This document shows positions 1-64,000 of a stretch of 64,000 nt of DNA, piece by piece. The stretch is from Chiloscyllium plagiosum. Taxonomy: Eukaryota. The notes beneath the pieces are model-generated. The model was given only the letters and a program-made list of their open reading frames with translations, did not search any database and was not told the DNA's origin. Every line of letters begins with the position of its first letter. Position 1 is the stretch's first letter. A program made the translations under genes and the position numbers. The stretch is taken from contig NC_057720.1 of assembly GCF_004010195.1 (NCBI RefSeq), positions 48,338,880 through 48,402,879 on the forward strand, read 5' to 3'.

Positions 1-1424
1 AAAAATCAAAATGTTCTCCATCATTGCAATTTTCTGAAGTCATATCAATTGTACGTAATAATTTTAAAGTCTGACATGTTTAAGTTTGCAATGTTTATCC
101 CAAGAAATATGTCAACGCAATTTTAAAATATTGAATTATTGAAAGACTGGAATATTAATTATATATCAAATCAAATAAAAAGATAAATTGAGATAAAATT
201 AGAGCAACGGTTTCTTAATTTCATAAATGATGCAATTGTATTATTACAGTTTTAACTGTGAAACTATTTACAATCACACTCCAAGGAATTCTTGAAAGTA
301 CAGGACTAGAAAAAAAACCTCTGATGTATATCTACCTTATTCCAAATACAAATAAGTGTCACTTAGTCAGTTCTCCCAAATGGTTTTCCAATTCTTTCTT
401 TCTTAATTTTATTTTACATATTACCTGTTTGCACAGGCAGTCTATTCCACAAATTATACATAAATAAATTAAACCTAAACTACTGGTACTCCTTTTCCTT
501 AGATGTGTAGTGTGTACTAACAATGAACATGTTCAGAACAGATGTTAAACAAGATATAAAAGTATATATATAAAAAAGTATATATGCATATATGAATTGT
601 GTAAATAGTTGAGCAGAGATCTCACTGTCATCTTGATTTTGATAGTCCCATATTCTGTAACCCTGACAGCGATATCTTTGGTCGTGCAATACTTCATTGG
701 CATGAACGTCTGTGTACCATAAGAATGGTATTTGTGAATGCAGAAAGCCGAATCAGGTCTATCTAGAAATTATGTCTACGTTCCATCTGAATATAAGAGT
801 CAAACTTTTCTGCTTAGCTCGTTTTAACACAGGTGGCAGTGAGTTATATTTACCATAAGTTAATACCCATCAGAAACTTTTGGCTGACATTTATTTTTCA
901 GAAATAACTAAAGAAATGAGGAACACATCTGTGTCCTGTTAAAAAAAAAGTACAACAGAACCATTAACAGGTTCAGTTAAAAAAAAGTTATTTAATTAAA
1001 CTAGTTGATTTATGCAACTCTTTGTTCATCTTTTGTTCCACTTAACAGATCTTACTGTGGTCGTCACGGTGAAGAATTTGATCGGGGTATAAGGGATACA
1101 GAGCAACATTATCAGATTCCAAACTAAACACCCCAGTAAAATGAGTTATAATCAAAATATGCAGTCCACATTTGATGATCGCATTGTTTTAATCATTTTT
1201 ACAGGCAGGTGAAAACGCACCTTTACCTTAGGTTGTTTTTATTCTGCTTGTTGGTAAAAAGAGGTGAAAAGAAATCTTTAAAGGGAGCTTCTCAATGAAA
1301 ACCAGACGATACTGCATCTAAACTCATGTTCCATTTAAATTTGACTATGAAGGAAGGATTCCCTTAACTCTTGAGCTCTATTTCAACCCAGTTCCCCTTT
1401 CCACAAACTGTTTGCATAGGCAGT

Positions 1425-1597
1425 GGGTCACAACAATACTGACAAGCTGAAGACAGCACTCGCATGAGTGCTCACTAATAAGCAAAGATCACCATTTATC
1501 TAAGAGGTCAAATGCCTGGTGGCTGAGGTCATGACCTAAACAACTTAAGTCATGACCCTTACACGTGCCTGAACTGATGCCATTCTGACTGGGGTCA
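1425..1597. promoter_or_regulatory. Cluster of nuclear-receptor half-sites, including a perfect IR0 AGGTCATGACCT (1526-1537)
   Basis: GGGTCA 1425, AGGTCA 1505, AGGTCATGACCT 1526, AAGTCATGACCC 1547, TGAACT 1570, GGGTCA 1592; E-box CACGTG at 1562. Confidence 0.4.
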
Positions 1598-4442
1598 GTT
1601 GCTAATCATACAGGCTATAAATTAGATTGTGCCTCACACTTCTTCAAAAGAAAGTTTGCCCTCGTCAATGCAGTATCATTCTTGGTTGTCACTTGATGGC
1701 TGTGTGAGGCATTGGACTGACAGAGCGAATCAATGGGTAAAAAGAACTTGTCTGTTAAACAGCAAACAAAATAAAAAGCTAACTGGATCATTTAGGACTG
1801 TTTAATCTACATTTGAATTCTATCATTTTACTAGAAAGGCATTCTCAAAAATTATTCACGATTAAGAACTTAGCAAACACTATGTTATATTTTATCGGTC
1901 ATCCTTTTAAAATCAGAATTCTTTTAGTCATAGTAAAATGCATTTAATGATTATAATGTTCTCAGCTATCAACTGCTCTGCAATATCACAATGGCCAGTT
2001 TCATCTACAGACTGATTTATAACATTACTGCTAATTTTCAATTATAACCCACACAACTTCACCAAACACCTCAACAATTCTAAAATAATCTAAACTACAT
2101 TAAAAAAATGTAGAATGTTTATTCCCTAGTGTATGCGCTGCAGTCATTACTTTATTTCCACACTTCTTCCACAAAGGGAATGGGCTCTTGAATAGGATTT
2201 TGAAATTGTCCTGCTGGTCTATAACGAAACCTCTAACATACCAAACAAATAGAACCTCAGGACAGGTGACATGAAACTAGTCACTAGTGTTTACCATGCT
2301 ATGGCTGTCTGGATTATTCTAAGTTAAATCAACTGAAAAGCAAACAACCCCTGATTTCACGTCCAAACAAATTCTTTAGTTAAAAAGTGTTACAGTATGA
2401 GCAAACAGTCAACAAAAATCAAAACAAATTAAAAGATCAGAGTTGCACATATTTTTAAAAAATATGCATATCTTCAATATACCAGAAATACCTGGTTACT
2501 TTCCAGAAATTGCTAAATCAGTTTTTAACAACTATAGTAGGTCTATTAGTAATATGCTGAGTAAAATATTTTCACACTCTAAATTGTTGCTTATCATCCA
2601 TCATTAGCTACTTTGGTTTTTACACAGCTTTGGGTCATTTTCAAAAGGCTGAACCACTGCCGAATTATTATTTAAATTTATTTAGACAAAAGATTGAGAG
2701 AGGTTATTTAACCAGTCGTTGCATTTAGCACTTGTTGAAAAATTCAATTATCTACACTAAATTTCAGAACTGAATGCACCTCGTTTTAATTTTAAGAGAA
2801 AATTGTTGAATTTAATTTTTAAAATCTATCAGCGATACAATCGCTACTCCCTAAAACATGGCGCTTACGATCAGGCTACAGGAAAGAGCAGAGCGTCAGC
2901 GAAAAAAAAAGTGGCCACGTATTCCCATGTTGGCTTTGGCATGTTGGACAAAGCACTTTTTAGAGTTCATGCTTTCTGCCAACACTGGCAGCTGCTCAGT
3001 CCATTGAAAACTCCTGAACCTTCCAAGCAGGCCAAACAAGATCCAATATATTTTTTGCACATAACTTTCAGTAAGCACCCAATTTTAAAATACAAACTAT
3101 TTAAAATGTACTGCATACATTTCATTCCACTTATTTTAGTGAACATTTTTATTCTTTGTGTTTGATCCTGGTCTATTCGTCCATTACATAGTTTTAATAA
3201 CAACTATAATGCAATAGGGAGAATGTAATAGAACTTATTTTCCAAAATATTTTGACTGTTTTGGCACGTCAACCTTTAGCGGTTATCTCTGTTATTTCCA
3301 AAATCAATGGTCACAAAACTGATTCGAGTTTCTAACCCTTCAAATTGTTGCTGGCTTAGAATAAACAAAAGTTCCATTGGTGGCTGTAACAATCAAAAAG
3401 CGAATTCTTAAATGCAAAATGTTTCTGAAAATAGAAAGTTATCAAACTGGAAATGAATATTTTAAAATAGTGTGAAGATTAAAGCTCACTCAGTGCTTTT
3501 CCAAAATACTTGATATTATGAAGATCAGTGATTTGCACTGATACGGTTGCAACAGAAATAAATGCAAGGCATTTACAACATTGGTCCATGTTAAAAGTGA
3601 CAAAGACACTAAGACCTTAAATGAACAGCTGAATTGTTTCCTGCCTTTATTTTGTGCAATGACCACAACCTGCATTCACACAAGGTACCTGCAAATACAA
3701 ACAGATTTGAAAAAGAACACAAGATCTCTATGACAAAAGCCAGTGGAGAATGCCACATTCTGGATTACTTTGTCTCTGTAAGTAATGTGTAGAATCCAGA
3801 GTTTGACACTTCACTTGGGCTGCAGACAATTTACAGCAATAAAACTCTTAGTTCCTTTTTTGCAGGTTGCCACTGCTATACCCAAGTTGGCACAACTTTT
3901 GAACCAACACTCTGGGGCAATAGCTGACCCCAACATTTAAACCAATGATTGGGCTTTTTCAGTTGTATATCCTTTGTTGTGTATGTTAGCACAATCCCAC
4001 CAAAAATGCAGGGATATTTTTTAACACAAACAAAATATACTTCCTGTGGGGATTTTCATCTTCCATCGCAGGCTGTGAGGTGGGGGGGGAAGAAAGAGAG
4101 AATGCTGATTTGATCCTAAAGGAAAATTATATGGTGAAGGGCACGAGAAACACAACTGAAAGTTTAAAAGCTGCTTTCAGATCTGGCCTGCAATGACCAA
4201 TTGCGATTATTACATAAAACAAAAAACAAAATTCCTGTTTAAAATCATATTTTTTATCAACTTTAGATTGCACTTTACAACAAGACAGGGTCTATAGGAG
4301 CATGCAGTAGGAAGTTACATTTACAGAAAAGGTATACACACAAAACAACCATTACATGAGGTTAGGTTTTAGGTGAGGACACATGCAACACAACCATTTC
4401 ACAAGAATGAAGATCAAGTTTATCTTTATAAATAAAATTCTA

Positions 4443-5048
<606 letters not shown>

Positions 5049-8000
5049 TTAACAAAAGAAGTAGCATTGCATTCAACCTTTATCAGAATTATTTTCCTAT
5101 TGGGCAAATACATAATAAAAATTAAAAATCAAAACACATTTCATTGAAATAATAGATTTAATTCAATACCATTGTATAGTCCAACCAGCGCAGTATTTTG
5201 TTTGAAGCTTGACTTAGAAAAATTTATGCCATGTACAGTGAGTATTCTTTGTGTAGAACAGTCAGAAAGATGCCGACAGCGTAACTGAAAGCACCCATGT
5301 AGGTAACGTCCAAAACACTTGCCAATATTCAAGACACTCCCTGCGTGTGCTCGGTTTGTTTATGAAGAGCTTTCCCAAAACAGTAAAGAGAAGGTTCCCT
5401 CGACTAAAGCATGGGTGCTTTCATTAACCTTCGCCAGCTTTAAAAAAAGCAGATCTCTTCACTCTCCGTCCCCAACCCTTTGCATGTGGTGTAGCCAGCA
5501 TGAGCCCGCCTATTTGGCAAATTCCACACACTAGAATGCCAATCAACAGCTCGTACGAGGGGGCTTTGTGCAAAGCAAGAGAGGATAAACCCCCCCCCAC
5601 CTCCCCCCCCACGCCCCTTCACAAGATGGTTTCAAACACAGCAAGTCTGTACAGTCAGAGAAAAAAAATCTGCATATTCTTCATTGTGAATTCATGCTAT
5701 TTTCTCAAGAAATGTCATATTGAGCTGTGCCCTTGTGAAAAATAAAAATACTCAGACATTATTTGGAGTTCCAGCTTGGTGATGCCAAATAGGAAGTACA
5801 AAATACTTTATTAATAAGTAGTTTGTTTGTAATCCTTATTCAGTAACATGATAAAACACATCCCACCCACCCACCCATCCCCATTCCATCACTACAACAT
5901 CCCACTCACCACTATCACCCCACCCCCCACTCAAGTACCAATACCAATATATACATAAGTAAATACTGTAAATATAGACAAGCAACTGTGATCACGATAA
6001 ACCATTGAAATCAAATTTTTAATCAATAATATTACAGTGACTCTGGCAAACTGATATGCAACTACGCAGTAATTCCATACAAATAAAAACAAAGCAGGTA
6101 GCCCAAGTTTTTTGCATATGGTTAAATACTTAAAGTGTTTAAAATATCACATAACATGTTGTTTTACTTGTACAATTAAATGGTCAAAACCAAGGATGTT
6201 AATAAACAACTAAATTTAAAATGGCGTAATTATACGTAAAAAGCTACAAAAGAAACGGGAAAACATTTTCAGCACAACTACCATCTGTCTTTTTCCTCTT
6301 GTTTAAACTAAATGTTGCATAAATTGTTTTTCTTTTAAATAAAATAAGATAGCAAAACTTTTACAATGAAAAACACAATGTTTGATTGTTCAGCAGAATT
6401 TTTTTTGGAAGGTGTATATTTTGCATTATCTCTACTGAATAAGGTTGTGCATTTCCATTGTATGAACGATGCCATAGCTGTACAGGCTGGAAGGGATTTT
6501 CTTTAATGAAATAAATTAATGAAAAAAATGTTGCATTGGTGGGAACATTTAGAGGATTTTTAGATTAAAGTGAATTTTCATTTACCAACCTTTCTCCAGC
6601 CACACGACATCTGGCCTGTAATTCTTCAAGCTTAACTGAATTCCTTTACTACAATCATCTACACGTAGGTAACAATCTGTCCTGTAAAGGAGATTTTCAA
6701 ACTGCCAAAACAAATAATGAAGCTCAAATTTATTAACTGTCTACCCTAAACATATATATGCTTGTTTCTATAGCATCTCAAAGGTTGGGAAGACAAAGGA
6801 CTGGATAATCCATTTTTTTCCTGTGTAAAATTTAAAATAATTTTAACAACTTGTTTTCAAAATTTAAATAAAAGAGTTAAGTAGCCATTTCTTTTTTGCT
6901 TCACTCTAAACCTTTCATTGAAAGATTCTTTAAGTTAACCACTACCATATGATTTAACTCGGTCAAAGTATAATAAAGTAGCATAAAGACACAAATCTCT
7001 ACTGATATCGTGAATTCAGATTAATTCAATTCCACACTAAAATGACTATCCTAAATATGGCATGAATTGCAAACTCTAGAATTCATCCCAAGACAAAGAC
7101 TCATTCCTGACAGTGTGTGTTTATGGAGTGAATATGGATATAGTTGAGCTATGGATTAAAACCTCGAGTCAGTGTTTGACCTTGGCTGCATGAATGCATG
7201 GAACAAGGGATGCCAGTGTGGTGATACTATGTCACCACATTGGTGTCCTTTGCTGTGGCCTCCAGATGCCACAAGTTCAGATCTGATCTCTTAAGTTGTT
7301 ACTGCAACAGAATTCAGACCTATAAACTCACTTGCAGTGTGAGGAGTAAAGTAAAACATTAACTAAATAAAAAGAAAACCTTAACAACAACTTAAAAAAA
7401 TATATAGTGTCTGATTAACCTCAGAAAATTAACGGTGTAGATGATGATAAGAATTTAGCATTCAGAGCAAGGAGCTTTGTAATTTATTAGGCAGTTTTTG
7501 GAAATGTACATTTATGTTTTAATCCAGTCAGAAGTCGACCAGTTTCATAGATTCTTGCATCGACTTTATGTTGGAAATCAGCCAATGTACAGTTTTCCTG
7601 CTCCACCTCAGAGCTAATGCCGAAAAGAAGCTTTAAACTACTTTTGCCCAATGTCAATCCTAAATCTTCCCCATCGCTGACAGCTTTCCATCTCAATCTC
7701 AATATGGAATTAAGAAACTTAACTTCTGCTGTAAATAAAACAATCAGATCATAAAAAACAAAAAAAGTTCAACTTAATCGGAGAAGTGCATTGGCTCGGA
7801 ATTTTAGCTGCCATTATTAATATACATTGCTGCAGTGATTCCAATTTCTACAATTCAAATGGGCACAAAACGATTTGGATATTAAGCACCTGTAGCAGTT
7901 AAATTAAGTTTTGTAAACTGAAAATAGTTTCAATTACAGGGGCCTATGAGGTGCAGACTATAGCAAGCTGATCTTTTGCTGAATTACACAATCAAGAAAT

Positions 8001-9479
8001 AAACTGTATTTTCTTAGTATTAAAGTCTATTTCGGCTTTGCATTATTAGATTGTAGGCCCCAAGTTTGAGCCAATTTCTAAATATTCTAAACATTTGGAG
8101 GCCAAACCACTTAGTTCCTTAAGTGACAATCAGTGAAGTTGTGGTTTTGTTGTGGGTCTATTTTCATTTAAACCTCAGCACTGCACTCCAGTGCAGCATG
8201 CATGTCCTTCCTTTGGCACTGCCTCACCAATTAATGTATACCATATATAATGAAGAAGCAAACAGAATAAGCAGCAATTTTCTTTGAGGTGGTCAAAACT
8301 ATGCATACTTCCACGACGACACTGATAATTGGACAACTTTATTGTTTACAAACAACTGTCTCTAGTGCTGAAAATCAAATTGCCCATTCAACACTATACA
8401 GTGTTTGTTATGTTCTCACTTTTTTTGTTCATGTATCATAACAATCCAGTGTGTTCTTAAGTAATTCTAGGCAGTTCTTATCATTTTGCATGGTTTTAAA
8501 AAATTAACTAGTTCTGCAAGGGAAACGGCAAACAGAATCCATTTAAAGAAGTTTGTAATGTTAAATTAAAACAATTGACTTATTCAGACTTACATATTCT
8601 AGTCTCTGTTTTTTTGACCGGATATTTCAATACCAATCAATCTGTTCATTTCAGTGCAATGCAATAACATATACACTAATCACTTCTTAATTTAAAAGAC
8701 TGAAACACAATTTTGTTTTCCTTCAGACACAGCACCTCTTTTTTTTACCAAAAAAGATCATTATAAAGCAGATTTGTGAATGTGTGTCATTAAAATAACG
8801 CAGTAAGTTTGGGAAAAGGGTTGAAACTGAGGATCTCCATAAAACTTGCAGTTAACTACCCGATTAGATAAAAGGACATAAAACCAAAACCTTCACTGAA
8901 ATGTAATGATTCTATATAAGATTAGAAATTAGAGATTTTTATGCAATAAACGGCTGCAAATGCTTTGTATGTATTGGTTACTTAAGATTCAGTAGAATTT
9001 ATCTTAAATTTGTATTTCATTTTAGAAATATTGACTCATTTCCAATTTTCTACTTCATACTGAATTACAATAGTTTAATGTGGTTTCTGTCCTTTGGGTG
9101 AACAAGGAAGGCAAACTTCAGGAATATAAAGACCAACAGTTAATTCAAGATGGATGCAAATACTTTATATTGCTGTTAAAAATGTCTCTAAGGCATGATA
9201 CGAATCTTTTGTATAGATACTTTAATAGGTTAAAAAAGGTTATATAAAGATGTTCATGGTGCCCCCTTACCCAAACAAAGAAATGCTTTAAGTCGATTCA
9301 CAGTAACGTTGCAAAGATTGGTCATTGTTCATAATGCTTTTAAAAGTTTAAATCACGTGCAAGAATGTTTTTTTTAAATGTAAGACTAACAACCAAATGT
9401 TCATTAAAATTCTACAGTGATACTGTGGGAAATAAGGTTTTTACCGAAATAATTTCAACATGCTATTTAAAAACCAGCG

Positions 9480-10620
9480 ATTTCTGACTTCGCTGGAAGG
9501 GATGACTTTTGAACTGAATAGATTGAACAACACGGGTTAGTTATCCCGCACGCTATAGAATGTGAAAGAAGGCGGATTTCGAAGCAAAATTCCGCTCTGG
9601 AAACTTGAGTGGAAACACAAGAAGCACAGCACTCGAGCAGACAGCGTTTCAACGGGGAAAACCCTGACTTCTTCAATAATGCTTGAAGTAGCGACGAGGC
9701 AATAACAAAATCGCACAGCGAAGTAGAAAGCTTTACGGGCGCTAACAGAACGGTGGTAACTTAGCGAAAGCAATGACATTGCTGTGGAGTTGGGGGGGGG
9801 GGGAGGGGGTTGCAGACAAATCAAAATATTGAGGAGCTGGGAAAGGAAGCCGATGCCGTCCCAAACCACAATGCCCACAACCCCATCGGATCGGGCGCTC
9901 TGGCGGGGAACTGTTGCCTAAAGTTCAAGCTACTCGCCCTCCCAGGGACAAAAAAAAAGTCACTTAGACGCGTGGACAGTTCACACCTGACAGCATCACA
10001 GTGCCCCGAGAGAGAGAGAGAGAGACAGAGAGAGAAAATCAAACACACTGCCTTCCAAAATGTTGTGAAAAATCAGTTTAGGGGTGTGTGGAGGGGGGTT
10101 GGAAACAACAGCAAAGCGAGCGCCTAACTTGCCGAAGATGATTGGGAAGGAGGTGCAGTACGCTGTGGAAGGCAGCAGCGCGATTTTGTTATGAAAGATA
10201 TTAACACGAAACTTGCGCGCACCGCTTGTTGTGAGTAAACTGTGTACCTTAGAGGCACAACAAAAGCGTGATTCCCCACCGCCTGCTTCACCCCCACCCC
10301 CATCTCCATCCCCATCCCCACCCCACACACACACTCATTCACCAACCCCCCCACCCCCCCCTACTATGCCTCCCCCAAGAAAAGCAGCGATCGCAGCACT
10401 TTCCTGCCTGCGAAATGTCCCGAGGTACGCGCGGCACCTCTTTGGAGAGCCGCTCTTGCAAAATGTGTGGCATTACCCCAGATTTGTTTCTGTTTCCAAA
10501 AAAAAATGCAGTCAGAAAAATAATAAATATTAATACGTATCCGCCATTAGCCATGTGCCTCAGTGGGGGCAGATCGCGGAACCCAGTCACTGATCTGAGA
10601 GACAGGAGGCATTTAAATAA
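9480..10620. promoter_or_regulatory. CpG-island-like 5' end of NFIA intron 1, with a (GA)n microsatellite (~10008-10034) and C-run tracts
   Basis: Visibly higher GC and CpG content than flanking intron sequence. Confidence 0.65.
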
Positions 10621-10702
10621 AAGAGAAAAAAAAAGTTTAATATATCAAAAAGAAGCAGGACGGACTCTAAAGGGATACAAATGTTGCAGAATTGTATCCT
10701 AC

Positions 10703-10729
10703 CTGGGTGAGACAGAGCGGAGAGTACAT
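10703..10729 (-). CDS. NFIA: NFIA coding exon 1 (MYSPLCLTQ)
   Basis: Minus strand reads ATG TAC TCT CCG CTC TGT CTC ACC CAG|gtagga. This is the known NFIA N-terminus, and its phase 0 donor joins DEFHP across a 5702-bp intron (5001-10702). Confidence 0.95.
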
Positions 10730-11360
10730 TATTGTGGCGGTGCTGGTGGTGGTGAGAGGAAAAGCCGGCTTTCACATTTCAGTCTCGAACTGAAGCCAGC
10801 TCTCTTCTCCATCCTGAACTTTAACCCCGCCTTTAGTTAGTATATAGTCTACATCCCAACTCTCCGTGGCTCATTCTGACAGTCCAGGCAGTGCTCCTCT
10901 CGCTCTGTCTCACTCACTCACACACCTTCCCCGCCCTCTCTCACACCACCTTTTAGCATTTGTTATTTTATATATATATATATATCCGCCCGTTCTCAGC
11001 TTGCTTTCTTACAGCTGCGATCTCTCCCTCTCTCTCTGGTTGTATGTGAGAAGGAAGAGGAGAGAGAGAGGAAAAATTCACACTTGTGGGCTGGCTGTCA
11101 GTGAAGCGAAGCCCGCTCTCCAGCCTTCCTCCGCCCGATGGGAGACTACACCCTTCCCCGGCCGCAGTTCTCGGCCTGCAGCTCCATCGAACCTTCCTGA
11201 ATTTTAACAAAACACAACACCCTGGGTTTTTCACCCCCTCCCATCTCTGTTCACCCTCCCTACAGCAGCGAGCCAGCTCCCTGCGTCAACACCCCGAGCA
11301 AATGCAGCAGCAAAACTCTGGCAGCAAGCGGCGCCTAAAAATAAACGTGAATGCCTACTC
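10730..11360 (-). promoter_or_regulatory. NFIA proximal promoter and 5' leader
   Basis: Immediately upstream of the exon 1 ATG. CpG-rich, with GC-box-like cccgcc motifs, CT/GA tracts and (TA)n at ~10969-10985. The transcription start site cannot be determined from sequence. Confidence 0.7.
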
Positions 11361-14171
11361 TCAACTTGGACTTGAACGTGAGAAAGACCCCCAAGTGCCT
11401 AGATCTCTTATCGAGCTAGAAAAGGAATTGTGAATTTTATGTATTTTGTTAATTTTTTTAAAAAAATTAAAGTCAGCCTGCAACTTTGAGATAAATAAAT
11501 ATGGAGTGTTTTGTTGCCTTAAAGCAAATCATTTATTACATTGGTTTCCCTGCACCAAAAGTTAGTTGGGAAAGTGAATTGGGATTTTTTTTCTATTCTT
11601 TCCTCACCCCGGTTAAGTCTGTTTAAATAAGGCAAGATGACGATTTGTAGCTTTGGCGCCTTTTTAAACAACAGTAAATTGTAATACATAACTAAGAATC
11701 ATGTGGCTGAGAATTGGGTTTTTTTTTCCACATCGCGTCACCTAGACGAATGTCACGTCCACGGCTCCTCCGCCCGGCTGCTGCCGCTCATTGTTTGACA
11801 TTTTCTCTGCTGCCTGCGCTAGTGACCCAGATGTAACACACTGAATGGGGAAGGACCGGCCTGCCAGCGCGCATGTACTCTTCCTGCAACGCACTCTGGG
11901 TCTTGTAGTCTTTGCTCCTGTGCACTGCGCACCTCTATTCGAGTAATTGACCAGCAATGGCTCATACCACAAAGTGAAACGAGCAGCACACTTAGATTTA
12001 AGTTTTAAGATTTTCTCACGTAATTATCCACAAGTATTTCGCGAGAAATGTGCACGATTTCTGAAATACCCCTTCTCTTCCCATGCACTTAGCGTACAAT
12101 AATTCGCCTCAAGGTAGTTGATCTGTTGAAGACTGAGGGCCTTAGCATCTTAATGAAATGGTCGAGACTGTTAAAGCGAATAGACGGAACGCAGTTCCGA
12201 AAGTACAAAGCGAAACCAGAATTGAAATACAGGAGGAATGAAAATGTACGACACAAGGTTAGGAGCTCAGCACAAGACCACATCTTCCAACATGTTGCAA
12301 CCAAAACCAGGCTTGCTAACTCTTCGACTTTTCACTGCATCAGCAATTTAGCTGAATAACAACACAGATTCCTCTGTGTCTGTTCAATAATTCCTAATTA
12401 AACACATGCACACTTTTATTGTACATTTAAGGCATCTGAATTAGTTTACATCAGGCAATTGTACATCACCATTATATTTTGTCCAATATCTCTCGGGCTA
12501 TTGGTTAGATTTATCCTGGGATTCTAAAAGTACCCATTCAGAAGGTTTTTTTGTTAGGTCAACACATGTAATGTATCTTCAAAGTACTTTGGGGTTCCCG
12601 TATCTAATAAAAGTCATTTCATTCTAATGATACTACACCGCATATTTTTCAAACTGCATTTCTCTAATGTTAAGATCACGTATAGACTGGGACGGTCAGT
12701 AAAATGAAATGTGCTCACCAGCAACACAGTAAGCAGCATGTACAAAGTGTTTCTTTTCAGTGAAGGCACAGCGCCTTCCTTTATAAGGAGATATTATCAT
12801 CATATGCAGGCTTGTGTAATCAGTCATATAAAACATATACACGTCGACGCAAAACAGATGAATCGTTCTATTAGACTATAGAATACTACACCACTCACTA
12901 TACGGATGAATCATTCCGACGACTACATTCCTCTAATTCTTGAATTCATATGCTGCAGAAATCCCTCTGGCTATGGGTCGCGGATTTGGGCGTCATAACT
13001 CATTTAGAATCTCATAAAATCAAGTTATCTAAAAGAAATTGCACCAGTTCTCATCCAAACATTTCAAAGATTTTTACGGTCCCATTCCCTCATCCTCCTT
13101 CGAATGCAGAGGGAGACATGTACGGTATTACTTTGGTCGCACTATAAATTCTTGGTGTTTTCTATCCTGGCCTGCCAACACTTAATATATGAGCAACATT
13201 CATGCGAGATTATTCGAAGGGATACTGTCAAATAGTTTAATGGTGTGTGTATTGTATATAATTGCAAACCTTATATATATAATTAAATTAAAACGTTAGC
13301 TTTTATCATTGTTCAATATCCCCTAGGTTTTGGATTGAATTTTAAATAGTATCCTGACTTAGTATTTAACATAATTCGTGGTCTCAAGAATAGTGCGATT
13401 TATTTATTCCATGAAAAGTTCTCTCACCTCGTTTAGCCTAATTATAGTTACAAGACACTGAACGCAACTTTTAAGGATGAGCTCTTTATATAAAAGGCAT
13501 TTAGAGTGTTTCTGTCACACAAATGAAAACATATCTTAACACATTTTAACACGCACAAAACGTCATGCAACTAATATACAATCTCCCATTACACGTTCTT
13601 CGTAAATATTCATTAATCCAGCTATACTGTACATATCTGAACTACAGTTCCCAAGATACCCTTGCAACAACCTGCCTTACATCTAGCATAAGACGGAAGC
13701 CTCGCCTTTCTACATATTGATTGGCGCAGTGCAGCGTTGAGGATATCAATCGAGGTTTCGATTGGTAGAAAGGGTTGCCTATCACACTGGGTTAAGTTCA
13801 CGTCTCTAGTTCGGCTGACCGTTCGAAGAAAAGATTTTGAGACCAAGTCACACGTCTCGACAGAGTGAGTACGCAACGTTATTTTTTGCCCCCCTCTTGG
13901 ACGAGACAAGCGACGGGGGAAATTTGCCAAGCTCAGCGCTTTCCAAGCTCACAGCAGCAGCTTATTCTTGGCGCAATAATTGACATATTCCACATGGACA
14001 CAAACTGGAACAGGCGTGAATTAAAAGAAAACCAACCTATTATCAAATAACCAGCCTGCAACATTATTAAATATATTTCAAATATAATATATCCTGCTAA
14101 ATCTTAGTTTGCATTCAAGTTTATAATCTCTTAAAATCATAATTTTAAAAAGCTCATTATGTATCACGTAC

Positions 14172-14180
14172 CATTGCCAT
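14172..14180 (-). CDS. NFIA: Putative alternative NFIA first exon, coding part (MAM spliced to DEFHPF); exon probably extends to ~14520
   Basis: Minus strand reads ATG GCA ATG|gtacgt: phase 0, with an in-frame TAA 8 codons upstream. It lies next to a CpG-rich CCAAT-containing segment. NFI genes are known to have M-DEFHP isoforms from alternative first exons. Confidence 0.6.
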
Positions 14181-14660
14181 GTAAAGAGTACGTGAGAAAC
14201 TTTAAATTGTTCAGACGTTTAGCTTCATTTGTTGTCGCCTTTTTGTTGCTTTTTTTGGTTTTAATATATAAACTGGGAACCGTTGCAAACCGGAAGCGAA
14301 ACCATGCAAAAGCCACTGCAAAAAAAAGTCGGCGAAAGATGTCTGAGGCTTTTTTTGTTTCCAAAGAAGAAGCCCCTTTGAAAGCCTTCCAAGATCACTC
14401 CCAGCTCCCTGGCTCAGTGTTGATGGCGAAAGAGCACTTTTTGTGGAGCGCCCTAAGAAATTACATCGAGTTGCAGCGCTCACTGTTTATTTCCGCATCG
14501 GTATTTGCATAGAAACCACGCACAGAGGCGACCGCACGTCCATCCAATCGGCTTCTAGAATCCCGGGAGACGCGAGTGGCGCGAGCGTCTGGCCTGGGAT
14601 TCCATTCCCGGGCTCGGGTTCTATCGTCGCACTAATACGTACAGGCTGCACCGTTTGAAG
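14181..14660 (-). promoter_or_regulatory. Putative distal NFIA promoter and 5' UTR of the alternative first exon
   Basis: CpG-dense 14440-14660, CCAAT at 14544-14548, located upstream of the ATG|gtacgt donor. Confidence 0.5.
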
Positions 14661-15327
14661 CTTCTCTCATGTCAAATGTATATGCAGAAGGCATTTGTAA
14701 TCGGCTGTGATTTTTTTACTCTCTCGGTAGCAAGTTTAGGTAAGCAAATGTGAAAGACGATTGTTTTCTTTGTTAAGGGCAAAGTATGTGTGTATTTCTC
14801 AATCCAGTCATCTCCTAATACGGTTGACCTCGTCTTTTTTCTATTTTATTTAGTTTTAAAGAGAAATACTACATCAGTGCATTATACATATGCATATTTT
14901 AAAAAAACTTATGGCTATCATTGCATTGAAAAACATGCCGTGTGATATGTAGGCCGAGAAAGATAAGTAGCGCTTACTGATCATCGTATTCTTGTGAAGT
15001 GGTTTTTATGTAGAAAATTATCTCCAGACTGCTGTAATCAAAATAGCAACAGTTGCTAATGAAAAGGAAGAAAAGTTTAGGTTTTTTTTTAATCATTGAT
15101 GCTCAGAGAGTGAACGTTTTTTAAAATTGAAATAATCTTCTTTTTACTTTGCCAGTTTTATCTGTGAACATCGTTGCCTTGGAAACCTAATTATTAAACA
15201 ACAATTTAACTGTCGTGATCAATAAATTATTGAATAAAGATCGTATTTTTCAAAGAACTTTGTCTTTTATTATGATATTCGTATTAACTAGCTAACATAT
15301 ATTCGCTGCTAAACAGGCCTTATGTTA

Positions 15328-15459
15328 ATATAAAACAAAGAACTGCGGATGCTGGAGATCTGAAACAAAAACAAATTGCTGGCGAAACTCAGCAGAGCGG
15401 GCAGCATCTGTGGGAGAAAGCAGATTTAACGTTTGAGTCCGGTGACTCTTCATCAGAAC
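15328..15459 (-). mobile_element. Penelope-like (PLE) 3' terminal fragment with degenerate hammerhead motif
   Basis: Minus strand reads CTGATGA-A-GAGTC-ACCG-GACTC-AAAC-GTT...ccagcatccgcagt. Flanked by a 15-bp degenerate TSD (15313-15327 and 15460-15474, 13/15 identical). Confidence 0.75.
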
Positions 15460-18400
15460 ACAGGTCTTATCTTAGTCGTGTGCATATTAATGATGACACG
15501 TTTGCTTTTACGCATACAACTGATTTGTAAATGTCTACTGAGATTATCACTAAAAAGATATGTTTTAAAATGTTAGATTAATCAAAAAATTTATTTTGAA
15601 TCCTTATATCTCATTAAATGTGGGATATTATATATCATATATCATAAATATATATTGGCCTAGTCAGCTGCGTCCATGCCCCCGTAAATGAACCAGAAAA
15701 AACCCCATAGATTTTAATAATGTAGCTGGACAACTGAATTAACAAGCTGTTGTTCTAACGTGTATTACAAGTTGTCATTTCTGTTCTGACATGACAATGT
15801 AGGCTCTTAAGATGTGAAATTCTGCTTTTGTTAGACACCGTCGTGGATTGTCAGCAAATTGCCATAGAAAAGTCTGAGAAGCTGATTATATACCGTGCTT
15901 CAAACCTGCTCAGGAATACATCAATTATTTTTGATCAGCCATTTCTTGTAAACGTTACTATCCGCCTGGATATATGAACAGATCATATGCTACGTTGTCT
16001 GACCAATAAAATGCGTGCGCTTATGGTATAGGGCGCATGGGAACTGAAAACCCCGTGCGATTGAACGTATTTTTGGGTACGACGCAAATGATATTAGGAC
16101 AATATATACAATATAACTTTTTAAACTGTAAAGAACGCTTGTGAACTTTTAACGCATTTTAACATTGGATGAGCCAGCTTTTTGTAATTCACATACAGTT
16201 TTACTTCAAAAAGTTGAATATATTTGCATGGATTATTAGCAAGTCCAAAAATAATAGGCACAGGAATTAAGCTTAATTTATTGCATTCAGCTGCACACCA
16301 CATAGTATATAACATCCTGTACAAACTAATTACACCAATCATCTTCCAAACTGTAATCAGACTCAGTTTATGCATTAAATGTAGGAAGGCACATACAGTT
16401 TTTGTGCACACCATACGGACGTACCGCACACGCACACAAAAAAGACTAATGCAGTGTAATACTTGAGACACTTGCTTTCATCGCTGCATTTCTTAAATCG
16501 TCACGGGTAAATGTTATTGATTTTTCCATAGATTTTTATTTACGTTTCAAAGCTGGTTTGTCAAACGTGTAAAAATAAAAATCATACTTTTGGTTTCCCC
16601 TCTTGCCGGTTACAGTTACGACACTCAGGAATATATTTGATCTGTTGCCTCGCGTCTTTTAATAAAAAGGTTCTCACTGCAGATACACTGCAGATCAACA
16701 AGAGCAGCAGCCCACAAGTACGCCCGAAGAACTTCGGAACATACATCCACCACCATCGTTATGCTGTTATGAAGACATGGCTCTCAGGGATTTCACTGTT
16801 CCTTATTTCTGCAATTTCATATCAATCGTAATCAGATATGTTTCGTTAAAATAATCTCTGACACCGAGGAGATTGCAGCGAAAAAGAAAGCTTTTCGACT
16901 CTTTACAAACAAGGCAATGTTAAAGTGGAAAATAAAGTCTCAACAAAACTAGACGCTGCGACAGCACGTACAAAGCGAGCTGACGTTTACTAAAATAGAT
17001 CACAATGCAAAATCTGTCCGGCATTATGTAAAAAAACCCAACAAACACAGCATTGAATCACTCTAACGCATGGAATCAACAATTTTCTCCTTAATTGTAT
17101 GAATCCATGACACTTGCGGAAATGTCCCTGTCGATTTGGCGCTGGAGATATTGATTTGAGGACATTCCAGAACAGGGAGTGAGAAAGACAAAGTCTTTGC
17201 ATTTTTGTTTTTCAAAACTATTATATTAAGATCTCAGATCTGATGTTCCCACAGGTCAATGCCACAACTAGAGGGCTCTAATAGCAACAAGTAAAAAGTG
17301 ATTTTCCTGATTTTGGAAAATGTTGCGAGAGTTGAATTACCCTCCCCCAGTTACAATGGTGCATTCCGCCGCGTAGTTTTTTTAAATCATTTTGCTGTTG
17401 TAATGTTTTGTTTTTCTCCCGAAATTTTGGCATTAGAAGTAGAATTATTGCTTTTCTGAAGCAATGGTTGAAAAGGAGACTCTATTAAAACAAAGTTCTT
17501 TACTGTGCTTTTCCTCCCTTTTCACTCTGTCGGCACCCGTAAGGAGCGCATTCGAGGGATTTCTTGCTAAAATGGAGTCGAGAGTTCAATAAATAGTCAC
17601 AAATTTCCATTAATTCTCATTTAGATTTTGAAATAAATCATGGCAATTGTGAGTGAAATGAAGGTGTTCACAATTAAGTGGCGATTTACTGACGCAAATA
17701 AAGAAATATATATGAATACTTAAAGGGAAGGACTGAACCGTCAACTTAAACGTTTAATCGGCAACCAACATTTTCACACTGGTTTGGAAATAATAATTCG
17801 GCCCCAGATGCCGATAACCATGGGAGCATTAAAGTTCAACCAGACAGTATCAATAAGAGGTTTGTTTTAAAACCACATCGTTGCCACGAAAATAGAAGGG
17901 AAAGTTTTTTTGCTTGAAAAACAAACTTCTTTGTTTTCCGAGTTTAAGTCGCAGCTTTAAAAAGTTTTAAAGTTTCGTTCTGGATAAAGAGTATTGGTCC
18001 TATTCATTACTATGCAATGATTCTCGACCGTATGTTTTAAGACGGCGAATGAAGATTTTAAACTTCGATACTTCACTAATTATCCAGCATGGAGTATTGC
18101 AAATTCAATATTTACGTGCGCTTTTCTATCTTGTTCTGCAGCGTTAATTTTAAAGAAAGATACTTTGCACAGCTTTATTGGGACAGACTAGCACGTTTCG
18201 ACGACCTAGTTTACTTTTAACTTTCTTTGAATAAATCAATTTCGCAATCCATGAAAGTTTTAAACCACCCCTCGGTTGTGCTAACTGCCTGAATCATATT
18301 CTGCCGTGAGTTTGTCACATGCGTAAAATTAAACAAAGGTTAGACTTCAAAAGAATATTTCAGTTGAATTAAATTCGAGCCCAGTTTATAGCGCATACGT

Positions 18401-21400
18401 CTGTTTACTACACACAGACACCTGCATCGTTATTTATTCTTAAAATACACGATTTACGACAACTGATTTCTATAAATGCTACAATTCCACGCATAATTTT
18501 ACCCTAAAAGATTTAACCAATTTCTTCTAAGAGCGACTTTAATGTCTTCTGTTTCAATGTGAGCAATAGAAATTAACATTTAAACAATTTAGTTATTTCA
18601 AGTTGCAGGCAATTTGTGAAATTATTTTGTATAAACAAGAAGTTAACCATTTCTGCGCACGTATAATTCAACAAAGGGGTGCGATATCAGATATGATGTG
18701 ATGAGTATCTTCGCTACTCATTAGACATAGGAATAAACTTGGGTGGAAATGCTGGACGAACTGGGAATCAAATCTATCCGAACTATTACAGACACACGAA
18801 TGCATTATTTAAGTTTTGTTTTTATACAGGACAGTTATCCTAATTAACGGAAAACGTGTTTTTGTTAATTGTATATCAAGCAATGATAAATTATTTTCAA
18901 ATTATATCTTAAATAATAATATGAAATCCCACTCATTTCATGGCTAACCTCAAAATATATTGTGTTGTTGACAATTCTAAACATTCAGCTCCCAAACTAA
19001 ATTATCCTCGTTTTTGCCAGGGTAATTTAGCAGACATGAAATTAACTACAGATTCCCGCGTCACTTTTTTTTATCAAGGAGCTAAACATGCAATCACATG
19101 TAAATTACCTTTTAATGAACAAAAGTCAGGAATTATTTGAGGCAGTATCTTCGACAGTTTCAACACTGATCATGATTGGGAATATAAATAAATTACCTCC
19201 ATTTATTACCTATAAAATACACCAATCCAGAGAACAAGTTAAATTGCGCACCCCATTTTTGATTATGAAGTATTAACAATATGAAATAGAATTTAAGTGA
19301 AAACAATAGGATAGGTTAATTTCCTTTATTTCTTTCGCGTGTGCAAGTTTAAAGACAATAGAACTAGACCTCGATTCCTTATGTACAGGATAAGCATTGA
19401 TAGTTGAACATTTTTTTCAAATTAAAAAATAACTTTTATATTAAATCCGTAATGTGCATCTGCCATGTCGTTTTTTAAAATTTGGGTACTAATGAATTGT
19501 GCTCACTACTCATCAGTGACAACAGATGATTACAGGGTGCATCGATGATCAGCATATTCATATATGTTTAACCTGGAACTTGCATTGTTAAACATACGCC
19601 CATTACATTTCACTAGTAGGTACAAAACTAAACGATCACATTTTAAAATTTCGTTACAATTCATGACTTAGTACGCAGTATGAAACTATTTTTTTCTTCA
19701 TTTTTATCGCATTTTAGCTGTCAGATGTTTGGAAGTCTTCACTCAAACCTTTCGGAACAAACAGAAATTTAATAATAAAAATGTCAAAGTGGATTATGAA
19801 GCGATGAAAATTCAAATATGACCGCAATTCAAAATATGAACAAATTTTGGTTTACTTTTTTGTGTGTAATCAATCAAGGAAAAAATTACATGTCAACAGA
19901 TAGTATACGTTCTGAGTAATAATCAAGATTACAAGTCGCAAATATATTCATAAACAGTACATGATACAGTACCAAATTTAAGCATAAAGGCCAAATAAGC
20001 TGAACGAACACATTTTTAATCAGGAATAGTTCACCCGAACAGGATTATAAGGGTTTGCAAACTGTTCTAAAAGTAGGATGAGTAAATGAAGAAAACTATC
20101 TGGGCATAAACACTTTGAAATAAGGTTCTTTATGAGTAACTGAGAGATAATAAATAATTGAGAAAGTACTTTAAAAAGTACAGTATCAAAAATATTGACG
20201 ATGCAAACGCTTTTAAGTTTTTAATTATGAAACACTCCAATTTCAGAAATATGGAGACACAAAATGCAAATATCTTTTTTTCCTTTAGTCAGAAATACAT
20301 ATACCGAAGTAATTAGTTTCTATCATAACTTTTAGCAACTGGAAGATCATTGTTTTAGAACAACATTAAACTTTACGCTTTTGGAGAAGTTCGAGTTCAA
20401 CCTATACACTCACATAAATGACTTTGACACCTTTGTAATGTCATTTCTAAAAGAATTGCCAAACTCCATCTGGTCGTTTTACCAAAAAAAAGACTAGAAA
20501 TAATCCTCCTTAGGTAAAGTACATAGCCTTACAATAGATTTAAGTATTTACTAAAAACAAATAATAATAATGGGCATCCAGGTTTAACAGGAAATCAATA
20601 ACTGATATGTCTGATATTTATTTCTCTCACTATGTTTTTGCAACAATATCAGAATTAAAAATTAAATCCGCTGGAGTACTCTTCTTAATTCGCCGATTCA
20701 GAGGGTACAAGACTTTCCTAGGCAATGTTATAGTCCATAGTAGTATCGGCGTTACTTGTTTTTCATTACTAATATTATTATTAATGAATTATTCATGATC
20801 CATTTTGGCGACGATCCCTTTATTCATTTTCCCAGATTTGTTTAGAACATAGAGAATCCATAAAACAAATCAAATCGAATGCACTTATCACAAACAATGC
20901 CAATTATTAAATTTAGCGAGAGATTCCATGCTTTTAAGCTGCATTCCTAATTTTCTTCGTCATTTTTGTTCCTAGTTTCTTTATTTGAATGCTGCTATCA
21001 TGCATTTGTAGGCGAAAAGTTGTCAAACTGCATACTAATCGCGATTATCGTCAGACCATTTTGTTGCCACATTCCCTCGTTACTGCTATCTACGTTCCTA
21101 ACACTGGAAGATCGATAACCCTATACCTCTACTTAGCTGAATTGTAATTAGACATAAAGTAACTCTTTCATTACGGCAAAATAAAGGATTTTGTGTTTTT
21201 TAAATGTTTGAACGAAATAGAAATCGATACAGCTGACAGGTGAAATCAGCAGTTCTTGTGATTTGGCAAGTAAATTAGTAAGTATACCGTACAACAGACT
21301 TAGTCTATTTAATGTAGTAAATCTCAGAATACGACAAATCAACATTTCAGGCAAATTAGCAGGAACTTTGTTAAGTTCTGTAATCTTTTTTTTCGAGAAA

Positions 21401-24400
21401 TAATCAGACAATAGGCAAATGATATTAATTGTTTTTGAACAGATAACAGGAAATCTAAATAAGGTTTTTCCTAAGTATCGCCGACTCATGTGTAACACTC
21501 GTCAACACTGAAGCAAATGTGTGTTCTCGTAATGATCATATTTGGCTAAAACTTCTCTCTAAAATAATTCCGGTTATTGCAGCTTGCTCCAAAACTTTAG
21601 GTCGTTGAAACAAACAATAGGTTTGTACGATTTATTGCTTTTTTCTACAGGTAGGTAGAAATAAACATTTGCGTATACGTAGAGCAATAATGCAACAAAA
21701 ATAATAGAAGAAATCGAACGAAGACAAAAGGCCAAGACAGAATAATTAACAGATAACAACAGTTGCTAAAATCTTGAAACAACAATATTCAACTTTGATT
21801 TGGTCCTTTTCAGACTGTACAGCTTATATATAATTTGCATTTAAAACAGATAAGAAACGAATGTGCTGCAAAATATTACATTTACATTGCTGAACGATTT
21901 CGTTCAAATGTTAATCCACAGTGTAATATATAATTTTGTAAGACTTTGCAAGGAAAATTTATTTACACCGTTGCTACGATATTGAGCTACATATTAAATC
22001 AAATGTAGCAATCACTCGCTTTGATAGAAATAAGGCTGCACCAGATGAAACACGTATTCATAACTGTAATGTTTTGCTACACTTGCATTTGAGACGATAT
22101 TAAAATAAGGAAAATTGTATCACATCGAACATTGTAAGCAAAATTGTAACCGCTAAATATTTAACTAGAAAACTTGGCAATAACTTTAAAAAGCGAGTTG
22201 TATGTTAATTTAAAGATTCTGTGTATTTTTTAAAAAATAATTTGATGCAATAATGCCTATTATTTTTTAAAATATATCTGATCACATGAATCAAACTGTT
22301 CAGACCGGGTTCACCGAAATTATGTTCAGGAATTTTCAAGCTAAAACTTTGTACAAGGTAAAAGACAAATACAAATTATGATCGCTTGATATTTTTTAGT
22401 TTGTCATAATTTGGGAGTGTCTCCTGTTTTTGATTGATACAATTAAATAGTTATAATTAAGGTTTTTTATGTTATTTAAATATTCCCTTTTATGAATTAT
22501 AGCACCCCTGGATTTGTAAGACGTTTGTCAAACTGAAATGCAAGTAATCCTCGTGGAATAATGTTTTAGAACGGTAGGTTTTACTAGGACCCATCTGAGT
22601 AACACACAGTTTGTGCTATTTGTTAATTTACCATTAATGACCTGATTTCATTAACTTCAGTGTAACATTTAAAAGTAACTCTTCGCCAGTAGCAGAACTG
22701 CCCACGTTAACACTTAAGTTAAAAGTGGTGCATGCTGTGTCCACAAAACTTCAAAAGCAACCTTGCCATTCGAATTTACATAACATCAACATAATGAGTA
22801 ATATGTTAATCACAAACTTGCAATAAGTACTTTTCCAGTAGAATAACTCTCCTTTTGATAAATTTCTTCATATATGAAACTATATTGAATAATCGAATTC
22901 AACTTGGATAACATCGTTTCTACTACCGATTTAAAGATAAATGACCACAAGTAAAAGATCATGTCACATTCACAACATAGCCAGAAATTAAAAACAGAAA
23001 TAAAACGTCTAAAAGTAATTTCCTTCTTAGGTGGATAGAGCAAGCAGGCTTGTTAAATTATTTAGACCCGGAAATATAAATCGGTAGTAAGATGAATTAT
23101 CTGGTATAGCGGATCGATACAGTTTGATATGACAAATTGAATTAACAGATACATAACGATATATTTTACATAGAGGATATGAACAGGTTACATTATAAAT
23201 GATCCTAAGGGCAATTACATTCAACACGGAACCTGAAAAACTTTAAATTGTAGACACCCACTTGGTCTATCAAAGATATTAACCAATGGACACTATAGGT
23301 GACACATTACCAAGCTTTTAACTTCGGAATTTACGTTAGACAGTTTTGTTTTAAGCAGAAACTTTATGTCCCGTCAATATAAATGGCCCAATTTGGTTGT
23401 TTTTTTAGGGACAGTCTCCCACTTTATCTTGCTGCAGAGAATGAGTTTTTTTAATACTAATATCGTAGTTCATGCTGTATTGTTAATTTATTCAATACTG
23501 TGCATTGTGTTTGTAAAGTTTGGCACTCAAATATTCTGAGTTTTGCAGATGGTCCATCGGATTTTATCTGCCATGATTAATAGCACAAGTGACTTGTGGT
23601 ATTTTTTTCTCGTTTCACTTTTTTCATTTCCGATCTCGAAAGTTACTCCGTGAGTAAAGATATGAGTGTACAGGAAAGTTTGCTGATTTAACTTCAGATG
23701 GTGGCAGGAAATGGGATAAGTAAAATTATTCGAAGACTTTCGCTAACACGAGAACCAGAGCGCCACTAAGAGGCAGAGGTAAACTCATACTACAGGTAAC
23801 ACGAAAGATGCAAGATCTGGATAATTGACTTAACTTGACTTATTTCATTGACGCGAACGATGGGAGAAGTGTGTGTGATGAAAATAATCTGTTGGACAGC
23901 ACAAGAGTACTTCAGTTTGTGAATACGTTAACGTTTCTTACACAATGTTTGTGTAAGAGGAACGTTTGCTCATTGCACGACGCAATGTGTTGTGAAAGTA
24001 AGAATGCGAGTGTAACAGGATCCAACATATGCTTGTTGTTGTGTTCGAATAAAGGCTTGCTGAGTGTGTAAATGTATGAGAGAAAAAGCCTGGAAATATC
24101 ACCTTGTTGGTAGTGCCTGTGCACGCGCTCGAGTCCACGCGGGAGTGCATTTTTGGGGAATGCGAATTCCCGAAGTTTGACATTGTCAATAAGTGAAGGT
24201 AACAAAACGCGTTAAGGACGAGAGCCACTGGAATGGATAACTGGTATTAAAGTCCGCATTTGTGGTGTGAAGGTTTGCAGATTAACATGAATAAGTGGAT
24301 GCCAATCTGTCAGGGTGAGTGTCGGGAGAGATTTGAAGTTGGCGTGTGACATTGCGACTATCTTTCAAACTCCAAGGCTGCAGTTCAGTTGTAATTGCCG

Positions 24401-24503
24401 GCTTCAGTGCACTGCTGACATAAGTGCTTGAATGCACAAGGAGAACTCTAACTGCCCTCGATACCTTTTAAGTATTCGGGAGTAAGGCCAAATGTCATTA
24501 CCT

Positions 24504-24640
24504 CATAGAAAATAGGAGCACCTTCGGCCCTTGAGCCTGCTCCGCCCATTCAATATGATAATGGCTGATCATCCAACACAGGACCTTGCTCCTGCTTTCT
24601 CCTAATACCAAATAATTCCTTGAGCCCTAAGAACTATTTC
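24504..24640 (-). mobile_element. Short CR1 LINE 3'-end fragment
   Basis: catagaaaataggagc...cggcccttgagcctgctccgcc resembles the reverse complement of CR1 3' tails found elsewhere in the window. Confidence 0.6.
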
Positions 24641-25349
24641 CGCTTAAAATAAACCACACAGGGTTTGAATATTTACTTTTTTTTAATCGTTTAATACATA
24701 GGACTCAGATCCTGAACCGTATACTGAGTTATGTTCCACTTGCCACCTCTCGCACACCTTGCCGAATCAATGCAAGACGAGTGTATATCTGAAAAACAAC
24801 GTGAGTGTACATTTATGTATTTGCTCAAGGCAGTTCTGTTACTGTGGGACAAAGGTGAAACTGCACAAGGCATGCATCCCAATCGATTACCATTCAACAC
24901 CAGGGCTAACTATTGCATGGAATTCAAGCTTTGTGGGAAGTCTTCCAAGACGTCATTAATACACAAGCTACTGCACACTAGGCACAGCATAATACAAGTC
25001 TATTGTCAAAGTAGTTGCTTTAAAATACTTTACAAACTTGCGTTCAGTGTTTGCTTTAAAGTTATGCGAAATTATAAGTTCTTGTCTGCATTCTCCTGAC
25101 ATCGAAATGGGCGAATGCGCAGAATTCCGTTGTTGCCAACCCATCCACTCACAATGTTCAGTATAACTGAGGAGTACGCCATTCTTCTCTACTGGACACC
25201 TGTTTGCTGCAGTTGCATAAGTATTGACGGACGTGCTTCTGATTTATGTTTATATATAGTCCTCGTATGTATGCCAATGTTGGCTTTTTCCTTCCATTCA
25301 GTGGACTGTGCCAAAAACACAATCTTTTGATGGAGAGAACATTTTAACA

Positions 25350-25465
25350 CCATACTTTTGAGGATGCTGCATGATCTATTTCTGACATAATAACAATGGC
25401 TCCACTTCAAAAAGGACTTCACTAGCTGTAAAACCGTCACGAAAGGTGCTATATAAATGCAAATT
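25350..25465 (+). mobile_element. Deu-SINE (SacSINE1/AmnSINE1-like) 3' tail remnant
   Basis: cacttcaaaaaggacttcactagctgtaaa...gaaaggtgctatataaatgcaa. Related remnants occur at ~28280-28330 (+), ~33185-33275 (-) and 60680-60930 (-). Confidence 0.55.
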
Positions 25466-27538
25466 GTGTTAGTTGCCGAGGAAGTAAACTTCAGCTCTGT
25501 TCTCGTCGACAATAACACAATGTCCAGAAAAAAATGGAACAAAGACTCAATCCGGTCTCATTGCACAGAAACACTGCGATTTTTAACTTGTATTTCGGTG
25601 AACTGGAAGTTACCAGACACACTACAGAATGTGACATGGCACTTTCTCGGCGACTCCACCCTCCGCCCCCTCCCCTCACTCCATGCTGACTTCTTCCTTC
25701 AAGAAGATCGCATTCATCGAGAGAGATGTGAGTCTGAGAACTCACTGCCTGAAAGCATATTGGAGCTAGAAACCATCACCAAACTCGGAGAGCAATTGGA
25801 TTTGCATTTTGAAGTGTTGTAACCTGCAGGGTCATGGATCGGGAGCCTGAAAGTGGGATTAGGCTGAACAACTGCCAGCCGACAAAAAACAAATCGAGGA
25901 TGTGTCAAATGACCTCCACTCCATACATTTCCCACGAGTCAATGTTTTTTTAAAAAAATTAGATCGATATTGTGAAGATCTGACCTCAGCCCTAACAATG
26001 TCCCCACTCTCTCAATATCCTGAATTATACAGGTGTCCACCACCAAACTGTTCTTAAATGAAGGAATATCGGGCTGTTTTTGATGGAAGTCAGTTGTCCC
26101 AATGCTACCTAGCGCAAACAGAAATCAATATCTTGATAAGGGAACCGCCGACATAATAACTGACCCAGATACCAATAATTCTCCATTTAAGCGATGTGTC
26201 GCCACAGAGCCAAAATGACAACTTCAGCGAAATTGTCATGTTATTATCAGTGAGACATATCACACTGTCAGCGGCAGCTCACAGGCGCACGGAAAGCTGA
26301 GAATCACCATAAGAAATGTAACCTCGGCTTCTCCTTAATGAACGCAAGTCACACATTTTGAAACTTCTGAATGAAATGGGGAGCTTCCAGCGTTCAACTA
26401 TGAGTCTTAAGTTTAGCATGATTCTCGTTAGCACGATTTTATTAAACTAATGTTTTGATAATATAATGAAGTTGGCAGAACTCAGTGACACTACAATAAC
26501 ACCAAATCCAGGTAATCAAAACGGTAAATAAATATTCGATCACAACAACATTTACATCAATAAGCATCTCAACTTATATAAATAAGGATAGGACGTATTC
26601 GAGCATGAGCTTAATAAATATACAGCAAGTGCTCCTAACCATGAAAGTTGAATTTAAGCATACGAAAGTAAATTGGCATTACCTGTAACAAACCTATCGC
26701 AAATTAGATTTAGATGGTTATAGTTCAATCGTGTAATATCCCATGCCCATACCTAATCATGCTTAGGTTAACCATACCATGACTAAATAAATCATTGATT
26801 ACGGCTCCAACTAAATACTTGTAGTAAATAAAGACGTGTTTTGTAATTGTCCAGCCGAAGGGATATGAGTAGTTATACTTCGGCTTGTTTCCGATTTTCA
26901 AGTCTTCCCCATTACATTATTGACTCACTCGTTTCAAAATAATAACAACTTCGGCAATGGAATAGGTGAAGAAGAGTAATATATAGGTGCCACCTGTTGT
27001 TGTCAAAGAGAAGCAACGCCATGATTTGTATTCTCACTGAGAACAAGTTTGAAGACTCCAGTGTCAAGCAAGCCGTGCAACGGCACAAGTTCTGACCAAA
27101 TATATTGCATTAAACCATCCTATCAATTAGATAAGGTAACAAAATACGACGTTTTGCTGCCTGTCCCGGTGCTCTTAAAACACGAAATGCTTTGCGCGAG
27201 TTACACAAACAATGCCGTTACATAACTGTTCACAGCAATTTTCTCTCAAAATCCAACTTTTCGTTTAAATAATGGAACTTATTCCTTGTAAAATCTTGAA
27301 TATCGAGATATGGTGGTCTAAACTCTGACTTTTTATTATTTTTATATCAAACATATTTTATCCGCACGAGCTAGTGGGATAGAAAGATGAAGATGTAATA
27401 ATAGATTATACTAATGAACACTTCATTTCTTATGTTGAACAATTTGAAACTTTTGATTGACCAATTGCCACAATTCCATCTACTTCATTTGTTAAGATGG
27501 AGAATGAGCAATGTAAGATCTCTGTGTAATGTAAATTA

Positions 27539-27554
27539 GCAGTAGGGGGCGCTC
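27539..27554 (+). promoter_or_regulatory. Candidate CTCF site
   Basis: GCAGTAGGGGGCGCTC matches 12/13 positions of CCASYAGRKGGCR, with its CpG retained. Confidence 0.55.
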
Positions 27555-29639
27555 TATTTACACTACTGCGAACTGTCTATTAGTGTGAATCACCATCTGG
27601 AAAACAGACAGGCTCATGGGACATATGGTTTGGGATCAATGCAAACAACAAAAAGGAAATATATCATAGTCTTTATGAAAAATTCGAAAAACTGGCGTTT
27701 TGTTTAACTTATTTATCATCAGCTGTTTATCTTAAAGTTGTTGATTTTGCAAAAAAAGTCATTGCAACAAACAAATTGAATTTTTTAGGTCAAATGAAGC
27801 AGAGCGTTCTAGCAATCAAGTAGAACTTGGACTGGAAGATATAATTGATGAAAAAGAAATTGTCTGGTAGCAGAGCAATTGGTCATTTAAGTCAAGCTCA
27901 TGGTTAAGTATACAGGCTAATACAGTCACATGATTTGCAATGGTGACACTGAATAAAGAACAATCTCTATGAGTTTGACGTAAAGAGCTAACAATTTTTG
28001 GCTATTTAAGTCTTTATGTATTAACAGTGGCTTTCTAGGAATAAAAACCAAGGAAAATCAGAAATAAAATATTTTGAAGTTGGATTGGCTCGAGTTCAAC
28101 TATGAGGCCTGTTGTCACATGATGGGCCTATTTCTGTGCTGTATTAACTCTGGCTATTTCTAGAAATTTAACTTATTTTTCAAATTTCTTGTAAATACTT
28201 TTGTTGAACTTTTTAAAAAGAGATTTGTTACAATTTTTTAATTACAATCAACACAGTTTTCTATGTATGTGTCCATACAGCAAAAGTACTTCATTGGTTA
28301 TTAAGTATTTCGGGATAGCCTAAGGTTATGCATCTGTTGTTGCTTCCCCACAGTTTCTTGACAAAGGGATTGCTGGTCTACCAAAAATACCACCATTTGA
28401 AAAGATAGTATGTTTGATTGGTCCTATTATAAATCCAAATTACCATCGCATCAATCATAGGTTCAGACAATGAAGAATGAGGGATGTTATATGAGTATAT
28501 TCAAAACCTTGTATTCAGTTATAAGGTATAAGTTATCTTAGTTGGTATTAAATTGAGGATGTACCTTTGGAACTAAAATACTATATTTAAATCCTCATTG
28601 TAGTCCCATTATGGATTCTGCAAAATGTGCTAAATGACTCCCCAGGAATGGATGATGTTTAGAAATACAATTTGTATCAGGCTTGTTTGTTTGCAGTTTG
28701 AAAGGATAAAGTGACACCACTTCAGTTTCTAATACCAGCAACATCATTAATTTATATTAGTACAACAAAAAGGTAGCATTTAATGATGATAAATATTCGC
28801 ACAAGGATAATATATCTCCTGGATAAATATTTTGGGTGCAAATAATGAGCATATGTCCCCTGTTTCTTTCAGTTTATCATACAATCCCCAAAATGCTGAT
28901 GCCCAAATTTGTTTTGCTATGAATAATAGAAATTACTGCCTCATGTTGGTGTTCTTTTCTTTAACCTGATATGCTATTTACAAAGTTAACAGTGATAGCT
29001 CACTAACTGAACCAAATTCAAATCTGAATTCAAATACAGCAAAACCTTTTCAATATTATATGAAATTTCAGAACTGAAATGTTGGTACTTTTCATGCAGT
29101 TTGATTTCCTCTCTGCTATTGATTCAAAACCTGTTGTATATGCACTTTTGTACTAACTTATTATTATTCCTGCATTACTTTCCAATTCCTTACATATCCT
29201 GCCATTATTCACAATTCATCTTTCATTTCTTACTTTAATGCTAGCAGGTCCTGTGTTCCACCTTTCAAGCCTTTAATCCCTTCTCTCTTACCACATCCAT
29301 TGCATTTGATAGGAGTGTATCATGAAAGCTTCAATGGACATTTAGTACAGCTCATGGAGTCTACAAACATTCAACAGTCATAAACACTGCCATGTCTGGG
29401 CGTGTGTTGAATAATTTGTTTATAAACTTCAGCATGCTTCCCTTTGTGCATCATGCTGCAAGTGGCCACAGTAAATTGGAGACTGAGCTTTACATTATCT
29501 TACCAAATGCTGTGGTATAGTAATGACATAATGAGCATATCTCTGAAAGGCAGATGGCATACTAGCGGTGAGACATGACACAACAATGGCCATTAAATAC
29601 TGGGGTGACCAAAGCTATTGATGTTTGTATCCCATCACA

Positions 29640-29975
29640 AACTCTCATTCCTTCACCACCAATTCCACTCCCTTCCCAGGCCATAGTTTCAGGCTATGTG
29701 AAACCTTGGTATCATATTTGACCCTGAATTGAGTTATAAACTTGACAAAGGTCACTGACATCCACCTCTATAATGTTTTTTGTCTCTGCCCCGCTTATCC
29801 GCTGCTGAAAATCTCATCTACTTTTGGTAACATACAGACTTTTATTTTCCTGGCCTTCCTCCAATCTTCCATAAACTTGAGCTAATCCAAAAGTCTGATG
29901 ACCATATCTTAATCTATATCAAGTCCTCTTCATCTTAGTTGGTATTATCAATGTGCACACTTCTGATTTCTGACC
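29640..29975 (+). mobile_element. Degraded LINE (L2-like) RT 3' fragment
   Basis: aaccttggtatcatatttgaccctgaa (NLGIIFDPE) and aaacttgagctaatccaa (KLELIQ) motifs. Confidence 0.45.
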
Positions 29976-29986
29976 TATGGTAGCAT

Positions 29987-30305
29987 TAGATTAGATTAGA
30001 TTCCCCACAGTGTGGGAGCAGGCCCACCGGCCCAATAAGTTCACACCAACCCTCCGAAGAGTAACCCACCCAGACCCACTCCCCTACATTCACCCCTAAC
30101 TAATGCACCTAACACGACGGGCAATTTAGCATGGCAAATTCACCTAACCTACACATCTTTGGAATGTGGGAGGAAATCAGAGCACCAGGAGGAAACCCAC
30201 ACAGACACGGGGAGAATGTACAAACTCCACAGACAGTTGTCTGAGGCAGGAATTGAACTGGCGCTGTGAGGCAGCAGTGCTAACCACTGGGCCACCGTGC
30301 CGCCC
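29987..30305 (-). mobile_element. HE1-like tRNA-derived V-SINE
   Basis: Minus-strand head GGGCGGCACGGTGGCCCAGTGGTTAGCACTGCTGCCTCACAGCGCC, a V-domain-like core (tggagtttgtacattctccccgtgtctgtgtgggtttcctcc) and a CR1-like tail ending in (TCTAA)n. Confidence 0.88.
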
Positions 30306-31394
30306 TAGGTCTAACTAAACTTTTATTCACATTGGTTATATGTTTTCTGTGTATTCACTCTAGCTATCATTTCCATTATCATTCATATGTGATATTTCAT
30401 GATGTTTTGAAGACTACTCACAATGTCTTATAATAGAAACCATGTTGTTTCCTCTTTCTCATTTCTATTGCAGGTGTTAACATTATACTATTTTAATCTT
30501 TGCAGGGTAAATCTTAGCTCTCACAGTGAAAAATATCACTGACTGGATTCCATTCTCTACTTGTTGTTCCACATTTGGTAGTCTCTCGTTTCTATCAGTG
30601 TGCAGAATTTATTTATGGCATTATTCGCTGGTGGGCTAATATGTTTTTCTTATGTCAATGATGGTCGTTGTACACCCCTTCTCTTCACTTTCGAAAGATA
30701 TGCATACATCTGCATGAGATTTAAAAATAATACATTGAAGTGTGTTATTGTATATTTCAACACCATCTATTAGTTGAAAATCCAAGCTTTCAACAACATG
30801 GAAAGAGAGAAATGGAATTGTATGGAGTGCATGGCCTTTCCACAGTACATTCTGAGAAGCAGGAGATGCAAAACAGCCACAATAGTGACAGCATATAATG
30901 TGTAATTACATGTGCATTCCAGTTATAAATGTTGTCATTGGAATTTATAATGAGAAAAGATAACATGAAACAAGTGCTAATTTAGGATTTTAATTTATTA
31001 AATGTTGATACCCTGTGGCTTCACCCAGTGAATTAGACAATATGACTTCTTCTGTCTGACGGCTGTCTTTGTGTTTTTTTCTTCTTCCATCTCTGGCTCT
31101 GGCTGTATTTTTATTTTATCTCTTGTTCCTTCCTTCTTTTAGCTCTTCATTTTGTTTCTCTGTCTTTTATTTTGTTTGGGTTGGAAAATAATAAAAGTGG
31201 TGTGAAAGGGAATGATTTGCTGACATGGAATGAAGAAACACAGCCCTAATCCATTCCATCTTCACATTACTGACCTTTATTTTCACTGCATCCTCACATT
31301 CTTACTTTCCATTGCCACTCCACGTCAGTCAATATCTCTACCTCCTTTATTTAAATGGCTCAATCATGCCCTATATTCTCCATTGCCATTTTCA

Positions 31395-31735
31395 CAGAAT
31401 CCCTACAGTGTGGAAACATGTCAATCAGCCCAAGTCCACACTCACCTGCTGAACAGCATCCCACCCAGAGCCATCTCCTTGCCCTTTCCCTGTAATCCTA
31501 CATTTCCCATGGCTAACATACCAAACTTATACATCCCTGAACACAATGGACAATTTAGCATGGTCAATCCACTTAACCTGCACATCTTTGGATTGTAGGA
31601 GGAAATCAGAGCACCGGACAGAATCCCATGATAATATGGGGAGAACATGCAAACTCCACACAGACAGTTGCCGAAGGGTGCAATCAAACCTGGGTCCCTG
31701 AGGGAGCAGTGCTAACCACTGAAACACCGTGTCGC
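31395..31735 (-). mobile_element. HE1-like V-SINE, second and more diverged copy
   Basis: Collinear similarity to 29987-30305 (caatttagcatgg, acatctttgga, aaactccacacagacagttg, gcagtgctaaccactg). Confidence 0.85.
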
Positions 31736-32054
31736 TCTGGCATTGTTTTTGTCCTTCAGTATGGCTTCCCCCAGCCACTTATGTGAGTCCTATTCATTCT
31801 CCCCAAGGTCAGTTGCTAAGATTCTAATGGTGTCCTCTATATCAGCCAGTTTCTCTCTACAGTCCATCTTCCCATACTATCCTTCTTCCCTCTCTGTTTA
31901 CCTCATAGGCTTTGTTTCATTACAACATTCAACTATTTTTTAAAGAAATTAAATCTGAATGAATGAAGAAGAGTCCCATCTTCCAGCCATATATTTGACT
32001 AATAGCCTTCTCCCTCTGTCCCTTTGTCTTATAGCTGTCACATTAGCTATACAC

Positions 32055-32985
32055 TAATAATCTAAATGAAAGAACTGGAGCACTTCTGGCTAAGTTTGCA
32101 GATGATACAAAGATAAGTGGAGGGACAGGTAGTATTGGAGGAGGTGGGGAAGCTGCAGAAGGATTTAGATAGGATAGGTGACTGGGCAAAGAATGACAGA
32201 TGGAATGCAATGTGGGCAAGTGTGAGGTCATGCACTTTGGTCTTAAAATAGAGGCATGGACTATTTTCTCAATGGGGAGAAAATTCAGAAATCTGAACTG
32301 CAAGGGACTTGGTAGTCTTAATCCAGGTTTCTATTAAAGAAAACTTGCAGGCTGAGTCAGTAGTTCAGAAGGCAAATACAATGTTATCATTCATCTCAAG
32401 AGGAGAAGAATTAAAAGCAGGGATATACTTCTAAGGCACTATAAAGCTCTGGTCAGACGACATTTAGAGTATTGTGAGAAATTTTGGACCCTGTACCTCA
32501 GGAAGGACTTACTGGCCCTGGAGCAGTCCACAGGAGATTCATGAGAATGATCACAGGAATGAAAAGCTTAACATATGAGGAACATTTAAGGACTCTGGGA
32601 CTATACTCATTGGTATTTCAAAGGATGGGGGTGGGGATGGGGGTGGGATTTAATTGCAACTTACAGAATACTGAATGGCTTGGACAGAGTGGGCATTGAG
32701 AAGATATTTCCATTAGCAAGAGAGACCCTTTAAAATGGAGATGAGGAGAAACTTCTTCAACCATAGAGTGGTGAATCTGTAGAATTCATTGCTATGGAAG
32801 GCTGTGGAGACTAAGTCATTGAGTATATTTATAACAGTGGTAGATAGGTTTTGGTTGTCAAGGGAATAAAAGGTTATGGGCAGAAAGCAGGAGAGTGGGG
32901 TTGAAAGAACTGATAAGTCATGATTGAATGCTGGAGCAAACTTGATAGGTCAAATGGCCTAATTTCTGCTCCAATGTCTATAGTT
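32055..32985 (+). mobile_element. 5'-truncated CR1 LINE (RT C-terminus and 3' UTR)
   Basis: KFADDTK motif (aagtttgcagatgatacaaag), KCEVMHFG, LVRRHLEY; contains stops and frameshifts. Confidence 0.9.
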
Positions 32986-35329
32986 TCGTAATCTATCAAA
33001 CATTAGAAACACCACTTCAAAAGTACTGTTGCATTGACATTTTGCTAACTGTCAACAAAAATAGTTCAGTTAAGATAATTTGGAACATTCAATTGCAGAC
33101 TTCAGTAAATTGAAGTAACATAATGAAAAGAAATATACCCCTCCATTACCCTGCTCAAAGTTTTTCTCAAGATTAAGGGGAGTCCTGCATTTGTGTCATG
33201 CCTTACACAATTTCAAGACATCCCAAAGCATTACACAGACAATACTTCTCAAGTGTCACTGTTGTAATATAGGAATTCAGTAATGTATGTAAAAGAAAAG
33301 TTACAACAGGTTTGCAACCAGATTCATGTCAGTTTCACCACTCTCTTCAGTACACATGCAATATCTCTTTTTTTGCGATAAGAGCTCTCTTGAATTTTAT
33401 CACAGTGAAGACTGAAATTTTTCTGTAGGACCTTTTCAAACAAAGAAAAAATATTCTTCAGTATGGCTTATTGAATAGCACTCCAGGGAAATTATGTATG
33501 CTGCATGTGCTCAGACTGCACAATCCAAATTCAGCTCACAGAATCAAGCCATAGGCAACAATAACAATTGATAAGTATTAGGTTTTTAGACAGGCTAAGA
33601 CTTTCAAGTGGAAACTTTCATAAGGAATTAAAGGACACAAATGACAATTCAATAGATTAATTTTATTTTGTGAAATATGCTGTTTTTTGATATTTTATTT
33701 TGCTTAAATTCTTATTTGGAAATTAGATTTTTTTTATTAACAAGAAGAAAAAAGACAATGTCAAGTTAGATTTTCATAAGGTATGTTGAGAGAATTCTAC
33801 GACTCCAGTAACTAAACTGAGCTCAGACTGAAGTGTGCACATTGATAATTTCTATTATAAATGTAAATATAGGCATATATTGGGAAAATAATGTGAACAG
33901 TAAAAAAGAAAGCAAGTGTCTATAGACCCAAGAGTTTTAATATATTGATTCAAATCTCAATGGCTGTATGAACAGGGAATTAAGACAAAGAGTAATATTC
34001 CATGAAAGCCAAGTTATAGACCAAGAATAACTGGGACCAGGAAGGATGATGTAATTTGGTTTTCATTTTGAAGTAATATATTCTTTTTTAATCTTAGTGA
34101 TTCCATTGTGAATTTCTGCATCTGCATTTATATTTGAAATACATATTTTAAGGTAAAACCTTGCTGCTCTCTAGCAATCATTACCTGGAGACAACAGAGA
34201 TATATAAAAACATTCAGTTAGGAAAACAAAGACATCTCCAAAATTATTTCTCCAAAACCTTCAAAGACAATAAATCCTTATCATTGCTAACTTAGTTTCT
34301 ACAGGATAAGAAGATATATATTTTTGACGCACTGGGTGGAATTTATGCCTCTCCCTCTTGGGAAGGGCATTAAACAGGGTGGCATGGTGGCAGCATTGTG
34401 CCAATAGTCTACCTGCTATCACTTGAAATTCACCATGGATGGGGGAGATGTGGATGACCTGTCTGCCCTTGAATCAATTGAAACACTTAAGTGGCCAATT
34501 ATTAATTGTCACAGTAGCAGGGGGAATGAGAAGCAGGCCACGTGGCGAAGCCTCAAGTTGAATCAAATGGCTTTCTTACTAGTCCTCCCATTTCCAGCTC
34601 TCCATCCCTTATCTGTCAGACTGGTCTGGGTGTATATGTCCAATGATAGACTTCAATGGCGACAAAGCACAGTCCTGCAGCTACGATCATGCAGTTGTTG
34701 GCCATTTGATTATACAACAGCCCTTGGTGACAGGACGCCCACTTTGACAGGGATAGAAGTCTTGCTCTGAATTAATTAATGACCTGACAGCAATAAAGTT
34801 GGCCATATGAGGATGGGTTGACTATGACATTTTAGCTGGGGAGGGCTACTGCTTCCACGTAAAGTTTAATCCAGAGACACAATATGAATCAAATAGCTTT
34901 TTGGTTCCTGATTAAAGTCAACAGAATTAACTGAAGCCACTTTACTTATATAAATGATCTTAAGTTAAATGTTAAATTGAGAAGAAAACTCTGTTTTGGC
35001 TTCACAACTGAAAACATATTTCTTCAAACACTAACATTCATGCCCTTTTGGCAATAAACCTTATTTGATTAATATTTAAAATAGAATCTTGATATATTGA
35101 AAACATAAGACAGGAATTAAAAATTATCAGCCCCACTGATAGTTTATGTACAAAGAGAAGGATCAGATCAATATATTGTGTGCATTTCTAAAACTTAGAA
35201 TGAGAATTTATTCTCAAGTAGTGCTGGCAATGTCTAGTTCTATTGATTTCAGTTTTGATATATAGGTCTTGTAAAACTCAGCTTTAGTGTACTTTTCAAA
35301 ATCTACCACAGGCCTAGGTAAGTTAATTC

Positions 35330-35810
35330 TTCATATCATGCAGCAACGATCCATCTGACCAACCTGTCCATATATTCCTGTAACCTAAGACCTTCTACCA
35401 CTCTATTAACAATCCTGCCAATTTTCAAGTCATCTGCAAACTTATTTACCATACTCCCACATCATCTATATAAACAATAAGGGACCCAGCCCTGATCCCT
35501 GTGGTATGTCACTGGACACTGGCCTCCAGTCACACAAGGAGAAAGTGAGGTCTGCAGATGCTGGAGATCAGAGCTGGAAATGTGTTGCTGGAAAAGCGCA
35601 GCAGGTCAGGCAGCATCCAGGGAACAGGAGAATCGACGTTTCGGGCATAAGCCCGAAGAAGGGCTTATGCCCGAAACGTCGATTCTCCTGTTCCCTGGAT
35701 GCTGCCTGACCTGCTGCGCTTTTCCAGCAACACATTTCCAGCTCCAGTCACACAAACAGACTTCTACCATTATGCACTGTCTCCTACCATAAAGCAAGTT
35801 TTAGATCTGC
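35330..35810 (-). mobile_element. CR1 RT fragment interrupted by a Penelope hairpin
   Basis: Reverse-complement FADD (tcatctgcaaac) and PQGSGLGP motifs. The fragment resumes after the 14-bp TSD. Confidence 0.75.
35538..35744. mobile_element. Palindromic Penelope-derived mini-element with hammerhead motif
   Basis: Perfect 84-bp inverted repeat (35571-35654 and 35661-35744) with a 6-nt loop GAAGAA and a 33-bp unpaired tail (35538-35570). TSD ctccagtcacacaa at 35524-35537 and 35742-35755. Confidence 0.9.
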
Positions 35811-35829
35811 CAAACAAATAGAGCTAAAG

Positions 35830-37345
35830 TAGGTAAACCAATAGAATTAAAGTCTCTTTATTTGCATGTTTGTAAGAAAATGGATGAGCTATTAGTGCAG
35901 ATACAAATAAATGTGTATGGCCTGTTAGCTGTTACAAAGCCATGGTTGCAAGACAACCAAGGTTGATAACGGAATATTGAAGGTTATTTGACATTTTAGA
36001 CTGTTGGGAAGCCAGGAAAAGATAGTGGCATAGCTTTGTAATTTAGGGATACATTAGTACAGTCGTGAGAAATAACCTTAGCTTAGATAAAGATACAAAA
36101 TTGGAACAATGAGGTACTTGCAAGAGTATTTTTTATGCCCATAATGGTGTAAAAAAGGTACTGGACTAATCATTGATGATATTTATTGTCCTACGGTGAA
36201 TCATATTGGCAAAGGTAGCCTGGAAAGTGAGTTCATGAAGTTCAGTCAGTGGAATTTCTTAGAAAAGTAAAAGTTAGCATCAATACAGGGCACAAGTTGT
36301 TCAAAAGCTCACATTGTGAAAAGAGAGGTGTTAATCAATAACCTCATAGTGAAAGAAGCTATCGGTGATAGTAATCATAATATTCTGGAATTTTATGTTC
36401 AATTTGATTGTGTGTGAAGGCAGAGTTGACCAAAATGAACTGGGAATCTAAAGGTAAGTTAAATGGTAAGACAGTAGTGATACAGTGGCAGCTATTAGAG
36501 GATTTATTTAATATCTCTCAGCAAAGTGTTTACTTTCTCGTTAAGATAAACTCTTTGAAAAGGGTGCATCATCTGTGCTTAAATGAGAAGATGAGAATAA
36601 TATCAAATTAAGAGAAACACTGCACAATTCTGTGATGGTTAGTGGAAATTCAGAAGACTGGATGGATTTTCAGAGCCAGCTAAAACCGACCAAAGAGTAA
36701 TAAAAAATATAATTTAGAGCATTTAAGAAAGTTAACTTTAAGTATGAAAACATCTGGCTTAAGAAAATTGCTAGCCCCCATTATTAAGGAAGATGTAGTG
36801 GGATACTTCATAAATTGTAACGTAATCAGGCAGAGTCAGCATAGTTTTAAGAAAGGGAAATTGTACTTAACTAAATAATTCAAATACTTTGACTAAGTGA
36901 CAAGCAAGTTGGATAAAGGCAATTCAGTAGATGTGGTGTACTTGGATCTTCAAAAGACTTTTGATCAGGCATGACATCAAAGGTTGCCATACAGAATAAG
37001 AGCTTAAGGTGTACGGCCTAACATAATAGAGAAAGCTGAAGGGCAACATGATTGAGATATACAAAGTTGTGAGGGATAGATAAAGTAAATAGGGAAAACC
37101 TTTCTCAATAGAAGAGGAGTAAGTAATCGGGGGCACAGCTTTCGCATAAGTGGCAGGAAGTTTAAAGGGGATTTGAGGAAACATTTTTTCACTCACAGGG
37201 TGGTGGGCATCTGGAACTCACAGCCTAGGGGGATGGTAAAAATATTCAAAATATTTTAAGAAGTATTTAGATGAGCACTTGAAACACCATAGCAAACATG
37301 GCTATGAGCCAAACGCTGGAAAATGGGATTTGAATACATACATGC
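35830..37345 (+). mobile_element. Old degraded CR1 LINE pieces (endonuclease to RT region, then a 3' end)
   Basis: GDSNH-like motif (ggtgatagtaatcat), QHSF.KGK, VDVVYLDLQKTFD; 37000-37345 resembles a CR1 3' end. Confidence 0.7.
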
Positions 37346-37347
37346 TT

Positions 37348-37725
37348 AGGTAAAAACAATGACTGCAGATGCTGGAAACCAGATTCTGGATTAGTGGTGC
37401 TGGAAGAGCACAGCAGTTCAGGCAGCATCCAAGGAGCTTCGAAATCGACGTTTCGGGCAAAAGCCCATCAGGAATAAAGGCAGTGAGCCTGAAGCGTGGA
37501 GAGATAAGCTGGAGGAGGGTGGGGGTGGGGAGAAAGTAGCATAGAGTACAATGGGTGAGTGGGGGAGGGGATGAAGGTGATAGGTCAGGGAGGAGAAGGT
37601 GGAGTGGATAGGTGGAAAAGGAGATAGGCAGGTAGGACAAGTCCGGACAAGTCATGGGGACAATGCTGAGCTGGAAGTTTAGAACTAGGGTGAGGTGGGG
37701 GAAGGGGAAATGAAGAACCTGTTAA
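37348..37725 (-). mobile_element. Penelope-like 3' end with pyrimidine-rich UTR and hammerhead remnant
   Basis: Minus strand reads attcCTGATG-GGCTTTTGCCC-GAAAC-GTCgatttc, with a ccagcatctgcagtc tail shared with the other PLE copies. Confidence 0.8.
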
Positions 37726-37839
37726 TGACTGGGGGAATCACAATGAGCCAAAGAGACTTTGTCCTAAATACTGATTCTCTCTTATAGCATAGAAAAGATC
37801 TGGTTAGCCAGCTGGAAGCAGAGAATATTATTGATTTAG

Positions 37840-38775
37840 TATTTTTCAGTCTGGCAAACTGTAATAAAGTGGAGTGCCACAGGGATATGCTGGGACTTAA
37901 ACGGTTTACAATTTGTGTCCAAAATTTGGATGAAGGCACCAACTGTATGGTAACCAAATTTGCCAATAGATAGAAAATACATTATCAAGAGAAAGTAAAG
38001 AATCTACAAAGAGATAGATATAGGTTAAGTAAGTGGAAAACAGTTTGCATATTGGCATGAAGAATAGGTAAGCAATATTTTATTTAAATGGAGAATGGCA
38101 GTAAGTTCCAGATAATACAGAACTTGTTTGTAAAAGGGGATCTGGGTGTCCTGGTACTTAAATCATAAGATGCTATTACCCTGGCATAGCAAATGATTTG
38201 GAAGGCAAGTGGAATGTTGGCACTTACTGCAATGGAAATGAAATAAAAAAGGGGGAAATTTGACTGCAGTGGTACAGGGCCTTGGTGAGACCAATTCTGG
38301 AATATCGTGTACAGTTTTGCTCTTCAGACTTGAGAAAAAGATATAATTGCATTAGAAGCAGTTATTATGAAGAAAGTTTGAAATGTTTGGGCTTGTGTCT
38401 GGTGGAGTTTAGAAGAATGAGAGGGGATCCGATTGAATTATATAAGAACTTGAGGGGTGTGAACAAAACCAGGAGGGTACTTCCTCTTATGATGCAGACT
38501 GGAACGAGAGGACACAGTTTAAGAATAAAATATCTCCATCATAAGATGGAGACAGGGAGTAATATGTTCAGGGTAGCTGCTAATATGCTCAGAAAGCAGC
38601 ATAGATTGGAATTTATGCTTATTTTTGATTGACATGGTGAGTATTGGGTGATTGGGGACAGATAGGAAAATAGAATTGGACCACAATCAGATCTGTCATG
38701 ATTTATTAAATTGCATTATTAGGCTCTAAGGATTGAATAGCCTACACCCATTCCTAAATCCTAAATTCCTACATT
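37840..38775 (+). mobile_element. Degraded CR1 RT/3' end
   Basis: GVPQG-like motif, LVRPILEYRVQF, RRMRGD (ORF 38282-38632). Confidence 0.8.
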
Positions 38776-39109
38776 TCTAAGTTTGAATTTATTTTTATTA
38801 CATATTAATATGTACAGGGTCTGTTACAAATGGTAACATAATAGAGAGAATATAATTTCCTACATAATTTGATCTATAGTTCAGTATTGTGGAATTGTTG
38901 GGATCTGAAAAATGTGGAGTGTAAATTGAAATTAATAATCAGGTTGGTTGGAGATTATGCATAATTTTATTAGTATTGAACTGCATTGTTATGTGGTTGA
39001 GTTGCCTCCATCATAGTACAACCATGCATTGTCTGAAAGGGACTGTGCTTATTTAACCAGATGGCTTTTCCCATTTTATCTTCATGTTTTTATGTATTCA
39101 TGCACATAA

Positions 39110-40835
39110 GCATAGAATTATTTCAGCACAGAAGGAAGCCATTCAGCCTGTTGAGCTTGTATTGACTCTCTGCAAGAGCAAATAAACTAATCTCACTCTG
39201 CCAGCCATCCCTGGTGTCCTAAATTTATTGATTCACGTAATTATCCAATTCCCTTTCAAGACATAACTGAATTTGCAATCAGCCCTCAAATCCTAACTAT
39301 AGGGTCTCTTTTGGTTCTACCTCTTGTTGTCTTTGGCGTTTTTGTCATTCACCTCAAATCAGTATCTTCTGGTTTTCAAATCATGTGCCAATGGGAATAA
39401 TTTTTCTAGGTGGAATTTTCCCAGGCTATGATTGACTTAGGCAAGTCAGTTGGTAAAAGTAGAATGACAGCATCAGAAATAAGATTATTGATATCGAGAA
39501 AAAAGTCTTCGTCTCCAAACTTCTAAAGAGCGATGTCCATAAGTGAACAAACAGAAGTTGAACCAAAGTTTTATAAAGGTTCTCCATAATTTCTTTGTTT
39601 CTGTACTCTTTACCTCGAGTTATAAAGTGCAGGACCACTCTATTATCAACTATTTTCTCAACCTGCTCTATCATCTTCAATCATTGGTACACATATACCC
39701 CAAGGTTTCTCTACTCTTGTAGACTCTTTAGAATTGTATCCATTATTTTATGTTGCCTCTCCCTAATATTTCCAATCTAATTATGTGTTTTCACACTTTT
39801 CTACAAAAATTCTTCTGCCATGTATCTGCTAATTGCGCAAACCTGTCTATGTGCCTTTTGAATTTGATCATTATCCTCTTCACTGTTCACAATACTTCTG
39901 GGCTTGCCGTAATTTTGCAAACTATGAAATTGTGCCTGCATCCTCAAAAGTAGTTAATTAGTACACATCTAAATATAGAGTGGTCCTTGTACTCACCCTT
40001 GGGAGTCCTCACGATGTATCTTCCTACAACCCAAAAGGCAACCATTCACCATTGTTCTCTCTGTCCTGTCACTCAACCAATTTCAAAACAATGTTCCCAC
40101 TCTCCTTTTCATTCCATGGGCTTTAACATTACAGTCAAACTTGCTATGTGGCACTTTATCAAATATCTTTTGGAAGATCAAGCACAACACAGAACTGCAT
40201 TGTTACCAAACATACTTGGGCATCCAATTGAATAATTCAATTAAGATATTTAAACCTGATTATTGCTGCTAAATCTTTCTCAGCGGCAAGGTTAAACTGA
40301 CAGGGTTTGTAATTGTAGTGCTTATCCTTACACTCTATTTTGAACAAAGATATTAAATTTGTAATTCTCAATTGCTCTGGTACCACCCTGTATCCAAAAG
40401 GATTTGAAGATTATGGCCTTGCCTATGAAATTTCCAGTGTTATTTTTCTCAGAATCTTGGATGCATTTAATTTGGTGCTGGTGACTTACCAACTTTGAAG
40501 GCAATCAGCCTTTCTGATACTATATCTTTGTTAATTTTTAATTCATTCAGTGTCTGAAGTATCTCCTTTTTATCTATGACTTTGGTGACATCTTTTTCTT
40601 TGGTAAGGACTGATATGAAATGTTAATTTAATATCTTATCCATGCCCTCTGCCTCCATGCATAAATGTCCTCCCAGGTTCATAATTAGCCTTACCACTCC
40701 TTTTATAACCCTGTTACAATTGTATGGCTATAACATTTTATGTTCCCTTTAATGTTAACCGCTATTCTCTTGGCATTCATTCTTTGGTTTTTTTAAAATC
40801 ACTTCCTAGTTGAACATTCTATATTTAGCGTGGTT
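39110..40835 (-). mobile_element. Old degraded CR1 LINE
   Basis: Reverse-complement 3' tail at ~39110 and RT-derived peptides (ITRGKEYRNKEIMENLYKTLV). Confidence 0.7.
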
Positions 40836-42960
40836 CAGTGAAAAAGGAAACCAAAGGTATTAGAAGTGGATCTTACATTGAAAAAGTAAGAGTTTCTAAT
40901 TTTATCAGTTTGTCTCTCAAACCCAAACTGGAAAATAATATTGTTCAATTTACTCTAAATATTTTAAAATCAAGCATACAAGTTTTGCAGGAGGTGCTTT
41001 ATCTCCCTCTTAAAACTGATGGTATCCTACATCGTGAGTGTTGACCTTTTTCCAGGCATTCAAAATAAAACCAGCATTTATTTTATTTGACTTAATATAG
41101 TGCAATATAGAAAGGTATAGTTTTAGCTCAAAATATTGACAGTGAAATGATAAACAAAGTTTGTTTTTTTATATACTTACTATAATTATACTTGAGATTG
41201 CTAATTATTACTAACCTAGGATTCCAAGATGAGACTGAGCAACATAGGAAGGGAAGACCGTGAGAGACATGGGAAAATTTAATGAGCAGGAATAACATGA
41301 TAAAAGACATCACGAATGAAAACTAAAGAGGTAAAAAAAATGCTTCTGAAGCTTAGATTATAAAGATTAATTTACCAAAAGGATTCACAAAGTGCATACC
41401 AACAGTATTAGAGTGGTATCTGAGCATTGTACTGTATGCAAGGAATAAATCTTCCGGAAGCCTGCTTCTGCAAAGAAAACAATCAAAGCAGTATGTACAC
41501 AGGAAACTTGGCAATGAACTGGATGGTGAACCACATACTTTTGCATCATTTAGATGGTTATCACTTGTGGTGATATGGTTCTAAGACTTTAGCACCTGCG
41601 CTCAATCCACATCCAACTGAAGTGTGATTAGCAAAGCACTGCATGTCACTACCTGGGAACAAGAGTGCCTTTTGCTAATTTGAACACAAATCCTGATAAT
41701 ATGATATAGGTTGGAAAACCCAACCAAAATAAGACTTAATAAAAAAAAACTGAAACGCACACCTGTTACTCAGCTAGGGACAATGCTTGAGTGTAATCTC
41801 CCACGACGGTCTGAGAAAAGAGCTTTTCTATACAGCTAGGTAATTACAATATCCCATTCTGTAACAGATTGTTACTGGGCCAGAAATAGCAACCTCCAGA
41901 ACTAATGAATAAACAACAAATGCTAGCATATCCCCTTTCTGAAACGTTATCATCCTCTCTAGTGACATGAAATATAGGCCTTGCCGTAAGCACAAGAAAT
42001 AAAATGGAATTAGATTTGGTCAGTAATTCTTCAACTGAATGATATCCAGGTTCTCAAAAGACCAAAATTAAGTGACATAAAACCCTTCTACAAGTCTTTG
42101 CAGCATATTTGCATTCATCTTTTATAGACATCAAATTCTTTTCGTAATATTTTATTTAGAAAGTACACATGACAGCTTTCTGTTGCTTATTGTATCTCTG
42201 GAATTTAATTTGGAGTTTATAATTGCTGAAGGGCATTTTTGTTTACAGCAACTTATTTTCTGTCTTACAATGAGATGAACAAATAGAAAAGATGAAGGGG
42301 CGTGTTGTAGTCTTGCAAATGACTAACTTATATCCAAAATTCAACAATGTTTTAAGGCATATATGTTGTGAGCTTAGATCATGCCCAGTTAATGGTGTAT
42401 CTAGGCAAAAATGCAAAGGAAATTCTAGAATATTATTGCCAATTGGCAGATTTGGGGTTAATTTCAGTAAATCTCATTTACTGATTAAAGATGCTCATGA
42501 AGAGATGAAAGTGACTGAAACTGAAATGAGGAGAAAGTGACTGACAATGAAGTGAACCAATCGGTAACATATAAATGGAGTAAACAATAAATATTCGATA
42601 AATCAGTGTAACCAGATCAAGAATACAAATTAATGTCATAAATTTAAAAATAGAATTTGATTTTTTAATATAGTAGTGTAATCTATATATCCAGTTAATC
42701 CAGTTTCCCCAGCCTGAGGGTTAAATTTGACATCAAAATATTCATGAAGCAAGATCATGTAGTCTGAGTCAAACAGCAATCTCTCTAGGCTATGAAAGAT
42801 CAAGGATACATGGCTATGACTGTTCTGCTTGGGAAATTGGATTACAGTCATTTCTTATTTTCATACCAAAACAATACAAAATTTATTCTGGGTTGCTGCT
42901 CGTTCAATGTTCCTCATGGCTGTACAGTGAAAAACACATCACCTTGTCATGATACCACAG

Positions 42961-43153
42961 TTAAAAATCACAGCACCAGATTATTGTTAAACAGGTTTAT
43001 TTGGAAGCACTAGCTTTCAGAGCATGGCTCCTTCAGTTACACAGCTCCCCGATGAAGGAGTAGCATTCTGGTGCTTCCAAATAAACCTGTTATAACCTGA
43101 TCTTGTGTGATTTTTAACTTTGTCCACCCCAGTCCAGCACCGGGTCCTCTACA
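42961..43153. mobile_element. Palindromic mini-element from a second Penelope family
   Basis: Imperfect inverted repeat (acaggtttatttggaagcac / gtgcttccaaataaacctgt) with hammerhead remnants (CCGATGAAGGAG; minus-strand GGAGC-CAT-GCTCT-GAAAGCTA) and a ~35-bp tail. TSD tcatgataccacag at 42947-42960 and 43154-43167. Confidence 0.8.
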
Positions 43154-43519
43154 TCATGATACCACAGCTAAGACCAAAAGGTTAATTGATGGGGAATTAT
43201 ATTAATGAAGTTGTTCTCCATCACTCTGTGATTCACAAATTTATTTCTTTATATCCCATTTGTGGAAGTTTGATCATTTATTTTTGACATTGGAAGTAAC
43301 TCAAAATTGACAAGTAGATGACTAAGGAGAAGACAATGTCTCTTATGTTTCTTGTTTTTCTGTGTGATGGACAGCTCAACACCATAGGTATCTAATAGCT
43401 TCTAGAATTGTCTCTATATTACCAGATGAATTTTCAATGGAGTTGGCAATGCCTCACACTAAAACAAAATAACACTAGAACTAGGAGTAGAAGGAAGCAA
43501 TTTAGATGATCATAGTAAA

Positions 43520-46025
43520 CAGACAGGAAAGAGTTGCTGTGGGAGTCCTCAATATTGACTGTGGACCCCATGAATTCCCATTACCTCACATTAAACATGG
43601 GCAAGGAAATCTCCTACTGATTATAATGTACTGTCCTCCCTCAGTTGACAAATCAATACTCCACTTGGAGGAAGCACTGAAGATGGAAATGGTATAAGGC
43701 TGCACTCTGGGTGGGGGATTTTAATGGCTACCACCAAGAGTGACTCAGCAGCAGTACTACTGATCGAGCTAGTCAAGTCCTAAACGGCAAAGCTGCTAAA
43801 TTTGGTCTGCGGCAGGTGGTGAGGGAACCAACAAGGGGGAAAAATATACTTGATTTCATCTTTATGAATCTGCTAGCTGCAGATGCATCAGTCCGTGACA
43901 GTACTGGTAAGAATGACTACCACACAGTCCTTGTGGAGACAAAGTCTCGCCTTCACATTGAGAATTACTTCCATCGTGTTGTGTGGCACTATCACTGTGC
44001 TAAATGGGACAGACTTCGAACAGATCTACCAACTCAAGACTGGGCATCCATGAGGCACTGTGGGCTATCAAAAGGAGAAGCACAATCCGTAACCTCATGG
44101 CCCAGCACTCAATCATTACCATCAAGCTAGGGGATCAACCCTGGTTCAATGGAGAGTGCAGGATCGCATGCCAGGAGTAGCACCAGGCATACCTGAAGAT
44201 GAGCATAAGCAACAAGTGATTGACAGAGCTAAGCAATCCCACAAATAATGGATCAGATCTAAGCTCTACAGTTGTGCCTCATCCAGTCATGAATGGTGGT
44301 AGACAATTAAACACAAATATCACAACCTTAATAGTGGAAGACCCCAGCGAGTCAGTGCAATGGATAATCAGAAGCTTTCTCAGCAATCTTCTGCCTTCTC
44401 CAGTGGTCCCTAGCATTACAGATACCAGTCTTCAGCCAATTCAATTCACTTCTCATGATATCAAGAACCAGTTGGAGACACCGGATACTGCAAAGGCTAT
44501 GGGCCCCAACAACATTCCGGTAATCATACTAAAGAGTTGTGCTCCAGAACTTGCCACTCCCCTAGCCAAGCTGTTCCAGTACAGTTACAACACTGGCATC
44601 TCCCCAACAATGTGGAAAATTGCCCAGCTATGTCCTGTACATAAAAAGCAGGACAAATCCAACCTGGCCAATTACCGCCCTATCAAGCTACTCTCGATCA
44701 TCGGTAAAGTGATGGAAGGTGTCATCAACAGTGGTATCAAGCAGCACCTGCTCAGCAATAATCTGCTCAGTGATGCCCAGTATGGGTTCCACCAGGGTCA
44801 CTCAGCTTCTGACCTCATTACAGCCTTGGTCCAAACATGGACAAAACAACTGAATTCCAGAGGTAAGGTGAGAGTGACAGCTCTTGACATCAAGGCTGTA
44901 TTCAACTGAGTGTAGCATCAAGAAGTCCTGGCAAAACTGGAATCAATGGTATCGGGGCAAAGTCTCTGGTGGTTAGAGTCATACCTGATATACAGGAAGA
45001 TGGTGTGGTTGTTAGAGGTTAGTCATCTCCACTCTAAGACATTTCTGTGGGAGTTCCTCAGGGTGGTGTTTTGGGTCGAAACATCTTTAGCTGCTTTATC
45101 AATGATATTCCCTCCATCATAAGGTCAGATGTAGGAATGTTTGCCGATGATTGCACAATGTTCAGCATCATTTGTGACTCCTGAGATACTGAAGCAATTC
45201 ATGTCCAAATGCAACAAAAACTCGACAATATTCAGGCTTGGACTGACAAGTGGAAAATAACATGCACACCACATAAATACCAGGCTATGACCATCACCGT
45301 TAAGAGACAATCTAACCATCATCTCTTGACAGTCAATGGTGCTATTAACACTGAATCCCTCACTGTCAACATCCTGGGGGTTATCATTGATCAGAAACTC
45401 GACCGGACTCACCATATAAACATAATGATTACAAGAGCAGGTCAGAGGCTAGAAATACTGCAGTGAGTAATAAATCTCTGCAAACTCCCCAAGCCTGTTC
45501 ACCATCTACAAGGCACAAGACAGGAATACTTCACACTTGGCTGGATGAATGCGGCCCCAATAAAACTCAGGATGCCTGACACCATCCAGGACAAAGCAGC
45601 CTGCTTGATTGGCACTACATCCACTAGCATCCACCTTTCATTGCCAATGCTCAGGAGCAATAGTGTGTACTATCTATAAGACGCACTGGAGAAATTCACC
45701 AAACTTCAGGCAGCATCTGGAAAACTGACAACCACTTCCATCTAGAAGGACAAAGGCAGTAGGTATATGGAAACACCACCACCTTCAAGTTCCCCTCCAA
45801 GCCACTCTCCATCCTGATTTAGAAATATGTTGCTCCATTCCTTAACTGTTGCCGGGTCAAAATCCTGGTATTCTCTCCCTAATGTCATTGTGGGTCAATC
45901 CAGAGCAGGTGAATTGCAGTGGTTCAAGAAGGCAGCTCATCACCAGCTTCTCAAGGGCAACTAGGGGTGGGCAGTAAATGTTGGCCAGCCAACGATGCCC
46001 ACATTCCACAAATTGAATAAATGAA
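43520..46025 (+). mobile_element. Decayed non-LTR LINE (CR1/L2 supergroup) with APE and RT remnants and 3' UTR
   Basis: GDFN, PTRGKNILD, KAMGPNNI, NYRPIKLLS..GKVME, QYGF, ALDIKAVF, GVPQGGVLG and FADD motifs, with multiple frameshifts. A related 3' end lies at ~59950-60290. Confidence 0.9.
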
Positions 46026-46206
46026 AATGACTGAACTAATCTAGGCTTGAACTCCACTTTCTTCTCTGCTCTCTATAACCCTTCAATACATTACTAATTA
46101 AAAATATGTCTGATTCTTCCAAATGATCCTTTCAGAGAATTAATTTCTCTTCAGCTCAATTTTAGGATAAGGGGTAGCAGATTTAAAATAACAGCCTCTT
46201 GATCTA

Positions 46207-46826
46207 GAACATAGAATATAGAAAAGTACAGCACAGAACAGGCCCTTTGGCCCATGATGTTGGGCCGAGGTTTAATCCTAATATAAAATATTTTAACTTA
46301 ACCTACGCACACCTCAACTCACTGCTATCCATGTGCATGTCCACCAGTTGCTTAAATGTCCCCAATGACTTTGCTTCCACCATCTCAGCTGGCAACGCAT
46401 TTCATGCATTCACAACTCTCTGCGTAAAGAACCTTCCCCTGACGTCTCCTTTATACCTTCCTCCTAATATCTTCAAACTATGACGTCTCGTACCAGTCAA
46501 TCCTGCCCTGGGGGAAAGTCTCTGGCTATTGACTCTATCAATTCCTCTCATTATTTTGTACACCTCGATCAGGTCTCCTCTCTTATTCCTTCTCTCCAGA
46601 GAGAAAAGTATGAGCTTATTCAACCTTTCTTCACAAGGCAAGCTCTCCAGTCCAGGCAGCATCCTGGTAAACCTTCTTTGCACCCTCTTCAAAGCCTCTG
46701 TATCTTTCTATAGTAGGGCGACCAGAAATGGACACAATATTCCGAGTGTGGTTTCACCAGGGACTTGTAGAGCTACAGCAAAACCTCACTGCTCTTAAAC
46801 TCGATCCCCTTGTTAATGAAAGCCAA
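46207..46826 (-). mobile_element. CR1 3' end nested in an older CR1 (older copy continues ~46827-47035)
   Basis: ORF 46402-46692 (RVQRRFTRMLPGL...RGDLIEVYKIM) and a (TTCTATG)-type tail. ORF 46773-46964 is a second, partly fused copy. Confidence 0.88.
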
Positions 46827-47267
46827 GACAAGAGGAAACATCCTTTCGACATCTACTTTGTCAATGCCATTTAGCATTTTATATACCTCAATTAGATCTC
46901 CTCTTAACCTTCTAGACTCTAAAGAGTATAGACCTAAACTGCTCAATCTCTCTTCATAAGACAAATATCTTATCTTGGAGCAATTTAGTAAACCCCTGCT
47001 GAACTGCCTCCCATATAATTACATCCCAGCTACATTCTCAGTCTTAAAACTACGGTTCATAAGACTATTGTGTGGTAGCCATGACTCAAAGTTATCTCAA
47101 CTTGTATGGGTTAAGGATAGGAAGAGATCCACAATGGCCACTATCCAATGACGCTCCTTGAAATGTGTATGCAAGGGATGTCTTATAAAGATAGCATTGG
47201 ATTTGACTTTATTGACTTCAATACTAACTATTTAGAATCATACTTGAAGATTGGGTGAAGAGGTGAA

Positions 47268-47388
47268 CATCCTGATGAAGGGCTCTGGTTGATTTTCCTG
47301 CTCCTTGGATGCTGCGTGAACTGCTGTGTTTTTCCAGCAACACACTCTCAAATCTCACCTCCAGCATCTGCAGACCTCACTGTCTCCT
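47268..47388 (+). mobile_element. Penelope 3' terminal fragment with internally deleted hammerhead
   Basis: CTGATGAAGGGC at 47272 and the tail ctccagcatctgcagacctcactgtctcc. TSD tgaagaggtgaa at 47256-47267 and 47389-47400. Confidence 0.8.
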
Positions 47389-47501
47389 TGAAGAGGTGAA
47401 ATGTCTACCAAACTATACCTCAATGAGTGAACATCTTCAGGAGAGGACTGATGAGAGGAGAAATTTGGAGTGGACCAATTTCTTTCAAGAAAACACACGT
47501 A

Positions 47502-47720
47502 CAGGTCACTCTGCTTTAACGCGTATTTTGTCAATGCAAATTTGCTGTAACACAATTGATGAATTGGTGTCACTGTTTCTAAAGCGCAAACTTTTAAAAC
47601 ATGTATTGGTTATAACATGATTCTGGCCCCATTAGTTTAAATGGTACTGCTATTATGCGATTTTCTTATGACACGGGATTGCATGAGAATGGAAGTACTG
47701 CATTATAGTGGAACCGACTG
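47502..47720. mobile_element. Tc1/mariner (Tigger-like) MITE
   Basis: TA|CAG...CTG|TA ends with imperfect terminal inverted repeats (caggtcactctgctttaacgc / gcattatagtggaaccgactg). Confidence 0.55.
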
Positions 47721-48447
47721 TATCTCAAAAATAATTGCATTGTACTTTTCACTCTCAATTAGAAAACAGTGAACAGACAAAAGTTGTCCGTACCAGAAAA
47801 ATAAATTTATATGCTATTAAAACTGTTGATCAATATCAGGATAAATAGTACCATATGTGCCATGTTTTGTCTGATATTGTGCTCGACTACAATAATATGA
47901 GTGTGAATACAGGTGAAAAATTAAAAGTGAATTCTTTTGATGTTTTTCATTCAAACAACATTTTATTCAGAGTGTTTAATATGGAAGTCTATCAAGGCTA
48001 AGGAAAATAAAATGAATCATCAATTATTTCCCAACTTGTGCTGATATATTGTGGCACTGTTTTACAAATTGGCAATCATCAATGACATTACACAACAAAG
48101 TATTGCTCCCAATCAATTACCTTGTGAAAAATTAGCCTAATATAATACAAGCATGAAGAGTATCCGAAAAGAACAGCTGTACTGCTGACATGCAGGGAAT
48201 ATTACATTGTAATCAGTTTTAGTATAATTGCGACTAATCAGAACTTGAGGTGTGATAGGGTAACATGCTATTTATATGGGAAATCCAGACTTGTCAGAGG
48301 AATCTATTTTGAAAGGCACCCTTTAAAGTGGAAGTATAGCAATTCTGTGGATTGTACCTTATAAAAGCTACATTCCTACATACCTTGGCCTCTAAATCTG
48401 CTGTAATATATCAAGATGCCATCCTGTCCGTTTTTTCTATTATTTTA

Positions 48448-48697
48448 CAGGGCAACCTCAATTATCCATACATCGATCATCCAAACAAGATCTCAAGGTC
48501 CCAGTGCTTGGGTAAACTATATTATCCAAACAATCAATTAACTGGCATTCAATTATCCGAATATCAGATTATTCAGCAAGATCACAAGGTCCCAATGCCT
48601 GGCTAAACTATGTTATCTGGCATTCGATTATCCGGAATGCAATTAACCGAACAAAATACTCCCCGCCCATGTTGTTCAGAAAATCGAGGTTGCCCTG
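48448..48697. mobile_element. Tc1/mariner (Tigger-like) MITE
   Basis: TIR cagggcaacctc / gaggttgccctg, TA on the left and TG on the right. Internal reiterated attatccgaa-like motifs and a duplicated caagatc.caaggtccca.tgc block. Confidence 0.75.
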
Positions 48698-48699
48698 TG

Positions 48700-49305
48700 T
48701 TAGAATGGAATACAATGTGGAGAAATGTGTGGCAATCCACATTGGTAAGAAAAATCCAGAGTGCAGAGTATTTCTTAAATGATGAGAAGTTGGGAAGTTT
48801 TGATGTTCAAAGGAACTTTGGCATTCTTGTTCATGAGTCACCGAAAATGAACTTGCAGATACAACAAGCAGTTAAGGCAAATGGTAAGTTGGCATTTTTA
48901 AAAACTTTTTTTGAGTATAGGAGTAAAAATGTCTTATTACAATTATTATAGAGCCGTGTTGAGACTATACCTGGAGTATTAACTGCAGTTTTGGTCTCTT
49001 CACCAAATTAAAAAAAACACGTGCCATTGAGGAACTGCAACAAATTTCCACTAAATTGATTCCAGGGATGGAGAGATTGTCCTTTGAGGCAAAATCAATT
49101 AGACTAGGCCTACATTCTCTTAAATGCAAAAGAAAATAGTGATCTTTTCAAATGTAAACAATTCTGACAGGAATTGACATGGTAGATGCAAGAAGAATGT
49201 TTCCTCTGGCTGAAAGAGTGGGCTGTATGGGGACACAGTCTCAGAAGAAGGGATTGGCCATTTTGGACTTTCACAAGGAGGACTCTCTTCACTCAGAGAT
49301 CATTA
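48700..49305 (+). mobile_element. Degraded CR1 RT 3' fragment
   Basis: KANGKLAF..EYRSKNVLLQL (ORF 48610-48951) followed by L.LYLEY-like and QFWS motifs. Confidence 0.8.
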
Positions 49306-49369
49306 CTACCAACTAGTTTTACAATGAATTAACTCACTTCTTTGGCACCTGTAAAGGTACAAGATAATG

Positions 49370-50190
49370 TTATAGAGTCACAGATTCATACAACTTGGAA
49401 ACATACCCTTCAGTCCAACTCATCCATGGCAAACATGTTTCTCAAACTAAACTAATCCCACATGCCTGTGTTTGGCCCATATCGCTCTAAATCTTTCCTA
49501 ACTATGTATCTGTCCAAGTGTCTCTTAAATGTTGTAACTCTATCTGCATCTGCCATTTTCTCTGGCAGTTCATTCCACATATGAACCACTCTATGTGAAA
49601 AGATAGCCCCTCAGGTCCATTTTATATCTTTCTCCTGTCACCTTAAAAATATACAATCTAATTTTGAACTCCTCTACAAAGAGAAAACACCTTTGCTATT
49701 CACCTTACTTATGCCCCTCATGATTTTACAAACCTCTATAAGATTACCATTCAACTTCCTACGCTCCAGAGAAAAAAAGTCCCAGCCTATCCATCCTCTT
49801 CTTAAAACCCAACCCTCCAGAGCCAGCAACATCCTTGTAAATCTCTTCTGAACTCTCTCCAATTTAATAATATCCTTCCTACAGCAGGGCGACCAGAATT
49901 GTACACTGTACTTGAAAGGTGGTCTCACCAATAACCTCATTGTAAGAGCTCCAAATGATGTCCCAATTCCTATACCCCAATGGCCCAAACAATGAAGGCA
50001 AGCATGCTATGTGCCTTCTTAACCACCCTGCCTACCTGTGACTTTCAAAGAACTATGTATCTGAACCCCTGAGTCTCTCTCTTCGACAACACTACCAAGG
50101 GCCTTACCATTGACTGTATAACTCTTACCTTTGTCTGTCTTACCAAAATGCAATACCTCACATTTTCCTATCTGCCACTCCTCAGCCCAT
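49370..50190 (-). mobile_element. CR1 3' end
   Basis: ORF 49674-49988 (LVRPPFKYSVQFWSP..KLERVQKRFTRML) and a tail at 49370. Confidence 0.88.
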
Positions 50191-50447
50191 TTGCAATGCT
50201 ATTTCATAACAATGTTAGATATGAGCCTTCAGAAAGCAATGGATTTATGACTAGCTAAATTTAACTTCCATATTATGTCAATAATATAGATTTAAATTAC
50301 ATCTGTACTAAACCTGTGACACACTACAAAGCTCCTTCATGAAAAATAAATGATGAAGATAGACAGACCAATCATTTGCGAGGCAATAGAAAACCTGGAT
50401 AGGTTTACATCTGAAGATTTTACATATGTAGTTTTAAGCCAAAAACT

Positions 50448-51070
50448 AACCTTCATTGGTCAGAGCATTGAGTATAGGAGTTAGGAGGACATGTTGCAAC
50501 TGTACAGGAGATTGGCTAGGCCACTTTTGGAATATTGCATTCAATCATGATCTCCCTCCTATCAGAAGGATGTTGTGAAACTTGAAAGGATTCAGAAAAG
50601 ATTTACAAGGGTGTTGCCAGGGTTGGAGGGTTTGAGCTATAGGGAGAGGTTGAATAGACTAAGGCTATTTTCCCTGGAGTGTTGGAGGCTGAGGAGTGAC
50701 CTTATCGACCTTATAAAATCCTGAGGGGCATGGATAGAGTAAAGAGGCAAGATCTTTTCCCTGACATAGGGGAGTCCAAAACTAGAGGGCATAAGTTTAA
50801 GGTGAGAGGGAAAACATTTAAAAGGGACCTGAGGGGCAACATTTTCACGTAGAGGATGATGTGGGTATGGAATGAGCTGCTAGAAGAAGTGGTGGAAGCT
50901 GGTACAATTACGACATTTAAAAGGCATCTGGATGGGTATATGAATAGGAAGGGTTTAGAAGGATATGGACCAAATGCTGGCAAATGGGACTAGATTTATT
51001 TAGAATATCTGGTTGGCGTGAATGAGTTGGACTGAAGGGTCTGTTTCTGCGCTGTACATCTCTATGACTA
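50448..51070 (+). mobile_element. CR1 3' end
   Basis: RPLLEYCIQ, KLERIQKRFTRVLPGLEGLSY and the tail ctgtacatctctatgact. Confidence 0.88.
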
Positions 51071-52019
51071 TATAACAGGTGTTGATGACCCATCTACAAC
51101 TAAGAGGCTTACTAAGCCTTTTTGGATAGCAGTAAAGAGACAATTTGTACAGGTGTGGAGTCAGCTTCTAGGCCAAGCTAAGTAAAGACTGCGGATGTCC
51201 ACTCCTGAAGGATATTAGTTATCCAGATGGGTATTAATGATAACGTGTTTTATTTTAATGATTCTCACTGAGACTTGCAATTTTGTTCCAGGCTTTTCAA
51301 ATAATTAATTTCAAATTTCTCCAGATGTCTTGGTGGGATTTGTATTTATTTTTCTGCAGCATTTGTCTCAGGATCTGGATTAACATTCAAGAAACATTAT
51401 CACTATATTACCACCAATTTAATGTATGCTGAATATATTTTCCATTTCAAATCACTTCCATGAAAAGTTTTCACTTTTCCCAGCTATATACATATTTACA
51501 AATGGAAATGCCCATAGAACATTCATATTAATTAGACAACTAGAAAGATATATAGATAGTTATGTAGGTTGACAGCAGGCTGGGAGGTTGGTGCAGGGTG
51601 AAACTTGGTTGAGACTTTAAGGATTGAACAAAATATATTGAATATTCAGAATTACACATTGCAGAGACATTAGCCATTTAACTATACAAATAAACATAAT
51701 CATAGTCATGTATATAAAAGTAGAAGCTCCGTAATGTTACAGAGAGATAATTGCTGTAATTTGGAAGCTGTTTGCATTTTCATGGCATAAGGTCAGTGAC
51801 ATGGGCACAGCAGAAATTTCAATAGACTTTCATTAGACAATGGAATGCATTTAACTTAATTGTCATGTCCTATTTATGGTCATGGTCATGTGACAAAAGG
51901 TATATTTGCAAAATATATATAGATGGAAAGAAACCTTAATTCATTGAGTGTTTTTCTCTAGTTGTATCTGTTATGCAGATGATAGAATATAGCCTTTGCG
52001 ATGGTTGGTAAGATTTAGG

Positions 52020-53005
52020 TTCACCTGATTGCTCTGTAATTCTGCCTAGCTGATTACCTTTCACTCCCTTGCTTATTAAGTATCTATTTGCTCCACTTTA
52101 GAAATATTCAAATACTTTACATCCTCTTGAGGAAGAGGTTTTCAAAGATTCACAATCCTCTCATCTTTGTCTTAAATGGGAAATCTTTTATTTTTAAACA
52201 ATGACCCCTTGAATAGAATGGAATAGACTATCCTTTATTGTCACATGTACCCCATTGTAGAGGGACAGTGAAAAGTTTCCACAATGTCTGCCTCTTATGA
52301 CGCCATCTTAGGTATAGGTACTCTAATTACAAATCTTAGATACAAATGAGAACTAAAAAGTAGATGCATACTTTGCAGAGTTTAAGAAATATGTTAGAAA
52401 TAATACAACATTAAAGGATTAACATTACAGTCAGCTAAAAAAGCTTCAAATAAATGTTACATTGTAGCAGCTCAGCTCAAAGCCTCTGCAAATGGTCTGA
52501 CCACCCTCACCAGACCCCAGTCCAACAGCTGTTCCTACTCTGCTCCAAGCCTTCGGTCTGCTCTGTACCAGCACTCAGCTGCTCCAAGGTAAGTTCCAGG
52601 ACTAACTCCCCCATGCTAGTCTCCACTTGGGACTTGCAACCCTGCATGTTAAACATATGGATTCTGTCAAGACCCTTCAAATTCTTACATGTTTCAATCA
52701 TGTTGCCTCTTGCTTTTCTATACTCCGGCTGAAATCATGTAAATGTTTCTCCTAAGACAGACATTCCAGATATTAGTCCGGTAAACCTTCTCTGAAATAT
52801 TTACATCCTTCCCTAAATAAGTAGGCTAATACTTTACAGAGTATTCTAGATGTGGCTTCACCAATGTCCAATTTCAGCAATATTTTCCCACTGTTGTATT
52901 CAATTCATCTTGCAATAAACAATATCAATCTATTAGCTTTCCTAATTATTTACTGTACCTTCATTCAAAATGTTTATAATCCATGCACACAGATCCCCTA
53001 TCATC
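52020..53005 (-). mobile_element. Degraded CR1 fragments with an unclassified ~430-bp insertion (~52210-52640)
   Basis: Minus-strand MIETCKNLKGLDRI and CR1-like 3' segments on either side of an unrelated block. Confidence 0.5.
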
Positions 53006-53797
53006 TTGTTATGATTGAGGTTGGAGAGGGTACTGTCTGTCTCGAGTCCTACCATTCCACCGGTCACAACGTAAATTTAAATTAAAATCTTGACATCGAC
53101 AAAATAGTCAGATTTTCCACAGAAGTGATCAGTGACTAGGTGAGAACCTGGCTGGTGAGTGGCATGGGGCTGATTTACATGTATTAACATCTCATTTTTA
53201 TCCAATCGCTCCTCATTTATGTGCAGATAAATATTTTGTCAGGCAGTGGAGAGAACCTGGATGGCACCAATTCTCAATCTGAAAGTCTGAGTTGGTAACT
53301 GATGGCTGCAGCTCTTTGATATATCCTTCAGGAATCTATCTTAGCTATCATTCATAACACTTCGAGTTACACTCCACAGGCTGAAAACTCCTGCACCCTC
53401 TGTCCACAAAAGTTAACATTTGCGAAGCATAAGCCTCACTACATCACTGTGGCATATCTAGGACTCAGTTATTTTACAGCTTACCATGAAAAGGTACCGT
53501 CTTTAGCTTTCTTTTTTAGCTGCAGCGAGAATGATAATCAATCAGACAAATGATGATGTACAGTGAACAAGTAAGATTTACAAGTAAGTTTACCTGTGCC
53601 ACCTATGTATTGTAAGAAGGTTTCCTTTGTCCTTTCTATTCCACTACATCTAGGTGCAGTCAGATCTATTATTTGTTTCAGTTCCAGTTCCTTTGCCATT
53701 ATGCTCTTTCTCACTCTCTTTCTCTTTTCTGCGTCCCTTCTTTTTCCCTTTGAAATACTCTTTCTTCCTTTTCAGTGTCCTTTTTGAAGTAGTCTGG

Positions 53798-53862
53798 TCT
53801 TTTCCTCATTCTGAAATACTATTTTCTTTTCCTCATTCTGAAATACTATTTTCTTTTCCTCA
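53798..53862. repeat. 27-bp tandem duplication (2.4 copies)
   Basis: tcttttcctcattctgaaatactattt twice, followed by tcttttcctca. Confidence 0.9.
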
Positions 53863-54406
53863 AGTTTGAAATTTATCATTCCTAAATCTATTTCCTGTTC
53901 AAGTTTTGGTATTTAATTTTCCTTTTCTATTTCGATTTGCTTCATTTGCATTTGATTTCTAGCTAGTTCAACTGAATTTCCATCTGAATTGCATTCAAAA
54001 ACTCTTCTATATTTTGAATTTTATCTGCTTTCTTTGCATCTACTTTAAATTCTAACTCCAACCTTTTTGCTAATTGAATTAGCCTAGCTTTGATAACTTT
54101 TTTCCCCAAATCATTCAGAGATAAAGCTCCCATCTCCAGAAGGTCGCAGCAATTGATAACGCCATCCTGGTATTGTATACTTTATGCTAATGCACAAGAA
54201 GGTTAACATTTTTCATTTTATACATTTCAATTATTACACTTCCAATTACACATTTCTGGCTTTGAGTTATTGTGAAAGCCTCCAATTTTATGTTATGACT
54301 GAGGTTGGAGAGTGCACTGCCATTCTCTCATCCCACCACATGGTCACAATTTAAATTTAAATGCCTTACCCAGTTAAATGCCAACCAGGTTATTTAATAA
54401 TCAACA

Positions 54407-55575
54407 TTGGATGAGGGTCGAGCAGTGGATGTAGTGTACATGGATTTTAGTAAGGCATTTGATAAGGTTCCCCATGGTAGGCTTATGCGGAAAGTCAGGA
54501 GGCATGGGATAGTGGGAAATTTGGCCAGTTGGATAGAGAACTGGCTAACCGGTCGAAGTCAGAGAGTGGTGGTAGATGGTAAATATTCAGCCTGGAGCCC
54601 AGTTACAAGTGGAGTTCCGCAGGGATCAGTTCTGGGTCCTTTGCTGTTTGTAATTTTTATTAATGACTTGGAAGAGGGAGTCGAAGGGTGGGTCAGTAAA
54701 TTTGCAGACGATACGAAGTTTGGTGGAGTCGTGGATAGTGAGGAGGGCGGTTGTCAGCTGCAAAGGGACTTAGATATGATGCAGAGCTGGGCTGAGGAGT
54801 GGCAGATGGAGTTAAACCCTGTCAAGTGTGAGGTTGTCCATTTTGGAAGGACAAATAAGAATGCGGAATACAGGGTTAATGGTAGGGTTCTTAGTAAGGT
54901 GGAGGAGCAGAGGGATCTTGTGGTCTATGTTCATAGCTCTTTGAAAGTTGCCACTCAGGTGGATAGAGCTTGTAAGAAGGCCTATGGTGTATTAGCATTC
55001 ATTAGCAGAGGGATTGAATTCAAGAGTCGTGAGGTGATGTTGCAGCTGTACAGGACCTTGGTAAGGCCACATTTGGAGTACTGTGTGCAGTTCTGGTCGC
55101 CTCACTTTAGGAAAGATGTGGAAGTTTTGGAGAGGGTGCAGAGATTTACCAGGATCTTGCCTGGAATGGAGAATAGGTCATACGAGGATAGGTTGAGTGC
55201 GCTAAGCCTTTTCTCATTGGAACGGCGAAGGATGAGGGGTGACTTGATAGAGGTTTATAAGATGATTAGGGGAATAGATAGAGTAGACAGTCAGAGACTT
55301 TTTCCCCGGGTACAACAGAGTGTTACAAGGGGACATAAATTTAAGGTGAAGGGTGGAAGGTATAGGGGGGAATGTCAGGGGTAGGTTCTTTACCCAGAGA
55401 GTGGTGGGGGCATGGAATGCGCTGCCTGTGGGAGTGGCAGAGTCAGAATCATTGGTGACCTTTAAGCGGCAATTGGATAGGTACATGGATAGGTGCTTAA
55501 GCTAGGACAAATGTTCGGCACAACATCGTGGGCCGAAGGGCCTGTTCTGTGCTGTATTGTTCTATGTTCTATGTT
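54407..55575 (+). mobile_element. Young 5'-truncated CR1 LINE with open RT frame
   Basis: 325-codon open frame containing YMDFSKAFDKV, GVPQGSVLGP and KFADDTK; 3' tail (TTCTATG)n; CpGs retained. Confidence 0.96.
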
Positions 55576-57127
55576 ATTGATTTATAGTGAAACAGAAATT
55601 ATTCATTAAGGTGTAAAGCTGATTAACACTCAATTTGAAATAGGGAAATATAAATATTTATCCTTCTAAATTAAGATCCAAACATACCATTTCAATGGAA
55701 AAACTTTTCCTGCGAAGATTAATTTTGAAATAAAATCTTTGTCCAATAATTGTTAGTCCTTGAAGGCAAAAAAAAATTCTATGAAATGTTCAAGATAGCT
55801 TTCTGTCATGATCGTGGCACATGTAGGCAGGTGTCATTGAACGCAGGCAATTGTTGTCGGGACATTTGCCGATGCAGTTCATGAAGGAGTAATTGAGAAT
55901 TCAAAGGCTTTTAATGAGCCTTTGATCAGTATTGGATCAGTATTTACTTTATCACACTGCACCCTCCTCATGGATTTCCCCTGAAAGACAAAGGATGAAC
56001 TGTGCAACTTCATTTTCTCAGTGGACTCAACCCCAACTGAATTCCAAGCAAAATTTAACTCCTAACAGCCAGAAACCCAGGCATACAATTTCTGGTAAAT
56101 AAGTTCAAGCAATTAGATTAAGGCATGTCACCTCCAAAATGTCTCTTTTACAAAAATCAAAATCCTTTTAGTGACACCTTTAAAGAAAAACTGTTCTGAT
56201 ATCTATTCAGCCTTTTCAAATTAACCATTGTCTATAATCCTTTCTAACCATCCCAGTATGTTACCCATACATAATGAATATTTATTGCCTGCAAAAAAGC
56301 CTCTGTTTTGGAACCGATCAAATGCCTTCTGGAAATGTCAGTACAGGGCATCCATTGATTCAAGTTTACCTACAGAACATGTTACTTCCTTAAAGAAATT
56401 CAATATATGCCTGCACTGGTAAAACATGATATTCCTTCTGCAAATAGAGGTTGATTCAGCTTGATCACTAGGAACCTAAGTGTCCTGTTACAATATCTTT
56501 ACTGGTAGCTTCTAGCATCTTCCCTATAACAAAAGATTAAGCTAATTAGCCTGTAGTTTCCTGCTTTCCATGTCCCTTTCTTCTTAAATTAGTTGCATTT
56601 GGTATTTTCCAATCTGATGGAACCATCTCTGAATCTAGAGAATTTGGAACTTATGACCTCTCTAGTCACTTGAATTGACATTCTAAAGTGAAGCTCTTCA
56701 GCACCCAGGACTTGTCAACCCCCCAACTCCCAACAATTTGCTTATTAACATTTCTTTGGTGATTCTCGAGTTCCTCCCTCCTTTCCATTTCCTAATTAAC
56801 AACTATCTCCAAGTTGTCATTAATATCCATTGCAGTCAAAGCCTATTAAAAAAAACAGATCTGTTCATTTGTCATATCCTAATTTTCTATCATTAATTCC
56901 TGAAACTAAGTTTCTATATATCCAGCATTCACTTCATTAACTATTTTCTTTCGAAGATATTCATAGAAACTCTTAATATATTTGATTATATTTCTAGCTA
57001 GTTATCTGTTTACTTTAATACTTTCCTTCCTATCCATAATGGAGCTTTTTTTTTGCTTTTTTAAAACTGTTTTGTCCAATCTTTTGACTCGCTACCCATC
57101 TTTGTGCAAGTATATGCTTTTTATTTA

Positions 57128-57830
57128 TAGAGTTATAGAGTCCTACAGCAAGGAGACAGACCCTTTGGCCCAAACTGGTCCATACTGTCCAAAATGTCCA
57201 AATTTCCCTGCACTTGGCCCCTATCCTTCGAAACCTTTGCTATCCATGTATTTGTCCAAATGCCTTTTAAATGTTGTTAATGTACCCACCTCAACCATTT
57301 CTGCTAGCAGCTCATTCCATAAGTATACCACCTGCTGAGTAAAAAGGTTGCCCTCAGGTTCCCTTTTATTCTTTCCCCCTAACTTTAAATTGATGGCCAC
57401 TTATTCTCAATTCCCCAACCCTGGGAAAAAGACTGAGTGCATTCACCTTATCCATGCCTCTCATAATCTTATACAGTTCTAAGATCACCCCTCAGTCTCT
57501 GTCACTCTAAAGAAAAATGTCCTAGCTTGTCCAACCTCTACCTATAACTCAGGCCGTTGAGTTCTGGCAACATCCTTGTAAATTTCTTCTGCACTTCTTC
57601 CGTTTATTAACATCCTTCGTATAGCAAGGTGACCAAAACTGAACACAATACTTCAAGTGTAGCCTCACCAATGTCCTGTAAAACTGCAATATAACTTCCC
57701 AATTTCTTTACTCAATGCCTTGACAGAAGAAGGCCAGTTTGCTAAAAGCCTTCTTCACTGCTCTATCTGCCTGTGACTCCACTTTGAGAGAACTGTGCAC
57801 TTGAAGTCCAAGTTCCCTCTGTTTCACCAT
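57128..57830 (-). mobile_element. CR1 3' end (nested)
   Basis: Tail agagttatagagtcctacagc plus reverse-complement VQFWSP and FTRMLP motifs. Confidence 0.85.
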
Positions 57831-58185
57831 GAGCTTGGTACAATCTTTAACTTCTGAGTGACCAACAAAAAGTGGGCCCCTCCCTTGGGATGTCTGTATC
57901 TTGTGTATTCTGAAATATCTCCTTACATGTGTGCCACCTATTTCATAATATAATTTTCCAGTTCACTTTAGCTCATTCTACTTTCATGTCCTTGTAATTA
58001 CCTATTTTTAAGTTTAGAATTCTAGCCTTGCACCATCACTAAAACTGAATGTAACATTCAGTCACATTATAATTGCTTCTGATTAGAGGTATCTCCATTA
58101 TTAGGCCATTAATTAATCCTACCTAGTTGCACAGTATCAGGTCTTGTATAACTGGCTTTCTGGTTAGCACAAGAAAGTGCTGATA

Positions 58186-58497
58186 GAGTCATAGAGATGT
58201 ACAGCATGGAAACAGACCCTTCGGTCCAACCTGTCCATGCCGACTAGATATCCCAATCTAGTCACACCTGCCAGCACCCGGCACATATCCCTCCAAACCC
58301 TTCCTATTCATATACCCATCCAAATGCCTCTTAAATGTTGCAATTGTACCAGCCTCCACCACATCCTCTGGAGCTCATTCCATACACGTACCACCCTCTG
58401 CGTGAAAAAGTTGCCCCGCAGGTCTCTTTTATATCTTTCCCCTCTCACCCTAAACTTATGCCCTCTAGTTCTGGACTCCCCGACCCTAGGAAAAAGA
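58186..58497 (-). mobile_element. Short CR1 3' end (nested)
   Basis: LFPRVGESRTRGHKFRVRGERYKRDLRGNFFTQRVV; same family as 50448-51070. Confidence 0.88.
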
Positions 58498-59223
58498 TCT
58501 AAGAAATTGTCACAAAAAAAATCTACAAACTCCTCATCTAGACTGTCCTTTCTCATTTGATTTTACCAGTCTGTTGTTGAGAATTAAATCCCCTGGATTA
58601 TTACCTTCCTGAGAAGCATCCATTATTCCTGCCTTTATACTCCATGTGGTTAACAAGGCTGTACACCACCTTAGCGTGTGATTTCTTGTCTTTATCATTC
58701 TTCATTTCTACCTAAACCTCTTGTATATCCTGGTTGACTGAACTTAAGAAATACCTCTCGATAGTGTTAATACCATCATTAATTAATAGAGCCTTCCTCC
58801 ATTTTTGCTAACTTCCTGATCTTCCTAAACATAAGGTACCTTCAAAATTCAGGTCCCAAATGATCTCATCCTGCAGCTGTGTTTCTGTAACAGCTATTAG
58901 ATTGTATTTATTTATTTCTATTTGTGCTATTAATTCATCAATTCTGTTTGAAATGCTACATGTATTCAGATACAGAGCTTTTGGTTTTGTTCTTTTTTAA
59001 CTTTTGTAACCATTACCCACATCTGCTTGTCTGCTCTTAGATCTATAGTCTTTATTCTTTAATCTCTTGCTCTGTTTGTCATTTCCTATATCAACACTTT
59101 GCTCTCTTGTCTAGTCTCTTTTCTTTGAATTATCATATCTTCACAAGTTTGATCACTTCACCCTACTATTTAGCTTAAAATTCTCCTTGCTTCCTTAATT
59201 GCATTGCTTGTTAGAACACCAGA

Positions 59224-59527
59224 GCTGAAAATGTGTCGCTGGAAAAGCGCAGCAGGTCAGGCAGCATCCAAGGAGCAGGAGAATCGACGTTTCGGGCATG
59301 AGCCCTTCTTCGTGAACAATTTCTTTTTCCCTGGTCCTCACTCTGAACAACTTCTCTTTCCTAGTCCCTGTACACCTCCATCCCCCATCACGAAGGACTC
59401 AAAGCCCTCCGCTTCTTCCTTTCCCGCTGTACCGACCAGTACCCTTCCACTGACACCCTCCTTCGACTGACTGAACTGGTCCTCACTCTGAACAACTTCT
59501 CTTTCCAATCCTCCCCCTTCCACACCC
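59224..59527. mobile_element. Rearranged Penelope insertion: inverted terminal repeat with hammerhead plus an internal RT fragment
   Basis: Minus strand GAAGA-A-GGGC-TCAT-GCCC-GAAAC-GTC. Plus strand encodes SLYTSIPHHEGLKALRFFLSRCTDQYPSTDTLLRLTELVLTLNNFSF (PLE RT, motif A toward B). TSD cttgttagaacaccaga at 59207-59223 and 59528-59544. Confidence 0.88.
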
Positions 59528-60679
59528 CTTGTTAGAACACCAGAACCAGCATATTTCTGGTCTAGATCATCCCAATGATGCAGTCCCCACATTCCCCAGT
59601 GTCCCAGAACTGAAACTCACTCTATCACAACTTTGAGCTACTCATTCATCTCTCTAACCTGACTTGCTGTATGCTAATATGACTAACTAAAACTCATCTG
59701 ATTTTCTAATGTCCTTTAGAGAAAAAAAATCAGTTGTTCCTACCTGGACCGGACTACATGCGACTCCATACCCAGAGTAACCTGTTGGACTCTTAACTGC
59801 CCTCCGTAATGACTGGAGAGTTAATTAGTTCAAGGACAACTTCATATGGGCAAGAAGTGCTGGTCCTGATAGAGACATGCAAAAATAAAAAAAACCAAGA
59901 CAAAACAGTGGATTCAATGGCACCCTATCCACCACATCAACATATACTTCCTCCATCACTGGCACAAAGTGGTAGTAACACATACCATTTACAAGATAAA
60001 CTGTAACAACTCATCTGAACGCCTTTGATAGCACCATGACCTCTACAATCTTGAAGGACAAGGGCAACAGACCCTGTCAAGGAAAACATCATCCTGATTT
60101 GGGACCATATCACCATTCATTAACTATTGCTAACTCAAAACTCTGAAACTCCTATCCAATGACAGGAGTTTGTTATGTATCTAAGCAATTTGAATTTCAA
60201 TAGTTCAAGTAGTAAATCATATCGCCCCTCGCATCAGCAATTAGGGATAGGCATTAAATGTTCACACTGCCAGCATCACTCCCATTGCAACAGCAAATTA
60301 AAAAGAGTAATTTATGCCACTATCTTTTCTTGATGTTTATTATTTCATATACAGTCATGCAATCATATTTCAGTAATCCTTTTCAAGGATTAAGAGCCAA
60401 AATGCTTCAGTATTCTCTAATTATTCAGCACTGTGAAACAAGTGATCAGTTTCATGACTTTTCTCAAAACTGCCTCCAGCATTGGAATGTTTCCCTTATG
60501 TTTATCTCAAAAGCCTGTTTCACCACTTACTGGTTAAGCTGATTCTCACTGTGTCATAAACATAGTCTGAAACATCTTGCCACTTTCAATCTATGAGCAG
60601 CTCAGTGTCAATGGAAATCCACTATATTATCTGCACAAAACTGGGACAGACTATAGCTGCAATTTAGAAGACAAGGACA

Positions 60680-60930
60680 AAAAGAATTTGCACTATATAA
60701 TGTGTCTTCAGGACCTCTCAAAGCTCTTCACAGCCAATAAATTACTTGTTGAAGTGTAATCACTTGTTGTTATATAACACATATATAACAATTTGCACAC
60801 AGCAAGACTCCCTAAACAGCAATAAGATAAATGACCAGTTAATCTGTTTGTTGATGTTCACTGAGAGAGAAACATTGGCTAAAACACCAGGTGAACTCGC
60901 CTCTTTTTTTCACTTGTGCATGGTATCAAG
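60680..60930 (-). mobile_element. Deu-SINE (SacSINE1-like) fragment
   Basis: ttgcactatataatg...ttcacagccaataaattacttgttgaagtgtaatcac...gcacacagcaagactccc...aaatgaccagttaatctg. Confidence 0.7.
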
Positions 60931-61038
60931 GACTATAGACACTTAGAATGTGCAATGAGTTAGATCATGTTGACAAAGACAAGAGCAAGAAAACATACAG
61001 AAAGCCAAAGGCTGTTGTGGTCAGGGGCAACTCATCAC

Positions 61039-61112
61039 CTGATGAAGGGCTTTTGTCCAAAACATCGATTTTCCTGCTCCTCTGATGCTGCCTGACCTGT
61101 ACCACTCTAATT
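61039..61112 (+). mobile_element. Minimal Penelope terminal fragment with CpG-decayed hammerhead
   Basis: CTGATGA-A-GGGC-TTTT-GTCC-AAAAC-ATC. TSD gcaactcatcacctgat at 61027-61043 and 61113-61129. Confidence 0.8.
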
Positions 61113-62034
61113 GCAACTCATCACCTGATAATTGAAAAAAACAATGGCTAAGCTATTTTAACAATCTCATCTGCTTGACCAAGCTAAGTGACAGTGCAAC
61201 AATAAGGAAGAAGCTTACATTCATATATAGCCAGGAAGGCTGTATTGGATGAAAAAGTTAAAGATTTATCAGATTCATTTTAAAATGGAATATAGCACTT
61301 CCACAACCCTGATAGCTTAGTACTGTATTAGGAAAGAATTTCTGTCAATGTCTCGTCACACTTTGTATTTGCAACTTTAAGAACCCACTGAAAGTGAATG
61401 CTCATTGTGTTCATCAAAGGTTCAAATGATTATGTTAATAATCACCTGCCAAGTAAGTCAGTACCTTAAAAAAGGACTTACTCCTGCATCTGATTCACCT
61501 GTTTTGCAATGGAATTTTATTTGTTCAAGCACCAGGCTATGTACAAAATACAGTGTAGTCGGAATTATTTGCTAGACCAAGCAAAATTATTTCACCAGAT
61601 TTATATTTCAAATAGAAATTTCAGAATTAAGAGAAGTATTATAAAGTTCATCAATATAATCATTCAAATTAAGTAAATAAAGAAAACTCATCTGGTTGGA
61701 CAGTGTCAATATTATAAATCATAGCACAGTTTACAAGTCACATGTTCATCAATAACTTTGCTACTCATCATTGCAATATCATGGCAAACATTTACATCCC
61801 AAAATTCAGCTCTTCAGTCCTGTTTTACCAGTATTAAGAAAGCATAGAGATCATAATGTGGTAACCATACTTCTTCTATCCACTTTTGGTGCAGCCTATG
61901 TGGCACACCAAGAGTCTAAAGGCATGTACTGTGCTCTGAAATGATCAGACTGCACAAATTCTACTGATTTAGTATACAACCTACCATTCTGCACCTCATA
62001 TGCCTTATTTTCTTTTCATTAACCAAATTTGCTA

Positions 62035-62135
62035 AGCAACCTGTTCAGAAATGTAATTATACACCTCTGCAGCAGGTGGGAATTGAACCCAGGTTTTTCA
62101 GCTCAGGGGTAGGGACACTACCACTGCATCACAAG
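62035..62135 (-). mobile_element. Short tRNA-derived SINE
   Basis: Minus-strand A-box-like tgtgatgcagtggtag and B-box ggttcaattccc; does not fold as a complete tRNA. Confidence 0.65.
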
Positions 62136-62534
62136 ATGGGCCCCTCACATTTTATTAGTGCTCTCTGTTGAACTGTTACTGGCTGAATATGTTTTGGTTA
62201 TATGAAAAATGCCTCCTTTGATACTATTTGTCAGGATTGCCATAGAACTTACAGAAAGCTTTTGACTTTGCATTGTAGCAGAATGCATGGAAGTACTGTA
62301 TATCGTGTTGTTGTAGGAGTTAGCAAAGCTTTTGAATTCAGAAAGGAATGAAGCTGAAGTGTGACAAGTAGGCCAGACAGCAAAAAGACTGTTTTCATTA
62401 ATCCAGCATGTCAGGAGGATGGTGAGCTTTAAGCAGAAGAAGTAGCATTTCTTCAGAGGTGCTTACATTTCACTGAGGAGGTGGACACAGAACTGTGCTA
62501 CCTCCTAGATGCTTAGAAAATAATTAATTAGGAG

Positions 62535-63003
62535 AGTAAACATGCATTTATGAAAGTGAAAACATGTTTGACAAATGTAATCGTTTATTTAGAACCTCAT
62601 TAGCAGAGGTGGTAAGGAGGATCTGGTAAATAAGGTGTATTTGGACTTTCAGACGGCTTCTGATAAAGTCTGAAATTCAGAATTAATATGTACGGGATTG
62701 GGGATATTATCCTAGCATGGTTTGAGGATTAGGCAAGGCAGAAAGCGGAGAGTAGAATTTGGCAGGCTGTGAGCATTGGGGTGCTGCAAGGATTGACACT
62801 TAGACCCCAGCTGTTCACAATCTGTATCTATGATTGGGATTATGGGTGCCAATTTTAATATTTTCAAGTTTGCAGATGATACAAACTTTGGTGGGAATGT
62901 GAGTTGTGAGAAGAATGCAAAGAGGCTTCAAGGGATTTAGTTAGGTGAGTGATGAGCATGAGTCTGGTAGATGGGCTATAATGTGGATAGGTGTGAGGTG
63001 ATA
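62535..63003 (+). mobile_element. Degraded CR1 RT fragment
   Basis: VYLDFQTASDKV, GVLQG and KFADDT motifs. Confidence 0.8.
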
Positions 63004-64000
63004 GGCATCTCTAGCTTAGGTCTTGCATTCTTGCAGCCGGTGAATATGTTGATGGATTTCACAATCCATATTTGCAGTACAAGAAGAAGGTGTGGCATGA
63101 TGTGATGAAAACACTGGTGACTCTGGCAGTCCGGATGATTAAGGCAGTCTCATAAAGTGAGAACTAAGCTTTAGGAACACTTAGAGCAGCAATAAATGTT
63201 TCCATTGTTGACGTAAACAGCACCCAGTTTTCAGGATATATTCAGGAAGAGACAACCTACTTTTAAGCAGGGCATTAATCCAACTGAGTTCATGCCCAGC
63301 AACAGTGTGTTAGTAAACAGTATCCTTTTTAAGGAAACCTCTGACTGAGTGACATGTTCCAGAAACGTTAGGTGGAATTTCCCCTCCATAGGGATGGAGA
63401 GATTGGTTGCAAGAATGGGAAATAGTTAGATGAGTTTTCCCTGGAGTGAAACTTGCTTCCTTCTCACCATCTCTGCAATTAGGTGCTGGTGAACAAGGTT
63501 GATGGGTGACTGTCTCAACTCACCAGCAAGTAAAGCCCTTCAAGTCAAATAATGGCCACAAAAGAGCCTCAATGTACCACCTCTCCAATTATTTACCTTC
63601 CTGGTGGGTGAGAAAGTTGGCTATTTCCTAGCTGAGAAATCAGGGTGACCTGCCTGCCAAGGTTAAGGCAAGGACCTTCAATTGTCCCAATCTGTGAGCA
63701 ATCAGAGAGGTGGAGATAGTGTCCCCTTACCTCCAAAACCCCGCCCATCACCCTCCTCCCCTTGACCCCTAACCTGTGAAAATGGAAAAAAAAAGCAATT
63801 AACCTGTCACTGCTGGATTCCCTCTGGAATAGGCCTTGACAGGCGCTCCTCAGGACCCAGACACTGCTGGCATAATGTAGACGACCAGCTTTTGGCCACC
63901 TGACCCTCCCAAATGTTGAGCCGCTGATCGGGTTACAAACTCTTAATGATTGATAAGCATGCGATATGGTGCATTATTTCGCTGCTGGGGCAGTGTTTCA

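Follow-up and report, generated by a model that had tools for sequence, protein, structure and literature searches.

In three of the four families of Penelope-like elements (PLEs) recognized here in the Chiloscyllium plagiosum genome, which we refer to as Neptune-type, ~70% of the arms end where the hammerhead motif has its front edge. We lean towards the view that these 5′ junctions pile up because the RNA template itself starts at this edge and the reverse transcriptase (RT) runs off its end. The insertions in the analyzed window are 5′-truncated ends of endonuclease-bearing (EN+) PLEs, that is, dead stubs, and their overall architecture is already known; our literature search found no paper on a fixed, clade-specific 5′ boundary of a PLE at its hammerhead.

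PLE insertions in the analyzed window

The window, that is, the whole 64-kb stretch of contig NC_057720.1 analyzed here, had been described in an earlier note as carrying seven such insertions, six of them with target site duplications (TSDs) of 12–17 bp, and all seven insertions and six TSDs were located. Positions within elements are given relative to the C of the CUGANGA box (position 0). A simple stub of family B (15328..15459, minus strand; −3..+131, with the C at 15456) has a long-tail end and lies within a 15-bp TSD with 2 mismatches (15313–15327/15460–15474). Two further simple stubs belong to family A, both on the plus strand. The first (47268..47388; about −4/−2 to +126, with the 5′ end measured at −2) carries a 9-nt deletion over GAAAC and is flanked by a 12-bp TSD (47256–47267/47389–47400), and the second (61038..61112) extends from −1 to the short end, with an internal deletion after +61, inside a 17-bp TSD (61027–61043/61113–61129), 6 nt of which are microhomology with the element start. 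Two insertions are fold-backs with 14-bp TSDs. That of family A (TSD 35524–35537/35742–35755) consists of a long-tail arm (35538..35654, minus strand; +8..+126) and a short arm (35652..35744, plus strand; about −1..+92), which share 84 identical nt and meet in a 3-nt overlap at helix II. That of family C (TSD 42947–42960/43154–43167) consists of a short arm (42961..43035, minus strand; +4 to about +82) and a long-tail arm (43047..43153, plus strand), which starts at about the CUGANGA box (43049; 5′ end about 0) and has its GAAAG-CUA part deleted. The remaining TSD-bounded insertion (17 bp; 59207–59223/59528–59544) joins a family A short arm (59221..59311, minus strand; +2..+93) to an inverted fragment of a PLE RT open reading frame (ORF) with partly duplicated filler (59312..59527, plus strand). 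The ORF piece itself (59359–59521) begins SLYTSIP and is 69% identical to a full-length copy at sample locus L180 (E = 1e-12), so that this insertion of ~305 bp is not a noncoding unit of 70–200 bp. Finally, a family A1 long arm (37348..37723, minus strand; −251..+126), with a 3-nt deletion in its core, continues into the 3′ UTR, and a search within 6 kb found no TSD for it. With the exception of this copy, the 5′ ends lie at −3..+8, in agreement with the earlier note, which had placed them within a few nucleotides of CUGANGA.

Families and clades

Contiguous long copies at sample loci L180 and L015 encode RT motifs (SLYT and YIDD) followed by a C-terminal EN. Families B, C, and D were tied to EN by tblastn or translation, and family B to both RT and GIY-YIG in long copies; in Pfam searches, the GIY-YIG match of the long copies was weak (E = 0.019, below the cut-off) and the RT-side fragments had no match. 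The terminal-repeat layout is that of EN+ PLEs, with two 3′ end sites, inverted arms, and TSDs. The Neptune/Nematis clades are marked by a linker with a Zn-finger-like Cx2-5CxxC motif that separates RT from EN (PMC8557442). By inspection, family A has a C-x3-CxxC linker, family B a decayed equivalent, and family C, in one copy, a CxxC before EN; on this sequence signature, we classify the three families as putatively Neptune-type, a label that covers either clade, since the linker marks Neptune and Nematis together. The control family D has no Zn linker, and its translations place an ATG in helix II, with the frame open from that ATG to the 3′ end, two features that suggest membership in the Penelope/Poseidon clade. 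In family A, the ATG lies ~38 nt beyond the long end and the ORF begins well downstream of the ribozyme, and in full-length copies the 5′ UTR and ORF directly follow the 3′-end sites. The boundary described below is absent in families with an ATG in helix II, a position that implies the need for an upstream leader.

The hammerhead motif

The motif displays the features of minimal type I hammerheads, namely, CUGANGA, GAAA, an NUH triplet, helix II, palindromic 15.2–16.2 positions, and a short helix I of only 3–4 bp. Among intact cores, the 15.2:16.2 pair is C-G in families A and D and G-C in family C, and the pairs of helices I and II vary among families yet still pair, although the families may be related and the changes are not a count of independent events. 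The hammerhead-bearing nature of the ends was recognized correctly in the earlier note, but its GAAAC-GUC wording does not fit all families: the family of the 42961 insertion has GAAAG-CUA and that of the 15328 insertion GAAAC-GUU. Likewise, the core is damaged in every window copy, but damage is not a rule, as both boxes and the NUH triplet are kept in 51/131 family A and 26/60 family C arms spanning the core in the genome sample. A simple hammerhead descriptor returned 153 matches in the 1.6-Mb sample versus 26 in a Markov control. The Rfam scan of the window, the hammerhead model search suggested previously, gave no hammerhead match at E ≤ 5; its matches were hairpins that fit miRNA models but scored under the model cut-offs. 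In cofolding of natural copies, the minimum-energy form was not the active dimer, a result that is uninformative on activity.

Clustering of 5′ junctions where the hammerhead motif begins

We analyzed a systematic sample of 1.6 Mb (0.04% of the genome, mostly large chromosomes), in which the arm set was built with clipped references, excluding SINE and CR1 flanks; 16 arms with shared flanks (unrepresented subfamilies) were censored, and the arms are not fully independent. The histogram of 5′ junctions was not uniform, as the earlier note had anticipated, with 113/156 ends of family A, 38/49 of family B (an old family with noisy counts), and 45/69 of family C falling at −12..+10. Per nucleotide at risk, the end rate in this zone exceeded that upstream 14.5-fold in family A (113/2562 versus 25/8223; p = 7e-47) and 13.7-fold in family C (45/1200 versus 12/4386). 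The upstream edge is abrupt, with no ends at −35..−13 in family C (0/552) or in young copies of family A (0/483). All TSD-bounded simple stubs of family A lie in the peak (14/14; TSD control 0/1109), 2 more TSD matches having been left out as local tandem repeats, and among copies picked by their 5′ UTR and reaching +10, 13/22 start in the peak and 9/22 extend upstream. The pile-up survives a simulated-truncation control, in which 19/150 simulated longer arms of family A were miscalled into the peak, mostly old copies (young copies, 2/81); a portion of the family A peak is thus artifactual. By contrast, Poseidon-type families, with an equally good hammerhead, place only 2/70 ends in the peak zone and show no equivalent pile-up within 560–800 nt. 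The cleavage site has no peak either: positions +26..+30 hold 7/177 ends in family A, 3/79 in family C, and 4/74 in family B, consistent with the earlier argument that self-cleavage alone fails to explain the ends.

The sequence upstream of the boundary is unrelated among the three families. The modal first base in families A and C is A after a pyrimidine. An initiator-like YYA occurs at −6..−4 in families A and B, a pattern too common to serve as evidence. A spliced template was rejected, there being no upstream exon common to the peak arms and an AG at the edge in family B only, as was a branch-point stop at the A at −4, because exact matches reach −11. In a test for extra, cap-derived G, 9 G versus 8 A were counted where only A or G was possible (p = 0.33), or 15/25 when partner-explained cases were kept (p = 0.07).

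In a poly(A) single-cell RNA run, a library type poorly suited to the purpose, no site was found where many molecules begin. Transcripts of stub sequences are abundant in both orientations, and the loose read ends before the boundary (244 reads, low agreement) only mirror genomic junctions. One back-joint was present in 4 reads, a poly(A) library being no test of circles.

Arm pairs, 3′ ends, and jumps

All four families have two 3′ end sites ~35 nt apart, and the TSD mode is 14–15 bp. Head-to-head pairs combine one long-tail and one short end inside one TSD in 65/69 classifiable cases, and among unpaired arms the two ends occur about 1:1. With respect to arm length, 62 pairs of families A and C are short-short, 7 long-long, and 5 mixed (p = 2e-6). 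In Poseidon-type pairs, arm lengths are uncorrelated (rho = −0.18) and 8/20 differ by >100 nt, which shows that arms of unequal length can be joined. Of 13 direct internal jumps, 10 land at −12..0, about half with 1–4 extra nt, which lends support to the part of the earlier proposal that cast the motif as a template-switch point. Arm density in the sample is ~307 per Mb, which extrapolates to an estimated million or so arms in this genome.

A proposed run-off model

Under the run-off reading, the RNA 5′ end at the front edge is probably a transcription start. An element protein would cut both target strands ~14 bp apart, and each target end would prime at one of two internal start sites, which lie 90 and 125 nt inside the 5′-proximal repeat of an uncleaved transcript. 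Synthesis of both cDNAs would then proceed for 90–130 nt until the RNA 5′ end is reached at about −12..−4, a position that most likely marks where an internal promoter starts transcription. After trimming by 0–40 nt, the free cDNA end would be joined either to the target, yielding a simple stub, or to the other cDNA, yielding a fold-back, whereas an end jumping elsewhere on the RNA would produce an internally deleted copy; longer copies may derive from read-through, multimeric, or circularized templates. The stubs are dead ends and no self-propagating unit. The model makes demands of its own: the wide spread of ends (−12..+10) calls for trimming or dispersed starts, the 9/22 ORF-bearing copies that extend upstream call for longer templates, and the missing pile-up in Poseidon-type families calls for a clade difference. 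In addition, the start site in D. virilis lies ~120 nt upstream of helix I (PMC2377424, PMC4209133), which counts against it.

A bolder extension, possible but rather doubtful, is that Neptune-type PLEs, although target-primed, use a retrovirus-like strong-stop intermediate: both target ends would prime near the RNA 5′ end and copy ~100 nt up to the RNA start at the hammerhead, and access to the ORF would require either a jump or a template that has been cut by the ribozyme and circularized.

Alternative explanations

Of the alternatives, the strongest, though unlikely, is that the hammerhead fold, or a protein- or dimer-stabilized form of it, arrests the RTs on a longer RNA. This would account for a boundary that follows the motif in three families whose upstream sequences are unrelated and for jumps that begin at the edge, and the similar stop fractions of stubs (~70%) and ORF-bearing copies (13/22) would be natural for a per-passage stop; the Anolis ribozyme, moreover, is protein-assisted (PMC11167929). 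Nevertheless, the ends lie 5′ of every helix, with no excess on the helices' 3′ side, and helix I has just 3–4 bp. RT stops at RNA structure are expected on the 3′ side of the fold. Arrest therefore fits less well, as the ends are on the far side, met by the RT after all helices. Furthermore, where helix II is longer, in Poseidon-type families, the RT, albeit a different one, reads through (2/70 ends in the peak), and independent stalls predict ~16 mixed pairs where 5 are observed. Only coupled stalls escape this last objection. They could occur in a dimer variant, where the partner copy keeps its pairing with the 5′ strand of helix I and both linked RTs might come to a halt there at once. The RT-stop half of the earlier proposal is, accordingly, the less supported one.

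Considerably less probable is a template 5′ end that is real but nuclease-made, with read-through RNA trimmed 5′→3′ until the nuclease runs into a hammerhead that is folded or covered by protein; the resulting ends, just upstream of helix I, would be ragged and uncapped. Ends at the fold's 5′ edge, ragged over ~10 nt, without a clear cap G and common to both arms, are compatible with this scenario, as is the abundant transcription of stub sequences in both orientations. This candidate must contend with the weak helices, the missing edge in Poseidon-type families, and a modal first base in families A and C that resembles Pol II starts.

We consider it very improbable that the boundary arises only once the intermediate is DNA, whether by the element's own endonuclease nicking near the ATT at −4, by self-priming of an antisense template at palindromes, or by cDNAs annealing at the motif's palindromes before being trimmed. 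The Anolis enzyme prefers ATT (PMC11167929), self-priming has been proposed for head-to-head repeats (Arkhipova et al. 2013, PMC3846280), and a subset of junctions has overlaps at helix I, helix II, or GAATTC. However, in many pairs both arms reach −1..−7 with blunt or filler joins past the palindrome centers, both arms end at canonical priming sites, and simple stubs have the identical boundary; no ATT motif was apparent by eye in the TSDs, and the ATT at −4 is missing in families B and C.

A nonautonomous family, retrozyme-like as in the earlier note or SINE-like, amplified from short master copies or circles, finds some appeal in the very high copy number, the many intact cores, and the existence of PLE-derived retrozymes in vertebrates, but is largely refuted for this sample and has next to no likelihood: there are no head-to-tail tandems among 469 arms or in the window (rare arrays being possible given the 0.04% sample), junctions differ at every locus, no two insertions sharing a junction or flank apart from old subfamilies and a single local duplicate, and because the stubs terminate at the RT start sites, they are without the stretch further downstream that is required by the Anolis PLE (PMC11167929).

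Relation to known elements

The insertions share with other EN+ PLEs (PMC3846280, PMC8557442) the 5′-truncated copies, head-to-head inverted arms, TSDs, RT followed by GIY-YIG, a 30- to 40-bp tail at one end only, and host DNA captured between arms; the available portions of these papers describe no fixed 5′ boundary at the hammerhead and no Neptune/Poseidon contrast. Inversions were attributed to antisense self-priming (PMC3846280), whereas the long-plus-short rule points to priming at both target ends. The closest experimental parallel is the Poseidon element PAc of Anolis carolinensis, which has two internal priming sites downstream of the hammerhead, with both strands extended and copying to the 5′ end of an uncleaved RNA template; RNA to +172 is required and ribozyme cleavage is not (PMC11167929). 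PAc and family D both have the ATG in helix II. In contrast, families A–C have the Zn linker, the family A ORF starts well downstream of the ribozyme, and A–C insertions mostly stop at the ribozyme's front edge, a feature not reported for PAc in the available part of that study.

The hammerheads resemble the minimal type I ribozymes of metazoan PLEs (PMC4209133) in their core boxes, the bulged base before helix II, palindromic 15.2–16.2, and short helix I, and in occurring mostly singly or as opposite-strand pairs across the genome. Cleavage and circular templates were proposed for the latter (PMC4209133), whereas the stubs here were copied across the uncut site, stopping ~30 nt further on. 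Non-LTR retrozymes (PMC7229834; bioRxiv 10.64898/2026.07.22.740005) are similarly short, noncoding, hammerhead-bearing, and kin to PLE terminal repeats, but are defined by tandem units and circular RNA, unlike the arms analyzed here (0/469 tandem). In L1 twin priming (PMC11702581), too, the second target end primes a second cDNA, TSDs are 12–18 bp, and cDNAs are end-joined; there, microhomology lets the second primer anneal at an internal position, from which another part of the RNA is copied, whereas in the PLE stubs both ends start at fixed neighboring sites and copy the same part.

Implications

These results bear on how PLEs finish insertion and on the role of the hammerhead, questions left open in the available portions of the cited literature. 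A boundary present in one clade and absent from another of the same genome, together with the near-absolute long-plus-short rule, yields sharp predictions for the existing in vitro system, and a repeat class of an estimated million or so arms is explained without a new element type. If the strong-stop reading were true, ~70% of events would fail at this step, the genome would as a result contain roughly 450,000 strong-stop fossils, and the hammerhead would serve to make a seamless template out of a linear one that otherwise leads nowhere. The boundary, which likely reflects where the copied RNA begins, offers a testable lead on how PLEs, a poorly understood class, insert.

The elements and their hammerhead motif

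All seven short Penelope-like element (PLE) insertions reported in the earlier note are present in the window, starting at 15328, 35538, 37348, 42961, 47268, 59224, and 61039, and the 12–17 bp target site duplications (TSDs) claimed for 6 of them were confirmed. On a scale where the C of the CUGANGA box is 0 and the expected hammerhead cleavage site lies at about +28, their 5′ ends fall at −3, +8/−1, −251, about 0/+4, −2, +2, and −1. The 59224 insertion contains an inverted reverse transcriptase (RT) fragment, so that this copy is not a non-coding unit of 70–200 bp. No Rfam hammerhead model matched in the window, but a hammerhead descriptor returned 153 motifs in a 1.6-Mb genome sample versus 26 in a Markov control, and the base pairs of helix I, helix II, and 15.2–16.2 covary between families.

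Five window copies belong to family A, 15328 to family B, and 42961 to family C. All three families carry a cysteine linker, which the consulted part of PMC8557442 gives as a feature of the Neptune and Nematis clades; by this linker, they are putatively Neptune/Nematis-like. Family D, found outside the window, lacks the linker; its ATG lies inside helix II, as in the Poseidon element of Anolis. The 3′ ends of all four families occupy two sites about 35 nt apart (long-tail and short ends), which are the tail and internal RT start sites described in PMC11167929. In full-length A copies, the 5′ UTR directly follows the long end, with the ATG about 38 nt further. In a near full-length A copy (L180:3470–6960; L numbers denote sampled genome stretches), RT is separated from the N-terminus of the ORF by a long Thr/Ser/Ala-rich region of low complexity, which varies between copies and is reminiscent of the N-rich inserts in rotifer PLEs. 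The family C 3′ UTR (L292–L298) spans about 700 nt from the endonuclease stop to the hammerhead and contains (CA)n-rich tracts.

A nuclear factor I gene has a large coding exon at 4440–5048 (minus strand; Pfam NfI_DNAbd_pre-N, E = 2e-26, and MH1), and the window stubs lie upstream of it. Fragments that we take to be decayed CR1/L2-like LINEs, in both orientations and with two RT-like frames among them, occur at 44220–44909, 46200–46880, 49370–50990, 54400–55580, and 57130–58500.

5′ ends concentrate at the hammerhead

From 30 large contigs of the 3.56-Gb genome, we sampled 160 stretches, each 10 kb long and placed at a round position (1.6 Mb, 73,239 N). Because arms were anchored downstream of the cleavage site, their selection was independent of the 5′ end. 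The 487 anchors yielded 478 alignments, 469 outside the window, and 437 after removal of arms at stretch edges or gaps; 16 arms with shared flanks were censored. The histogram of 5′ junctions proposed in the earlier note proved non-uniform in this sample: among arms reaching +10, ends fell in −12..+10 (the peak) in 113/156 for A, 38/49 for B, 45/69 for C, and 0/25 for the control family D. The end rate there exceeded that upstream 14.5-fold in A and 13.7-fold in C, with the mode of A at −4/−3. Further D copies selected through their 3′ part gave 1/25 and 1/20, bringing D to 2/70 (p = 5e-28, the arms being not fully independent). Few ends fell in the cleavage zone at +26..+30 (A, 7/177; B, 4/74; C, 3/79), as anticipated if self-cleavage is not their cause.

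Simulated truncations were wrongly placed in the peak in 19/150 cases for A and 0/71 for C. Among copies with at least 88% identity to a reference, such misplacements numbered 2/81, and the peak share was 61/82 in A and 26/39 in C. The sharpness of the upstream edge can therefore be trusted in C and young A, and less so in old A and B. TSDs at the aligned ends were detected in 16/115 unpaired A arms, versus 0/1109 with mismatched flanks; two were dropped as local tandem repeats, and the 14 genuine cases are all in the peak. A TSD lay nearby in 14/67 unpaired peak arms; its absence from most of them may reflect their age, loss of target sequence by deletion, or a partner lying far away. Stubs also occur in or directly adjoining other PLE stubs, even across families (L011:1589–1980, L124:2856, and L122:2257).

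Of 29 copies selected by their 5′ UTR, 22 reached +10; 13 of these end at −9..+9 and 9 go further upstream. In 13 copies, the ORF start region is joined to a 3′ arm by a direct internal jump, and 10 of the 13 arms begin at −12..0, about half of them with 1–4 extra nt. Ends and jump landings together thus indicate that cDNA synthesis ends at the hammerhead edge, and the landings lend support to the template-switch part of the earlier proposal. The free cDNA end would then be joined to the target, the other cDNA, or another RNA point.

Fold-backs as probable joins of two cDNAs

Of 78 same-family head-to-head pairs, 69 were classifiable: 65 combined a long-tail and a short arm, one was long–long, and 3 were short–short. 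Unpaired arms show the two ends at about 1:1; in family D, 19/23 inverted partners of long-tail arms had the short end. Since each pair is flanked by one TSD (mode 14–15 bp), the long-plus-short pairing indicates two cDNAs primed separately, one per target end.

In A and C combined, neither arm goes beyond −12 in 62 pairs and both do in 7; only 5 pairs are mixed, versus about 16 expected under independence (p = 2e-6). These counts are approximate, since a 10-kb stretch is less likely to reveal a long pair. Assembly gaps are often central in long-armed inverted insertions (L129, L058, L090, L118, and L165), so that long fold-backs are probably undercounted. The two ends of D pairs are uncorrelated and often very unequal; joins of unequal arms can therefore occur, and the fact that A and C rarely have them points to some property of the template that both arms share. 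One pair (L138:2818–6120), with a long-tail arm from −11 and a short arm to about −320 within one 14-bp TSD, surrounds a segment of unrelated host DNA, about 2.7 kb long, resembling the capture described for rotifer PLEs.

Origin of the boundary

A template end is the simplest cause of the boundary, and we somewhat favor one lying at the transcription start, with trimming. According to the part of PMC11167929 consulted, the Anolis protein requires RNA about 55 nt past its start sites. Because only the 5′-proximal repeat of a monomeric transcript would provide this downstream RNA, priming would take place there, and RT run-off at the RNA 5′ end would yield a stub of exactly 90–130 nt. The modal first base at the boundary in A and C is an A following a pyrimidine. 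An extra-G test on the junctions, also applied in a stricter version, did not clearly separate G from A, and RNA reads showed no start pile-up at the boundary. The lack of a pile-up in D and the D. virilis transcription start, which precedes helix I by about 120 nt (PMC2377424 and PMC4209133), count against generality.

Coupled RT arrest at the ribozyme or an RNP is unlikely. RT travels 3′ to 5′ on RNA and is thus beyond all helices at −4; a stop by RNA structure is expected on their 3′ side, where the sampled arms show no excess, and the family D hammerhead is read through, so that the RT-stop part of the earlier proposal is less well supported. An edge left by nuclease trimming seems less probable still, and DNA-stage causes appear quite improbable. 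Retrozyme-like amplification, also raised in the earlier note, is very unlikely and the least probable of these, with no head-to-tail tandem, the unit defining retrozymes in the consulted parts of PMC7229834 and bioRxiv 10.64898/2026.07.22.740005, among 469 arms of the 1.6-Mb sample (rare arrays may exist elsewhere) and junctions differing at every locus.

Outside subscription papers and Repbase notes, we found no description of a 5′ boundary at the hammerhead, including in the available parts of PMC11167929, PMC4209133, PMC8557442, PMC2377424, PMC3846280, PMC7229834, PMC11702581, and bioRxiv 10.64898/2026.07.22.740005; figure S2 of PMC11167929, on genomic copy ends, may bear on it. The pattern is real, strong, and clade-specific, within a known element class, and the long-plus-short counts quantify the tail at one end only that is remarked on for PLE insertions in the consulted parts of PMC3846280 and PMC8557442.
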